Positions 1 to 64,000 are shown, counted from the first letter of the stretch. The stretch: 64,000 nt of DNA from an uncultured delta proteobacterium (GCA_963737265.1 CAVTRY010000022.1:64001-128000), one strand, 5' to 3'. The notes: generated from the letters alone by a model not told the origin. Numbers and translations are program-made.

Positions 1-2085
1 CAGCTCCGCCATGGCCCGATTCTCCTGGGGAAAGCGCGCGTTACTGAAATCGCCGGCATTCTTGTCGAGCAGGTCGCGCAAGGACGCGAGCGATTCCCCC
101 AATTCCGACAGAGCCTGCCCGAGCGAACGCGCGTCGCCTTTGGCCAAGAGGGAATCGAGACGCGTGGCCTGCGCCATCGCCTTGCGCGCATCCGGCATGT
201 TCATCCATTCGGGACTCACTTCGTTGCGAGCCTGGACCTCGGCGATCTTGTGCACCAGCTCGGCGACCCGCTCGCGCAGCTCGCGCACTTCGCGTTCGAT
301 TTGTCGGCGTAGCTGCTCGTCGCCCGAGGCCTTGTACCGTTCGAGCAGGTCTTGCAGTCGCTGGTGCGCGGCCACCAGATCCTTGCCCATGCTCGCCAGA
401 TCGTCGAGCCGCTGGCGGCCCACTAGATCGTCGAGGGCGAGCACGCCGTTTTCTAATTCGGCGATGTGGCGGACGGCGGCGGCGTGCAGCCGGGCCCATG
501 CGGCGGCGTTGACGGTGCCGTCGCTGCCCTTGCTGCGTAGACTTGCGAGCCCCTCCTCCTCGTCGCGCACGAGCTTGCCGAGTCGGCCGGCCACGCTGGC
601 CAACGCGCTCACCAGGACCTTGTTGAGGCCGCCCGCCCGGCGCTGCTGTTCGACGAGACGACCGAGCTGCGCCAGGCTGGCCTCCTCGCCTTCGTGCACG
701 TCGTGCAGGCGAGCAAGGACATCCTGCGCCTCGCCTGTCTTGCCCGGCGTCTCGATCTCGATGCGATCGGCGAGCGTAGCGATGAGTTTTTCGAGGATTT
801 CGCGCTCGCGAACCAGGTGCTCTTCGAGATCCTCGCGCGGGTTTTGGATGACGAGGTAGAGCGTGCGCGAGACGCCGGCCTTGCTACCCGAGACATCGTC
901 GCGATCCTTGGCCTCGATGTGATAGGCCACGCGCGCGCCCGGGGTGAGCATGGCCGCGGCGGGCTCGAAGGTCGTGGTGGCGCGCACCTCGCGCGACCCC
1001 TGTGCGTTCTTGAGCAGGGCACGTTGCTCGGGTCCGTCGTTCACGCGGTAGACCAGCGAGATCTCCGTCAGTCCGAAATCGTCGTGGGCGTGGTAGGCGA
1101 TCTCGACCGGTCGTGGTGTGGCCAGCTCCAGCCTGTCGGCGGGGCCGACGATGTCGACCTCGGGCGGCCGGTCGGCCTCGACCACGATTTGGTGCGCGCG
1201 CTCCTCGCGCACTGGCCGGCCAAGGAACGGCAGAAGCCAGACCCGGTACGATCCGTTTTCCGACAACGCGAACGCCGCCCTAAGCTTGCCGTGATCCAAT
1301 TTGGCCGCGAGCGTACCGGCCTCTCCGGCGTCGCCTAGCAGCAGGCGAGCCTGGCGGGCCGAGCGCAACGGCTGCATCTCCATCTGGACGTGCGTGCCGC
1401 GCAGAGCGTGCAAGTCCCCGGTCGACCCTTCGATGACCTGGCGAGGCAGTCCGGTGTAGGCGGGAAAATCGTAGGTGATGCGCACATCGCCGACCAACGG
1501 ATCGCGGGCCACCTGCGCGCCTTCGAACAACGTCGGCGTGTGGAAAAGCGTACGCATGCCCCGGCCAACCGCGGCGGGAAACACCAAAATCGCAGCCAGA
1601 AGAACGAGGAGTGAGAGCGCCGCGACGAAAACCGCCCTCACCGCTCGGTCGAGCGGAATGAGATCTTCGACGACGATGGGCTGCGTGGCGTCCGCCACCG
1701 TCGCGCAGAAGGCGCGGGTCATCTCCGACGAGGCTTCGCGCCCGAAGGCGTGCGACGATTGCAATTGCACGGCGGAGAGAAGATCGCTCGCCAGGGGCGG
1801 CCGGCGCCGGCCCACCAGGCGCGCGACAGCCACCGGCCTACTGAGCTCGCGCGACGGCCGCAGAAAGCCGAAGGCGATGCCACCGCCAGCGCAGGCTGCG
1901 ACGGTTGCAAGGGCGACATACGGCCAGGAGGTCGCTGGACCGGAAGCCCCCGCCCAGAGAGCAAGGAGGAGAAAGGCCCCGATGAGAACCGCCAACGCGT
2001 AGCCGCCCTTGCGTATGCCCGTCTCGAACAAGGCGCGACTGCGCGCCTGGCGGAGAAAGGAGCTAATACGCTCGCGGTCGGTCAT
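1..2085 (-). CDS. DUF4175-family membrane/coiled-coil protein, 3' end outside window
   Basis: Translated by eye at both ends: ATG at 2085 (MTDRERISSFLRQAR...), N-terminal TM helices, 'DVRITYDFPAYTGLPRQVIEGSTGDLHALRGT' motif, same frame still open at position 1. Absent from the ORF track, consistent with no stop inside the window. Confidence 0.75.
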   Translation of the reverse strand, partial: MTDRERISSFLRQARSRALFETGIRKGGYALAVLIGAFLLLALWAGASGPATSWPYVALATVAACAGGGIAFGFLRPSRELSRPVAVARLVGRRRPPLASDLLSAVQLQSSHAFGREASSEMTRAFCATVADATQPIVVEDLIPLDRAVRAVFVAALSLLVLLAAILVFPAAVGRGMRTLFHTPTLFEGAQVARDPLVGDVRITYDFPAYTGLPRQVIEGSTGDLHALRGTHVQMEMQPLRSARQARLLLGDAGEAGTLAAKLDHGKLRAAFALSENGSYRVWLLPFLGRPVREERAHQIVVEADRPPEVDIVGPADRLELATPRPVEIAYHAHDDFGLTEISLVYRVNDGPEQRALLKNAQGSREVRATTTFEPAAAMLTPGARVAYHIEAKDRDDVSGSKAGVSRTLYLVIQNPREDLEEHLVREREILEKLIATLADRIEIETPGKTGEAQDVLARLHDVHEGEEASLAQLGRLVEQQRRAGGLNKVLVSALASVAGRLGKLVRDEEEGLASLRSKGSDGTVNAAAWARLHAAAVRHIAELENGVLALDDLVGRQRLDDLASMGKDLVAAHQRLQDLLERYKASGDEQLRRQIEREVRELRERVAELVHKIAEVQARNEVSPEWMNMPDARKAMAQATRLDSLLAKGDARSLGQALSELGESLASLRDLLDKNAGDFSNARFPQENRAMAEL

Positions 2086-2216
2086 GAACGCACACAGTAT
2101 ATCCCCAGCGACCTGGGTCGAACGGGGTTACATCGACCGGCGGCATCGGTGAATCCCCTACCTGCGCATCCGTTCATCTGGAAACGGTCCCAACCTTGCA
2201 CGAGTGACATCTTGCC

Positions 2217-2942
2217 ATGCAAACAGCGGAAGAAACCTGGACCTTCCATCGCCGCCAAGCAGAACTGCCACACCTTGCAGGGGCAATAGCGCTCACAGGG
2301 GCCACCGCCGAGCCGTTCGGGCACCCGTCCATAACGCAAACCGCCTCCAGCAACGACGATGCCGCTGACTCGCTGGTGGCTCAAGCCCAGGCCGGCGACC
2401 GAGCGGCGCTGGAGGAGCTCCTGACGGCGATGCGGCCGAGAGCCATGGCGACGGCACTAAAGATTCTCCGCAACAGCGATGACGCCGAAGACGCGGTTCA
2501 GGATGCCTTCCTCAAGATTTGGCGCTGTCTAGCTCGCTTTGAGGGCCGGTCGTCCTTTCCAACTTGGATCCATCGCATCGTCATGAACGCCAGCCTGGAT
2601 CTTCTGCGCCGGAGTGCCAATCGCTCTGAGCCGGTGGATAGAAGTGACAACCAAGCGATCGACGCGACCGACCGCGAGCCTAGCCACGAGCAAACCCCCG
2701 AGACCTGCCTGGCTAGCTGCCAAATTCAAATGCTGGTCCGATCCGCCGTGGCTGCCCTTCCGACAGCTCACCGCCAGGCGGTTGAGCTGCGCGAGTTCGA
2801 GGACTGCTCGTATCAAGAGATGGCCGACATCATTCAGTGTCCCATGGGAACCGTGATGTCCCGCCTCCATCATGCCCGAAACAAGTTGGCCGACGACCTG
2901 CGCGCGCCGATCGGGGACACGCGCGAATTGTTCGCCGCCTGA
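2217..2942 (+). CDS. ECF RNA polymerase sigma-70 factor (RpoE-like)
   Basis: Region 2 'DAEDAVQDAFLKIWR...FEGRSSFPTWIHRIVMN' and region 4 'SYQEMADIIQCPMGTVMSRLHHAR'. Confidence 0.92.
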   Translation: MQTAEETWTFHRRQAELPHLAGAIALTGATAEPFGHPSITQTASSNDDAADSLVAQAQAGDRAALEELLTAMRPRAMATALKILRNSDDAEDAVQDAFLKIWRCLARFEGRSSFPTWIHRIVMNASLDLLRRSANRSEPVDRSDNQAIDATDREPSHEQTPETCLASCQIQMLVRSAVAALPTAHRQAVELREFEDCSYQEMADIIQCPMGTVMSRLHHARNKLADDLRAPIGDTRELFAA

Positions 2943-3016
2943 AGCGCCAAGTCAGAGCCTGCGAAAACTGCGGTTAGCGCATTCGCTGACTGTAGGTACA
3001 ATGGCGCTCCTTTGCC

Positions 3017-5251
3017 ATGCCGCGCGGAGACGGCTTGATCGAACGCCTAAAATCCCTGCTCGTCAACAAACGGGTCTGGTGTCTCGTCGCGCTCGCTGTC
3101 GTGGCCGGGACGTATCCATTCTCGTGTGGCGTCCTCGGCGGACGGCTCGTCACGTCCAAGTTGGCGGCCAAGCTCGGCGTTCCGGTCGAGTACCACAAGG
3201 CTCGCGCGGGATGGGGAACGCTGCGCATTTCGGATCTCACCATCGGTGCCAAGGATCGCCCGCTCCTGACCGTCGCGCTGGCGGATATCTCATTCGCAGC
3301 CGCCTGGGGCGCAGGGACCATCACCCTGCAATCGCCAAGCATGGACATCCAGCGGGGTGGTGAACGCGACAACGCCAGTACGCTCCTCGATCGCTTGCGC
3401 AGGCCCGGCGCACGCGGCGGAAGCGAAAAAGTGCGACCTTTCCCGGTTATAGTCGTCAACCAGGGGAGCCTTCACATCCAGGATGCGAAGTCCGATGTGT
3501 CCGTGTCCGTCGCCCGCTTCGACGCAACCTGGGAGCCTTCGCGGCGGTTCTCCATCGCGGCCAGCGATGTCGATGGCCGGCTGAGTGCGCGAGGCAACGA
3601 CAATGCCCCGGCGTTCGGCGCGGCAACCGTGACCATCGAAGGTCCTCTGTCCGGGATGCGACCTCATGGCTTTCCAGAAATCTCCGTCAAGGAAGGTCGC
3701 GTTCGCCTCTTGACCACGCTGCCCCTGACGGGTATCACGGGCAGCTTGCGGCCCGTTCAGGCCGGCGAAGACGCCATCGACGTTCTCTTCGCCGGCAGCT
3801 ATGCCGGTGCAAAACGTTCGCTGTGGACCGCGACCGGAAAGGTGAAGCCGGCGGTTGACTGGTCGAGCGTGGATGGGGAAGTTGCCCTGCGCGCCGAGCG
3901 TTTTTCGCTCGACAAGATCGCCGAGGTCCTCCCGGCCTCGGTGTTGGATCCGGAAAACACCGAAATCGACGCCGCAATCGAGGCTCATTTCAGCGGCCGC
4001 CGCGTGACCCTGTCGACCAAGCTCGACGTGGCGGGATTGAGCATCCTGCACGAGAAGCTAGCCGCCGTGCCGGTCGAGGATGCGAGCTTCTCGCTGCGCT
4101 TCGATGCCACCATCGACCGCGACCGAAGGCGACTCGACCTCTCTCTTTTGGAAGGGAAGATTGGCAGTTTGCTGGTGCGTATTTCGGGATCGATCGAAAT
4201 CCCGGCGGGCACTTTCCGGTTCAAGGACGGCCACGAGCTCAAGGTCGTTCCCAAGATCGACCTGTCGCTGCGCGTACCGCGAACGGCGTGCGCTAAGATT
4301 CTGACCAGCATTCCGGCGCCCCTCGTACCGAAGTTGCAAGGGTTTGCCTTGCAAGGATTGTTCGAGGCCGATCTTCACACCAAGATCGATTTTGGCAATT
4401 TGGACGCGCTCGAGATCGGCGGCAAGGTGGGTATCGATGGCTGCCAGGTGACCCGGGCGCCCGAGGAAGTCACGGCGCTCGTCGGGCCCGAATCGATCCT
4501 CGAGACCGTCGAGGTTCCTCCGCTTCCAAACGGCGGCAACGCCAACGAGACGCTCACGCTTGTGGTGGGGCCCGACAACATGGACTTCGTGCCCTACGAC
4601 AAGATTTCGCCGTACCTCACCGCCGCCATCATGACCACCGAGGACTCCGGCTTCTTCAAGCACCGTGGCTGGGTTTCGTCCGAATTCAAGACCGCGCTCA
4701 GACGCAACATCGCGGGTGGCGGCTTCCGCCTCGGCGCCTCATCCATCACCATGCAGATGGTGAAGAACGTCTTGCTCAGTCGCGAGAAGACCCTTTCGCG
4801 CAAGTTTCAGGAGCTCTTCTTGGTCTGGTACATCGAGCAGATTCTCACCAAGCAGCGCATTCTCGAGCTCTATTTCAATGCCATCGAATTCGGACCGCGC
4901 CTTTACGGTATTGGTCCCGCGGCCCGGCACTACTTCGGCAAAAATGCGTCCGACCTCTCGCCCAACGAAGCCGCGTTTTTCTCGTCCATACTTCCCAGCC
5001 CGAAGCGGCGCTACGTGCAGTACTGCCACGGCTCGCTGAGTCCGCAGTGGGAACGCTATGTGCACAAGATTCTCAACAAGATGCACGAGCGCGGCCGCCT
5101 CAATGAAGACGAGTTCACGACCGCGATGGCATCCACGCTGGTGTTCGACAAGACCGAAATGACCATGACCGAAAAGCAGTGCAACGACTGGGTCCGCAAG
5201 ATCACGGCCAAACCAGAGCCCGAGCCCGAGCTCGAGACGGACGGACAATAG
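3017..5251 (+). CDS. Peptidoglycan transglycosylase (GT51) with long N-terminal beta-rich extension
   Basis: GT51 motifs 'EDSGFFKHRG', 'GASSITMQMVKN', 'RKFQE', 'ILELYFNAIEFG'; N-terminal TM; no transpeptidase domain. Confidence 0.85.
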   Translation: MPRGDGLIERLKSLLVNKRVWCLVALAVVAGTYPFSCGVLGGRLVTSKLAAKLGVPVEYHKARAGWGTLRISDLTIGAKDRPLLTVALADISFAAAWGAGTITLQSPSMDIQRGGERDNASTLLDRLRRPGARGGSEKVRPFPVIVVNQGSLHIQDAKSDVSVSVARFDATWEPSRRFSIAASDVDGRLSARGNDNAPAFGAATVTIEGPLSGMRPHGFPEISVKEGRVRLLTTLPLTGITGSLRPVQAGEDAIDVLFAGSYAGAKRSLWTATGKVKPAVDWSSVDGEVALRAERFSLDKIAEVLPASVLDPENTEIDAAIEAHFSGRRVTLSTKLDVAGLSILHEKLAAVPVEDASFSLRFDATIDRDRRRLDLSLLEGKIGSLLVRISGSIEIPAGTFRFKDGHELKVVPKIDLSLRVPRTACAKILTSIPAPLVPKLQGFALQGLFEADLHTKIDFGNLDALEIGGKVGIDGCQVTRAPEEVTALVGPESILETVEVPPLPNGGNANETLTLVVGPDNMDFVPYDKISPYLTAAIMTTEDSGFFKHRGWVSSEFKTALRRNIAGGGFRLGASSITMQMVKNVLLSREKTLSRKFQELFLVWYIEQILTKQRILELYFNAIEFGPRLYGIGPAARHYFGKNASDLSPNEAAFFSSILPSPKRRYVQYCHGSLSPQWERYVHKILNKMHERGRLNEDEFTTAMASTLVFDKTEMTMTEKQCNDWVRKITAKPEPEPELETDGQ

Positions 5252-5256
5252 GCGCA

Positions 5257-7656
5257 ATGGCCCGACGAAGCGCGCGCGACTCCGGACGTCGAGAGACTTC
5301 GCCAACCGCACGCGGCAAGCGGTTGCGCGAACGCTCTATCTTCGCCCGCCTATTTCTGTGGTCGCTCGTTCTCCTAATTCCGCTGCTCGCCGGGGCATTC
5401 GCCATGGCCGGACTCTTCTATTACTACGGCAGCGATCCCAACTTGCCAAGCCTGAGCGGCATCGGCGACTACCGCCCGCCGCAAATCACCAAGGTGCTCG
5501 ACCGCGACGGAAAGGTCATCGGCGAGCTCGGCACCATCCACCGTACCGTGGTGCCATATGCAAAGATCCCCAAGGTGATGATCCAGGCCCTGCTGGCCGC
5601 CGAGGACGCCGAGTTCTTCGAGCACGAAGGCATCGACTACAAGGGCATGGTGCGCGCCTTCGTCGAAAACGTCATCCGGCGCAAATTTGCCCAAGGCGCT
5701 TCGACCATCACCCAGCAAGTGGTCAAGCAGATGCTACTCACGTCGGAAAAAAGCCTGCGGCGCAAGGTACAGGAAATCATTCTCGCTCGCCGGCTGTCGC
5801 AGCGTTTTTCCAAGGAGGACGTTCTTTCGATCTATCTCAACCAGATGTACTTCGGACACGGTCGTTACGGCGTGGAAGAGGCTGCTCGCTATCTCTTCGG
5901 CAAGTCCATCGCCGACGTCGACGTCGGCGAAGCGGCGCTGCTGGCGGGCCTCGTGCAGTCGCCCGAGCGCCTGTCGCCCTACAAACATCCCGACGCAGCC
6001 AAGAAGCGGCAAACCTACGTGCTCGGGCAGATGGCCAAGCTCGATTACATCTACGAGGATGTCGCCAGGAAGATCGCGGCCGCGCCGATTGCCGTCATTC
6101 CCGAAGGATCGTCGGCGCCCTCGACGGCACCCGAGGCCGTCGATTCGATTCGCAAAATGCTTGAAGCAAAATTCGGCGCCGACAAGCTGCCGAGCCTCGG
6201 ACTTGAGGTCAAAACTACCATCGACTCGAAACTACAAGCGCTGGCGCGACAGGCGCTCGAACGCGGCCTGGAGGAAGTGGACCAACGCCACGGCTTTCGC
6301 GGCCCGCTGGCGCATTTGTCGGGCAAGCAGCTCGACAAGCGGCGCGCGGAGCTGAAGGCCGAGCGCAAGAAGCCCATTACCGAAAACGACGTCGTCGAGG
6401 GCATCGTCGAACGCGTGGAGAACGGCACGGAAGGACCCAAGCAGGTCAATCTGACAGTCTTTCTCGGCAACGCCACTGGCGTCGTGGATCTGGCGGCCGA
6501 GCCTCGCTACAACCTCGGCAACAAACCTCCGCTCGCCGAGCGTTTTCGCGTCGGCGACGTCGTCCGCGTGCGCCTTGCGCCCGAGCGCAAGCGCGACAGC
6601 AGCGGCGACATCGCGCTGGCCTTGGAGCTGGGGCCGCAGGCCGCCATGGTGGTTCTCGATCCGCTACGGCGGGACGTCTTGGCCTTGGTGGGCGGCTACG
6701 GTTTTCGCTTGGGTGGCTTCGACCGCAGTCAGCGTGCCCATCGCCAACCGGGCTCGGCCTTCAAGCCGTTCGTGTACGCAGCCGCCATCGATTCCAAACG
6801 TTACACCGCTGCTTCGGTGGTGAACGACAGCCCCGAAGTCTTCAAGCTGTGGAAGCCGCAGAACCATGAGAAGGACAACTTCCGCGGTCCGGTGCGCCTG
6901 CGCGTGGCGCTGGCGAATTCGATCAACACCGTCGCCATCAAACTGTTGTCCGATGTCGGCATCCTGGCCGTGCGCGAGATGGCTTCGCGCGCCGGCATCG
7001 TGTCGCCGCTGCCGGAAACGCTGGACCTTTCCCTGGCGCTCGGTACCGCCACCGTCACACCCATCGAGCTTGCCAACGCCTACGCCACCTTCGCGTCCGC
7101 CGGCCAGTCGGCCGACACGCGGCTGGCAACGGCCTTCGGCGCCGAACAGATCCCCGCGCCCGCCCTCGAACAAACCATTCGTCCCGAAACCGCCTACGTC
7201 ATGGTGTCGCTCATGCGCAGCGTGATCGAGGCCGGCACCGCCCGCAGCGCCGCTGCCAAATTGCAACGCCCAGCCGCCGGCAAGACCGGAACCTCGGACG
7301 ACGTGCGCGACGCCTGGTTCGTCGGCTTCACTCCCGAGCTGCTCGCGGCCGTCTGGGTCGGCTTCGACGAGCGCCGCGTGCTCGGCCAGGGCGAAGAAGG
7401 CGCGCGAACCGCGCTGCCCATCTGGACCGACTTCATGACCAAGGCGCTGGCCGGCAAGCCCGTCACCGACTTCCCCCAGCCCGCCGGTGTGGTCGTCGCG
7501 CGCATCGATCCCGCAACCGGCCTATTGCCCGCGCCCGGCGGCGAGGGCATCGAAGAAGTCTTCCTCGACGGCACCGCACCCACCGAGAGCGCCGCCGCAC
7601 CCGGCGAAGAAGCCAATCCTGACCAGATGCTGCTCGAAGGACACGGCGGACCGTAG
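5257..7656 (+). CDS. mrcA: Penicillin-binding protein 1A (class A PBP)
   Basis: GT51 motifs (EDAEFFEHEG, GASTITQQVVK) plus transpeptidase SxxK (SAFK), SxN (SIN) and KTG. Start placed at ATG 5257, just after the upstream stop. Confidence 0.9.
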   Translation: MARRSARDSGRRETSPTARGKRLRERSIFARLFLWSLVLLIPLLAGAFAMAGLFYYYGSDPNLPSLSGIGDYRPPQITKVLDRDGKVIGELGTIHRTVVPYAKIPKVMIQALLAAEDAEFFEHEGIDYKGMVRAFVENVIRRKFAQGASTITQQVVKQMLLTSEKSLRRKVQEIILARRLSQRFSKEDVLSIYLNQMYFGHGRYGVEEAARYLFGKSIADVDVGEAALLAGLVQSPERLSPYKHPDAAKKRQTYVLGQMAKLDYIYEDVARKIAAAPIAVIPEGSSAPSTAPEAVDSIRKMLEAKFGADKLPSLGLEVKTTIDSKLQALARQALERGLEEVDQRHGFRGPLAHLSGKQLDKRRAELKAERKKPITENDVVEGIVERVENGTEGPKQVNLTVFLGNATGVVDLAAEPRYNLGNKPPLAERFRVGDVVRVRLAPERKRDSSGDIALALELGPQAAMVVLDPLRRDVLALVGGYGFRLGGFDRSQRAHRQPGSAFKPFVYAAAIDSKRYTAASVVNDSPEVFKLWKPQNHEKDNFRGPVRLRVALANSINTVAIKLLSDVGILAVREMASRAGIVSPLPETLDLSLALGTATVTPIELANAYATFASAGQSADTRLATAFGAEQIPAPALEQTIRPETAYVMVSLMRSVIEAGTARSAAAKLQRPAAGKTGTSDDVRDAWFVGFTPELLAAVWVGFDERRVLGQGEEGARTALPIWTDFMTKALAGKPVTDFPQPAGVVVARIDPATGLLPAPGGEGIEEVFLDGTAPTESAAAPGEEANPDQMLLEGHGGP

Positions 7657-7727
7657 GGCTGACATAGCTGCCCCGATCGTGTCGTCTTCGCCGGCTGTCG
7701 GTGCTTGAATCCAGGGAGATCTTGTGT

Positions 7728-7743
7728 TGGCGAGGTATTTGCA
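7728..7743 (+). promoter_or_regulatory. Putative sigma54 -24/-12 promoter
   Basis: TGGCGAGGTATTTGCA (GG-N10-GC spacing), ~55 bp upstream of ATG 7797. Confidence 0.4.
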
Positions 7744-7796
7744 GGTCGACGAGGTCGTGGTCAAACGTCGGGTACCTGCACAAGGTGAGGATAGCC

Positions 7797-8786
7797 ATGA
7801 AGAATACATCTGTTCTATTGCTTGGGGTTTCGGTGTTGGCGGGCGCCGCAGGGTTCGTGCTCTTGGCGCGATCCGGGGCTAAAGCCGGCCCCCTTCGCGG
7901 CACGGCGGCGCCGGGCTGCGCTGACGAGGATGGCGATGGCTTTGGCGTTGGGTGTGCTGCCGGTCCTGACTGCAACGATCGCGATCCGGCAATGCACCCG
8001 GGGGCAATCGAGACTTGCAATTTCAAGGACGATGACTGCAATGGTCTGGTCGACGATGGGCCCGGCTGCGCAGCGCCGGCTCTGGATCCCAGCCCGGTGC
8101 ATGTGCCCGCGGGATCGTTCTTGATGGGCAGCGACGCGGGGGCGGCGGACGAGAAGCCGGTACACAGGGTGGATGGCTCGGCGTTTGTCATCGATCGCTA
8201 CGAGGTCACCAATGCGCGCTATCAGGTCTGCCTGAACGCGGCCGCTTGTACCGCGCCGGCGCTGCCGAGCTCCACTGCGCGCGCCCACTACTTCGATGAC
8301 GCCGCCTTTGCGGATTATCCGGTGATCCACGTGTCCTGGATGCAAGCCACCCAGTTCTGCGCTTTTGCGGGCGGCCGGTTGCCCACGGAAGCGGAATGGG
8401 AGCGCGCCGCGGCCGGCAGCGATGCCCCGCGCACCTATCCCTGGGGCGCTAGCCCACCGGACTGCACCAAGGCCAATTTCGCCGGCTGTGTGGGCGACAC
8501 GGATCGCGTAGGTCGCCGGGTGGCGGGCCAAAGCCCGTACGGCGCATTCGATATGGCCGGCAACGTCTGGGAATGGACAGCGGATTGGTACGATGCGGGT
8601 TATTACAGCCACAGTCCCAGCCGGGATCCAATGGGGCCCGAAAGTGGCGCGCTCAAAGTCATGCGCGGCGGCTGCTGGGTAAGCGGGGAGAGCTCATTGC
8701 GCACGACCTGCCGCAAGGCCGAATTGCCCGGTCTGTGGGCACCCAACGTGGGATTCCGCTGTGTCTATGCCGAGGGCTCGAAGTAA
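7797..8786 (+). CDS. SUMF1/FGE-sulfatase (EgtB/PvdO-like) domain protein with N-terminal Cys/Asp metal-binding repeat
   Basis: Signal peptide; 'DEDGDGF..DCNDRD..PGAIETCN.KDDDCNGLVDD'; 'RLPTEAEWERAA', 'DMAGNVWEW', 'GFRC'. Confidence 0.88.
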   Translation: MKNTSVLLLGVSVLAGAAGFVLLARSGAKAGPLRGTAAPGCADEDGDGFGVGCAAGPDCNDRDPAMHPGAIETCNFKDDDCNGLVDDGPGCAAPALDPSPVHVPAGSFLMGSDAGAADEKPVHRVDGSAFVIDRYEVTNARYQVCLNAAACTAPALPSSTARAHYFDDAAFADYPVIHVSWMQATQFCAFAGGRLPTEAEWERAAAGSDAPRTYPWGASPPDCTKANFAGCVGDTDRVGRRVAGQSPYGAFDMAGNVWEWTADWYDAGYYSHSPSRDPMGPESGALKVMRGGCWVSGESSLRTTCRKAELPGLWAPNVGFRCVYAEGSK

Positions 8787-8808
8787 GCGGCGGAAAAGGA
8801 GACAAGTC

Positions 8809-10119
8809 ATGAAAAAGAAACTCGCGCTCGCCGCCGTTGTTGTCGGAATTCTCGCCGCCCCCTCGGTATTTCCGTGTGGCGCGCCGTTTGGCTCGGGCAT
8901 CTCGGTCAATCCGCAGCAGGACATCATCGTCGCCTACAAGAGCGGCGTGGAGACCTACGTGTTCCAGCCCACGTTTTGCGGCACGGCCAGCAGCTTTGGA
9001 TTGATCCTTCCCATCGCCTCGACGCTCACGGCTTCCCCGGCCTTGTCCGATGAGCTGGCCTTCGCCACCGTCGATAGCCTGTCGCAACCGAAGTACGTGA
9101 CCGTCACTGCCTGTGCTGGGCGGAACGGCGGTGGGAGCGGCACGGCGGGGTCGGCGCCATCGCTGGTGGACGCCGGCACCACCGTGGTATCGAGCGGTCG
9201 GGTCGGGTTTCTCGATTGGGCTCAGCTCAAGGCCGATTCCGTGGCGTCGTTCACGGATTGGCTGACCACCAACGGATATCCCTATTCCGACGCGGCCTCT
9301 AGCGTGTTTTCCTACTACGTGCAGAAGGGCTGGTATTTCGTGGCTTTCAGGATCAGCAGGTCGGTGGTGGATGCGGGGAACACCACCCTGTGCAGCGCCT
9401 TGGGTCCGGTCAAGCTGTCGTTCGCCACGCCCGCGCCCGTCGTGCCCTCGCGTATGGCGAGTGCCGCCGTCGCGCCGGCGACCTTCTACCCGATCGGTTT
9501 TTCGTGGCGAATTTTCGGCATTACCACGGGCGACCAACAGCTGGCCTTTGCCGACGGCGCGAATGCCGATCGCGTGCTTGGCTACTCGGGAGCTCTTGGC
9601 GCCCTCGATGTTACCTCGCTGGCCGGTCTGGCCCAGGCAGGCGACCGTCTGACCAAATTGACCCTGACCTTCGCCTACGGATCGACGGATCCGGATGTGG
9701 GACTGTCCTTGGCCCACGCCAGCGACTACCGCGAGATTCGCTACACCACCCAGTATGTCCTGTGCGCAGATGCCGGCGCGGATGCCGCCGTCGACGCAGG
9801 TCCTATCGGGCCGATGGACGCGGTCGCTTCCGGCCCGGATGCCGAACCGGTCGCCGACACGGCTGTTTACACGCTTGTCGACGCGGGCACCAGGGCGGAC
9901 ACGGCGCCGCAGATCTTCCCGGACGCAGCAACGAGGCCCGACGCGGGCACCAGCGCCGCGAGGGACGCCGCAGGCACGCCGGCCTCCGATAGTTCTGCCA
10001 GGGGCTGGGGCTGTTCCGTGGCGGGACGACCGACCGTCGACGGTTGCGCCGTCCTCGCATTGCTGGCGCTGACGCTAGCTGGCCAGAAGCGCAGGCGACG
10101 AGGAGGCTGTCGCCGCTAG
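8809..10119 (+). CDS. DUF2330-like exported protein with MYXO-CTERM-type sorting tail
   Basis: GGAG RBS before ATG 8809; signal peptide; 'DWLTTNGY', 'YVQKGWYFVAFRI'; D-A-rich linker; C-terminal 'GWGCSVAG...hydrophobic...KRRRR'. Confidence 0.7.
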   Translation: MKKKLALAAVVVGILAAPSVFPCGAPFGSGISVNPQQDIIVAYKSGVETYVFQPTFCGTASSFGLILPIASTLTASPALSDELAFATVDSLSQPKYVTVTACAGRNGGGSGTAGSAPSLVDAGTTVVSSGRVGFLDWAQLKADSVASFTDWLTTNGYPYSDAASSVFSYYVQKGWYFVAFRISRSVVDAGNTTLCSALGPVKLSFATPAPVVPSRMASAAVAPATFYPIGFSWRIFGITTGDQQLAFADGANADRVLGYSGALGALDVTSLAGLAQAGDRLTKLTLTFAYGSTDPDVGLSLAHASDYREIRYTTQYVLCADAGADAAVDAGPIGPMDAVASGPDAEPVADTAVYTLVDAGTRADTAPQIFPDAATRPDAGTSAARDAAGTPASDSSARGWGCSVAGRPTVDGCAVLALLALTLAGQKRRRRGGCRR

Positions 10120-10299
10120 CGGCGGCCTCGACGCCCCGCAGTTTCTCTTGCACGGCACCGCGCGCGTTCTTCATCGGGCGGCTTGGGCGAAGACACGCGC
10201 GCCCCACGACGATCCGTCCCACGAAGTCCGACGTGAACGGGTATCATGCGCGCGCCATGAGCGCCGTTTCTCCACGCAACACAAGAATGGATCGAGATC

Positions 10300-11232
10300 G
10301 TGAAGTCGGGTAGCCGTCTCGAACGAATCCTCGAGAGTGGTCAGTTCGCCGTCACCGCCGAAGCCGGACCTCCGAGGGGCAGCTCGGCGGAGGTCATGAT
10401 TAAGAAGGGCGAGCTGCTCAAGGACTTTTGCGACGCCGTGAACGTCACCGACAACCAGATCGCCATGGTGCGCATGTCGAGCCTGGCCGGATGCGTACTG
10501 CTCAAGCAGACCGGCGCAGAGCCGGTCTTGCAAATGGTGGTGCGCGACCGCAACCGCCTCGCCTTGCAGAGCGACCTGCTCGGTGCGGCGGCGCTCGGAA
10601 TTCGCAACGTCCTTTGCCTGGCCGGCGACCACACACGCATGGGCAATCATCCCTCCGCCATGGGGGTTTACGACATCGACCCGATCCATCTTGTCCAGAT
10701 GATCAAGACCTTGCGGGACGAGCGCCAGCTCATGAATGGCCAGCGTATCTCCGGCGAGGTCCCGGCATACATCGGCGCCGTCACCAATCCCCTGGTCGAT
10801 TCCACCGGGCTCGCTCTCCTCGGCATGCGCAAGAAAGTCTTTGCCGGTGCGGACTTCATCCAGACCCAAGCCGTCTTCGATGTCGTGAGCTTCCGCGCCT
10901 GGATGGAACAGGTAAGAAGGCTGGGGCTCCACGAGAGAACGCACATTCTTGCCAGCGTCTTGCCCATCAAGTCCGTCGAGATGGCCCACCGCATGCGCGA
11001 GGGCATTCCCGGTCTGCGCATCCCCGCCCAGTTGGTGGAACGGCTAGAGAAGGCCGAGGATGCCAAAGAGGATGCCAAAGAGGTCGGCGCCAAGATCAGC
11101 GTCGAGTTGATCGAGGAGATCCGGGCCGTGCCCGGCGTGCATGGCATCCACATCATGGCCGTGGCCTGCGAAGAGGCTGTGCCTCGCATCGTCCAGGAGG
11201 CGGGCCTGTGGCCGCGCCCGCCAGTACTTTAG
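10300..11232 (+). CDS. metF: Methylenetetrahydrofolate reductase
   Basis: 'VTAEAGPPRG', 'DAVNVTDN', 'RDRNRLALQSDLLGAAALGIRNVLCLAGD', 'GADFIQTQAVFD', 'GIHIM'. Confidence 0.9.
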   Translation: MKSGSRLERILESGQFAVTAEAGPPRGSSAEVMIKKGELLKDFCDAVNVTDNQIAMVRMSSLAGCVLLKQTGAEPVLQMVVRDRNRLALQSDLLGAAALGIRNVLCLAGDHTRMGNHPSAMGVYDIDPIHLVQMIKTLRDERQLMNGQRISGEVPAYIGAVTNPLVDSTGLALLGMRKKVFAGADFIQTQAVFDVVSFRAWMEQVRRLGLHERTHILASVLPIKSVEMAHRMREGIPGLRIPAQLVERLEKAEDAKEDAKEVGAKISVELIEEIRAVPGVHGIHIMAVACEEAVPRIVQEAGLWPRPPVL

Positions 11233-11373
11233 GCTCCAGGCTCAGGCTGTGATCCAGGCTTATGGTGCAGGCCGATCGGCATGGGTATCGGTTGCGCACG
11301 ATGCACACCGCAGATCGCGACCTCCCTGCCGGTCTCGACCAGACAACCTGAAGCCTGGTATTGAAGCCTGAAG
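11231..11373. repeat. Degenerate short-repeat inverted cluster (CAGGCT... / ...AGCCTG)
   Basis: aggct/caggct units at 11231-11260 face (tga)agcctg units at 11347-11373. Confidence 0.45.
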
Positions 11374-11377
11374 CGAG

Positions 11378-11946
11378 GGGTGCATCCCTGAAACGGGGGC
11401 CCAGCCGGCGGCTCGGTGAGGTAGCAACTTCTGGCGGAGTGCCGCCGAAAACGCAGATATGGAACAGGGAGGAACGGAGAATCAGAGACAGCATAACTTT
11501 ACTGGGCAAATTATCGCCGCCTGCATCGAAGTCCACCGTCACCCTCGGTCCGGGGCTGCTTGAGTCGGCCTACGAGCACTGCCTGGCGCGCGAGCTAGGC
11601 CTGCGTGGATTTCGCACTCAACACCAGGTCGCGATTCCTCTGCAGTACAAAGGACTTGACCTTGACTGCGGCTATCGCCTCGACCTCGTGGTGGAAGGCC
11701 GTTTGGTGGTCGAAGTCAAGGCAGTAGAACGGTTGCTTCCTGTCCACTTGGCACAGGTCATTACCTATCTCAAGCTCCTACGACTGCCGGTTGGCCTGCT
11801 CGTCAATTTCCACGTCCCCGTACTTCGCGAGGGTCTCCGCCGCCTCGTGAACCCAACCCTTGATCCCTCTGATCCTCCGTTCCTCCCTGTCTTTCCTTCC
11901 GATCCCAGCGAGGTGAAGCCCCAGCCCCCATTTCAGGGAAGCACCC
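11378..11946 (+). mobile_element. GxxExxY-carrying TIR element, copy 1 (569 bp)
   Basis: Left end GGGTGCATCCCTGAAACGGGGGC, right end GCCCCCATTTCAGGGAAGCACCC; 9-bp direct repeat TGAAGCGAG at 11369-11377 and 11947-11955. Confidence 0.92.
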
Positions 11947-12050
11947 TGAAGCGAGCCTTGGCTTGCGGGCAAAGCCCGCGCCATGAGAGAGTAAGTCCGT
12001 TCATTCCTGACACAGATCCTATGAAGCTCCAGCGGTTGCGGATACATTAG
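11459..12050 (+). pseudogene. GxxExxY protein (PD-(D/E)XK family), +1 frameshift near 11542-11544
   Basis: ATG 11459 homologous to copies 2 and 3; 'caccgtcaccctcggt' has one more C than 'caccgtcacctcggt'; downstream frame has GLLESAY and 'RLDLVVEGRLVVEVK'. Confidence 0.8.
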
Positions 12051-12133
12051 CCGTTGAGAATGCATTTTTGCCTGCGGCGATTGGTGCGCGCGGACGGACT
12101 TCGGGCTCTTCACCTATGACGGGAGACGTTGAA

Positions 12134-14722
12134 ATGAGAGAAAAGACAAAACGCAGTCACTCCGCCGCCGGTTTCGCTGCCATGGGTTTGATTGCGTTTT
12201 CAGCGTGTTCGCTGCAGCCGAAGCAGCCCAGTCTCGACGCGGCCGCAGGGGGCGGGAGCACCACTTCGGGCGGCGGCCAGGGCGGGACGTCGATCGGGGA
12301 GCAGGGTGGCACCACCGGAAGCAGTGCTGGCAGCCTGGCAGGGGGCAACCCCGCGGCCGGCAACGGCAGCGCAGGAGGCAACCCCATGGCGGGTAGCCCC
12401 GCAGGCGGCGGCGCCGGGGGCGGAGGCCCGATAGGCGGCACCTCGACCGGCGCGACCGCGGCAGGCGGGACCCGCACGGGCGGCAATTCTTCCGCTGGCG
12501 CTGGCCCCGCCGCGGGCGGAAGCCCAGCGGGTGGCGGTCTTGCTGGCGGGACTTCCGCGGGCGGGAGCGCAGCGGGTGGCAGTGTCGCCCCGGATGACCC
12601 GACCTGTTCCGCGTATACCGTTACCAGGGTCGTCAAACTGACACCGCAGGATCCGGGGGCCGCGGCGAAGCTGGCGCTAATGTCCCAGAACGACAAGATC
12701 ACCATGCTATCCGGCGACAAAGTCACCGATTGGAATGGCGATACCGCATTCCGCTCCTTCGGCGTTGCCAGCGCAGGCGTCACGATTTTCCCCATGCGCG
12801 ACGGACCGCGCGGCGTGCGCAATATCGATGGCGAGGTCGGCACCACCTGGGCCGTCGCCGAGGCGCGCGCGGCTTCTTTCGATCTGGACCTCGAATACCA
12901 GGTCGGCAAGTACCAAGGGCTGGACATGCGCGCGGCGAAGGACGATCTGGCTCTCGCGCCCACCGTCAACCTGCTTCGCCACCCGCGCTGGGCGCGCGCC
13001 CAGGAAACCTATGGCGAGGATCCCGTATTGCAAGGCGAGATGGGCGCTGCCTTTGTGCGAGGAATGCAGATAGAGGGCAACACCGCCGCTTGTCCCAAGC
13101 ACTTCGTCGGCAACGACACCGACAATAATCGCGGCACCGCCGACCCCATCTACGACGAACAGACCCTGCGCGAGAACTACACGCGGGTATTCGAGATCGT
13201 GGTCAAGAAGGGAGATCCGGCGTGCATCATGGCGGCCTACAACCTGGTCAACGACACGCACTGCACGGAAAACAAGCATATCCTGACCGATATTCTGCGC
13301 ACCGACTGGGGCTGGGCCGGTTTTGTGGTGAGCGACTGGGATGCGACGGTGGTCGGTCACGGCGCCGCGTCAATAAACGCGGGCCTCGACCTTGAAATGC
13401 CGAATCCCGCAGCCTTCACCACCCTCGCTGGCGACCTGGCCTCGGGAAACACCACCACCGCCACGCTCAACCAGGCCGTCACGCGCATCCTCAACGCGCG
13501 CATCAAACTCAATGACTTCGATCCCACCTACGTGTCGGCCGCAAAAGGCAATGGCCATGCCTCCGACACCGCGAACGTCAATCTCGCGGCGCAGACCGAG
13601 TTGGAGGGCGCGGTTCTGCTCAAGAACGATGGCATTCTCCCGCTCGGAGCCACGGCGACGGTGGTCGGCAGCGGGACTCCCAACGTCAAGACCATCGCCA
13701 TCGTCGGCCCGGACAACAACCTGCCCGTGATGCCGCAAAATGGTGTTGCCGGATCGGTTTCGGGGCTGGGCGATCGCGGAAGCAGTCAGACCACGCCGCC
13801 GCATGTGGTTTCCTATTTCCAGGGCTTGAAGGACCACGGTGGTGGCCTCACGATCAACCAAAGCGCGGACTCCTCGGCAGCGGTGGGAGCGGATGTCGTC
13901 ATCATCCCGGTCTCCATGGCCCACGAAGACGAGGGCGAGGCTTACGGCGGCGGCGCGGACCGGCAAAACATGACCCTGGATGGACCGCATCCCATCCACT
14001 GGACGACGAAGCCCGCCGCTTTCATCGCGCAAGTGGCGAAGGTGAACCCGAACATTATCGTGTTGCTCAACGTGGGCAGCGCCATCATCGTCGAAGACTG
14101 GATGGCCAGCGCAAAGGCGATCGTCCAGACCTTCTACCCCGGCCAGGAAGGCGGCGACGCCCTGGCGAAGCTGCTCTTCGGGGACGTCAACTTCTCGGGC
14201 AAGCTGCCCTTCACGGTTGGCCAGAACGAGGCCGACTATCCGGCCTTCGGCAACAGCGGCGGCGCTCGCTTCAATGTCGGCTACCTGCATGGCTACCGCC
14301 TTTTCGAGAAGAACGCCAAGCCGGTCCGCTACTGGTTCGGGTATGGACAAAGCTACACGACCTTCAAGTACAGCAACCTCCAGGTGCTTTGCTCCAAGGT
14401 TTCGTCAACGGGCCGCCTGAACGCGCAAGTGACGGTCCAGAACACGGGAAAGGTTGCCGGGACCGAGGTTGTTGAAGTTTACATTGGCTATCCCAATACG
14501 AAGGCTCCTCAACGGCCGGTCAAGGAGCTGAAGGCTTTCACGCGTGTCACGCTGGCCCCCGGCGCAAGCCAGGTCGTGCAGCTCTCCGTGCCAGCGCAAG
14601 ACATGGCCTATTGGAACACGACCACGAATGGCTGGACCGTCGAGACGGTTCAGCACACGGTTCTGGTCGGGCCGAGCGCCGACCCCACAACGCTCTTGTC
14701 AGCGCCCTTCACCATCCAGTAG
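12134..14722 (+). CDS. GH3 beta-glucosidase-family lipoprotein with Gly-rich linker and C-terminal Fn3-like domain
   Basis: GGAGA RBS before ATG 12134; lipobox-like 'FSAC'; 'RDGPRG', 'ETYGEDP', 'CPKHF', 'VVSDW', 'SGKLP', 'KELKAF'. Confidence 0.92.
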   Translation: MREKTKRSHSAAGFAAMGLIAFSACSLQPKQPSLDAAAGGGSTTSGGGQGGTSIGEQGGTTGSSAGSLAGGNPAAGNGSAGGNPMAGSPAGGGAGGGGPIGGTSTGATAAGGTRTGGNSSAGAGPAAGGSPAGGGLAGGTSAGGSAAGGSVAPDDPTCSAYTVTRVVKLTPQDPGAAAKLALMSQNDKITMLSGDKVTDWNGDTAFRSFGVASAGVTIFPMRDGPRGVRNIDGEVGTTWAVAEARAASFDLDLEYQVGKYQGLDMRAAKDDLALAPTVNLLRHPRWARAQETYGEDPVLQGEMGAAFVRGMQIEGNTAACPKHFVGNDTDNNRGTADPIYDEQTLRENYTRVFEIVVKKGDPACIMAAYNLVNDTHCTENKHILTDILRTDWGWAGFVVSDWDATVVGHGAASINAGLDLEMPNPAAFTTLAGDLASGNTTTATLNQAVTRILNARIKLNDFDPTYVSAAKGNGHASDTANVNLAAQTELEGAVLLKNDGILPLGATATVVGSGTPNVKTIAIVGPDNNLPVMPQNGVAGSVSGLGDRGSSQTTPPHVVSYFQGLKDHGGGLTINQSADSSAAVGADVVIIPVSMAHEDEGEAYGGGADRQNMTLDGPHPIHWTTKPAAFIAQVAKVNPNIIVLLNVGSAIIVEDWMASAKAIVQTFYPGQEGGDALAKLLFGDVNFSGKLPFTVGQNEADYPAFGNSGGARFNVGYLHGYRLFEKNAKPVRYWFGYGQSYTTFKYSNLQVLCSKVSSTGRLNAQVTVQNTGKVAGTEVVEVYIGYPNTKAPQRPVKELKAFTRVTLAPGASQVVQLSVPAQDMAYWNTTTNGWTVETVQHTVLVGPSADPTTLLSAPFTIQ

Positions 14723-14770
14723 AACAGCCGCCAACGTCGTTCGTCAACGCACGAATTCTAGGAGAATCCT

Positions 14771-16210
14771 ATGGATGGATGGAAGTCTTGCGGTCGAGTA
14801 CTATCAGGACCGCTTCTGCTCATTGCGGTCGGGCTTCTTGCCCCGACGGCCCAAGCTGCCCCTGTCGAATCCACGCCGAGCGACGCAGACTCCGCGCCTA
14901 AGTCCCGCCCCGAGCCAGCTCCATCGCCGGAGCCCCGCTCCGGGTCGGCTCCCGAGGCAACTCTGCCCGCTGCCGTGCCCACGGAGAGATCTTGGAGCCC
15001 GTTCGTGGAGGGCACTGGCGCCGCTCCCGAAGCCGGCGTGCCTGGTTGGCTCCTGTATCAATTCAAATACACATCGGGCTTCGAGTGGCACGGCAACATC
15101 GAAATGGATGTAGGCCAGGTTCGGTATTCGTACAGCGATCCCACCCTACAACCGGAAAAGGTTTACGATTGGCGCGGCCGTTTCGTCTTCGGGCCGATGC
15201 TGACCCACGACCTGGGGAGCCGCCTTTTCGTGCGCGTCACCGGGCAAGCCGTGGCCTGGGTTCGCGAGAACTACAATACCTATCAAATCAACGTCGACGA
15301 CGCCTACGTTCAAATTGGCGACCGGAACGGCCTGTGGGACCTGATGGCGGGACGTTTTCTCACCTGGCGGGTATTTCGCAAAGGGCTTGGCTTCGACCTC
15401 TACACCCTCGAGGACACGGGCGCGCGCTTCGCACAGAACTTCACGGATACGTCTGGATTCTTCCAGCACGCGTACGAGGTCAACACCATCTTCTTGCGCG
15501 ACAGTAACAACGTCCCACCGGGGAGAGCGGCGTTCCACCTCTATCCAACCTCGTGGTCGGGTATCGAGGCGGTGGGCACCTACGGCAGATTGGACAGCGG
15601 CGGCAACGTCCTCGGCGGTCGGTTGTCCGCCGGTGTCAACATTCTCTCCTTCGTCAACCTGCTCGGAGGCGCGGAATATGTGGCCTGGCGGCCGGCTTTT
15701 GCGCTTCCGGATCCCAACGCCGCCCCGGGGGGAGCCTTCGTCCCCTGCGACACCTGTGGCAACATCAACATCTATGGCTTGGGCGGCAGCGCCGCCCTGA
15801 CTCCCTTTCGAGGGCTGGAAATCGTCGGAGACTACGCCTATCGCCAGAGCAAGGCCTGGGACGCTCAAAAGAACGTTCTCACAACCGCCACGACAAAGAG
15901 CGGGGGCGGGTATGTGCAAATCGACCCCCTTTACCTTGCCACGCATGAATACTCGTTGATCGTGGGCGGGGGATGGTTTCATACCGAGTACCTGAGCAAC
16001 GACAATCCCCTCACTACCAATGACCAGACCTATCAGCGCCACGACCAGTATGCCGCCTATTTGGTCTACCCGCTCGGCTTCAACAACGCGGTGGTGAAAC
16101 TGGTCTACTCGCGAGCCAGCGGGCACCAGGAACATGGCGACCCCGCCACCCTAACTACCCTCGATGGCACCATGAACGCCCTGCGCCTCCGCTTCGCCTT
16201 CTACTACTAG
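14771..16210 (+). CDS. Putative outer-membrane beta-barrel protein
   Basis: Signal peptide, Pro-rich linker, amphipathic aromatic strands, C-terminal 'LRLRFAFYY'. Confidence 0.6.
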   Translation: MDGWKSCGRVLSGPLLLIAVGLLAPTAQAAPVESTPSDADSAPKSRPEPAPSPEPRSGSAPEATLPAAVPTERSWSPFVEGTGAAPEAGVPGWLLYQFKYTSGFEWHGNIEMDVGQVRYSYSDPTLQPEKVYDWRGRFVFGPMLTHDLGSRLFVRVTGQAVAWVRENYNTYQINVDDAYVQIGDRNGLWDLMAGRFLTWRVFRKGLGFDLYTLEDTGARFAQNFTDTSGFFQHAYEVNTIFLRDSNNVPPGRAAFHLYPTSWSGIEAVGTYGRLDSGGNVLGGRLSAGVNILSFVNLLGGAEYVAWRPAFALPDPNAAPGGAFVPCDTCGNINIYGLGGSAALTPFRGLEIVGDYAYRQSKAWDAQKNVLTTATTKSGGGYVQIDPLYLATHEYSLIVGGGWFHTEYLSNDNPLTTNDQTYQRHDQYAAYLVYPLGFNNAVVKLVYSRASGHQEHGDPATLTTLDGTMNALRLRFAFYY

Positions 16211-16519
16211 GCAATTTTCACACCAACCCCGCCATCGCCGCGTAGGCGCGCCGGTGGCTGGCCCATGGAAAGCGCGAAGCCATGCTGCGCGCCCCGATTC
16301 AGGCATACGAGTCCTCGCGCCGAAGGCTCACGCCACCCGTGGGCCATTGCGCGCCTGGTAGAACGAAGTCGGCCCAAGACGGGGCCGAAGGGTTTCGGGG
16401 TAACCGTTTCATCCAGGACGGCCACGACGCGATGGGAGCCGCTCGGCATGTCGGATGGGACATCCACCACAAGCTGATGGGCTGGCGTCACGATTCCCTG
16501 TCGTTTGCGGTGCTTTCAT
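16207..16519 (-). pseudogene. Frameshifted small antitoxin-like protein remnant
   Basis: AGGGG RBS and ATG 16519 (MKAPQTTG), then after a 1-nt shift 'IVTPAHQLVVDVPSDMPSGSHRVVAVLDE', resembling small beta-rich putative antitoxins. Confidence 0.4.
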
Positions 16520-16620
16520 GGCGGTCCCCTTGCTTGGAATTGTAACCGGGACAGAATCAAAGGTGAGTCGGGAATGGTTTCACTCCGCCCACCAATGGTG
16601 CGTCCCCGGCGCCCACGTCG

Positions 16621-18403
16621 GGGTGGGTTGCACGGGTCCGGGTTTCATGACTGGGCGGCCTGGGCTTGGGTGTGAGGCCAGAGGGCGAGCCAGGCCCCCG
16701 GGTTGTAGAAGGCAACCCTGAGCGCGACCATGGCTTCAAGGCCGACCTCGCTCCAGAGCATGCCGCCTTGCTTGCAGCGCCGGCCGACGAGGCGCTTGTT
16801 GGTGCTTTCGATGGCGGCACTGGCCAGCGGATAGCCGGCAGCGTGGTATGCGGGGTAGTCCATCATGTACTTGTGGCGGCTCAGGTAGCCGGTCAAGTCG
16901 TCGAGGGCTTTGACCGCTTGGCTGCCGGTGGAGCGCTGCCGCTCTTGGGCGAGGCCCGAGAGCACCTGGTCGACCTTGCCGTCCATGATGGCCTCGGTAC
17001 GTGGCAAGACCCAAGATGGCACTGCTTTCTTGTCCGGCACGACCTTGTGACCTGCCTCCCAGACATGCTGCTTGGCGTGCTGGCAGTCGAGGATGCCAAG
17101 CAACGGCTGGTCGCAGAAGATCTCGTCGCTGTGCTCGATGAAGTAAGCGCCACCGTCGGAGACACGGACTACCTTCTGGCGAGACAGCACGCCCTGGGTC
17201 GTGGCGGCGGCGTGCAGCTTGTGCCAAAAGCCGTCTCGGTCGTTGAGTGTTGCGACGTAGCGCCGGTCCAGCAAGACGCCTCGGCCGGGGCTCTCCTCGC
17301 AGGCGTGTTCCCCGAGGTAGGTCAGTCCCATGCACACCTCGCGGCCGGCGACCCGTGGTGAGCGCCCGGTGGGCCCCATGGGCGAGCCAGCGACCTCGGA
17401 CAGGGTACTCGGCGCCTGATGGCGAAGGGCACGTTCGCCGGTCTCGCTGACCGCTGCCGACTGTGTGGCGTTCGGGACCGCAGACGGCGCCTTCGCCTCG
17501 TCGGTCGCTTTGCGCCGTGGCTCTTGTCCTGGTTTCCAGGTCAGGACGTGAACACCGTCAACCTCGATCACGCCGAAGCCCTCTGTACGCTTGGGCGCAC
17601 ACAGGTCACCGCGAGCCTGGGCGTGCCACCTGTTGGTCGTACTTGCTCCAATGGGCTTCGGCATCGGCCTGGGCGGCCTGGGCGGCACGCGTTCCATCTT
17701 CGGTCACCCATCGCTTGGCGGTGCTCCCGTCGGGAGCCACGGCCCACAGGTAACGGAGTTCCTCGACGGCCTCGTCGAAGCTGCCCATCCGGCAGGCCAG
17801 CCTTTCGGTCGCCTCGCGCACATCGTCGGCGTATTCGCCCGCAGGAAGGCCCCAAGCCTCGTCAAAGGCAAACCAGCTGCGGCCGCAAACACACTCGTTG
17901 CGTCGACGATCGGCTTCCACCCGACCGAATCTCGCCACGAACGTCGTTCTCTCAAATCCTCTGGATTTGGCTTGCTTTCCACAGGTGCAGACTTGTCCAG
18001 GTCCATGAGCCCGCGCGGCCTGTTGGATGACCAGTTCCATGGCTCTTCGGCCCACAGTCGACAACGTCGTCGCCAGCGCAGCCCCCAGCGTCGCCACGGA
18101 CATGCCATCGCCGCGCAGCGCTTGTTGTTCGAGCTCGTTCAATTTCTGGACGAGCGGTTCCAGAGCCTGCAAAGTCAATCCTGCGACATTGGGTCGTCTC
18201 ATGGCGGTGCCTCCTTCTTGGATAGCTGAAGGCATCGCCATGAATCTCCTTCCTACGCAAATTCCTTCCATTTTGGGAACCACGCCAGGGCCCGTATTCC
18301 GAGCGCGCCACCCACCAACTCGCCCTCGAATCAACGTCCCGTAGCGCGCTCGGAAAACGGGCCCTTCAGCCGCCACCAGAACCCGGGCCCGTGCAACCCA
18401 CCC
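16621..18403 (-). mobile_element. ISKra4-family (prokaryotic Mutator-like) insertion sequence, 1783 bp
   Basis: 24-bp TIRs GGGTGGGTTGCACGGG(T/C)CCGGGTT; 9-bp TSD CCCACGTCG at 16612-16620 and 18404-18412. Confidence 0.9.
16645..18202 (-). pseudogene. ISKra4/UPF0236-type DDE transposase split by a frameshift near 17630
   Basis: N-half from ATG 18202 (AAGGAGG RBS, CxC...CxC motifs); C-half 'IEVDG', 'VSDGG', 'LDCQHAKQHV', 'GYPLASAAIESTNK...RCKQGGMLW'. Confidence 0.85.
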
Positions 18404-18420
18404 CCCACGTCGCGGAGGTG

Positions 18421-18449
18421 TAGGCAGCCGAGAAGTTGTCTGGTAGTAT
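18421..18449 (+). promoter_or_regulatory. Putative sigma70 promoter
   Basis: TAGGCA-17bp-TAGTAT with TG extension, upstream of ATG 18472. Confidence 0.45.
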
Positions 18450-18471
18450 TCCGACCCTGGTGGGGAAGAGA

Positions 18472-19242
18472 ATGCAGAAAGTACTTGGCTTGCTTATATG
18501 TTGCCTGGCCGTGGGGCGCGTCGCTCGGGCCGAGGATGCGGGCCAGGACTCACGCGTGGGCGAGGCGAAAGCAGCTTGTGTGGCGGGCGACGTCCAGAAG
18601 GGCGTTCGACTTTTGGCCGAGCTGTACATGGCGTCGGGCGACTCGATCTGGATCTTCAACCAGGGACGTTGCTATCACCAGAACGCTCAGCCTGCCCTCG
18701 CCTTATCCAGATTCAAGGAATTTTTGCGCAAGAGTCAAGGCGCTCTCGATGAAGATATCACGGACGCGAAGAAATACATCGCTGAAATCGAAGCCGATCA
18801 GCAACGGGAGCAGCCGGCTAGCGGGGCCGCGTCGACCGCGACAGCACCAGTGCCCGGCACCTCTGCGCAGGCCATCCCGCGCGAGCCCCGACGCGGCCTG
18901 CGCAACACCGGACTCGGAGTTGGCATTTTCGGGGGCGCGGCCTTGGTCACCGGGGCCGTGTTCACGCTGCTCGTGAAGCAGACGGCAAGCGACGTCGAGA
19001 ATCAGACCAAGAACGATGTGGTCGCGGCGTCCGCGGTCAGCGGAAAGCTCGCGGACGGTCGTCGTTACGAGACCCTGCAGTGGATTTCGTATGGGGTGGG
19101 CGCAGCGGCTGTTGCCGCTGGAGGCGTGCTTTACTGGATGGGATCGACATCCACCGCGCACAAACCTCAGGCAACATCGACGTATGCCTTTCCCGTCTTC
19201 ATGGCCAACGGCGCGGGCGCCGGTCTGAACATGGCTTTCTAG
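18472..19242 (+). CDS. Exported TPR-like protein with C-terminal hydrophobic segments
   Basis: Signal peptide; 'WIFNQGRCYHQ...ALSRFKEFLRK' TPR-like helix pair; two Gly/Ala-rich hydrophobic helices; terminal Phe. Confidence 0.7.
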   Translation: MQKVLGLLICCLAVGRVARAEDAGQDSRVGEAKAACVAGDVQKGVRLLAELYMASGDSIWIFNQGRCYHQNAQPALALSRFKEFLRKSQGALDEDITDAKKYIAEIEADQQREQPASGAASTATAPVPGTSAQAIPREPRRGLRNTGLGVGIFGGAALVTGAVFTLLVKQTASDVENQTKNDVVAASAVSGKLADGRRYETLQWISYGVGAAAVAAGGVLYWMGSTSTAHKPQATSTYAFPVFMANGAGAGLNMAF

Positions 19243-19254
19243 TCGCGTTTTCCC

Positions 19255-22200
19255 ATGAGGATGACCATGCCCAGATTTCAGGTTCGCTGGCTGGCGTTCG
19301 CGGGCTTCGCGTACGCTCTTGCCGGTTGCAGCTTTTCGCCAAACATTCCGAATGGCCACATCAGCTGCCAAACACAGGCTGATTGTCCATCCGGCTACAC
19401 CTGTGAGCAGGTCCAGTTTCCGAAGACTGTTGCGCAGCCTCCATTGGTCAGAGTGTGCTGCAAGGGTACGGCCTGTGGGGCCAACCTCCCTCAGGACGTA
19501 ATCTCGAAGCTTCTATCTCTCGACGGTGGCAACGATGGTCCGACGACCACCGACGTCGCTCGCGCCGGGGACGGCAGCTCCGATGCCATCGGCAATGCCC
19601 GTCCGGACGCACGTTCAATTGACGAGGCAGTCGATGTTCCGCAGACTCAAATTCCAGATGCGCCCTATGCCGGCGAGGTTACCACTTCCAACGGAGGCCA
19701 AGGTGGGACCTCGGTCGGAGCCCAAGGGGGCAACACGACGGGCGGCGCAGGAATCTCAGCGGGCGGGAGTTCTGTGGGCGGCGGGCCTCAGGGTGGCACA
19801 ACCGGCGCAGGCGGTTTCCCAGCGGTGGGCAATCCAGCAGGGGGCAATTCGCTCGCTGGCAGCCTTGCCGGCGCAAACCCGGCCGGTGGCAATCCGGCGG
19901 CGGGAAATCCCGCGGCTGGTGGTTCTGCCGGCGGCGGGCCTCAGGGTGGCATTACCGGCGCGGGCGGTTCCCCGGGAGCGGGCAATTCAGCAGGAGGCAA
20001 TTCGCTCGCGGGCAGTCTTGCCGGCGGAAACCCAGCTGGTGGCAACCCGACGGCGGGAAATCCCGCGGCTGGCGGCTCTGCCGGCGGCAGCCCCGCGGGT
20101 GGGATCCCAGATGGTGGCGCTAGTGGCGGAACCACTGGCGGCGGAGCCGGAGGGGCCACGGTCGTCATCGATGACCCCACCTGCTCCTCCTTCACCGTTC
20201 CAAGGACCGTCAAACTGACACCGCAGGATCCGGGGGCCGCGACGAAGCTGGTGCTAATGTCCCAGAACGACAAGATCACCATGTTGTCTGGCGACAAGGT
20301 CGTCAATTGGAGTGGCGACACCGCATTCCGCTCCCTCGGCGTTGCTAGCGCAGGCGTCACGGACTTCCCCATGCGCGATGGACCGCGCGGCGTGCGCAAT
20401 ATCAATGGCGAGATCGGCACCACGTGGGCCGTTGCCGAGGCGCGCGCGGCTTCCTTCGATCTGGACCTCGAATACCAGGTCGGCAAGTACCAGGGGCTGG
20501 ACATGCGCGCGGCGAAAGACGATCTCGCGCTCGCGCCTACGGTCAACCTGCTTCGCCACCCGCGCTGGGCGCGCGCCCAGGAAACCTATGGCGAGGATCC
20601 CGTATTGCAAGGCGAGATGGGTGCTGCCTACGTGCGAGGAATGCAGCAGGAGGGCAACACCGCCGCTTGCCCCAAGCACTTCGTTGGCAACGACACCGAC
20701 AATAATCGCGGCACCGCCGACCCCATTTACGACGAACAGACCCTGCGCGAGAACTACACGCGGCCTTTCGAGATCGTGGTCAAGAAGGGAGATCCGGCGT
20801 GCATCATGGCGGCCTATAACCTGGTCAACGACACGCACTGCACGGAAAACAAGCATATCCTGACCGATATTCTGCGTACCGACTGGGGCTGGGCCGGTTT
20901 CGTGGTGAGCGACTGGGATGCGACGGTGGTCGGCCACGGCGCCGCGTCGATAAACGCGGGCCTCGATCTCGAAATGCCGAATCCCCAGGCGTTCACCACC
21001 CTCGCTGGCGACTTGGCCGCAGGAAACACTACCACCGCCACGCTCAACCAGTCCGTCCTGCGCATTCTCAACGCGCGCATCAAGCTCAATGACTTCGATC
21101 CCGCCTACGAGGCCGCCACGAAGACGTCCGGCCATGCCTCCGACACGGCGAACGTCAATCTCGCGGAACGAACCGAGCTGGAGGGCGCGGTTCTGCTCAA
21201 GAACGACGGCATTCTCCCGCTCGGAGCCACGGCGACCGTGGTCGGCAGCGGGACTCCTAACGTCAAGACCATCGCCATCGTCGGCCCCGACAACAACCTG
21301 CCCGTCATGCCGCAAAACGGCGTTGCCGGATCGGTCTCGGGGCTGGGTGATCGCGGAACCAGTCAGACCTCGCCGCCGCACGTGGTTTCCTACTACCAGG
21401 GCTTGACGAACCACGGTGGCGTCGTGATCAACCAAAGCGCGGACTCCTCCGCGGCGGCAGGGGCGGACGTGGTCATCATTCCGGTCTCGATGGCTCACGA
21501 GGATGAGGGCGAGGCTTACGGTGGGGGCGCCGACCGCCAGAACATGAACTTGACCACGATCCACCCCCTGCACTGGACCACGAAACCGACAGCCTTCATC
21601 GCGAGCGTCGCCGCCATCAACCCGAACGTCATCGTGCTGCTCAACGTGGGTAGCGCCGTCATCGTCGAGGACTGGATGGCCAGCGCCAAGGCTATCATCC
21701 AGACCTTCTATCCCGGGCAGGAAGGCGGAACCGCCCTGGCGACGCTGCTGTTTGGCGACACCAATTTCTCGGGCAAGCTCCCCTTCACGGTCGGACAGAA
21801 CGAAGCCGACTATCCGCAGTTCCAGAACAGCGGCGGGGCAGCGACGACCATCGACTACTACCACGGCTACCGCTTGTTCGAAAAGAACGCCAAGCCGGTG
21901 CGCTACTGGTTCGGCTACGGCATGAGCTACACGACCTACAAGTACAGCAATCTACAGGTGCAGTGCTCGAAGGTTTCGCCAAACGGTCGCCTCAATGTTC
22001 AGGTCACGGTCCAGAACACCGGCGCGGTTGCCGGGGACGAGATCGTTCAGCTCTACATCGGCTATCCGAACAGCAAGGCGCCCAAGCGGCCGGTCAAGGA
22101 GCTCAAAGCCTTCACGCGGGTTACGCTCGCTCCTGGCGCGAGCCAGAACGTCCAGCTCTCCGTGCCCGCGACGGACACAGCCTATTGGGATGTAACCAAG

Positions 22201-22296
22201 AATGCCTGGACGGTCGAGTCGGTGGCACACACGGTTCTGGTGGGGCCGAGCGCCGATCCAACTCAGCTTTTGTCAGCATCCTTCACGATCCAGTAG
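19255..22296 (+). CDS. GH3 beta-glucosidase-family lipoprotein, paralog 2 (Cys-rich N-terminus, Gly-rich linker)
   Basis: Lipobox 'LAGC'; 'CQTQADCPSGYTC'; catalytic region closely similar to 12593-14722. Confidence 0.92.
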   Translation: MRMTMPRFQVRWLAFAGFAYALAGCSFSPNIPNGHISCQTQADCPSGYTCEQVQFPKTVAQPPLVRVCCKGTACGANLPQDVISKLLSLDGGNDGPTTTDVARAGDGSSDAIGNARPDARSIDEAVDVPQTQIPDAPYAGEVTTSNGGQGGTSVGAQGGNTTGGAGISAGGSSVGGGPQGGTTGAGGFPAVGNPAGGNSLAGSLAGANPAGGNPAAGNPAAGGSAGGGPQGGITGAGGSPGAGNSAGGNSLAGSLAGGNPAGGNPTAGNPAAGGSAGGSPAGGIPDGGASGGTTGGGAGGATVVIDDPTCSSFTVPRTVKLTPQDPGAATKLVLMSQNDKITMLSGDKVVNWSGDTAFRSLGVASAGVTDFPMRDGPRGVRNINGEIGTTWAVAEARAASFDLDLEYQVGKYQGLDMRAAKDDLALAPTVNLLRHPRWARAQETYGEDPVLQGEMGAAYVRGMQQEGNTAACPKHFVGNDTDNNRGTADPIYDEQTLRENYTRPFEIVVKKGDPACIMAAYNLVNDTHCTENKHILTDILRTDWGWAGFVVSDWDATVVGHGAASINAGLDLEMPNPQAFTTLAGDLAAGNTTTATLNQSVLRILNARIKLNDFDPAYEAATKTSGHASDTANVNLAERTELEGAVLLKNDGILPLGATATVVGSGTPNVKTIAIVGPDNNLPVMPQNGVAGSVSGLGDRGTSQTSPPHVVSYYQGLTNHGGVVINQSADSSAAAGADVVIIPVSMAHEDEGEAYGGGADRQNMNLTTIHPLHWTTKPTAFIASVAAINPNVIVLLNVGSAVIVEDWMASAKAIIQTFYPGQEGGTALATLLFGDTNFSGKLPFTVGQNEADYPQFQNSGGAATTIDYYHGYRLFEKNAKPVRYWFGYGMSYTTYKYSNLQVQCSKVSPNGRLNVQVTVQNTGAVAGDEIVQLYIGYPNSKAPKRPVKELKAFTRVTLAPGASQNVQLSVPATDTAYWDVTKNAWTVESVAHTVLVGPSADPTQLLSASFTIQ
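19775..20100 (+). repeat. Intragenic tandem duplication of a ~51-codon Gly-rich unit
   Basis: 'GGGPQGG.TGAGG.P..GN.AGGNSLAGSLAG.NPAGGNP.AGNPAAGGSAGG' occurs twice. Confidence 0.75.
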
Positions 22297-22346
22297 AAGG
22301 CCCGTCCCGCGCCAAGGTGCGGAAGTGGTGCACGAGTGCTGTCAGG

Positions 22347-22397
22347 TTGGAAGGCGGCGACCGCCAAGCTGAGAGGATCGGCTGCTGGCGGGCTGCC
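22347..22397. repeat. 51-bp perfect direct repeat (second copy 24484-24534, inside the LysM gene)
   Basis: TTGGAAGGCGGCGACCGCCAAGCTGAGAGGATCGGCTGCTGGCGGGCTGCC is identical at both positions. Confidence 0.9.
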
Positions 22398-22468
22398 ATG
22401 GGCAGCTCGGCCTGCGTGGGCGATGCACATCAGTTAGCTGGAAGCCCACAGTCGGCGACAAAATTCCG

Positions 22469-22825
22469 CTAAACGTGTTCCAACGCTTCAACGACGAAAT
22501 GATTCAAGCTTTCGCCTCTAGCCATCGCCTTCAGCGCTAGTTTCCTGTGCGTTGCGGGTGCGATCCTGACCACGAATTTGCCACTGTATTCCCGGCCTAG
22601 CTGACTCGCTGGTTCGGGCATCTTCTTGTCGAGCACATCTTGCGCGAGGTCTTCGACGATGGTCGCCAGTTGCGCGGCCACTTCCATCTCGGTATCCCCG
22701 TGACAGCACTGGCCGACCAGAGGCGGAGCGCTGCCCACGTAGCAGCGATCTTCCTCGCTCCACTCGATGATGCGAGGGTAGCGCGCCACCAGACGACGGA
22801 TCTCCTCTTTACGCTTCGTGCTCAT
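22469..22825 (-). CDS. hicB: HicB-family antitoxin
   Basis: 'YPRIIEWSEED..YVGSAP.L.G..CHGDT', 'EYSGKFVVRI.P..HRKLA..A...GESLN'; ATGA overlap with hicA. Confidence 0.88.
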   Translation of the reverse strand: MSTKRKEEIRRLVARYPRIIEWSEEDRCYVGSAPPLVGQCCHGDTEMEVAAQLATIVEDLAQDVLDKKMPEPASQLGREYSGKFVVRIAPATHRKLALKAMARGESLNHFVVEALEHV

Positions 22826-23019
22826 TTTTGCCCCTTCTTGATGATGCTGCGGACCTGCTTTTCTTGATACCGTCGGGCGTCGTCGCCGTCCTGTCCCGAG
22901 AGAATCACCGTGGCACCATCCTTCGGATGCCGAAACTTGCGATGACTTCCACGCGCGGTTTCCTGGAGGAAACCGGCGCGCTTCAGCTCGGCTATCAGCT
23001 CCCGAAGTTTCCGCGGCAC
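22822..23019 (-). CDS. hicA: HicA-family toxin
   Basis: 65 aa, 'ELIAELKRAGF....RGSHRKFRHP'. Confidence 0.88.
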   Translation of the reverse strand: MPRKLRELIAELKRAGFLQETARGSHRKFRHPKDGATVILSGQDGDDARRYQEKQVRSIIKKGQK

Positions 23020-23026
23020 AAATTGA

Positions 23027-23066
23027 TAGTATCACAAATAGTATCACACTGATACTACAATTTCAA
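23027..23066 (-). promoter_or_regulatory. hicAB promoter with palindromic operator
   Basis: Minus-strand TTGAAA-17bp-TACTAT; perfect palindrome TAGTATCA-cac-TGATACTA at 23039-23057 plus an extra half-site at 23027-23034. Confidence 0.65.
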
Positions 23067-23103
23067 GGCGCAACGACCACCAGAAGCGCGGGCTGCCGGC
23101 TAC

Positions 23104-23681
23104 GGGTGCCTCCCTGAAACGGGGGCCCCAGCCGGGGGCTCGGTGAGGTAGCAACTTCTGGCGGAGTGCCGCCGAAAACGCAGATATGGAACAGCGAGGA
23201 ACGGAGAAACAGAGACAGGATGACTTTACTGGGCAAATTATCGCCGCCTGCATCGAAGTCCACCGTCACCTCGGTCCCGGGCTGCTTGAGTCGGCCTACG
23301 AGCACTGCCTGGCGCGCGAGCTAGGCCTGCGTGGATTTCGCACGCAACGTCAGGTCGCGATTCCTCCGCAGTACAAAGGCATTGACCTCGACTGCGGCTA
23401 TCGCCTCGACCTCATGGTGGAAGGCCGTTTGGTCGTCGAAGTCAAGGCGGTAGAGCAGTTGCTTCCTGTCCACTTGGCACAGGTCATTACCTATCTCAAG
23501 CTCCTACGACTGCCGGTGGGCCTGCTCGTCAATTTCCACGTCCCCGTACTTCGCGAGGGTCTCCGCCGCCTCTCAACCCAACCCGTGATCCCTCTGGTCC
23601 TCCGTTCCTCCCTGTTTTTCCCTCCGATCCCACCTGCGCGGGGCGAGGTGAAGCCCCAGCCCCCATTTCAGGGAAGCACCC
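23104..23681 (+). mobile_element. GxxExxY-carrying TIR element, copy 2 (578 bp)
   Basis: TIRs GGGTGC(C/T)TCCCTGAAA(C/T)GGGGGC; 9-bp TSD GCCGGCTAC at 23095-23103 and 23682-23690. Confidence 0.95.
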
Positions 23682-23701
23682 GCCGGCTACCAGGAGATTG
23701 A
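23186..23701 (+). CDS. GxxExxY protein (PD-(D/E)XK nuclease family)
   Basis: 'IIAACIEVHRHLGPGLLESAY', 'YRLDLMVEGRLVVEVKAV', 'AQVITYLKL...GLLVNF'. Confidence 0.92.
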   Translation: MEQRGTEKQRQDDFTGQIIAACIEVHRHLGPGLLESAYEHCLARELGLRGFRTQRQVAIPPQYKGIDLDCGYRLDLMVEGRLVVEVKAVEQLLPVHLAQVITYLKLLRLPVGLLVNFHVPVLREGLRRLSTQPVIPLVLRSSLFFPPIPPARGEVKPQPPFQGSTRRLPGD

Positions 23702-23726
23702 CCTTCGAGGTAGGAAAGACTACTCT
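23698..23726 (+). promoter_or_regulatory. Putative sigma70 promoter of abrB-vapC (probably leaderless)
   Basis: TTGACC-17bp-TACTCT, 6 nt before ATG 23733. Confidence 0.6.
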
Positions 23727-23732
23727 CAAGGT

Positions 23733-23972
23733 ATGAAATCCGCGATTTCGGAGAAAGGCCAGGTTACCATCCCGAAGTCGGTGCGGGATCGTCTGGGTCT
23801 CCGTCCGGGAACCTTGATCGAGTTTCGAGCCGAGAACGGCCGACTGGTTGGGGCCAAGTCCGTTCCCGAGGACGCTTTCCGCAAGTGGCGAGGCCGAGGT
23901 CACTTGCCTGGCGGAATGACCGTCGACACGTACCTTGCTCGGGCGAGGGGCACGGGTGCGCACGGCGGTTGA
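23733..23972 (+). CDS. AbrB/MazE/SpoVT-family antitoxin
   Basis: 'ISEKGQVTIPKSVRDRLGLRPGT.IEF'. Confidence 0.9.
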   Translation: MKSAISEKGQVTIPKSVRDRLGLRPGTLIEFRAENGRLVGAKSVPEDAFRKWRGRGHLPGGMTVDTYLARARGTGAHGG

Positions 23973-24369
23973 CAGCAGTGTTCTCCTCGATGTCCTGATC
24001 GCCGATCCACGCTTCGTGGAGTCATCCGAGCAGAGCCTGCGGCATGCTGCGGGCGAAGGCGCGCTGTTGCTGTGCGAATGCGTGCTGGCCGAGATCACGC
24101 CCGTGGTGGGAGCACCCGCCATCGACGAATTCCTGGCAGACTGGAACCTTGCCTTCGTACCGTCCACCATCGAGAGCGCTAAGCTTGCGGGCGACATGTA
24201 CCACAGCTACTTGCGACGCAGCACCCGACCGGCCCAGCGGGTGGTTCCGGACTTTCTCATCGGTGCCCACGCCGTGTGCCTGGCCGATCGGCTGCTGGCC
24301 AGGGATCGCGGCTACTACCGAGACTATTTCAAACGGCTCCGCGTGGTCGAACCCCAGGTGCGGCGCTAG
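23956..24369 (+). CDS. vapC: PIN-domain (VapC) toxin
   Basis: 'TAVDSSVLLD', 'CVLAE', 'PDFLIGAHA', 'LLARDRG'; overlaps the antitoxin stop. Confidence 0.88.
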   Translation: MRTAVDSSVLLDVLIADPRFVESSEQSLRHAAGEGALLLCECVLAEITPVVGAPAIDEFLADWNLAFVPSTIESAKLAGDMYHSYLRRSTRPAQRVVPDFLIGAHAVCLADRLLARDRGYYRDYFKRLRVVEPQVRR

Positions 24370-24402
24370 CGCGCACCTGCTGGCTGCGGCTTTCGTCGCC
24401 CG

Positions 24403-25113
24403 TCAGGTACCGCCGTGAGCCTCGATTAGCTTGCAGCGCGTATCGTCGTCGATCACTCCGGTGACCTCCAAGCCCATGTCTTCTTGGAAGGCGGCGACCG
24501 CCAAGCTGAGAGGATCGGCTGCTGGCGGGCTGCCGTCATCGGCCCCGTTAGCACCCGTTGCATCCGTTGCGGCGTCTTCGCCCTGGCCGGCGTGGTAGCC
24601 GAGATTGGTGAGGCGCTGGCGCACGCCTTCGTCGGTTTCGGGTGCGAACAGGGCGCCGAGATCGAGATCCCAGACGTTGCGAATTCCCGTCTTGTCGCCA
24701 GCGTCCCAGATAACCAGTTGTGCCGCGGTTAATTTCACGGGAATTTTGCACTCGACGCGGCCGTCGCCAGTGGTGCTTCCTTCAATGGGCGTATCGAGGC
24801 TGGGCGCACGCAGCTCGAAGGTCTTGCCGGCCAAGGGCTCGCCCTCGCCGTCCTTGACCACGATGTTCAACTTGGAACGCGGCCGAGGAATGACGATGCG
24901 GTGTCGCTTGCCTGTTTCAAGCACGAACACCCTTTGCGCAATCTCGGGAATTGCCACCACGTCGCCGGGGAAAATCGCGCTGGGATGCTTGCGTTTCTGG
25001 CGCAGGTCGGCGTTGTCGGCGTGGTTGTAGATGGCCGCCCAGTCCTCGAACCGGTACTTGGTCGCGATTTGCGACGGGGACTCGCCAGGTTGTACGACGT
25101 GTTTTCCTGCCAT
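24403..25113 (-). CDS. LysM plus peptidoglycan-binding domain protein
   Basis: 'HVVQPGESPSQIA...IYN...N...IFPGDVVAIP'; 'GVRQRLTNLGY', 'AVAAFQEDMGLEVTGVIDDDTR'. Confidence 0.8.
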   Translation of the reverse strand: MAGKHVVQPGESPSQIATKYRFEDWAAIYNHADNADLRQKRKHPSAIFPGDVVAIPEIAQRVFVLETGKRHRIVIPRPRSKLNIVVKDGEGEPLAGKTFELRAPSLDTPIEGSTTGDGRVECKIPVKLTAAQLVIWDAGDKTGIRNVWDLDLGALFAPETDEGVRQRLTNLGYHAGQGEDAATDATGANGADDGSPPAADPLSLAVAAFQEDMGLEVTGVIDDDTRCKLIEAHGGT

Positions 25114-25341
25114 CGCCGGTGGTTTCAAGCGTAATCAATGGGTGGGCGCGCGACAATGGATTTCGCGGCCGGAATTTCGCGGCCATTTCCAATCACCCGT
25201 CCCCGTTTTGCTGTCCCTGTTTTGCTTTCCCCGTTTCGCTTTCCGTTTTGCGCCGTCTTCGTTTAGGCTTCCGGTCTTATGGGCGACTCGGCCACTTTGC
25301 CTTCCACCTTGTCTTCTACCTTTCCTGCGGCGTCCTTGCTC

Positions 25342-25714
25342 GTGGTGCCACGCGATCATGGCGGAACCGTCAGCGGCGTACTGGTCGCGCGCGACAGCGG
25401 CTACCTGGCGGTCGAAGTTTAGTTCCATGGCGATACCGTTGCCGGGCTCGAGGTTCAGTTCTATTTCGCCGACGACGACGGCAAACGCGGTGATGCCATC
25501 GGCGACGTGGTGCTCACCGACGACGACGGCATCGCTCGCGCCGCGCGCGTCGTGCCCGCGGGTCTGTACGTGTGCGCGGTGGAAAACCAGGACGACCTGG
25601 TGGTGCCCACGGTCGCTGATTTCGCCGATGCCTATCCGGTCGTGCTTCCGGTGGGGCGGTCGTACGTCGACCTGAACGACGGCGTCGAGTTCGGTAGCCA
25701 GGACGAGAACGAGG
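25342..25714 (+). pseudogene. Acidic hypothetical protein with in-frame TAG at 25420-25422
   Basis: One frame with coding-like GC3 bias on both sides of the stop (…SGYLAVEV*FHGDTVAGLEVQFYF…VLTDDDGIAR…). Confidence 0.5.
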
Positions 25715-26311
25715 ATGAATCTATCGTTCTACTTCCTCGCCAACTGGTCACCGCGGCCGGCTCCTGTCAGCAAGGGCACGCGTGAGGAACGTGTGCGCGG
25801 CAACGACCGCTACATGGTGTACGTCCACTCGAAGTTCATGATCGTCGACGACCGCTACTTCATCCTGGGCAGCGCGAACCTGAACGAGCGCAGCCAAAAC
25901 GGCGGTCGCGACAGCGAGATCGCGTGCGGGGTGTGGCCCGGGTACAGCCACGACATCGTGGCCTTGAAGACCATTCGGGACTTTCGGCTCGGTATCTGGA
26001 AGGCCCATTTCGGCCCAGGCATCGCCTCGTCGAACAATCCCGAGTCCGCTGTCTGCGTGTCCTCCGTGCAGGCTATCGGCGACCAGAACTACATGGCCTT
26101 TCGCACGCTAGCCGCGCCCCCGAACGGCCACGCCTGCCGCTGGCCGTACAAGCTCGATGGAAAAGAGCTGACGGTCGCTCCGAGCAGATCATATGGCGTA
26201 TTCGACGGACCTAAGCTGTTGCCCGACAGTCCGACCTTTGGGAAGGGGTGGCAGTGGAATTCACCGGGATCGTGGTTTGTCGAGTTGTTGTTCAGCAGCA
26301 AGGCCGAGTAA
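25715..26311 (+). pseudogene. Phospholipase D C-terminal fragment (single HKD motif)
   Basis: 'YVHSKFMIVDDRYFILGSANLNERSQNGGRDSEIA'; the first HKD half is missing. Confidence 0.75.
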
Positions 26312-27544
26312 CTACTTGGAAGCGGGTAGGGGCCTGGGGTGGTATCGCGTCGAGAGCTTCACGAGCCGGCTATCCCTCACGTCGTCTTCCGCGCCCCGAT
26401 TGATGGGCATGTCGGCGAGCCTTTGGCTCGATATCGTCGTATCCCCGGGACGGAAGTAGGGCCGATAGTCTGGCGAAGCGTGGCCAATCACGGCGCCGCT
26501 GATTTGCGTTGCGCCAATCGAGAAGATCATCGTTCTGCGCCCCGTGAACTGCTTTTCGGCGAGCAGCCTTGCCAGTCCGTTGACCCATGCCTGCGCACGC
26601 GCATCGACGGATGCCTTCGCTGGGGCCGGAACTTGCAAGGGAAGAACCGTGTCTCTTGGCATTTTCTCCACGATGTCATTGGCCGTGAGGTAGGCGTCAC
26701 TGTCCGTCTCATCCTTGGCCGTTTTCGGATCCTTTCCGCGGATCACATCCGTCTCCGCGAAAAGAAGCAGGTCTCCGGCGACGGCCAAACTATCGATATC
26801 ATCCGTCGCACGCTCGTCGTAATCGGTTCCACTCGGCCCCCGCGCGAGCTCCGGCGTTCCATCTCCGCCGGGTGTTGTCGTGTGATAGTGCGTCGCCGCC
26901 GGGTCCGTGATGGCCTGAAACCGTTTGTAGGCATGGGCGACTCGGAACAGGGTGCTCACCTTCTCGCGGCCTTCGTTCTTGGCGATGAACATGGCCTGCT
27001 CGCCTGCATCAACGAAAACGGAATTGGCCCAGTACTTGTCGAAGATGAGCGGACTCGGCAGGGTCAGCTCCGGGGTTTTCATCTCGACGCCCTCCACCCA
27101 CAACAAGTCCATCTTGATGAGCGGGGCCGGCTCGCGCTGAGGTCCGCCCAGGCGTTCTTCCACCGCCGCCATCATGCCCAGAATCTGCTCCACCGGCAGA
27201 TCGCTCTTGAACGCCACCGCCTCGGCAAGGAAATCGCGCTTGCGTTCTTGATCGTGATACCACTCGATATCGGACCCGCCGCCGCCGTAGTCGATGACCC
27301 CCGCTGCGGTCAGCAGATCCCTGGCGGCGTTGAGCAGCGCCACGCGGCTGCCCGAGTAGGAACGAAACGCGATAACGAAAGGACGTTGACCCATCTTGTT
27401 CACCGTCTCCATGTGTTTCTGGGCCGAGCCGCAGCCCACTCCAGAGCAGCAGCTTGTCAGCGCCAGCAGTACTTGCATCCCCACCAAAGCCGGGAGGGAC
27501 GACCGGTTTGGTTGGTTCGGAGCGAGCTCACCGCCTCGACGCAT
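26312..27544 (-). CDS. Putative lipoprotein with degenerate FolK/HPPK-like N-terminal domain
   Basis: 'VLLALTSCC' lipobox-like; 'FVIAFRSYSGSR', 'DFLAEAVAFKSDLPVEQIL..VEERLGG', 'IKMDLLW', 'PELTLPSP' follow HPPK motif order. Start may be ATG 27478. Confidence 0.55.
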   Translation of the reverse strand: MRRGGELAPNQPNRSSLPALVGMQVLLALTSCCSGVGCGSAQKHMETVNKMGQRPFVIAFRSYSGSRVALLNAARDLLTAAGVIDYGGGGSDIEWYHDQERKRDFLAEAVAFKSDLPVEQILGMMAAVEERLGGPQREPAPLIKMDLLWVEGVEMKTPELTLPSPLIFDKYWANSVFVDAGEQAMFIAKNEGREKVSTLFRVAHAYKRFQAITDPAATHYHTTTPGGDGTPELARGPSGTDYDERATDDIDSLAVAGDLLLFAETDVIRGKDPKTAKDETDSDAYLTANDIVEKMPRDTVLPLQVPAPAKASVDARAQAWVNGLARLLAEKQFTGRRTMIFSIGATQISGAVIGHASPDYRPYFRPGDTTISSQRLADMPINRGAEDDVRDSRLVKLSTRYHPRPLPASK

Positions 27545-27587
27545 GCCCGGACAGTAGCATGCACAAAAGCCTTGTCGATCGACTCGG

Positions 27588-28502
27588 CTACTCTGCCACG
27601 CCCTCGTCCGGGGACGTAACCGCCGGGTCTTTGCTCGGAACCTTCACCGTGACCTTTCCCGGCTCGATCTCTTCCAGGCTGTACGCGCCGTCTGCCGGCC
27701 ACCCCACGGATTGCTGGGTCCCGCTGCTCAGGATCATATCGACGGAACCGGGCCAGGGCACGTCCTCGTCGTCGACAATCTCGACGGCGATCCAGGTGAG
27801 CGCGGCTTTGCGCAACTGCGATGGCGTCAGGGCCGGCCCCGTGTCCTTCTCCGGCGCGCGCTCAACCGGCACGCGGCGAAGAAGGATGAGTCCGTCGGGC
27901 TCGGTGAGCGCGTGCCAGTCGCGCGAGAGCTGGTCGCGCGCCTTGACGACAAGCTCGGCCAATTCCGTCGACGTGCCAGGTTGCTTGGCCAGCGCGTCCA
28001 GGATCTGCTTGGCCTCGTCCTGGCGGACCACGTGGTAGTAGTTGCGCTCGGGAAATTTCTCGAAGTCGATGTCGCGGATCAGGCGATAGCGCCGGCCGGA
28101 CTCGGTCAGTTTCCCGCCCGTCTTAGCTTCGATCTCGCGAATCAGACGTCGCTTCGCCACCGCGGGATCGACGGGCCGCGCCGCCAGCACGGCCGGGTCG
28201 ACCTTCAGGATGGCGGCCAAATCGCCGCGCCTTATGCCTTCCTTGATCAGCTGGTTCACCTCGTACTCGTCCAGGGACGACAGCGGGAAGCGCGACAGCC
28301 GGGCGTCGTCGACGAAGCGCCGTATTGCCCATCGGTTCCTCGGCCACAGGCGGCCATACTCCCACAGCGCGTGGAGGGGACTGAGAGCCTCGTACTCACC
28401 CTCGCGACACAGCCGACTGGCATCGAGCCTGCCGACCAAGATGGCCTTGTTCTCAAGCTGCCAAAACGGCGCAATGGTAAGCGAGGGTCCAATCAAATAC
28501 AC
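27588..28502 (-). CDS. Hypothetical protein
   Basis: 304-aa ORF with coding-like codon usage; C-terminal 'TWIAVEIVDDEDVPWPG' module. Confidence 0.6.
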   Translation of the reverse strand: MYLIGPSLTIAPFWQLENKAILVGRLDASRLCREGEYEALSPLHALWEYGRLWPRNRWAIRRFVDDARLSRFPLSSLDEYEVNQLIKEGIRRGDLAAILKVDPAVLAARPVDPAVAKRRLIREIEAKTGGKLTESGRRYRLIRDIDFEKFPERNYYHVVRQDEAKQILDALAKQPGTSTELAELVVKARDQLSRDWHALTEPDGLILLRRVPVERAPEKDTGPALTPSQLRKAALTWIAVEIVDDEDVPWPGSVDMILSSGTQQSVGWPADGAYSLEEIEPGKVTVKVPSKDPAVTSPDEGVAE

Positions 28503-28649
28503 GGCGCTATTTTAGGGCTCGTCCGAAAATAGTCGATACGATTTCGCCGCCGATCCATCCCGACCGGTGCGCGTGCCTTGCCGGTTTCGGCGGGAACCCG
28601 ATGAGGTAGACTGCGCCTCGTGGTCCAAATTGCCCTTTTGCCACGCGAC

Positions 28650-29007
28650 GGAGGCGGTGCCAGCGTTTTCTTGGAAGGCGGAAAGACAGGCGGAGGCGCG
28701 GAGGCAGGCGCGGAGGCGGTGCCAGCGTTTTCTTGGAAGGCGGCGCCGCGGAGGCGCGGAGGCGGTGCCAGCGTTTTCTTGGAAGGCGGAAAGACAGGCG
28801 CGGAGGCGGTGCCAGCGTTTTCTTGGAAGGCGGAAAGACAGGCGCGGAGGCGGTGCCAGCGTTTTCTTGGAAGGCGGAAAGACAGGCGGAGGCGCGGAGG
28901 CGCCGGCGCGCGGAGGCGGAGGCGGTGCCAGCGTTTTCTTGGAAGGCGGAAAGACAGGCGCGGAGGCGCGGAGGCGGTGCCAGCGTTTTCTTGGAAGGCG
29001 GAAAGAC
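28650..29007 (+). repeat. Tandem array, 7 copies of the 32-bp core GGAGGCGGTGCCAGCGTTTTCTTGGAAGGCGG
   Basis: Cores start at 28650, 28712, 28758, 28802, 28846, 28918 and 28970; linkers are built from AAAGACAGGC and GCGGAGGC subunits. Confidence 0.9.
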
Positions 29008-29219
29008 GGCGTCGGCGATCCCTGAAAGCGAGCAGATGGCGGAGGGCGGGGACGACCAGAACATTGGTTTCGTCGTGAAACCTGTCGCCGTAGGCCAGGC
29101 TGGGGCCACGATCAGGAAAGTGGAGTTGCAGATTTGCCGTCGGTGACGAACGTCAGGCAGATCGTTCCCCTAACCACGTGCCGGGCGGGCTCGTCAGCGC
29201 TGTGGTGCTGGGGCCCGGG

Positions 29220-30143
29220 TCAGGCTGTTTCGTTGAAGGGCAGCTGCGGTGGGAATGCCCACAGCGGGAACATGTCCCTGATCTCCCGTGCTCGCTCGCG
29301 CAGGCGCAGGGCACCGGCGCGGAAGGCGTCGACGAAGGCGCGGTAGGCGACGCGAAACTGTTGTTCGGTAGAATCGTCGGTGGCGTGGACGAAAGGCGCC
29401 GGGCTGCGGTCGGTGGTGGCGGGCTTGCTGTGCGGATCCTGGGCGAGGATAGCTTCGACGGTCATGGGCGCGCGCCCCTTCTCTTTGTTGTCGGCCTCGG
29501 CCTTGGCCTGGATCTCGCCAACGACGCGGCGGTAGTGGGCCTGGCGCTGGTCTTCGGTCATGTCGAGAAGACCGGGCAAGGGCGTGAGCTTGACGTCGAA
29601 GGTGGTAGCGAACTGCGTGGGCAGGGTGTGCTCGCCGCACTGGCGGGCAAGGAACTCTTTGCTGCGGTCGAACCATGTGCCGCGGAGGATAGCGCCGGTG
29701 GTGAGGGCGGCGACGCAGTTGGGGCCTGGCCAAGAGGCAGAGCTCGCCAAGAGGCCCTCTTTCGCGCCGTGGGCTAAAATGTAACGCATGCGCGCGTGTG
29801 CCGCTTCCTCGTCGGCGACGACGATGGAGCGGTAGCGGCGCGACCACAGGCGCTCGCGCCAGAAGTGAAGGCGTCCGGCCTCCTTGGCGACGTTGGCATT
29901 CACGAACTGCATGAACAGTGCAAGTTGGCCAGGGCTGGCGGGTGACAGCAAGAAATGCGCGTGGGTGCTCAAGAACACGAAGGCATGGATGGTCATGCCG
30001 TAGAGCACCTGGGCCTTGCCGATGATGCCGAGGATGATGTCGGTGAGCTCGGGCGACGGCTTGAGCAGCAGCCTGCCTTGCAGGGTGCGGGTGGTGATTT
30101 CGACGAGGGACTGTTCGGGGATGAGGCGGAGAGGGCGTGGCAT
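29220..30143 (-). CDS. RAYT-like Y1 HUH transposase (IS200/IS605 superfamily)
   Basis: 'MPRPLR...VEITTRT', HUH 'FVFLSTHAHFLL', 'LWSRRYRS', catalytic Tyr region 'RYILAHGAKEGL', 'WPG'. Confidence 0.85.
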   Translation of the reverse strand: MPRPLRLIPEQSLVEITTRTLQGRLLLKPSPELTDIILGIIGKAQVLYGMTIHAFVFLSTHAHFLLSPASPGQLALFMQFVNANVAKEAGRLHFWRERLWSRRYRSIVVADEEAAHARMRYILAHGAKEGLLASSASWPGPNCVAALTTGAILRGTWFDRSKEFLARQCGEHTLPTQFATTFDVKLTPLPGLLDMTEDQRQAHYRRVVGEIQAKAEADNKEKGRAPMTVEAILAQDPHSKPATTDRSPAPFVHATDDSTEQQFRVAYRAFVDAFRAGALRLRERAREIRDMFPLWAFPPQLPFNETA

Positions 30144-30159
30144 ACGGGACTATCGGCAA

Positions 30160-30530
30160 GGGCGGCAAGAAGTTGCTTGTGCTTCCCCAGAAAACTCTGG
30201 CACCTCCCCAGGCGGGCAGAAAACTCTGGCACCTCCCCAGGCGGGCAAGAAGTTGCTTGTGCTTCCCCAGAAAACTCTGGCACCTCCCCAGGGCACCTCC
30301 CCAGGCGGGCGGCTTCCAAGAAGTTGCTTGTGCTTCCCCAGAAAACTCTGGCACCTCCCCAGGGGCACCTCCCCAGGGCACCTCCCCAGGCGGGCGGCTT
30401 CCAAGAAGTTGCTTGTGCTTCCCCAGAAAACTCTGCCACCTCCCCAGGGGAGCACCTCCCCAGGGGAAAACTCTGGCACCTCCCCAGGGGCACCTCCCCA
30501 GGGCACCTCCCCAGGCACCTCCCCAGGCGG
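30160..30530 (+). repeat. Complex tandem array (CAAGAAGTTGCTTGTGCTTCCCCAGAAAACTCTGGCACCTCCCCAG and subunits)
   Basis: Four long units (~30166, 30246, 30317, 30402) and more than ten GCACCTCCCCAG-type subunits. Confidence 0.9.
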
Positions 30531-30589
30531 GAGGTGTTATTGGGCCTGTCCTGCTCGACGGGTGTGGCGGGCGAGGGCTGGGCGGGCGA

Positions 30590-30754
30590 GGGAACGACCT
30601 CGCTGCGCGAGGCAGCGTGTGGCGAGAGTACGCCAAAATATCTGGTGAAATGCCGCTTTGGAGAAGGCGACGGGCGCGGCTTCTTGAGCCCCAGCTTCGC
30701 GTTTCCATCGTCGAGGATTCTGAGCCTGTCCTTGGCGAGTGGCGGGCGCAGGAT
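30590..30754 (-). pseudogene. IS91-family (Y2) transposase remnant
   Basis: 'ILRPPLAKDRLRILDDGNAKLGLKKP' joined to 'PSPKRHFTRYFGVLSPHAASRSEVVP', both IS91/ISCR-like C-terminal motifs. Confidence 0.6.
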
Positions 30755-30864
30755 GCTAGGGCCTACCCGCCCAACCCCTGCCCCACGCGCCTCGCGCGCG
30801 CCCGTCTCCACAGGGTCACTCGGCCTTGCTTGTCGTTGGCGGCAACCTTGGTAGCAGCCGTCCG

Positions 30865-33162
30865 TCAGACGTGGCCGGCGCGGCGGCGCAAGGTCCACTC
30901 GGCCGCGAGGAGCGCAATTGCCAGGAGAAGAAGCGCCGGGCTTGACCAGATTTCGATGGTGCGCAGGCTGCCCACGCGCACCTTGCGCGGCGGACGCACG
31001 CTGGGATTGCCGAGCGAGCCATCGCGAAACTCGCCGCCGCTCACTGCTGCGATCTCGCGCAGGACATCCGCGCGTGCGATGACGTCGTTGAGCTCGTGTC
31101 CTTCGGGCCGAATCACGAACGTGGTCCTCTCCTCTGCGGCGCGGCCGTCCATGGTGGCCCGCGCGACCATGCGGTAGGCACCAGGATCGAGACCGTCCAG
31201 GTCGAAATGGGCATCGCCCTCGCCGCCGGTGGTTACTTTCAGGGCGCGCGCGGCGGGAGCAGATTCCGCCGCCTCGGCCGGGCGCAGCTCCAGCCCAACA
31301 TCCACCGCGGCCGCCGGCGTGTAATCGGCGCGCAAGGTGCGCACGCGTCCCGACACGGCCTGGCCGCGCCGGTATTCGGCCTTGTCGAGATCGATGCGCA
31401 GCAAGGTCAGCGCGGGATCGCGCACCAGCCAGCGAATGGCGCTCTCCCAGAAACGCTGAAAGGTGCGGCCGTCGTCCCCCATTCCAGCCGCCTCGAAGCC
31501 CCAGTTCCAGGCCGTGTCGGTCAGCAGCGCCAGCGTGCGCCCCTTGCCAACGTCGGCCGTGGCCAGCACCGGGGCCGGCCTGCCGTCAGCGCTCTTTTGC
31601 GATGGATGCACGAGCAGGGCGTGCGCGCCCGGCCGCAGGCCGGCCACGCGGTTGATGCCCACCAGCGGCGGCAGGGCAGCCCAGCGCGCTTCGTTGGTTT
31701 TCTCGTCGAGACTGAGCGAGGTCACTGGGTGGGTGCGTCCCTCGGAGGTGAGCCGCGGCCGGAAGGTGTCGCTGGTGAACGCCGACGGTCCATCGCGAGG
31801 GATCCCGGAAAGATCCACGGGAAGCACTTCGTGCAGGGCGCTCTCGCCATAGAGGCCGCTGGCGAAGGAAAGGTCGCCGCCCACCATCGCCAGGGCGCCG
31901 CCTGCCTCGATGTAGGCCCGCACGCCCGGCAGGTAGGGCTCGACCCAATAGGGCTTGAAGTTGAAGTTGTCGAAGATGAGGAGATCGAACGACTTGAGTT
32001 GTTCGTCGAAGATTTCCTTGTACGGGAACGGAATGAGCGACATCTCGTCGCGGCCGATGGCCATCTCGTCGGTGTCGGTGCGCAAGATAAAGAACGACAC
32101 CAGATCGACGTTGGGGTCGAGGCGCAAGATGGAACGCAGAAAGCGTTCGTTCCACGAGGGACGGCCGCACACGTGCAACACGCGCACGCGATCGCGAATC
32201 ACCTTGAGCGTGAACATCTGGCTGTTGTTGCTGTCGAGCGCCTCGCCGGCCAGCACGGGCGTCTTGATCTCGAACACGTAGTTGCCCGGGTGATCCGGGG
32301 TGAAATCGAAGACGACGCGTTCCTGCGGCGATTCGTCGCGCAGAAGCACGGCCTTGGCATCGATCAAGCGCCCGTCGCGTAGCAGCGATACTTCCACCAT
32401 CCGGCCACCCAAGCCACTGTGGCGGAGGATGGCTTCCAGCTTGACCGGCGTGCGCACGAAGGCGAAGTCGTCGGCCAGCACGGCGGCAACGGAAAGGTCG
32501 CGCAGCTCCTTTTCGCCCACGAGAACGGTGTGCACCGGCGCGCCCAGCGCTGCGAGCGTCTTGCGTGTATCGGCGTCGAGGGGTCCGCGGCCGATGCGGC
32601 CGGTATCGATACCGTCGGAGACGAGCACCACCGCGCCGAGATCGCGACCCGCGAAGCGCCCGTGCAGCTCGGACAAGGCCTCGCCGATGCGCGTAGCCTC
32701 GGCCTTGGGCGGAACCGGCAGGGCGGCGCGCGAGGCCGGCGCGAGAACCTCGCCGAAGGTATAGAACTCCACCTTGTGGCCGCTGCTCTCCCACGCGGCC
32801 AGCGTGGGCGCCGCGCGGGCGAGCAAATTGGCGGCGCGTTCGGATCGTGCCCCGCCGCGGTCGGGGGCCGTCACGCTCATCGAGCGCGAGGCGTCCACGA
32901 GCACGGCCACGTGGTTGGGAACGACGCTGACCTGACCGAACTCAAGCTTGGGTTGCAAGGCCACCATGAGACAGGCGCCGACGGCAACCAAACGCATGGC
33001 GAGCAGTGCAAGCGCCCGGCCCCGCCGCCGTTCGCGCCACAGAGAAAACGCCGAGAGCGCGACGGCCAACACGGCGGCCGCGACGATGAACGCGCAGGCG
33101 GTTCGCCCAAGCTGGGTGCCGAACGCCAGGCGCCAATCGGTCATGAGCCGAAGGTGATTCAC
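30865..33162 (-). CDS. Membrane protein with VWA-like and glutamine-amidotransferase-like domains
   Basis: GTGA overlap with the upstream gene; TM helices; 'VLVDASRSM', 'VLVSDG', 'GGALAMVGG', 'GKGRTLAL', 'RFWESAIRWL', 'AEWTLRRRAG'. Confidence 0.75.
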   Translation of the reverse strand: MNHLRLMTDWRLAFGTQLGRTACAFIVAAAVLAVALSAFSLWRERRRGRALALLAMRLVAVGACLMVALQPKLEFGQVSVVPNHVAVLVDASRSMSVTAPDRGGARSERAANLLARAAPTLAAWESSGHKVEFYTFGEVLAPASRAALPVPPKAEATRIGEALSELHGRFAGRDLGAVVLVSDGIDTGRIGRGPLDADTRKTLAALGAPVHTVLVGEKELRDLSVAAVLADDFAFVRTPVKLEAILRHSGLGGRMVEVSLLRDGRLIDAKAVLLRDESPQERVVFDFTPDHPGNYVFEIKTPVLAGEALDSNNSQMFTLKVIRDRVRVLHVCGRPSWNERFLRSILRLDPNVDLVSFFILRTDTDEMAIGRDEMSLIPFPYKEIFDEQLKSFDLLIFDNFNFKPYWVEPYLPGVRAYIEAGGALAMVGGDLSFASGLYGESALHEVLPVDLSGIPRDGPSAFTSDTFRPRLTSEGRTHPVTSLSLDEKTNEARWAALPPLVGINRVAGLRPGAHALLVHPSQKSADGRPAPVLATADVGKGRTLALLTDTAWNWGFEAAGMGDDGRTFQRFWESAIRWLVRDPALTLLRIDLDKAEYRRGQAVSGRVRTLRADYTPAAAVDVGLELRPAEAAESAPAARALKVTTGGEGDAHFDLDGLDPGAYRMVARATMDGRAAEERTTFVIRPEGHELNDVIARADVLREIAAVSGGEFRDGSLGNPSVRPPRKVRVGSLRTIEIWSSPALLLLAIALLAAEWTLRRRAGHV

Positions 33163-33932
33163 GGGCGCGCTCTCCGCGTGCGCATGATGAAGTCGATGTG
33201 CGCCTGCTCGGTCTTGTAGTCGAGGCAGAACGCGTACATCACCACGTTCACGGCGAAGCGAAAGGCGCGCTCGCGCTGGTCTTCGCCGCCTGGAACCACG
33301 TCGTGCTCCCAGCGCCCGAAGCCATCGCGCGCCAGGGCGCCGCACAGGTCGTTTTGGGTGTAGATGACGGCCAAGCGACGGTCGCGCTCGACACATTCCA
33401 AGATGGGCGAGGCGAGCAGCCGGCCAGGCACGTCGTGCAGAATGTAGAAGGATTTCCACAGCACGTGGTCGTCGGGCACGCGTTTGGGAATGTCGCCGGG
33501 CAGAACCCGGGCGAGCAGCTTGCGCACCGATTCGTCGAAAGCGCCGCCCGCGCGTCCTTCGGCCGAGTCGATGAGCAGGCAGCCGCCAAAGGTGAGGTAG
33601 CGGCGCAGGCGCACGACATCGGAATCGGAAGGCATGGCGAAGCCGCGGTCGCCGGACAGCAAGCACAGCGGATAGCGGAAAAGATCCAGGCTGGCGAGCG
33701 GCAGGTCGAGCGGATCTGGAATCGTCACCAGGCTGGTTCGCCGCTCTACCTCCCACGCCAGACGGCGCAGGGCCGTGGGACGCGGGTCGGGTAGATCGGC
33801 AAAGCGCAGGCGCACCAAGCGCAGTTTGGAGAGATCGCCGAGGGCGAGCGCGCGGCGGGCGACGAACAGCAAGCCGGCGGAGGCAAGTCCGGTCAAAAAC
33901 CTCCGCCGGGCGAGCAGCCCTGGGCTGGCCAT
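33159..33932 (-). CDS. DUF4159-domain protein with Tat-like signal
   Basis: 'RRRFL'; 'LFRYP', 'LRRYLTFGG.LLID', 'AFRFAVNVVMYAFCLDYK'. Confidence 0.8.
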   Translation of the reverse strand: MASPGLLARRRFLTGLASAGLLFVARRALALGDLSKLRLVRLRFADLPDPRPTALRRLAWEVERRTSLVTIPDPLDLPLASLDLFRYPLCLLSGDRGFAMPSDSDVVRLRRYLTFGGCLLIDSAEGRAGGAFDESVRKLLARVLPGDIPKRVPDDHVLWKSFYILHDVPGRLLASPILECVERDRRLAVIYTQNDLCGALARDGFGRWEHDVVPGGEDQRERAFRFAVNVVMYAFCLDYKTEQAHIDFIMRTRRARP

Positions 33933-34037
33933 GCCGCACTCGGCGATGCGGCGCGCCGCAAGCCCATCGACCGCATTGTTGTCAATCGATCGCCGCGCTG
34001 GCAAACGGTTCGCGCTCATCCGATACTAGCGCCTGTC

Positions 34038-34838
34038 ATGAGGTACCTGTCTAGGTCGTTCATCGCCCTGAGTATGATGGTTGTTGTTTCGGCTGTCGCG
34101 CCCAACCCTGCGCGTGCCCAAGAAACCGCCGCCGGTGCGGCGGCGCCCGCTGCGGCGCCCGTGCCAGCCGAACCTGCAGCGCTGCCCGAGGCCGCGCCCG
34201 CAACAAGCGAGGATGGGGCCGCGCCCAAGAAAAGAAAACGGGCGGCGCCCGTGGCGGCAGCCCCGGCCGAGGCTGGCGAGATGCACGCGACTTTCGGCGG
34301 CCCGGCCGAAATGAACCACCGGCTGCAAACCGGGCTGTCCGTCATGCCAGGCACGGGTTACCGGTTGATCGTTCCTTACAAAGAAGGCCAAAAATGCGGT
34401 GACTCCTCGGGCGTCGATAATAAACGGGTTTGCGCCCACAGCGTCCCCGCGTTCTTGGACTTCCAACTTTCCTTCGGCGCGGGCTCGCGGGTAGACCTCA
34501 TCGCCGACATCCGCTTTGGCTTGCAGAGCGATCCCGCGATATCCGGCGCGGGCAGCCACCAGTTCGCGCTGGCACCTGGGTTGCGATTCTGGCTCGATCA
34601 GGAGGTGGCGTTGAAGTTCTACACCACCCTTCAGTTCGTCTACGACTACACCGACTTCTCCGCTTCCGGGACGGGCATCAGCAGCAGCGATGTGGGCGTG
34701 CGCAACGCCAACGGCCTCATGTACGATCCCATCCGCAACGTGGGCTTCTTCGTGCAATTCGGTGAAACCATCGGATTTATGCGCTGGTTCCGCATCGATT
34801 TGGACGTGGGGCTGGGCGCCCAAATCCGCTTTCCGTAG
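34038..34838 (+). CDS. Small outer-membrane beta-barrel-like exported protein
   Basis: Signal peptide, Ala/Pro linker, beta-strand pattern ending 'LGAQIRFP'. Confidence 0.6.
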   Translation: MRYLSRSFIALSMMVVVSAVAPNPARAQETAAGAAAPAAAPVPAEPAALPEAAPATSEDGAAPKKRKRAAPVAAAPAEAGEMHATFGGPAEMNHRLQTGLSVMPGTGYRLIVPYKEGQKCGDSSGVDNKRVCAHSVPAFLDFQLSFGAGSRVDLIADIRFGLQSDPAISGAGSHQFALAPGLRFWLDQEVALKFYTTLQFVYDYTDFSASGTGISSSDVGVRNANGLMYDPIRNVGFFVQFGETIGFMRWFRIDLDVGLGAQIRFP

Positions 34839-34839
34839 C

Positions 34840-35451
34840 TCACTCGGTGGCGGCGACGGGGCGCGCACGGCGCTTGCGGTACATCTTGATGGCGATGAAA
34901 AGAGCGGCAATCGCCACCAAGAAAAGAATGCCGTACTCGGAACGCCTGGCCCATTTGATGACGTAATCGATGTTATCGCCGAAGAACCACGCCAGGTACA
35001 CCAGGGCGGGAACCGAAAGCAGGGCAGCCATCGCATCGTAGACGATGAAGACGTAGGGCCGGACGTGCAACATGCCCGCGGACAGGAAAATGGAAAAACG
35101 CAGACCGGGCAAGAATCGGGCGATGAAGACTACCTTGCTGCCGTATTTGCGGAAGTAGGCGCGCACGCGAAGCTGCCGGCGCGGGGTAAAGTAGCGATGA
35201 CCGAACCGGGTTGCGAGCAGGCGGGTGCCGAACAGGCGCCCCATGGTGAAGGCCATGCTGTCGCCCCCGAGCACCGCGGCAAAGCAAACCAGGAACACGG
35301 TGTGAAGATCGACGGTTCCTCGGTGGGCCAGGTAGCCCGCCGAGATGAGCGAAATGTCTTCGGGAATAGGCAGGCCAAGACCGCAAAGCAGGAGGATTGC
35401 CGCCAGCTTGGCGTAGACATGCGACGTGAGATAACCGAGCAGTGACTCCAT
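34840..35451 (-). CDS. DedA-family membrane protein
   Basis: 'GLGLPIPED', 'GDSMAF..GR', 'ARFLPGLR'. Start at ATG 35451. Confidence 0.9.
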   Translation of the reverse strand: MESLLGYLTSHVYAKLAAILLLCGLGLPIPEDISLISAGYLAHRGTVDLHTVFLVCFAAVLGGDSMAFTMGRLFGTRLLATRFGHRYFTPRRQLRVRAYFRKYGSKVVFIARFLPGLRFSIFLSAGMLHVRPYVFIVYDAMAALLSVPALVYLAWFFGDNIDYVIKWARRSEYGILFLVAIAALFIAIKMYRKRRARPVAATE

Positions 35452-35529
35452 TCGAACCAACTCGTGGCCACATCCCATAGCACGGATTCGCATCCTGGGC
35501 GGGATCCCGTGATACTCTCTCGACGGCGA

Positions 35530-36108
35530 GGGTGCCTCCCTGAAACGGGGGCCCCAGCCGGGGGCTCGGTGAGGTAGCAACTTCTGGCGGAGTGCCGCCG
35601 AAAACGCAGATATGGAACAGCGAGGAACGGAGAAACAGAGACAGGATGACTTTACTGGGCAAATTATCGCCGCCTGCATCGAAGTCCACCGTCACCTCGG
35701 TCCCGGGCTGCTTGAGTCGGCCTACGAGCACTGCCTGGCGCGCGAGCTAGGCCTGCGTGGATTTCGCACGCAACGTCAGGTCGCGATTCCTCTGCAGTAC
35801 AAAGGCATTGACCTCGACTGCGGCTATCGCCTCGACCTCATGGTGGAAGGCCGTTTGGTCGTCGAAGTCAAGGCGGTAGAGCAGTTGCTTCCTGTCCACT
35901 TGGCACAGGTCATTACCTATCTCAAGCTCCTACGACTGCCGGTGGGCCTGCTCGTCAATTTCCACGTCCCCGTACTTCGCGAGGGTCTCCGCCGCCTCGT
36001 CAACCCAACCCGTGATTCCTCTGGTCCTCCGTTCCTCCCTGTTTTTCCCTCCGATCCCACCTGCGCGGGGCGAGGTGAAGCCCCAGCCCCCATTTCAGGG
36101 AAGCACCC
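35530..36108 (+). mobile_element. GxxExxY-carrying TIR element, copy 3 (579 bp)
   Basis: Same TIRs as copy 2; 9-bp TSD CGACGGCGA at 35521-35529 and 36109-36117. Confidence 0.95.
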
Positions 36109-36367
36109 CGACGGCGACTGGCCATTGACAGCGGGGCGAGACCGCCTTAGAAGCCAGTCAGAAAGCCATGCAAATGAAAAACTACCAGTGGACGCTAGGA
36201 TTTTTCGTGGCCGCGCTTTTCGTGGCCACCCCGGCATGCAAGCCCGAGTACCCGGCTTGCGAAACCGACAAGGACTGCAAGAGCAAGGAATTTTGCGTAG
36301 CCCGCAAGTGCCAGCAGTGTCGCGACAGCAACGACTGCGGCGAGGGCCGCGAGTGCAGCAACGGTAA
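35612..36367 (+). CDS. GxxExxY protein; frame reads through the right TIR into the pal region
   Basis: Intact GLLESAY and D..EVK core ending 'GLRRLVN'; no stop until 36367. Confidence 0.85.
   Translation: MEQRGTEKQRQDDFTGQIIAACIEVHRHLGPGLLESAYEHCLARELGLRGFRTQRQVAIPLQYKGIDLDCGYRLDLMVEGRLVVEVKAVEQLLPVHLAQVITYLKLLRLPVGLLVNFHVPVLREGLRRLVNPTRDSSGPPFLPVFPSDPTCAGRGEAPAPISGKHPDGDWPLTAGRDRLRSQSESHANEKLPVDARIFRGRAFRGHPGMQARVPGLRNRQGLQEQGILRSPQVPAVSRQQRLRRGPRVQQR
36125..36153 (+). promoter_or_regulatory. Putative sigma70 promoter of pal-cpoB
   Basis: TTGACA-17bp-TAGAAG. Confidence 0.6.
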
Positions 36368-36926
36368 GTGCAACGCCATCCCCGGCTTCTGCAGGGACAG
36401 CTCGCAATGCCGCGTCGGCGAGGTCTGCGCGGCCAACCGCTGCGGTCCCTGCCAGGCGGATAGCGAATGCCCCGCCGGCTCCATCTGCAACGCCGGCCTG
36501 TGCGGGAAAGCCCAGTGCAAGAAGGACGACGACTGCCCGCAGGACATGGATTGCAAGAAGGGTCGCTGCGTGGGGAGCGCGAAGAAGCCGGAAGCCGGAC
36601 CTCCCTGCCCGCTCGAATCGGTGTACTTCGGCTTCAATCTTTCTTCGATCACCACCGACGGCAGCAATGCTCTGTCCAAGAACGCCGCTTGTCTTAAGAA
36701 GACCGGAAGGTCCATCGATCTGACCGGTCACGCCGACCCGCGCGGCACCACCGAGTACAACATGGCGCTCTCGGATCGCCGTGCGCAGGCCGTGCGCGAC
36801 TACCTTCGCCGCGCTGGGATCGATAGCACCCGGCTGCGTCCTGTGCCGCGCGGATCCCTCGATGCAACCGGCACCGACGAGTCGGGCTGGGCACGAGATC
36901 GCCGCGTCGACTCGGAATGGAAGTAG
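36168..36926 (+). CDS. pal: Pal/OmpA-family lipoprotein with Cys-rich repeats
   Basis: Lipobox 'TPAC'; repeated CxxDxxC units; 'VYFGFN', 'GHADPRGTTEYNMALSDRRA'. Confidence 0.82.
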   Translation: MQMKNYQWTLGFFVAALFVATPACKPEYPACETDKDCKSKEFCVARKCQQCRDSNDCGEGRECSNGKCNAIPGFCRDSSQCRVGEVCAANRCGPCQADSECPAGSICNAGLCGKAQCKKDDDCPQDMDCKKGRCVGSAKKPEAGPPCPLESVYFGFNLSSITTDGSNALSKNAACLKKTGRSIDLTGHADPRGTTEYNMALSDRRAQAVRDYLRRAGIDSTRLRPVPRGSLDATGTDESGWARDRRVDSEWK

Positions 36927-36928
36927 GC

Positions 36929-37726
36929 GTGCGGATTCCAGCAGCGTTCGCCCTGCTGGGCATCACCCTGGTCGGTTGCGTAACCACCGGCCAGGGCGAC
37001 AAGATGAATGCCGACATCGCCAATCTGCGCAAGCGACTGGACGATCTCGACGAACGCGACAAGGACATCAACCAGAAGGTCGCCCAGCTTCGCTCCGTGC
37101 TCGACGAGGCAACGGCATTGCTCGGGCGTAATTCCGCCGATCTCGGCACCAAGGTGGCCAAGAACGAAACCGACATCGCCACCATGACCGGCAAGATCGA
37201 AGAAGCCACCCACCTGGTGGACGAGCTGCAGAAGCAGGTAACGTCGGCGTCGAGCAAACTGGGCTCGCTGGAACAGAACCAGCAGCGCATTGTCGATCGC
37301 GTGGCGCCTACCATGCCCGAGGATAAGGAGGCATTGTGGAAGGAAGCCCAAAAACGCCTGGCCGACGGGCAGCGCGATGAGGCTCGTCGATTCCTGCGGT
37401 CATTCATCCAACGTTTTCCCGACGACCCACGCGCGCCGCAGGGATTGCTCCAGGTAGGAATCTCGTTCACGCAAGAGCTCAAGCACAGCAACGCTGTCGC
37501 CGAGTTCTCGAACCTGATTCAGCGCTTTCCGCGCGCGCCCGAGGTTCCCGAGGCCATGTGGCAGCTCGCCGAATCGTTCGTGGTGCTCAAATTCTGCGGC
37601 GACGCCAAGGCGATGTATCAAGACCTCGCCAGGCGCTATCCCAGGTCTCCACGCGCCGCCAGGGCCAAGGAGCGTCTGCACGATGTGCAGAAGATCGCCA
37701 AGGACAAGAACCTGTGCACGAGCTGA
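36929..37726 (+). CDS. cpoB: CpoB/YbgF-like coiled-coil TPR lipoprotein
   Basis: Follows pal; 'LVGC' lipobox, coiled coil, TPRs ('FIQRFPDDPRA', 'RYPRSPRA'). Confidence 0.75.
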   Translation: MRIPAAFALLGITLVGCVTTGQGDKMNADIANLRKRLDDLDERDKDINQKVAQLRSVLDEATALLGRNSADLGTKVAKNETDIATMTGKIEEATHLVDELQKQVTSASSKLGSLEQNQQRIVDRVAPTMPEDKEALWKEAQKRLADGQRDEARRFLRSFIQRFPDDPRAPQGLLQVGISFTQELKHSNAVAEFSNLIQRFPRAPEVPEAMWQLAESFVVLKFCGDAKAMYQDLARRYPRSPRAARAKERLHDVQKIAKDKNLCTS

Positions 37727-37736
37727 AGCCTCGCTC

Positions 37737-38576
37737 TTACATGCCGAAAAGCTCTAGCACCTTGCCGAAGCGCCCGCTGACGGCTTGGCAAACGCGCTGC
37801 TCTAGCTCGGTATCCACCCCCAGTTTGTGGAACGACGCCGAGTGATCCTCGGGATAGGGCGGCGTCTGAGTCACGGGCTCGATGGTCTTGGCCAGCACGT
37901 CGGCCACGCACACGACATGACAGACCAGCGGGTGCTCTTCCGTCGGCGTGTGGTGGTACTGGACGCCGAGGGCGATGATATTGGGCAAGCCCCAGTGGCG
38001 CGCGATGAGCCCGCCGAGCTCGGCGTGGTTCACTTCCAAGATCTCCATCTCGGCTTGCAGAGGATTGCAGTGACCTTCTTCCTGGGCGCGCTGCAAGTAC
38101 GACAGCAGGTCGGGATCGAGGAAACGCGCGAGCACCAGTTTGCCGATGTCGTGCAGAAGCGCTGCCGCGTAGGCTTCGGGCGGGATCCGCGCCTTGCCCA
38201 TGGCGCCCAGCGACTCTGCCACGAGCGCGGCCGCCACCGAATGGCGCCAAAGCACGTTTTCCGCCAAGCCGAATTCCGGCACAGCCTGTTGTAGATTCTG
38301 CCGAACCTTGGGCCCGAACCCAAGCGTAAGCATGGTGCTGCGGCCGAGCCGAACCACGGCGTCTTTGACCGTCGTGATGGGCGAGCGCGCCGCGCTGGCG
38401 GCGGAGTTGGCCGCGCGCAGGGCCCGTCCGGTCAGGGCCTGATCGAGGCTGACGACCTCGGTGATGCTTTCGAGGGTGGAATCGGGGTCGGCGACGAGAC
38501 TGGCCAGTTTCGTCCCGCTCATGGGTATCGGCTCGAGATCGTAGGCCTTGGCAATGAGCTGGTGTAGGTCGAGCAC
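37737..38576 (-). CDS. HDOD-domain protein
   Basis: 'DQALTGRALRAANSA', 'WRHS', 'AALLHDIGKLVL', 'HAELGGLIARHWGLP', 'YHH'. Confidence 0.9.
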   Translation of the reverse strand: MLDLHQLIAKAYDLEPIPMSGTKLASLVADPDSTLESITEVVSLDQALTGRALRAANSAASAARSPITTVKDAVVRLGRSTMLTLGFGPKVRQNLQQAVPEFGLAENVLWRHSVAAALVAESLGAMGKARIPPEAYAAALLHDIGKLVLARFLDPDLLSYLQRAQEEGHCNPLQAEMEILEVNHAELGGLIARHWGLPNIIALGVQYHHTPTEEHPLVCHVVCVADVLAKTIEPVTQTPPYPEDHSASFHKLGVDTELEQRVCQAVSGRFGKVLELFGM

Positions 38577-38599
38577 GATGGTCCTCGCGGGCCCAAATT

Positions 38600-39895
38600 C
38601 TAGGGCAGTGGTTCCTCACATTCGGTACGCACCAGATCATCGACGGTTTCGCGCCGGGAAATAAGGGTGGCCTGGCCGCCATCCCACAGAATCTGCGGCG
38701 CGCGACCCTGCGAGACATAGTTCGAGCTCATGGACGCGCCGTAAGCGCCAGCATCGTGGAGCACCAGCAGGTCGCCCGGCTCCGGGCACGGCAGCATGCG
38801 GGGGTCGAGAAGCTCGTGCTCGTCGCGCGTGAACACATCGCCGCTTTCGCACAGCGGGCCGGCGACAATCAGCGGCTCGGGATTGCGCTCGGCGCCCTGG
38901 CCGACGATGGAGATGTGGTGGTAAGCGCCGTACATCGCCGGACGCACGAGGTCGCAGAAACCGGCGTCGACCATGACGAAGCGATGGCCCGGGCCTTTTT
39001 CGTTGCTCTGCGTGCTTTTGATGTCGTGCACCCGGCTCACTAGAATGCCCATGCCGGCGACGGGATAGCGGCCTGGTTCTATTTCCACCCGCACCGGGCG
39101 ACCGCGCAGGGCCGCGAAGCGGAGCGCGGCGTCTGCCAGCACGGGCCTGAGCCAATCGAGGTTGTACGGCTCGCGGCCGGGTCGGTACGGATGGGGGATG
39201 CCGCCGCCAAAGTTGACCGCCTCCACGTCGGGAAAGGCCGGCAAAAGCCCGGCGAAGAAGTCCACCAGCTTGCGCGCGTTGCCGTCGAATTCGCGCGGAT
39301 CGGGTCCGGTGCCGATGTGCGCGTGCAAGGCGACGATCTTGAGGCCAGCCACGGCTACCTGCCTGCTTGCCTCGGCGAGGGTCGGATCCTGGTGCCAAAT
39401 GCCGTGTTTCGACGACGGGCCGCCGGTGTCGCACGACTGCACGTGGCCGTGACCGAAGCCAGGGTTGGCGCGCATGGCGATAGGACCGCGGTAGCCGGCC
39501 TCGGCAAGCTGCCCAATCTGCGCGGGCGATCCCACGTTGGGCATGGCTCCGTTTTCAAGCACGACCCGCAACGCATTGTCGCGGTACACGTCCGCCGTAA
39601 GCATTACAACCGGCGGGTTGGCACCCATCGCGAAGCCCGCGCGTGCCGCGCGCAAAACTTCGTTGCCGCTGACGGCGTCGATCCACAGGCCCGCATCGCG
39701 CACGATGCGCAGAACCTTGTGCGAGGAGTTAGCCTTCATCGCGTAGCGAACCACCAGATTCGGGCCGCTCGCCATCGCGACCAGCCGCTCCAAAGCCGCG
39801 CGCAAAATTCCCGCGTCGTACAGATAAAAGGGCGTGCCGACCTGGGACGCGATTTTGTCGAGCGGCAGTGAGCGCAGATAGGTGTCGAGTGGCAT
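38600..39895 (-). CDS. lysA: Diaminopimelate decarboxylase
   Basis: 'GTPFYLYD', 'YAMKAN', 'HAHIG', 'EPGR', 'GPLCESGD', 'GAYGASMSSNY'. Confidence 0.95.
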   Translation of the reverse strand: MPLDTYLRSLPLDKIASQVGTPFYLYDAGILRAALERLVAMASGPNLVVRYAMKANSSHKVLRIVRDAGLWIDAVSGNEVLRAARAGFAMGANPPVVMLTADVYRDNALRVVLENGAMPNVGSPAQIGQLAEAGYRGPIAMRANPGFGHGHVQSCDTGGPSSKHGIWHQDPTLAEASRQVAVAGLKIVALHAHIGTGPDPREFDGNARKLVDFFAGLLPAFPDVEAVNFGGGIPHPYRPGREPYNLDWLRPVLADAALRFAALRGRPVRVEIEPGRYPVAGMGILVSRVHDIKSTQSNEKGPGHRFVMVDAGFCDLVRPAMYGAYHHISIVGQGAERNPEPLIVAGPLCESGDVFTRDEHELLDPRMLPCPEPGDLLVLHDAGAYGASMSSNYVSQGRAPQILWDGGQATLISRRETVDDLVRTECEEPLP

Positions 39896-40060
39896 CGGAA
39901 GCGGCCATCATAATCGATCGTTGCGCGTCTTGCCTACCGTCGCGCGCCAAGCGCAGCTGCAACCTCCAGGCCCATGCCCGGGGCGCGAGAAAACCTTGTG
40001 AGAAACTTGGCTAACTGCTTTCAGCCCGGACAGCGGAAACTGCTATGCTTCGCCGCCAAG

Positions 40061-40810
40061 ATGACTGCAACGAAGCACGATCGAACAGCATGGTTCAAAG
40101 GTGGTTCCGCCAACTGCCAGGTAACGCTGGCCCCAGGCGCGCGCGCGTTCAGATTGGTACTGCTGGGCGCCCCCGGCGTCGGCAAGGGAACGCAAGCCGA
40201 GCTCATCAGCGAACGCCTTGGCCCCTGCCACCTGTCGACCGGCGACGTGTTTCGCGCGGCCAAGACGCTGGACCCGAGCGAACGGACGCCCGCGCTCACG
40301 GCGGCCCTCGACTTCATGAAGCGCGGCGCGCTTGTGCCCGACGAAACCGTGATCGGGATCGTGCGCGAGCGTCCCAATTGCCTGCGCTGTCCCGGCGGAT
40401 TCCTGCTCGACGGCTTCCCGCGCACGGTGCACCAGGCCGAGGCCTTGGACGACATGCTCAAGGATCTCACCATGAAGCTGGATGCGGTGCTCAGCTACGA
40501 TTTGCCTATCGATCAAATCGTGTCGCGTCTGTCGGGCCGTCGCACCTGCGGCGGCTGCAAGGCCGTGTACCACGTGACCACCAAGCCGCCCAAGGTGGCC
40601 GACGTGTGCGATCAGTGCGGCGGCAAGCTGATCCTGCGCGAAGACGACCGGCCCGAGGCGATTCGCGTGCGTATGGAGGCCTACGAGAAAAGCACCGCGC
40701 CCCTGGCCGACTACTACCGTCAGCGCGGCCTGCTGGTTTCCATCCCGGCCGAAGGCTCGCCCGAGGACATCTATAAGCGCACCGCGGCGGCGCTGGCCGC
40801 ACGCCCGTAG
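40061..40810 (+). CDS. adk: Adenylate kinase with Zn-lid
   Basis: 'LLGAPGVGKGTQA', 'LSTGDVFR', 'LDGFPR', CxxC...CxxC lid, 'REDD'. Confidence 0.95.
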   Translation: MTATKHDRTAWFKGGSANCQVTLAPGARAFRLVLLGAPGVGKGTQAELISERLGPCHLSTGDVFRAAKTLDPSERTPALTAALDFMKRGALVPDETVIGIVRERPNCLRCPGGFLLDGFPRTVHQAEALDDMLKDLTMKLDAVLSYDLPIDQIVSRLSGRRTCGGCKAVYHVTTKPPKVADVCDQCGGKLILREDDRPEAIRVRMEAYEKSTAPLADYYRQRGLLVSIPAEGSPEDIYKRTAAALAARP

Positions 40811-41081
40811 CGCGCTCGGTCCGGGTCAAGATCGGCAAATTCGGTCTATTTGACTCGGCAATTGGTCGGCGCTGTTATCCGCCCGCGCATTGCGGGATCT
40901 GCACGAATCGCGCAGGATCGCTCGGCGTTTGTCGATTGCTCGACGCCTTCGTCGTGCTATGACTAAAGTGTCTTTTAGGATGCTAAATTCCGTCATTCGT
41001 AAACCAGACTAGGCGACTCATCTTTCAGTAGCCCTGCCGCAGCAAGCGTTCTACCCTCCGGACGAAGATCGGAGCCCCGCC

Positions 41082-42593
41082 ATGGCGATTTTCCCCAAGT
41101 CCTTTCCCTCTTCCCTGGCCCGATTGGCCAGTGACGCTCGTAACCCGCTGACCGTGGTCGGCTTCGGTCTCACCACGCTGTCAGGAATCGCGCTCGTCGT
41201 GTTCCTGATTCTTGAATCGATCGGCGTCATCGACAACCCGTACGTAGGCTTGCTCGGTCTGGCATTTCTCCCAGTCGTGTTCGTCACCGGTCTCGTTAGC
41301 ATGCCGGTTGGCATCCTGTTCCGCCGGCGCAGGCAGCGAAAGAGCGGCGCCTCGCCCGAAGAGAGCCCGGCCTACCCGAAGCTGGATTTCAACGATCCCC
41401 ACATTCGGCGAGTAGCGCTGGTCATCCTGTTTCTGACCGTGGTGAATGCGATCGTGCTATCGACCAGTACGGCGGCGGCGCTCAGTTTCATGGACTCGCC
41501 GAAGTTCTGCGGCACCGTCTGCCACACCGTGATGCGGCCCGAATACACCGCCTATCAGAATTCCCCCCACTCGCGGGTCAAGTGCGTCCAGTGCCACATC
41601 GGCCCGGGAGCCTCGTTCGCCGTGCGCTCGAAATTCGACGGCTTACGGCAGGTGTGGAAGGTTCTGCTCGGAAATTACGCGCGGCCGATCGCCTCGCCCG
41701 TTCACACGCTGCGCCCCGCGCGCGACACCTGCGAGGGCTGTCACTGGCCCGCCAAGCACTACGGCGACAAGCTGCGCCTCATCGCCCGATTCGCCGAAGA
41801 CGAAAAGAACACCGCCAGCTTCACCGCCCTGCTGCTGAAAACCGGCGGCGGCGCGGTCAACGCCGGACAGCAGCACGGCGGCATCCACTGGTGGCACATC
41901 TACGCCGATAATCGCATCCGCTACCTCGCCACCGACGCCCGCCGCCAGGAAATGGCGTGGGTCGAGCTGACCACGCCGGACGGCAAGCGGACAGAATTTG
42001 TCCGAGATGGCGTACAGGCGCCTTCGCCCGACAGCATTCGCACCTCGGCGCGGCTGATGGACTGCATCGACTGTCACAACCGGCCGACCCACCTGTTCGA
42101 AACGCCCGCCAAGGAGGTCGATTCGGTTTTGCAGCGGCAAGCGGAGCTGCGCGCCCTGCCGTTCTTCAAACGCGAGGCGGTCAAGGCTGCATCCGTCGCC
42201 TACACCACCCACGATCAGGGCGTCGCGGCCGTGCGAACCGCTCTCACCAACTTCTATGCCTCCACCTACCCCAAGCTTGTCGCAGACCAGGGCACTCTGG
42301 TGGCGCGCGGGGCCGAGGAAGCCGCGCGCGTCTACGACCGGACGGTGTTCCCCGAAATGAACACCAGCGCCAAGACTCACCCGACCAACATCGGCCACGA
42401 CGATTCCCCTGGCTGCTTTCGCTGCCACGACGGCAACATGAAAGATGCCAAGAGCGGGCAGGTGATCCCCAACGACTGCGACACGTGCCACGGCATTCTG
42501 GTCGACAGCAGCCCGACCGAGCCGGATCTGACCAAGCTTTCGATGTTGCAGCCCCCGGCCGAGCCGGCACCTGTGCCTGAAGCCAAACCGTGA
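41082..42593 (+). CDS. NapC/NirT-type membrane multiheme cytochrome c (6 heme motifs)
   Basis: Three TM helices; CGTVCH, CVQCH, CEGCH, CIDCH, CFRCH, CDTCH. Confidence 0.88.
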   Translation: MAIFPKSFPSSLARLASDARNPLTVVGFGLTTLSGIALVVFLILESIGVIDNPYVGLLGLAFLPVVFVTGLVSMPVGILFRRRRQRKSGASPEESPAYPKLDFNDPHIRRVALVILFLTVVNAIVLSTSTAAALSFMDSPKFCGTVCHTVMRPEYTAYQNSPHSRVKCVQCHIGPGASFAVRSKFDGLRQVWKVLLGNYARPIASPVHTLRPARDTCEGCHWPAKHYGDKLRLIARFAEDEKNTASFTALLLKTGGGAVNAGQQHGGIHWWHIYADNRIRYLATDARRQEMAWVELTTPDGKRTEFVRDGVQAPSPDSIRTSARLMDCIDCHNRPTHLFETPAKEVDSVLQRQAELRALPFFKREAVKAASVAYTTHDQGVAAVRTALTNFYASTYPKLVADQGTLVARGAEEAARVYDRTVFPEMNTSAKTHPTNIGHDDSPGCFRCHDGNMKDAKSGQVIPNDCDTCHGILVDSSPTEPDLTKLSMLQPPAEPAPVPEAKP

Positions 42594-42646
42594 CTTGCGT
42601 CTAAAGAGACTTTTGCGGCTTGACCCGCTTCGAGCCAAGTCTCGGC

Positions 42647-43945
42647 TCAGCGGGATTCCGGCTCGTACAAGGCCAGGCCGCCTTCTGTTCCCACCCACAA
42701 GCCCGCGGCGCTGCTGGCGATTGCGTGGACGCAGGGATGGGGCAACGCCGGCAAGGCATGCGCGCCAGTTGCATCGAGGCTGGTGGCGCCGGACTGCGTG
42801 CCGACCCAAAGACCGCGCTCGCCGCGGCGGACGCGCAATAGCCAAGGATCCGAGATTTCTGCGACCGGTGTGCCTTTGCCGTGTTGGTCCACACGGACGA
42901 GGCCGTGGCGGAGGGTAGCGCCATAGACGCTGCCGTCTGGCAACGCCGCCACGTCGACCATCCAGCTCGTGGGCAGGCCGGCGGCTCTGTCGAAGATGTC
43001 GAATTTGCGGCCGTGCATGCGCAGGAGGCCCCGATCTTCGCTGGCCAGCCATACCTGGCCGTTCGCCACGTCGACCGCCTGCAAGGAATGGGTTCCGCCG
43101 GGCTGCCAGTACCCGCGCGGCAACCCGCGACGGCCGAGCGGGATCTTCCACAGTACGGCGGGGCTGGTGGCCCACAGGGTGTCGCCGTCCACGGCCAGGT
43201 CGTTGATGGCGCGGGTGTCGAAGAGAAAGACCGACTCGAAATGGCGGCCGTCGCGGGTGCGAAACAGTCCGGATGCGGTGGCCGCGAAAAGGCCGTGCGT
43301 GGTGCTGGCCAAGGCATTCACCATGCGAAAGGGTGCGGACACGTTGAAGAACGCCCGGCCGTCGAAGCGACAGAGTCCTTCGTCGAAGGTGCCGAGCCAC
43401 GTTTGATTAGCGAATTCCGCGATGGCCGTAACGTGGTTACCGCACAGTTGCTCTTCCGGAGTCAGGCGGCGGGCGCGGGCGCCGGCGAGCCACACGCCCT
43501 GTCCCGCGGTACCGACCAAGCGGCGTGGTCCAAGCTGCAGCTCGGCGGTGATGCGGGCGCCTTGGAACAACCGTGGCATCGCGGGCGCCGCAGGCTCGAT
43601 GGCAGCGCCAGGCGCGCATTGAAAAGAACCATTCCGTAGCATGCAGCGTGCGTCCGCCAGCACGGCCACGACCGCGCCCTCGACGACCCGCACGTCGTGG
43701 ATGGCGGTGGTGGGCAAACCATCGTTGGTCGTGTAGACGCGGCGGCGTTGCCATGTGCGTAGGTCATATTCCTCGACTCCGCCCCGGGTGGCCACCCACA
43801 ACGCCGACGTCGTGGCGGCCAGACCCTCGACGTATTCCGTGTTGGTAAAGACGGTGGGTTTGGCAGATGCCGCGTCGGCGCCCCACGCGCTCTGGGAGGA
43901 GACCGCCGCTGCAAGCAGCACGCTGAGGCGAAAGAGCAACATCAC
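42647..43945 (-). CDS. Exported beta-propeller protein
   Basis: Signal peptide; repeated 'LWVATRGG', 'WLGTFDEGL', 'LWVGTEGGL' blades. Confidence 0.78.
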   Translation of the reverse strand: MMLLFRLSVLLAAAVSSQSAWGADAASAKPTVFTNTEYVEGLAATTSALWVATRGGVEEYDLRTWQRRRVYTTNDGLPTTAIHDVRVVEGAVVAVLADARCMLRNGSFQCAPGAAIEPAAPAMPRLFQGARITAELQLGPRRLVGTAGQGVWLAGARARRLTPEEQLCGNHVTAIAEFANQTWLGTFDEGLCRFDGRAFFNVSAPFRMVNALASTTHGLFAATASGLFRTRDGRHFESVFLFDTRAINDLAVDGDTLWATSPAVLWKIPLGRRGLPRGYWQPGGTHSLQAVDVANGQVWLASEDRGLLRMHGRKFDIFDRAAGLPTSWMVDVAALPDGSVYGATLRHGLVRVDQHGKGTPVAEISDPWLLRVRRGERGLWVGTQSGATSLDATGAHALPALPHPCVHAIASSAAGLWVGTEGGLALYEPESR

Positions 43946-46368
43946 TGCACCTTCACCGCGACCAGCTCGTCGGCTTCGTTGCGGGCCTCGTCGGCGGCGA
44001 CCACGCGCAGCTGGTAGGTTCCAGCAGACAGTCCAAGCGTGCCAGTAAAGACGCGGCCGTCGGCGCTTCGGTCGAGGTAGATGCGCACAGCCGGCTGGTC
44101 GGCGCGAACAACGGCCACCTCGCGCAGCGGCTCCCTGCTCACCACCTCGACGGTGACGCCACCGGCGGTTGGGCTGGCATGGGTTTCGAAGTCGGGTGCC
44201 TGGCTGTCGATGCGGTAGCTGGCCATGCGTCGCTCCACGGTTCCGTCCTTGAGAAGAATCACCACCGGCACCTGGTAGTCGCCATCAGCTACCGTGTTCG
44301 GCACCAGGAATCGCGTCTGCCACAGCTCGCGTGCGGGATCGTAGGTCAGATCCTTGACTAGGCCGAAGGGAAAGTACGCCGTCACCTTGAGCGCGTCGCC
44401 GGGAGCGGTCGCGGTGAGCAGTGGATCGCCTGGCGGCATCGATGAACGCGAGAGTTGCACTTCGGAGCCCACAGCTAGGTTCGACACGCCTTCGGGCAAA
44501 GGCAGAGGCTGGTTGCTGGTTGCGAGATAGCCGGTGGTGTTGGCCACGACGTGATCGATGGCGACAAACGACGTTTCTCGGGTCAAAAGGCCGTAGCGCA
44601 CACCGAGCGCGCCAAGCTTTTCGGCCAGCCCGTCGTTCGGGCCGAACGCGAGCTCGTCCTCGATCCACTCGGCCTGCTTGCGCGCCCACAGCTTCACTAG
44701 GGCGGCGTTATCGTTGTGGGCCAGCTCCGGCTTGACCGCGACCGTGCTCTGCCAAGGACCCGCGCCGTTTCGCCCCTTCACCGTGATGCTGCCCACGGGC
44801 TGGCCACGGTATTTGCCGAACACAATCAAGGGCCGGCTAGCCATGAGGTCGGGGATTGCCGACGGCAACACCTCGTAGGCGTCGAAGCCGCGGAACGCAA
44901 CCTGGATGTTCGTCAGCACCGGGCTTTCGATGTACTTGCGGAAGCGCTCGGCCACCGCAGCGGCTTGGTCGGGCTTGCTGACCACGAAGGGCTCGCCGAA
45001 TCCGGCGCGGGACATGCCTTCCATGAGCGCGCGATTGACCGAGCTGCCGATGCCGAAGGCGAAAAGATTGGCGTCGGCTAGGTGTTCGCGCACGAAACCA
45101 AAGGCTTGGGTCTCGACGCCCACGTAGCCATCGGTGACCAGCACGACCGAACGGGAAAACGCCGCGCTCGTGCGCGGCACGGCGTAGGCTGCCTGCAAAC
45201 CACCCATCAGCTCGGTACCGCCGCCGCCCTGCTGGCGCGCGAGCAGGGCCAACATCTCGTCGAGATTCTCCTGCGTCGCAGGCACCGACCTCGGCCACAG
45301 GGTTTTCGACGCCCCGGCAAAGAGAACGAGGTCGAAGGTATCCGTCGGGCGCAGGCCCTTGGCGAGATCGCGCAGCAACGCCTTCGAGGTTTCGAGGGGA
45401 AAGCCGAACATCGAACCCGACACGTCGACGAGAAAGACATACTCGCGCGGCGGCAAGTCTGCGGCGCTCACCCGCGCTGGCGGCTCCATCATCAGGGCAA
45501 AGTGTCCCTCGCCATTCGCGCCTGGCGCCGTCGGGGGCGACAGCAGCAGACCGGTCTGCACCTCGCCGCCTGCTAGTTTGTAGCGCAGGATGAAGTCTTT
45601 GGTGCCTCCGCCGGGATTCTTGAGTCGCACGTCGGCGTCGCTTGGTCCTGACCTGCTCACGACGATCTCGTGCGAGGGCGACGAGATCTCCTGAAGCGCG
45701 ACGCCGGTGCGCAAATGCGCGGTCACGCTGTAGGCGTAGGTTTCCGGGGTGCCTTCCTTTAGGTACGGCGTGGCCATCCAGCCGTCTTTCTTGGCGTCGG
45801 CCCCGCCGGTGCAGCGCGGACCCACCACCGCCGGCAAGGTCAGCTCGTACATCGACGACTCTGGCACAAGCAACTCGGAATAGTCGAGCTCCACGGCGAT
45901 GTGGTCGCCCGGCATGATGTTGGCCACGCTCATACTGAAGACGTTGGGCCGGTGCTGCTCGAGCAGCGAAGCTCGCTTACCTTCCTTGTTGGCCGCCTCG
46001 TAGTCTTCGCGCGCCTTTTTCTTGCGGTCGATACGTGCCTCAATCACGCGATTACCGATGCGCATGCGCATGCCGTGTACGGCTGCGCGGGTCGAAGCCG
46101 GAAATACATAGACCGCCTCGATGGGCTTACTGGCGTGGTTTTCAAAGACCTGATTCACCTTCACCGCCGCGATAGCGCCGGTGATGCGCAGGTCGGCGGA
46201 AAGGCTCCTAAGCGGCAGGCGATCGGTGTCTGGGTCGCCGCCAGCGACGTAGAAGTAGGGCGAGATCGCTTTCGTGGCGGCGGCGTCTTCACCGGAATCA
46301 CCCGACTGGGCACGGGCGTTGCTTGCGGCGGACAAGCTAATCAGAATGGCCAGACTCTTTTTCAACAT
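43942..46368 (-). CDS. VIT plus VWA domain exported protein
   Basis: VIT 'IEAVYVFP...AAVHGM...ASLLEQHRPNVF'; MIDAS 'DVSGSM', 'GGTE', 'VTDG'; extra C-terminal domain. Confidence 0.9.
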   Translation of the reverse strand: MLKKSLAILISLSAASNARAQSGDSGEDAAATKAISPYFYVAGGDPDTDRLPLRSLSADLRITGAIAAVKVNQVFENHASKPIEAVYVFPASTRAAVHGMRMRIGNRVIEARIDRKKKAREDYEAANKEGKRASLLEQHRPNVFSMSVANIMPGDHIAVELDYSELLVPESSMYELTLPAVVGPRCTGGADAKKDGWMATPYLKEGTPETYAYSVTAHLRTGVALQEISSPSHEIVVSRSGPSDADVRLKNPGGGTKDFILRYKLAGGEVQTGLLLSPPTAPGANGEGHFALMMEPPARVSAADLPPREYVFLVDVSGSMFGFPLETSKALLRDLAKGLRPTDTFDLVLFAGASKTLWPRSVPATQENLDEMLALLARQQGGGGTELMGGLQAAYAVPRTSAAFSRSVVLVTDGYVGVETQAFGFVREHLADANLFAFGIGSSVNRALMEGMSRAGFGEPFVVSKPDQAAAVAERFRKYIESPVLTNIQVAFRGFDAYEVLPSAIPDLMASRPLIVFGKYRGQPVGSITVKGRNGAGPWQSTVAVKPELAHNDNAALVKLWARKQAEWIEDELAFGPNDGLAEKLGALGVRYGLLTRETSFVAIDHVVANTTGYLATSNQPLPLPEGVSNLAVGSEVQLSRSSMPPGDPLLTATAPGDALKVTAYFPFGLVKDLTYDPARELWQTRFLVPNTVADGDYQVPVVILLKDGTVERRMASYRIDSQAPDFETHASPTAGGVTVEVVSREPLREVAVVRADQPAVRIYLDRSADGRVFTGTLGLSAGTYQLRVVAADEARNEADELVAVKVQ

Positions 46369-46396
46369 CGCGGATCCTCCTTGCAGAGTCCGTCAT

Positions 46397-46413
46397 TGCA
46401 GGGGCGATGCCAG
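46397..46413 (-). promoter_or_regulatory. Putative sigma54 promoter of the VIT-VWA operon
   Basis: Minus strand CTGGCATCGCCCCTGCA (GG-N10-GC). Confidence 0.6.
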
Positions 46414-46472
46414 CGCGGGTGTCGGCGGAAAGTCGAGAGATTGGGCCGAGGCGAGTCCGACTCTTGCGATAT

Positions 46473-46502
46473 TCTACGTATAGAAATATAGAAAATATAG
46501 AA
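46473..46502 (-). promoter_or_regulatory. Putative enhancer (UAS) TTCTATAT-N16-CGTAGA
   Basis: AT-rich island; the same motif and spacing occur at 51891-51920. Confidence 0.55.
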
Positions 46503-46517
46503 ATGACTCCAGCTCGG

Positions 46518-46961
46518 CTACGCCACCATCTCGCGAATTTGGCGCGCAATCTCAGGCAGACTGATGCCGCTCGAAAGGATGCGCAACGGCGCGAGCGTGG
46601 TCTCAAGGTAGGCGAGCTGGCCGGAATCGTCGAGGTCGGCGAAGAGCAGAGCGGGCAAGGCGCAGCCGAGGCCGCGCAAGGCACGCAGAATCAGGATGCC
46701 CTGCATCTCGGCCAGCCGCTTGCGTTCGTCGTCGGTCAGCGCGACTTGCGTCTTGCCGTTTTCGTCGACGAGGTCGAAGGTGCTGGTGCGACGAAAGTCG
46801 AGGTCAAGCAGCAGTCCACGACTGCCGTCCAAAAGCTTGAGCCGGACCTCGGCCAGGCAAGCCGCACGCGCAAATTGGATTTCCTGCCCGAGAAAACGAC
46901 GGAATCGCTCGCTGTACTCGTGTCCGTCTTCGATGACGAGGATCCTAGGCAGCAAGGTCAC
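46518..46961 (-). CDS. Atypical single-domain response regulator
   Basis: 'RILVIEDG', 'LLLDLDF', insertion, 'QGILILRALR'; GTGA overlap with the upstream gene. Confidence 0.7.
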   Translation of the reverse strand: MTLLPRILVIEDGHEYSERFRRFLGQEIQFARAACLAEVRLKLLDGSRGLLLDLDFRRTSTFDLVDENGKTQVALTDDERKRLAEMQGILILRALRGLGCALPALLFADLDDSGQLAYLETTLAPLRILSSGISLPEIARQIREMVA

Positions 46962-49831
46962 GGCTTGCTCTCCGCCGCCACGGGGAAGACGACGCCAATG
47001 GACTTGCACAGCGGGGCGGGTTCCGGCCGGACCACGAGATGCCCGCCCCAGCGGCGAGTGGTGTCGCGTACGATGCCGAGCCCGCGCTGCCCATCGCGTG
47101 CTTCGATATCAGCCAAAGACACGGCTACCGGGGCGGAATCGGCAACGAGCACGGAAACCAAGCGGCGGCCGGTGACGTCACGGCCGCTCTCCACGCGCAG
47201 TTGAAGACGCGCATCGGGCCGGCCCGCCACCGCTGCGGCGGCATTGCGCAGAAGGTTGACGACTGTAGTAGCCAGGGCAGATTCGGGCACTGGCACGGCA
47301 ACGTCGTACGCGTCGACGAGAACAGCGGGTCTCGTCCACCCGCCTTTGCCGATCTCGGTTTCTACCATCTCGATGAAGCGCAGGAGCCGCCCGGGATCAA
47401 TCTCCGTGCGCGGACCCGCGGTAAGGAGTGCCTGCAACTTGGGCGCGTGTTCCTCGCGGAAAATGGCATCGAAGGCGCGCAGTTTTTCGTCCCGGTTTTT
47501 CTCGCTCACGAGTTTTTCCACGTTCTCGAAATCCCGGTGCAAGGGCCCCAGCACGGGTTCGCGCCGCAAGGGCCGCAGCACCAGCCCGAGCGAGCGCGCG
47601 TGGTCGGCCAGGCGCTGGTAGAGGGTCTCAAGCGCTTGGGAGAGCTTGCTGGGTTCGAGGAAGGTTCGCACGACCGAATCGCGCGCATTCGCCGTCCCGA
47701 TCATGCCGAGGCTGCTGGCGCGATGTTTGAGTAGATCGTGGCGAATTTCAGCCACGGAGCGCGCCAGCTCGGGGAAGAAGTCGGGCTTGCGTCGTACGGC
47801 GCGCGCGAGGCTGCTGCCGCGAAGGCGGGCGCGCAAGAACGCGACAAGCACGACGGCCGCGGCGAAAAGCCCTAGCCACCCGATGCGCGCGGTCCGAGCC
47901 GCTGCGCGCGCCCGCTCGCTTTCGGCGGCGGCGCCGAGCTCAGCGACCAATCGTTCGGCGACGCCGCGGTAGGGATCGTCGCTATCGGCCTCGGCGAGAA
48001 ATGCGCGCGCCAGTCCAAGCGCTGCATCTGGTTGCCCGCGCTCTCGCTCGATTCTTGCCAGCGCCCAAGCAGCGAGCGGCAGCCCCGCGCGACGCGCCTG
48101 GCGCAGATAGGATTCAAGCGCGACCGATTCCGCCTGGGGAAGACGGGCCGCGAGGAGCGCCAAGCGAGCAAGGGCCGCCCGCTCTTGGCCGGCCTGCGCT
48201 GCCCCGACCGCCTGACGATAGCAGATCGTGGCGCCCACTCGGTCACCTTGGTATTCCCGCACGCGCCCCAATTCGACGAGATACGCCGACGGCAAGTCGG
48301 CGCGACAGGGGCCGCCTAGAATCTGCTCCGCAGCCTCGGGCTGGTCCGCGAGCACCAAGCGTCGCGCATGCTGTATGGGATCCGTTTGCTGGCCAGCGAG
48401 CGTGGAGCGCAATGCGCGCGCCTCGGCTAGGTGCGGTGGATCCGAGCGGGTGGTGACGTAGACCTGCAGGTCGGCGAGAGCGCCACCCTTGTCGCCAGTG
48501 CGGCTGCGCAGGAGTGCGCGCGCGTAGCGCGCCTCGGACGCACCTCGTTCGATGGCGCGATCCAGCCACGGTAGAACCATGGCTTGGATGGTGCCATCGG
48601 CGCGCTGGCCGAGCACGAGTTCGGACAAATGGGCCAGCGAAGGTCCGTCGGACCACAGCGCCTTCACCGTCGCGCTCGGCACCTTACCGGTCAGACTGAA
48701 ATTCGCCGCAGCCGCCTCGACGAAAGCGGGCGACTCGGCCAGCGCCTGCGACAGAAGGGGCAGAGCCAGCTCGGGCGCATCGTCGTCGATCCAGCGCTGG
48801 GCTTCTTGGAAGAGCTCGCGCGCCTTCCCCGTCGGCGCCGGTGACGAAGGCGCGGCCGGCTGCCCCGCCTCGACCTGGTGGCGCAAGGCGAGTTTGCGTC
48901 GCAGCTCGCGCAGCTCATCCCACGCGGGTTCGAGGGCCAGGGCTCGGCGCAAAGCGAGGTCGGCACGCCCGGCTTCGAGGGCGCCGCCGTGCTCGGCCAG
49001 AATGGTGCCGAGGAGGCGCCACGCCTCGCCGTGCGAGGGACGAAACTGCAACAATAGTGACAGCTCCGCCTCGGCCCCGTCGAAACGACCATCCTGCGCC
49101 AGGGCGCGAGCGCGCAGGAAACGAGCCTGGCCGCAGCCGGGCTTGCCGGCGAGGAGAGTAGCAGTGCGTTCGAGCACGAGGCGAACGTCACCCTGACGCA
49201 AGGCAAGCTGGGCGCGTGCTAACGACTGGCGCTCGCCGTCGGAAAGCAGCGGCTCGGGCCAGTCTTCGAGCGCGAGCGCCGCTTCGTCGGCTGCGATGGC
49301 ATCGACCATATCGTGCAGTCGAGCGGGCTGTGGTCCAGGAAGCGCCAGGAGAGGTTGCAGCCTTGCGCGCGCGGCAGCGAGACGGCCCAGGCTCCGTTCG
49401 AGGTTGGCCAGAGCCATCGTGATCGCCGCCTGGCCGCGCTCGTTGCCCTTGACGTCGCCGAACCCGCGTTCGAGGCGCGCGACGATCTCATTGCCACGCT
49501 GAAATCGATCGGGAGATTGCGCGAGAAGGTCTGCGAGATTGACGTAGGCATAGAATCGATGGGGATCGAGATCCATCGCGCGTCGCAAATATAGCTCCGC
49601 CTCGCGTGGTTTTCCTTGCTTGCCAAGTGCAAAGCCGAGGTCGGTGGCGATGGCCGCGCTGGTCGGTCGTTTGGCCAAAGCGACTCGCAACTCGGCCACG
49701 GCGCCATCGAGATCCCCGCGCCGCAATTTGCCGAGTCCAGCATCGACGAAGGTCTGCGGCGCGAGTGCGGTACCTCCGTCCTGGGCAAACGCCGCGGATC
49801 CGGCCAACAACAGCAGGACGGCGCTTCTCAC
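46958..49831 (-). CDS. TPR-rich membrane protein with histidine-kinase-like C-terminus
   Basis: GTG 49831 overlaps the upstream stop; signal peptide, many TPRs, one TM, 'EIRHDLLK', N-box 'VNLLRNA', 'RGLGIVR'. Confidence 0.72.
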   Translation of the reverse strand: MRSAVLLLLAGSAAFAQDGGTALAPQTFVDAGLGKLRRGDLDGAVAELRVALAKRPTSAAIATDLGFALGKQGKPREAELYLRRAMDLDPHRFYAYVNLADLLAQSPDRFQRGNEIVARLERGFGDVKGNERGQAAITMALANLERSLGRLAAARARLQPLLALPGPQPARLHDMVDAIAADEAALALEDWPEPLLSDGERQSLARAQLALRQGDVRLVLERTATLLAGKPGCGQARFLRARALAQDGRFDGAEAELSLLLQFRPSHGEAWRLLGTILAEHGGALEAGRADLALRRALALEPAWDELRELRRKLALRHQVEAGQPAAPSSPAPTGKARELFQEAQRWIDDDAPELALPLLSQALAESPAFVEAAAANFSLTGKVPSATVKALWSDGPSLAHLSELVLGQRADGTIQAMVLPWLDRAIERGASEARYARALLRSRTGDKGGALADLQVYVTTRSDPPHLAEARALRSTLAGQQTDPIQHARRLVLADQPEAAEQILGGPCRADLPSAYLVELGRVREYQGDRVGATICYRQAVGAAQAGQERAALARLALLAARLPQAESVALESYLRQARRAGLPLAAWALARIERERGQPDAALGLARAFLAEADSDDPYRGVAERLVAELGAAAESERARAAARTARIGWLGLFAAAVVLVAFLRARLRGSSLARAVRRKPDFFPELARSVAEIRHDLLKHRASSLGMIGTANARDSVVRTFLEPSKLSQALETLYQRLADHARSLGLVLRPLRREPVLGPLHRDFENVEKLVSEKNRDEKLRAFDAIFREEHAPKLQALLTAGPRTEIDPGRLLRFIEMVETEIGKGGWTRPAVLVDAYDVAVPVPESALATTVVNLLRNAAAAVAGRPDARLQLRVESGRDVTGRRLVSVLVADSAPVAVSLADIEARDGQRGLGIVRDTTRRWGGHLVVRPEPAPLCKSIGVVFPVAAESKP

Positions 49832-51549
49832 GGTTCTCTCAGCTCGCGCAGGCGCAGGCCCAGTTGGTTGAGTCGCAGATGCACCTTGCGGGCCGCGCCC
49901 TTTTGGCCGAGCAATTCTTGCCCCATGCGCTCCAGATCGCCGTCGGTGGCCCGAAAAAGGGCACGCAAGTATTGGCGCTCGACCTCGGCCGAGATGCGGG
50001 CGAAGCTCGATGCGCGCGGGATCTCGATCTCCAGGCGGCGTCCGCGATCGCCAGCCCCCGGCGGGCGGCTGGGCCGAAGCGTCGGCGTGCGGTCGGCCGC
50101 ACCGCCGACGAGCTTCTCCACCTGGGCATCGGACAGGTTGAGGATGGCGGGCGCGCGCACGATGGGACCGTCCGTCGCCACATCCAAGTGACCAGCCAAG
50201 GCATGCACCAAGGCATTGATGGCAAATAGCCGCAGCTCGCGCAGATTTCCCGGCCAGTCGTGTTCGCCAAGCCGGCGCAAGGCCACGCGCGATAGAAAAA
50301 CGGTGAAGCCCTCGGACACCGCCTCGCGCACGGTTGGGCGGGCGAAGTGCACGATGGAGGCGTCGTCGCGAAAGTCGCTCGGCGTGGGGAAACGGGCGAG
50401 GAACTGCCGCACCAGCGGGCGCAGGCCTTCCGAGCGCAAGGCTTCGAGAAGCAGAAAGCGCAATAGCTCCGACAGATCCTCCCGCCGCTCGCGCAGCGCG
50501 GGCATGTGGAGCCGCGTCGAGGGATCGAGGCGCATGTAGAGGTCGGCGCGAAATCGGCCGGCGCGCACCAGGGCCGCGAGATCCTGGTTGGTGGCCGCCA
50601 CCAGCTTGGGCGCCGCGGGTCGGGGCTTGGCGTCGCCGAGACGCGTGACCTGACCGCGTTCGAGCACCAGCAAGAGCTGGCGTTGCAGATCCAGATCGAG
50701 GTTGGCGATTTCGTCGAGAAACAACGTGCCGCCGTGGGCGTGCTCGAACACTCCGACGTGGTCGTCGACAGCGCCGGTGTAGGCTCCGCGGCGAGCGCCG
50801 AAAAGATGGGCGGGCAAAAGCGTCGCGGGAATGGTGGATAAATCCGTCACCACGAGCGGGCCCTTGGCGCCCGAGCGAGGATGAATCACGTGTTCGGCGA
50901 TGAAACTCTTGCCTGTGCCGGTTTCGCCTTCGACCAGCACCGGCAGCGGCGAACGCGCGAGCACGTCGATGGATCGGCGCAATTCCAGCATGGCCGGGCT
51001 GCGGCCCCAGAACACCGGACCATCCTGCGTGCTGGTGTGAATGGCCAGAACGCGGCGGATCTCGGCAGCGAGGCTGCGTGAATCCACGATTTCGTTCTCG
51101 CAAAAGTAGACCAACGGATCGCACGCCAGGGAAGGCCCGAGCTCGGCACCGGTGGTGGTCAACATGACCACGGGCAGGCTGGGCCAGGCCGCGCGCAGGC
51201 GATCGAGGATGAGCAGGCCCTGGCGGCGGCGCAAATCCTCGACAGCGGCGCGCCGGGCGCGCGCCTCGCTGGGCAGGGCGGACTTGTCCTGTGGTAGGAG
51301 CCGCGCTTCGGGCAGGGCGAAGTGCAGGTCGAGAAGAACGAGGTCGGGCAACGCCTCGGCCTTTTGCAAAACCTCGTCCGCCTCGACATAGTCATGGGCG
51401 CACTTGAGGGTACAGCCGCGGTCACGCTCTTCGCAGACCTGGCAAGGGATCTTGCGCCCACACCGGGTCAAGTAGTCGAACTGCGCGAGTTGGCGATGGC
51501 ACATCTCGACGGTCTGGTCGCGATCGTCGATCACGAGAATTCTAGGCAT
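49828..51549 (-). CDS. Sigma54-dependent enhancer-binding response regulator
   Basis: REC 'ILVIDD...LLDL'; 'GETGTGKS', 'GAYTGA', 'GGTLFLDEI', 'FRADLY', 'WPGNLREL'; C-terminal HTH-like region. Confidence 0.9.
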   Translation of the reverse strand: MPRILVIDDRDQTVEMCHRQLAQFDYLTRCGRKIPCQVCEERDRGCTLKCAHDYVEADEVLQKAEALPDLVLLDLHFALPEARLLPQDKSALPSEARARRAAVEDLRRRQGLLILDRLRAAWPSLPVVMLTTTGAELGPSLACDPLVYFCENEIVDSRSLAAEIRRVLAIHTSTQDGPVFWGRSPAMLELRRSIDVLARSPLPVLVEGETGTGKSFIAEHVIHPRSGAKGPLVVTDLSTIPATLLPAHLFGARRGAYTGAVDDHVGVFEHAHGGTLFLDEIANLDLDLQRQLLLVLERGQVTRLGDAKPRPAAPKLVAATNQDLAALVRAGRFRADLYMRLDPSTRLHMPALRERREDLSELLRFLLLEALRSEGLRPLVRQFLARFPTPSDFRDDASIVHFARPTVREAVSEGFTVFLSRVALRRLGEHDWPGNLRELRLFAINALVHALAGHLDVATDGPIVRAPAILNLSDAQVEKLVGGAADRTPTLRPSRPPGAGDRGRRLEIEIPRASSFARISAEVERQYLRALFRATDGDLERMGQELLGQKGAARKVHLRLNQLGLRLRELREP

Positions 51550-51886
51550 GGTCTCCCTTTCCCTTCACGGCTCGTGCCAGGACGTCGAAGGCAGTCTCCA
51601 GGGCCAGTACGGGCGCCAAATCGTCGGCCAGCGCCGCGCGTTCCGCCACGGCCACCGCTTCGGCAAAGGCCCGACGAACATGCGGTGTCAGCGCAGCGGG
51701 CGCGTCGGCCACGAGCGCCTCCCACAGCGCGTTGGCCATGATGGGCCGGCCCTCATCATCGACGAGAGCGGCGCGCAGCTCGCCGGGGCGCACGGGACCG
51801 CCGAGGTCGCGTCGGTCGCGCGCACACCACAGCAGGCGTTTGACGAGATCGTGGCGAACCCGGGCCAGCCACGCGTGCTCTTGCAT
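51542..51886 (-). CDS. Small helical hypothetical protein with RHDL motif
   Basis: First gene of the overlapping operon; 'ARVRHDLVKR'. Confidence 0.65.
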   Translation of the reverse strand: MQEHAWLARVRHDLVKRLLWCARDRRDLGGPVRPGELRAALVDDEGRPIMANALWEALVADAPAALTPHVRRAFAEAVAVAERAALADDLAPVLALETAFDVLARAVKGKGDHA

Positions 51887-51890
51887 GAGA

Positions 51891-51984
51891 TTCTATATAA
51901 ACGATAGTCGCTTTCGTAGATACGGTCGTGGCGCCTCGTCGAAAGCCACGCATCTTCACCTCCGGCGCTGGCATGGCGACTGCA
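51891..51984 (+). promoter_or_regulatory. Putative UAS (51891-51920) and sigma54 promoter (51968-51984)
   Basis: TTCTATAT-N16-CGTAGA followed by CTGGCATGGCGACTGCA (GG-N10-GC). Confidence 0.6.
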
Positions 51985-52030
51985 TTGTCCAACTCCTCGA
52001 ACCCCAACCAAGGAGACTTCGATGATAAAT

Positions 52031-52426
52031 ATGACCGGCCTCGCATTTTTCCTCTCGGCTTCCTCATTCCCTGGCGCCCCAACCGTCGCCGTGCAACCCG
52101 AGGTGCGGTTGGTTCTCGGCTATCAAGTCAAAGACCACCAGATCGTCGAGGTCCCGGACCCGCACGTGTATCGCGCGGGTGAACCCATCATCGCCTGGAC
52201 CGAAATCGCCGGGCTTGCCACGGGGTTCGTTGAGCACGTGTGGTTCCGTAACGGCCAGGAGGTCGCGCGGCACTATCTGCCGGTCAGCCACGGACGGCGC
52301 TGGCGAACCTGGTCGCGCCACACACCCTCAGCCGGCAATTACCGCGTCGATGTGCTTGGTCCCGACGGAAAAAGGCTGGCGGTCACCGCCTTCCAGGTAA
52401 CCAGGCGGACTAGCAAGCCGGACTAA
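52031..52426 (+). CDS. DUF2914-like exported protein
   Basis: GGAG RBS; 'AWTEI.G....VEHVWFRNG', 'RWRTWS', 'G.YRVDV..PDG..L'. Confidence 0.7.
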   Translation: MTGLAFFLSASSFPGAPTVAVQPEVRLVLGYQVKDHQIVEVPDPHVYRAGEPIIAWTEIAGLATGFVEHVWFRNGQEVARHYLPVSHGRRWRTWSRHTPSAGNYRVDVLGPDGKRLAVTAFQVTRRTSKPD

Positions 52427-52530
52427 GCCCGCAGGCGGCGTCACGCCGTGGTGCGAAGTGATGCGAAATGATGCGAGGACAGGCAGGACGACAGGGAGGG
52501 TTATGTCCGCTACAATGACCCTCCACGACT

Positions 52531-55035
<2,505 letters not shown>

Positions 55036-55038
55036 CCG

Positions 55039-56808
55039 CTAGAAACGGCCTTGCGACATCAGGCCGGGCAAGAGCTCGGGCGTACCCGAGGTCGACTCGA
55101 CAGGCACGACCCCGGGCATGGGCATGAAGGACAGCAGTCGCCGATCCGGCAACGCCTCGTGGACCTTGTCGTAGCTCATGGTGAGCAGCCAACCGGTGAC
55201 GAGACCGAGGCCCGCGCCAACGAGGGCGAATCGAGCCGAGCGGTCGTTCAGGGCGAAGGACGAGTCGGCGCAGTGGATGCGCGTGGTCTCGGTACCGATG
55301 GTGGTTGTTCGGGAGCATAGTTCAATCGTGGTGGCGAAGACCGCCCCCGCGAGGCCCGCCAGATCGACCATCATGACCCGTTGCCAAGTTGGCCCATAGA
55401 CGCGCTGGTCGGGCAGATACGCCATGGCCAGGCCCGTGCCCAAGCCGAGGTTGAGGCCAGCAAGTATGCCCCAAGCCAGCCGCTGCTTGATTTGGTTGCG
55501 GTAGTGAGCGTACGCGCTGGCTTCGCCTGGAGTCGTGCGCGCAGGTACAGTTTGGGGCAAGCTCAGCTGCGGCTCCGCGACCGCCGTGGGGTACAGCCCG
55601 AGCGCCGGTACCGCGATCGCTCCCGCAATGGCGCCGAGGACGGCAGCGCTTTGCACGAGAGCCACGCGCCCATAGTTGGGTGATTTGTCGTCGAGCCACC
55701 AACCTGTGAAGGCACCGGCGGTAAGTCCGGCGGCGCCGCCGAGCCAAGTTGCCGTCCAGTTATGGGAAAGCCCCATGGCCAGCGTGGCGCCCTCCACGTC
55801 CGCTATCCACATCGAGCCGATGCGAAACAGGGCCAGATTGTCGCGAATGTAGTTAGGCACGAGCGCCGTGGTCGACGACAAGACGCCGAGACTGAGTCCA
55901 CCGGCGAGCATGCCGGCGCCAAACAGCGAGATCGACAGCGAGGCGCGAAGATCCCTTGGATTTCCCTGCGTGAGCACCGCAAGGCCCCCGCTCACGGCGC
56001 CAACTCCACTCCAGAAACCAATCAGCTCGGGCCGCCCCGAGCGCTGCACGTAGTTGAGGGGAAGCTCGATTACACGATTTTCACCCGGGCCAAGCGTGAT
56101 GACTTCGCGCTTAGCTTGGTAGTAGGACGCCTCGGCGTAGATTTCGTAGCTGCCGGGGGGCACGTCCTGAACGTAGGGATTCTGCGTGCGGTTGCCGCGC
56201 ACGAACAGCGCCGCGCTGGCGGGAAGCGTGCGCACTAGGAGATGGGCTGGGATGGGTTCGAGCTTGAAGAAGAGCGGCTTGGTCTCCGCCACCTCGATGG
56301 ACAGCTCGCGCGATTCGCTGGCGAAGTTGGGTTTGGCTACGGTCACGCGATAGTGGCCGCGCGGCACGCGAAACTGGTTGGGGGCCTGGCCGGTCATGGC
56401 CGTGCCCTCGCCCTCGATGCGCACCTCGACCTGGTCGGGCACGGTGTTGATAGCGAACACGCCGGGCCGATGGTTGATGGCCTCAATGCGCAGGCGGGCC
56501 AGATCCGACAGCTCGCCCTGCGGTTGGTCGTTCAAGAACGTCTGGTAGTGGGCGCGCGCATCCACGAGCTGGCCCAAGTGGTATTCGCACTGGGCGATCA
56601 TGAAGATGTTTTCCTTCTTGGGGGCGAGCTCGTTGGCGAGCTGAAACTCGACCAAGGCCTGCTCCTTGTTGCCCGATTCGAAGAGACCTACGCCGGCTTC
56701 GTAGTGCTTGTGCGCGCGTTCGAGCGCATCCGTCTCCTGCGCCCGTGCCGCGTGGCCGTGGACGACGAGGAGGAGCACCAGCGAGCCGACGAGCGCACGC
56801 ACAGTCAC
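55039..56808 (-). CDS. TPR plus PEGA domain membrane protein
   Basis: GTG 56808 overlaps the kinase stop; signal peptide, TPR, two PEGA-like repeats, Gly-rich hydrophobic C-terminus. Confidence 0.72.
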   Translation of the reverse strand: MTVRALVGSLVLLLVVHGHAARAQETDALERAHKHYEAGVGLFESGNKEQALVEFQLANELAPKKENIFMIAQCEYHLGQLVDARAHYQTFLNDQPQGELSDLARLRIEAINHRPGVFAINTVPDQVEVRIEGEGTAMTGQAPNQFRVPRGHYRVTVAKPNFASESRELSIEVAETKPLFFKLEPIPAHLLVRTLPASAALFVRGNRTQNPYVQDVPPGSYEIYAEASYYQAKREVITLGPGENRVIELPLNYVQRSGRPELIGFWSGVGAVSGGLAVLTQGNPRDLRASLSISLFGAGMLAGGLSLGVLSSTTALVPNYIRDNLALFRIGSMWIADVEGATLAMGLSHNWTATWLGGAAGLTAGAFTGWWLDDKSPNYGRVALVQSAAVLGAIAGAIAVPALGLYPTAVAEPQLSLPQTVPARTTPGEASAYAHYRNQIKQRLAWGILAGLNLGLGTGLAMAYLPDQRVYGPTWQRVMMVDLAGLAGAVFATTIELCSRTTTIGTETTRIHCADSSFALNDRSARFALVGAGLGLVTGWLLTMSYDKVHEALPDRRLLSFMPMPGVVPVESTSGTPELLPGLMSQGRF

Positions 56809-58190
56809 GGAGTATAGGGCGAGGGCGCGACTTTGTCGTCGGCCTTGCTCTTCTTGGGCGGCGGTGTGGCCTGCGCCGCCAGCCCTGCGGGGCGCGCCGG
56901 GTGGCTCTTGCCGACCCGCCGGATGCGCTCCATCAGGGAGCTGGGGATGGATGGCGGTACGCTCGCAGCAACCGCGCTGACGACCGGGGCTTTGCTCGGC
57001 TCTGGATTCTTCTCCGAACGAGGATTGGCCGCGGTGACAAGAGTGGTCGGTGGCGCTGCGGGTGGCGAAATCGCCGTCTCCTTGCCCGCCCTGGCCAGCA
57101 TAGCCGCGCTGCCGATGCCGACCACGAAAATTCCAGCCACAGCGAAGTGCCACGGCCAGCGGCGACGCGCCCGCGGCACAGGACCCGGATCTGTGCCCGC
57201 GCTGCCATCGGAAGACACATCCATCTCGCCGGCGAGCAAGCGATCCATGTCGCGCTCGAACTCCGCCATCTGTTGGTAGCGCCGGGTGCGATCCTTTTCG
57301 AGCCCGTGCATGACCACGCGATCTACCGCGCTCGGAATGCCAAGCTCCGGCCGCAGCGCCGACGGCGGTAGCGCCTCCTTGTTCAGGATTTGCGAAATCA
57401 CGCCGAGATAGTTGGCGCCGCGAAAGGGAAGCTCGCCGGTCAGGCATTCGTAAAGAATGAGCGCCGCCGCCCACAGGTCGGCACGCTCGTCGATGTCCTC
57501 GTTGCCGCTGGCTTGCTCGGGCGACATGAAGAGCGGGGTTCCCAGCACCGCGCCCGTGCGGGTGAGCCGCTGCCAATCGCTGCCGGCCTCCTCGCGCGTG
57601 CGCACCGCCTTGGACACGCCGAAATCCACCACCTTGACGAAATCCTGATCGTCGCGCCGGACGAGGTACACATTTTCCGGTTTCACATCGCGATGAACGA
57701 TTCCCTTGCGATGTGCCGCGCCGAGCGCGCTGGCGATCTGTTTGGCGATGGCGAGACTGCGCTCGATGGGCAGAGGAGCGTCGCGCATGATGAGCTCGGA
57801 CAGGGGCTCGCCCTCAAGGAACTCCATCACCACGAACGCCCGGCCGTCGCGCGTCGTGCCGAAGTCGGTCACGTCCACGATGTTCTGGTGACCGATGGAG
57901 CTGGCGAGGCGGGCCTCTTGCAGAAGGCGCGCGATGAGCTCCTGGTTTTCGAGGAACTTGTCGAGCAACACCTTGATAGCCACGCGCTTGCCGATGATGC
58001 TGTGGCGTGCTTCATAGACCGCGCCCATGCCGCCCTCGCCGATGCGGCGGATGATTTCGTAGCGCTCGGCCAACGTGGTGCCGACGAGGGGATCGAACTT
58101 GGCCGCACCTGGCGCACCCTTCCCAGTCGCCGCAGCGCTCGGATCGGTGTTCATCAGCGAGGGGTCGATGTCAGTCACGCGTCGGCGCAT
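56805..58190 (-). CDS. Serine/threonine protein kinase, membrane-anchored
   Basis: 'IGEGGMGAVY', 'VAIK', 'HRDVKPEN', 'DFG', 'MSPEQ'; TM helix. Confidence 0.95.
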   Translation of the reverse strand: MRRRVTDIDPSLMNTDPSAAATGKGAPGAAKFDPLVGTTLAERYEIIRRIGEGGMGAVYEARHSIIGKRVAIKVLLDKFLENQELIARLLQEARLASSIGHQNIVDVTDFGTTRDGRAFVVMEFLEGEPLSELIMRDAPLPIERSLAIAKQIASALGAAHRKGIVHRDVKPENVYLVRRDDQDFVKVVDFGVSKAVRTREEAGSDWQRLTRTGAVLGTPLFMSPEQASGNEDIDERADLWAAALILYECLTGELPFRGANYLGVISQILNKEALPPSALRPELGIPSAVDRVVMHGLEKDRTRRYQQMAEFERDMDRLLAGEMDVSSDGSAGTDPGPVPRARRRWPWHFAVAGIFVVGIGSAAMLARAGKETAISPPAAPPTTLVTAANPRSEKNPEPSKAPVVSAVAASVPPSIPSSLMERIRRVGKSHPARPAGLAAQATPPPKKSKADDKVAPSPYTP

Positions 58191-58315
58191 TGTAGCGCCG
58201 AAAGCCGGTCACGGCACGGGCGCGGATGGCTGCGCATTCCGCAGCGATCCGCCTTATCCGTTCTCGGCCCGGCGCGCTTGCTTGATCGTCCGAGCCGTCG
58301 TGGTAGGAAACCCGC

Positions 58316-60175
58316 ATGCCTCACTATCGTTCTCGCACGTCCACCCACGGTCGCAACATGGCTGGCGCGCGCGCCTTGTGGCGTGCCACCGGCATGAAGG
58401 ACGGAGACTTCGGCAAGCCCATCGTCGCGGTCGTGAACAGCTTCACCCAATTCGTGCCCGGCCATGTGCACCTCAAGGACTTGGGACAAATGGTTGCACG
58501 CGAGATCGAAGCCGCGGGCGGCGTGGCCAAGGAATTCGACACCATCGCCATCGACGACGGCATCGCCATGGGTCACGACGGCATGCTCTATTCGCTGCCC
58601 TCGCGCGAGCTCATCGCCGACAGCGTCGAATACATGGTCAACGCCCACTGCGCCGACGCCATGGTGTGCATTTCCAACTGCGACAAGATTACGCCCGGCA
58701 TGCTCATGGCCGCCCTGCGCCTAAACGTCCCGGCGGTTTTCGTGTCGGGCGGCCCGATGGAAGCCGGCAAGGTGAAATTGCCGAGCCAGGGCGGCAAAGA
58801 AGTTCACGTCGATCTCATCGACGCCATGGTCCAGGCGGGCAATCCCGAGGTCTCCGACGCCGACGTGGCCGAATACGAACGCTCGGCCTGCCCCACATGC
58901 GGTTCTTGTTCGGGCATGTTCACCGCGAATTCCATGAACTGCCTGACCGAAGCGCTGGGGCTTTCGCTGCCCGGCAACGGAACGGTGGTCGCCACGCACG
59001 CCGATCGCAAGGCGCTGTTCTTGCGCGCCGGCCGCGTTGTGGTCGAGCTCTGCAAGCGCTACTACGAAAAGGACGACGCCTCGGCGTTGCCGCGCTCGAT
59101 CGCCACCTTCGAAGCCTTCGAGAACGCTATGTCGCTCGACGTGGCCATGGGCGGCTCGACCAACACCGTGCTGCACTTGCTCGCGTGCGCGCGCGAGGCC
59201 GAGGTAAAATTCACCATGACCGACATCGACCGCATCTCGCGCCGGGTGCCGTGCCTGTGCAAGGTCGCGCCCTCGACCACCAAATACCATGTGGAAGACG
59301 TGCACCGCGCGGGCGGGGTGTTCGGCATCTTGGCCGAGCTCAACCGCGCCGGACTTATCCACGGCCAGGTGCCCACCGTGCACAGCAAGACCCTGGGCAA
59401 GGCCATCGTCGGGTGGGACGCGGCGACCAGCACGGATCTCTCGGTGCGCACGTTCTATTCGGCCTCGCCGGGCGGCATTCCGACCCAAGTGGCGTTCAGC
59501 CAGGATCGGCGTTTCGACACCCTCGATCTCGATCGGCATGACGGCTGCATTCGCGACAAGAAGCACGCGTACTCGCAAGACGGCGGCCTCGCCGTGCTCT
59601 ACGGCAATCTGGCCGAAAAGGGTTGCATCGTGAAGACCGCGGGCGTGGACGAGTCAGTGTGGAAATTCTCGGGCAGGGCGCGCGTATTCGAAAGTCAGGA
59701 AGAATCCGTGGAAGCCATCCTGGGTGGCAAGGTGGTCGCCGGCGACGTGGTGGTAATCCGCTACGAAGGCCCCAAAGGCGGCCCGGGCATGCAGGAAATG
59801 CTCTATCCCACGAGCTACCTCAAGTCGCGCGGCCTCGGCAGGGCGTGTGCCCTGCTCACCGATGGGCGCTTCTCGGGCGGCACGGCCGGCCTTTCCATCG
59901 GCCACGTCTCGCCCGAGGCCGCGTGCGGCGGCGCCATCGCGCTCATCGAAGAGGGCGACACCATCGAGATCGACATCCCCAACCGCCGCATCCACCTCGC
60001 CGTCGGCGAGCAAGATCTGGCCAAGCGCCGCGCCGCCATGGAAGACCGCAAGGCCTTCGCTTGGAAGCCCAAGGCCCGCCAGCGCCAGGTTTCCGCCGCG
60101 CTGCAAGCCTACGCCGCGATGACCACCAGTGCCGACACCGGCGCAGTGCGGGACATCAGTCAGCTGAAGAGCTGA
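58316..60175 (+). CDS. ilvD: Dihydroxy-acid dehydratase
   Basis: 'NCDKITPG', '[15 protein letters not shown]', 'GGSTN', 'GPGMQEM', 'TDGRFSG'. Confidence 0.97.
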
Positions 60176-60319
60176 CCAAAAGCGCAGCCACCTACTTGGA
60201 GCTTGCCTTGCGCAGGGGTGTCCTCTTTGCGAGCCTCGACGGTCAGTTGCGGGCCGCAATGAAAAAGGGCCGGCGGCCGTCTCGCCCTTTGAGCCACGCT
60301 GACAGAGTGGCCGTTCCAG

Positions 60320-60420
60320 TGGGGCGGCCACTTCCATGGTCACGACCTCGTACCCTTCCATCGCCGCCTGCAAGGCGCAGATGGGCAGGATGGTCCTCGG
60401 TGACGACCGCGCCCCCAGGC
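60320..60420 (-). pseudogene. Degenerate internal fragment of ahcY
   Basis: Encodes 'LGAR...[22 protein letters not shown]', matching ahcY at ~62809-62910. Confidence 0.8.
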
Positions 60421-60593
60421 AGGGTTTCCATACCTTTCCGCGATGGTGCGCGGCCAGCAAAGCTGGCCGGCTCGCTCTGCCCTCGGCACCCGCCACCCGG
60501 ACTGCCTCCTCCGCGCTTCGCGCGGCCTCGCCCACGCGACTAGTACCGGTAATGGTTATACGCAGCTTCATGGTAATCTACGTATAACTCGCC

Positions 60594-61652
60594 ATGACCC
60601 AGCCCTTGCCTCTCGAGACCCAGACCCTCTATGCGGAGCTCCTGGAGCATCTGCTGGGCCTCGAAGCCCAGCGCTCGATCGGCAGCCTGGCGGGTTCGTT
60701 CACCTCGAAGCAGGTCAAGGGAGAAACCTACGTCTATTACCAGGCGTCACTTCCGGGCGGTAAGACACGGCAGTTCTATCTGGGTCGAGAGTCGCCGGCA
60801 CTCGGTCGTCTGGCAGCGCGCTTCGAGCGAGAACATGCCTCGTTCGCAGCCGACGTCGCCCGCGTTGCGAGGATCGCGGCGCAGCTGCGCGCTGGCGGGG
60901 CCGGCGCAACCGATGCCGCCTCGGCCCGCGTTCTCTGCGGCCTCGCCGACGCGGGCGTCTTCGCGGCGGGCGGCGTCCTGGTCGGCACCCACGCATTCAT
61001 GGCGATCGGCAACCTGCTGGGTGTCAGATGGGCCTCGGGATCGCTCCGGACGCAGGACGTGGACGTGGGAGGCAGCCGCGCGGTCGACGTCGATGTCGCC
61101 GTTCCCGATGTGCAGATTGACCTGCCGGCCGCGCTGGATAATCTCCAGATGGGCTTTCTTCCGGTCCCGGCCCTGGACCCGCGAAATCCGAGCACATCAT
61201 TCAAGGTGCGCGGCCAGGCCCTGCGGGTCGACCTCCTCTGCCCCAAACGCGGCCAAGCCGAGACTCCAATCTTCATCCCACGCTGGAACGCCGCCGCGCA
61301 GCCGCTTGCCCATCTCGGGTTTCTCCTCGAATCGCCCGAACGAGCCATGATCCTGGCAAGCACGGCTGCCTTGGTGAACGTTCCAGCGCCAGCGCGCTTT
61401 GCACTTCACAAGCTTCTCGTCGCGCAGCTCCGTCCGGCTTCGCTCGCCGCAAAGGCCGCGAAGGACATCCTCCAGGCCGTGCAGGTTCTTGAGGTGCTCG
61501 TCGAGGATCGCCCAGGCGACATCGCACTCGCTTGGACTGCCCTCGAAGCCCTGGGCCCGACCATGAGCAAGCCCATCCAGCGCGGGCTGGCCGCAGCCGA
61601 TGCGCGCGCCCGTGGCCTGCGCAAGCGGGTGCGTGATGCGGCGGGAAAGTAG
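60594..61652 (+). CDS. GSU2403-type nucleotidyltransferase-fold protein
   Basis: 'LYAELLE', 'ETYVYYQ', 'FYLG', 'GVLVGTHAF', 'RTQDVDV', 'VPAPARFALHKL', 'KAAKD'. Inverted repeat GTTATACG/CGTATAAC just upstream (60555-60588). Confidence 0.78.
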   Translation: MTQPLPLETQTLYAELLEHLLGLEAQRSIGSLAGSFTSKQVKGETYVYYQASLPGGKTRQFYLGRESPALGRLAARFEREHASFAADVARVARIAAQLRAGGAGATDAASARVLCGLADAGVFAAGGVLVGTHAFMAIGNLLGVRWASGSLRTQDVDVGGSRAVDVDVAVPDVQIDLPAALDNLQMGFLPVPALDPRNPSTSFKVRGQALRVDLLCPKRGQAETPIFIPRWNAAAQPLAHLGFLLESPERAMILASTAALVNVPAPARFALHKLLVAQLRPASLAAKAAKDILQAVQVLEVLVEDRPGDIALAWTALEALGPTMSKPIQRGLAAADARARGLRKRVRDAAGK

Positions 61653-61675
61653 GCGGATCGAGTACAGAGATTGCT

Positions 61676-61940
61676 TGCATGTGCCCCACATGCAGGTATC
61701 CTAGTATCACAGCCAAGATGATTCAGGTCAGACACGTTCCCGACGACGTCGCTGTCCGACTATTTGCTGGCCGAACTGGAGCGGACGAGTCTACGGCCGT
61801 CCCCGAGAGAGATTCCGGCGCGGCTGTCGAAATTGCGACCTGTTGCCACACCTGCATCCATCGTGTCGGCGTTGCGAGAAAAGAGGGATCGGCACTGACT
61901 GTCCTTGACGCCTCGGTCGTGGTCTGCTTGGTGGCAGAAG
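61676..61940 (+). pseudogene. Relic RHH antitoxin / PIN toxin module with operator palindrome
   Basis: Palindrome TGCATGTG-ccc-CACATGCA (61676-61694); 'MIQVRHVPDDV' (FitA/RHH-like start); 'VLDASVVV' (PIN-like start). Confidence 0.5.
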
Positions 61941-62202
61941 AGCGGCCGAGATCCATGCGCGCCTGGCAAGTGAAGGACAGGCCTGGCACGCGCCGCACTT
62001 AATCGAGGTGGAGGTGTGCCATGTCCTCCGGCTGCTCTAACAGGACAACCGCAGCCGAGGATTCGGTGTTGGCCGGCGAACCCTGAACGGAGCGCTTGCC
62101 CGGCAGCCCGAGCCGACCGTGGCCGAAGGTTTCAAGATCTTGCGCGAGTGCCGGCAACCCGGCCAATACGCCACCAAGAATTCCAACACAGGAAGAACCA
62201 TA

Positions 62203-62236
62203 GGAAAAAATAGGTGGCCTCCGCCGAAGGGCACCG
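62203..62236 (-). terminator. Possible intrinsic terminator after ahcY
   Basis: Imperfect GC stem (GGTGCCCT/AGGCCACC on the minus strand) followed by TATTTTTT. Confidence 0.35.
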
Positions 62237-62276
62237 AAGCGGACGAGCAACGCTCGCCCGCTCCCCACGATTACTC

Positions 62277-63735
<1,459 letters not shown>

Positions 63736-63762
63736 GAAAGCTCCTTCGCGAATGTGAACGGG

Positions 63763-64000
63763 TTACGGGTTTACGATGCTTTTTCCAACAAGCAATTGAA
63801 GAGGCGGCGTGAAAGCGCCGGGCAGGGGGCCGACTGCGACTACTTCAAGTCCTGCCTCGCCGAGCCAGGAGCGCAGCTTGTCGGGTTCGAAACCCAGCCA
63901 CACGTGCCCTTGCTCGCGCAGGCTTTCGTCCTTGTGGGGCACGTGATCTGCGACGACGAGATGCCCGCCCGGCCGCAGGAAACGCGCGGCGGTGGCGACC
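63763..64000 (-). CDS. C-terminus of SAM-methyltransferase-fold protein (ArsR-MTase/SahR-like), partial
   Basis: 'ARFLRPGGHLVVADHVPHKDESLREQGHVWLGF'; stop TAA at 63763-63765; directly upstream of ahcY. Confidence 0.7.
   Translation of the reverse strand, partial: VATAARFLRPGGHLVVADHVPHKDESLREQGHVWLGFEPDKLRSWLGEAGLEVVAVGPLPGAFTPPLQLLVGKSIVNP

Follow-up and report, generated by a model that had tools for sequence, protein, structure and literature searches.

A gene-carrying insertion cassette without a transposase lies in phase with promoter-like sites in an uncultured Myxococcota genome

The window, a stretch of 64,000 nucleotides from an uncultured soil Myxococcota (myxobacterial) lineage represented by a MAG with 7.6% contamination, holds three copies of a short mobile element, all on the plus strand. 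Copy 1 (11378..11946, 569 bp) belongs to an older subfamily B and is flanked by the target duplication (TSD) TGAAGCGAG at 11369-11377 and 11947-11955. It shares 98-99% identity with three further members of subfamily B and 93-94% with the main family; its GxxExxY ORF is broken, with a stop after 34 aa. Copy 2 (23104..23681, 578 bp) has the TSD GCCGGCTAC at 23095-23103 and 23682-23690, and its GxxExxY ORF (23186-23701) extends beyond the right end of the element. Copy 3 (35530..36108, 579 bp) lies between repeats of CGACGGCGA at 35521-35529 and 36109-36117; its ORF (35612-36367) likewise meets no stop codon within the element. The window also contains a separate ISKra4-like IS copy of 1781 bp (16621..18403, minus strand) with the terminal inverted repeat (TIR) GGGTGGGTTGCACGGG, the 9-bp TSD CGACGTGGG and a broken transposase gene; it is a member of the same superfamily.

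In all three cassette copies, the right end, where the GxxExxY ORF has its 3′ end, is turned toward a −35-like box on the plus strand. Next to copy 1, the box is TTGCGG (11963..11968), which has a weak −10 and lies upstream of a GH3 gene (12068-14722). Copy 2 is followed by the promoter-like site TTGACC-N17-TACTCT (23698..23726; TTGACC at 23698, TACTCT at 23721). Downstream of it lie a putative AbrB/MazE-like ORF (23733-23972), so named from its N-terminal sequence, and a weak PIN-domain ORF (23935-24369), whose match of 21.3 bits is under the Pfam cut-off of 23.6. Beside copy 3, the promoter-like site TTGACA-N17-TAGAAG (36125..36153; TTGACA at 36125, TAGAAG at 36148) precedes an OmpA/Pal-like gene (36168-36926) and a TPR/YbgF-like gene (36917-37726). 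The initial annotation had described a spacing of 16 bp (9-bp TSD plus 7 bp) between element and box, and we find the coordinates and sequences exact in all three copies. Its remark that the TSDs share no consensus is borne out as well, the information content at positions 1-9 being at most 0.19 bit. As a further suggestion, it held that the cassette may alter expression of the GH3 gene, the TA operon and pal-cpoB.

Extending the analysis to the genome, we found 39 loci of the cassette, 30 of them full length, with a typical size of 578 bp. The element ends in 23-bp TIRs, GGGTGCCTCCCTGAAACGGGGGC and GGGTGCTTCCCTGAAATGGGGGC, which begin with GGGTGC, are complementary at 21 of 23 positions (91% alike) and are bordered by a 9-bp target duplication that is perfect in 28 of the 30 full-length copies. 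A MITE would be short and non-coding, while this cassette holds an ORF with a 128-aa domain that in 20 of the 39 loci is unbroken across almost the full profile. IS-type repeats and a target duplication surround a passenger gene, no transposase is encoded, and a related IS exists in the genome. The GxxExxY element is, in short, a non-autonomous mobile insertion cassette (MIC) with one passenger gene (GxxExxY/PDDEXK_3), which we infer to be mobilised in trans by a related autonomous IS. Searching the genome with a regular expression for autonomous copies with identical repeats gave none, only cassette copies, apart from 3 unrelated sequences among the 76 matches. Two 2-kb versions (C20:14118-16133 and C23:162554-164571) are cassettes split by an unrelated 1.43-kb IS. 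An Rfam search with the element gave no match (best E 0.31).

The passenger ORF matches TIGR04256 (GxxExxY) with 138.7 bits (cut-off 35) and PF13366 (PDDEXK_3) with 136.6 bits (cut-off 22). Among 150 genomes searched in the phylum, 18 other genomes had a GxxExxY match, with 1-7 matches each. The roughly 40 genes found here are thus due to the cassette, that is, to transposition and not to duplication of a gene family. Of 14 loci in other genera of the phylum, 11 have inner inverted repeats of 28-71 nt bracketing the GxxExxY ORF. A recA-adjacent paralog in the present genome, which lacks the cassette repeats, is bracketed by inverted repeats of the same length range. In sister species, ORF-less hairpin derivatives of GxxExxY modules exist, and folding of one ORF-less relative gave an unconvincing z = −1.48. 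The literature on GxxExxY/PDDEXK_3 yielded incidental mentions only.

We then analysed the junctions of the cassette throughout the genome, of which 71 were usable (36 right and 35 left flanks). A TTG starts at exactly +17 in 9 of the 36 right flanks (binomial p 1e-9) and in 7 of the 35 left flanks (p 4e-7), compared with a genome frequency of 0.0136, while at every other offset the count is at most 2. The longer TTGAC occurs at +17 in 6 right flanks and 1 left flank (genome frequency 0.0006). The phasing at +17 is more than chance. TAnnnT starts at +40/41 in 10/36 right and 4/35 left flanks, where chance would give 0.8% (counting any of three starts). Both signals had been predicted for further copies from the three in the window, and both turned out to be enriched over the 71 junctions. 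A composite of at least 4/6 matches in the −35 and at least 4/6 in the −10 picked out 7 right and 2 left flanks (null 0.09% per junction); the same score at 45 shifted offsets gave at most 1. Taken together, promoter-like boxes accompany 15 of 36 right and 9 of 35 left junctions (24/71, or 0.34), and about two thirds of the junctions (47/71) lack both TTG at +17 and TAnnnT at +40/41. The common orientation noted earlier is thus confined to the three window copies, since boxes lie beside either end in the genome as a whole.

The same counts could arise from a pure DNA-motif preference, in which the transposase would read TTG(AC) at a set distance from its cut, one half-site per protomer on either side, without any contact to RNA polymerase or sigma; promoters would be hit just for containing this motif. 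The occurrence of TTG at +17 on both sides is as expected of a symmetric dimer. Moreover, at least one phased site, the TTG-bearing left flank at C21:137846, is directed at a convergent ychF-like gene, into its 3′ end; it is promoter-like and a candidate only. We nevertheless regard this explanation as rather unlikely, because TAnnnT is phased independently 17 bp further (14/71), −10-like boxes occur in flanks that have no TTG (TACAAT at C11:507827, TAGTAT at C12:406017), and a −10-like box some 30 bp from the cut fits the architecture of a promoter and not a transposase half-site.

The targeting of promoters raises the question of the transposase. Guerillot 2014 (PMC3942029) describes the ISKra4 group (p-MULT 4) as inserting some 16 bp ahead of sigmaA promoters, and on both sides; inverted repeats are 83-100% identical, ends read GGGTG and the direct repeat (DR) is 9 bp. 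Ends in the group's rows of Table S1 that were compared begin with GGGTGC or GGGTGA. The cassette has TIRs within the 18-39 bp of this group that end in ...CACCC (5′-GGGTG...), a 9-bp duplication within its 8-9 bp, and near-symmetric repeats with promoter-like sites at the expected distance on both sides. A p-MULT 4 transposase of its own is absent, and because GxxExxY/PDDEXK_3 is the sole ORF, the cassette is a non-autonomous derivative and not an IS. The GGGTGC ends and the 9-bp duplication match the ISKra4 group and not TnGBS/ISLre2.

The initial annotation had instead pointed to a TnGBS/ISLre2-type (p-MULT 3) transposase, which would insert in one fixed orientation with its right repeat beside the promoter. 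The three window copies do show this arrangement, right-side signals exceed left-side ones (15 vs 9 junctions; TTGAC 6 vs 1), and ISKra4-family proteins in this genome give weak, sub-threshold ISLre2 matches. However, the ISKra4 model scores these proteins higher, and the ISLre2 model, with 13 matches in the genome, stays below its 200-bit cut-off in all of them (best 65.3 bits). Phased sites are present on the left side too, the right-to-left excess is not significant (binomial p ~0.3), and GGGTGC ends with a 9-bp DR fit ISKra4-group rows of Table S1 (PMC3942029). We consider an ISLre2-type enzyme very improbable, and this family assignment was dropped in favour of the ISKra4 group.

A candidate for the ISKra4-type helper is a single-copy, intact IS of 2120 bp at C20:66979-69098, with the TSD GGAAAGCGG. 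Its 466-aa transposase matches NF033572 (ISKra4) with 256.9 bits (cut-off 205), and its repeats are identical to those of the cassette at 19 of 22 positions. We infer that it is the best candidate helper in the genome. The actual helper could also be missing or left out of the assembly, since the C20 repeats differ at 3/22 positions, this IS occurs once and the MAG is 7.6% contaminated. Another MAG holds a 66%-identical transposase whose flanking repeats match those of the cassette at 23 of 26 positions and lie 16 bp from a TTGACA. The Bryobacterales MAG with the closest multi-copy relatives of the transposase yielded 9 repeat matches, a number insufficient for statistics. Two further IS were rejected as helpers: the 1781-bp ISKra4-like IS, whose TIR is unrelated to the cassette's and has only GGGTG in common with it (although it has the same +17 bias, with TTG in 6 of 26 ends genome-wide), and the ISKra4-family IS at C7:242094-243813, whose repeats differ from the cassette's past GGGTGC. 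Table S1 of PMC3942029 lists no IS beginning with GGGTGCCT or GGGTGCTT.

We propose that the cassette is very probably moved in trans by an ISKra4-group DDE transposase, which would insert it 16 bp upstream of a promoter-like −35 in either orientation. The enzyme, a prokaryotic Mutator-like transposase (p-MULT 4), would make cuts staggered by 9 bp in a target separated by 7 bp from a downstream sigma70-type −35 hexamer, which would place the element end 16 bp from the −35. With terminal repeats 91% alike, either end could face the promoter. Insertion would leave the core promoter and 16 bp of native upstream DNA whole; such sites would be relatively harmless for this reason, and about 39 insertions could have accumulated. 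By analogy with TnGBS, the enzyme might recognise the site by contacting either the transcription initiation complex or promoter DNA. In PMC3942029, promoter targeting is tied to a signature motif between transposase domains N1 and N2 that includes a conserved Asp.

Comparing relatives, we found the copy-3 site empty in four sister species, where the target is present in single copy beside a conserved TTGACA-N17-TAGAA[G/A]. No RNA run of this organism itself was found. A related sequence (90-95% alike) appeared, as contigs, in wetland metatranscriptome X10, the sole RNA run with such a match; one contig joins 35518 to 36107, omitting 588 bp, and represents the relative's empty site while being uninformative on transcription starts. 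The X1-X3 sequences are DNA contigs that end at the repeat. No empty site was found in relatives for copy 1 (the MTHFR flank alone is conserved), for the C21 copy (synteny is broken) or for the C18 copy, whose flanks were not found there. Related GxxExxY DNA of G003, G004, G005 and G009 lacks ISKra4-type ends, so these loci are unusable as extra junctions. On contig C17, two different cassette copies stand in tandem with three copies of one common 9-bp target, located 7 bp from TTGACC-N17-GATACT. This one target was struck twice independently. The suggestion of the initial annotation that a prokaryotic Mutator-like transposase targets promoters is upheld by the genome-wide register of −35-like and −10-like boxes, by the empty site and by the double hit, and has lost its fixed orientation and its TnGBS/ISLre2 family.

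Random insertion followed by selection, with survivors only in harmless intergenic spots upstream of promoters, could by itself give the 23 of 30 sites that a crude ORF screen placed outside candidate ORFs (7/30 being inside possible ORFs), but it explains neither the single-base phasing nor two independent insertions in an identical 9-bp target, and we give it hardly any credence. We attach as little weight to the idea that the GxxExxY PD-(D/E)XK protein itself is the mobility enzyme, driving a nuclease-type homing with the repeats as recognition sites. Intact ORF copies do retain D...EVK, a nuclease-like motif of the PD-(D/E)XK type, and the function of the GxxExxY family is listed as unknown in PMC3424549. 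However, frameshifted variants occupy at least 8-10 sites: 8 of 30 copies at different sites have one common frameshift, which makes the ORF dispensable in cis, and a truncation at profile position 89 is common to 10 loci. TIRs with a fixed 9-bp duplication are characteristic of DDE transposition, repeats of the same type surround ISKra4-family transposase genes, and GxxExxY genes without cassette repeats stay low-copy in the other genomes with a match.

Among the known systems, ISKra4-group ISs (for example ISKra2, ISCasp2, ISLfe1 and ISHhy1; PMC3942029) resemble the cassette in their GGGTG(C) ends, repeats of about 22-26 bp, 9-bp DR and promoter spacing. The share of junctions with a promoter, 0.34 for the cassette, compares with 0.2-0.5 among those of the group's rows of Table S1 that were compared in that source, where promoter targeting was deduced from promoter-prediction software over many ISs, and ISHoc2, ISMfu2 and ISGob7 (Myxococcales, Planctomycetes) have 0 junctions with a predicted promoter. 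Unlike these ISs, the cassette has GxxExxY/PDDEXK_3 in place of a transposase gene, measures 578 bp and occupies 39 loci in an uncultured Myxococcota host. TnGBS ICEs and ISLre2 share the Mutator-like DDE superfamily, the 9-bp duplication and a position 15-17 bp upstream of the −35, whereas they insert with the right repeat beside the promoter and come mostly from Firmicutes. MICs, of which MIC231 is a known example, have the same layout of resident-IS-type repeats, passenger gene, missing transposase, target duplications and multiple copies. Known MICs derive from other IS families, and our literature search found no report of a MIC from ISKra4 or of a promoter-targeting MIC.

Eukaryotic Pack-MULEs are also non-autonomous members of the Mutator superfamily with captured coding sequence and a 9-bp duplication, and they prefer the 5′/promoter side of genes according to the Discussion of PMC3942029. 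They carry gene fragments, whereas the bacterial cassette carries a whole small gene and its targeting keeps single-base register with −35 and −10 boxes. Tentatively, and with some doubt, the cassette might be regarded as the bacterial equivalent of a Pack-MULE, with one selfish layer nested in another. GxxExxY genes would on this view form an inverted-repeat-bounded type of module not described before, one of which was caught between ISKra4-type ends and carried by them to sites near promoters. Its inner repeats might act as a second mobility system, or form an RNA stem for excision from host transcripts, a processing that we liken to that of rRNA intervening sequences.

Promoter-directed transposition is rare in bacteria. 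The targeting of positions 16 bp upstream of sigmaA promoters by the ISKra4 group, on both sides, is already published (Guerillot 2014, PMC3942029). What is new here is a non-autonomous, gene-carrying, Pack-MULE-like derivative with a promoter-side preference, and no new principle. One genome supplies 71 junctions of one element with base-level −35/−10 phasing, an empty-site control and a target hit twice. The short element needs its transposase in trans and comes with phased junctions, which makes it a convenient substrate for studying how Mutator-like transposases find promoters, and the 578-bp mini-element with the 466-aa candidate transposase forms a test pair for this. For this uncultured Myxococcota lineage, the phased sites also amount to a set of candidate promoters ready for use.

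The cassette is 578 bp long, or 569 bp in copy 1, as judged by a three-region alignment and the reading of copy 2. Its terminal inverted repeats (left, GGGTGCCTCCCTGAAACGGGGGC; right, the complement of GGGTGCTTCCCTGAAATGGGGGC) are complementary at 21 of 23 positions. Copies 1, 2 and 3 lie at 11378-11946, 23104-23681 and 35530-36108 of the window, flanked by the 9-bp duplications TGAAGCGAG, GCCGGCTAC and CGACGGCGA, respectively. The inner ORF matches GxxExxY protein profiles (TIGR04256, 138.7 bits; PF13366 PDDEXK_3, 136.6 bits). Seven bases past the right-hand duplication, we find the -35-like boxes TTGCGG (11963, copy 1), TTGACC (23698, copy 2) and TTGACA (36125, copy 3), followed after 17 bp by the -10-like boxes TACTCT in copy 2 and TAGAAG in copy 3. 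Aligning the regions confirmed every coordinate of the initial annotation for the copies and boxes. The downstream genes also agree with it: a GH3 glycosidase gene (12068-14722) after copy 1; a possible toxin-antitoxin pair after copy 2, comprising a small ORF read as AbrB/MazE-like from its sequence and then a weak PIN match below the cut-off (21.3 bits); and an OmpA/Pal-like gene, then a TPR/YbgF-like gene, after copy 3. The insertion keeps the core promoter and the 16 bp upstream of it unaltered, displacing the more distal upstream DNA by 587 bp.

The first reading had predicted TTG at +17 (flank base 17 outward from the element end) and TAnnnT near +40 in further copies. We gathered the terminal repeats by regular expression and left out two junctions having another copy as flank, which gave 36 right and 35 left flanks, all read outward. 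The observation was confirmed and extends beyond the window. TTG starts at +17 in 9/36 right and 7/35 left flanks, compared to a null frequency of 0.0136 from 200,000 random positions (p = 1.1e-9 and 4.2e-7, respectively), while each remaining offset from +1 to +64 holds at most two occurrences. TTGAC at +17 appears in six of the 36 right flanks (null 0.0006, p = 8e-14) and one of the 35 left. TAnnnT starts at +40 in eight right flanks and one left, and at +41 in two and three; anywhere from +39 to +41 it is found in 10/36 right and 4/35 left flanks (null 0.8%), and any other window of three consecutive starts has three at most. A composite of both boxes (at least 4/6 matches each to TTGACA and TATAAT, 16-18 bp apart) occurs at 7/36 right and 2/35 left junctions, against a null of 0.09% per junction; when these flanks are read at 45 shifted offsets, each offset gives one at most.

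In total, 24 of the 71 junctions (15 right, 9 left) carry TTG and/or TAnnnT at the phased positions, and 47 carry neither. The excess of right over left is not significant in a simple binomial test (15 versus 9, p ~0.3; for TTGAC, 6 versus 1, p ~0.13). Therefore, insertion sites are base-phased to both halves of a sigma70-type promoter at about one-third of the junctions, on either side of the element. A common orientation toward the box, as first proposed, holds for the three window copies but not genome-wide, where boxes also stand beside nine left ends. One phased left flank, on contig C21, leads into a ychF-like gene at its 3′ end, and outside copy 3 the prudent term is therefore "promoter-like".

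At copy 3, we could compare empty sites. Four sister species within the genus (G001, G002, G008 and G010) lack the element and have its two flanks adjacent; there, the target stands in single copy before the same TTGACA-N17-TAGAA(G/A) and pal-like gene start. The sites differ only by the element and its 9-bp duplication. A metatranscriptome contig of a ~91%-alike relative likewise skips the 588 bp. By this alignment, the predicted copy-3 promoter is older than the insertion, and conserved. On contig C17 (62354-63520), two non-identical cassettes in direct tandem are accompanied by three copies of the 9-bp target GCGCCACGG, the last of them 7 bp from TTGACC-N17-GATACT. This arrangement represents two separate insertions into an identical target.

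The initial annotation ascribed the targeting to a TnGBS/ISLre2-type transposase. Five prokaryotic Mutator-like families are described in Guerillot et al. 2014 (PMC3942029). Among them, TnGBS/ISLre2 (p-MULT 3) inserts in an oriented manner with 16 bp from right repeat to -35, unlike the cassette, which has boxes beside either end. In the ISKra4 group (p-MULT 4), 13 ISs keep the same distance with promoters on both sides, which the authors ascribe to near-symmetric repeats (83-100%). Rows for the group in Table S1 of that paper list GGGTGC or GGGTGA ends, 9-bp direct repeats (8 bp in one IS) and a promoter at a share of 0.2-0.5 of the junctions. The cassette agrees with this group on all of these points, having such ends, a 9-bp duplication, repeats that are 91% symmetric, insertions in both orientations and a junction ratio of 0.34.

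The cassette coding content holds no transposase. The ISLre2 model gave 13 matches in the source genome, none near the cut-off (best 65 bits versus 200), and the genes behind them have matches to the ISKra4 model. Across the genome, two loci exceed the cut-off of the latter. One, the candidate helper, is a complete, single-copy ISKra4-family IS of 2120 bp (C20:66979-69098), coding for a 466-aa transposase (profile positions 24-422 of 422) and a second ORF. Its repeats, GGGTGCCTAACCGAAACGGGGG and, reverse-complemented, GGGTGCCTACCTAAACCGGGGG, are each 19/22 identical to the cassette repeats, and its 9-bp duplication is GGAAAGCGG. Two damaged cassette copies also lie on contig C20 and link this contig to the same genome or pool of elements. 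Soil MAGs of other phyla hold relatives of the IS transposase with 61-66% identity; one of these, from a Solirubrobacteraceae MAG, has flanking repeats 23/26 identical to the cassette left end and TTGACA at +17 of its left junction. Promoter targeting by a prokaryotic Mutator-like family is supported, while TnGBS/ISLre2 and the fixed orientation give way to the ISKra4 group.

A second ISKra4-like IS of 1781 bp (repeats GGGTGGGTTGCACGGG, 9-bp duplications) has 10 full copies, including window 16621-18403, and TTG at +17 in 6/26 ends. One copy, at C7:82597-84377, has a 17-bp flanking direct repeat in place of 9 bp. The window copy is broken and is flanked by two GH3 paralogs (12068-14722 and 19255-22296) that share long stretches of 79-92% identity (repeat families D4-D7 and D11). 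Between cassette copies lie two tandem-repeat arrays of 44-85-bp units, ~1.1 kb apart (28630-29020 and 30128-30448; families D3 and D8). An unrelated 1.43-kb IS (ends CATAGGCATTAACCC, 10 copies) sits inside two cassettes (C20:14118-16133 and C23:162554-164571), at mirror-image points 24-34 bp from either cassette end, within a small GC hairpin adjoining the terminal repeat; these positions suggest that it targets the hairpin.

The genome, of which the window is C22:64001-128000, comprises 6.55 Mb in 25 contigs and carries 39 cassette loci by blastn with copy 2 as query: 30 end-to-end and nine truncated, internally deleted or interrupted. Perfect 9-bp duplications flank 28 of the 30, the exceptions being a one-base boundary shift and a 7/9 match; as first reported, the duplicated 9 bp have no consensus. 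Four copies, including copy 1, form an older subfamily, 93-94% identical to the rest, which implies at least two waves of spread. We counted 43 GxxExxY-profile matches in a scan of this genome, with some loci counted twice, and 27 at the stricter threshold of a phylum survey of 150 genomes, in which the 18 other genomes with a match had 1-7 each. Cassette spread accounts for the high copy number here. The host, whose MTHFR is 78-80% identical to that of Myxococcales or 'Proteobacteria' soil/fen MAGs, belongs to an uncultured Myxococcota lineage.

Nearly the whole GxxExxY domain is kept in only 20/39 loci. A one-base deletion in the nuclease domain is common to 8/30 copies at separate sites, other indels to 3-4 copies, and a truncation at profile position 89 to 10 loci. 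Since identical lesions recur at different sites, the cassette does not require its passenger ORF in cis. Its main form (window 35612-36367 and most other copies) has no stop inside the cassette and continues across the right repeat into the host flank, giving each copy a different C-terminal tail. Among the 25 copies parsed, of 30, the stop lies 4-259 nt outside the element in 17, is absent within 300 nt in three, and falls inside through frameshifts in five. Sister-genome homologues without ISKra4-type ends stop a few codons past the conserved tail PPFLPV(H/F)P, and the stop codon of the passenger probably disappeared when the gene was captured.

GxxExxY genes also have inner inverted repeats, separate from the ISKra4-type ends. 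In the cassette, these ~38-nt arms (copy 2, 23187-23225 and 23586-23625) span the start codon and the C-terminal tail, encoding the residues at either end of the protein. At C22:198321-198790, with a comM-like gene on one side and recA on the other, a paralog without ISKra4-type repeats has a ~49-nt inner repeat of different sequence. In other genera of the phylum, 11 of 14 GxxExxY loci (L048-L060) have the ORF bracketed by repeats of 28-71 nt, composed of short tandem units (for example, CACGGAG or CGCAGAG). Two sister species, G003 and G004 (L015-L022), carry many ORF-less derivatives with the 5′ arm fused to the 3′ arm (cassette ~80-180 plus 455-535), housed in a different inverted-repeat element (repeats GGAACCCTnnGAGGGCAnCCCTTTCAAGG) and without ISKra4-type ends. 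The cassette had no match in Rfam.

Contact with the initiation complex is the mode of promoter recognition proposed for TnGBS (PMC3942029). The phasing of the -10 besides the -35 speaks for recognition of the promoter architecture, as DNA or with polymerase bound, rather than of a single half-site. In full-text searches, we found no description of a non-autonomous or passenger-carrying ISKra4 derivative or of a mobile GxxExxY gene; GxxExxY/PDDEXK_3 is mentioned only incidentally there, its function listed as unknown. The earlier interpretation was right in kind, but with the ISKra4 group as the family and with no fixed orientation. Promoter targeting has already been published for that group; what is new is the non-autonomous, gene-carrying form. 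According to the Discussion of PMC3942029, plant Pack-MULEs are non-autonomous, carry genes and insert near the 5′ ends of genes; the cassette behaves as their bacterial counterpart.
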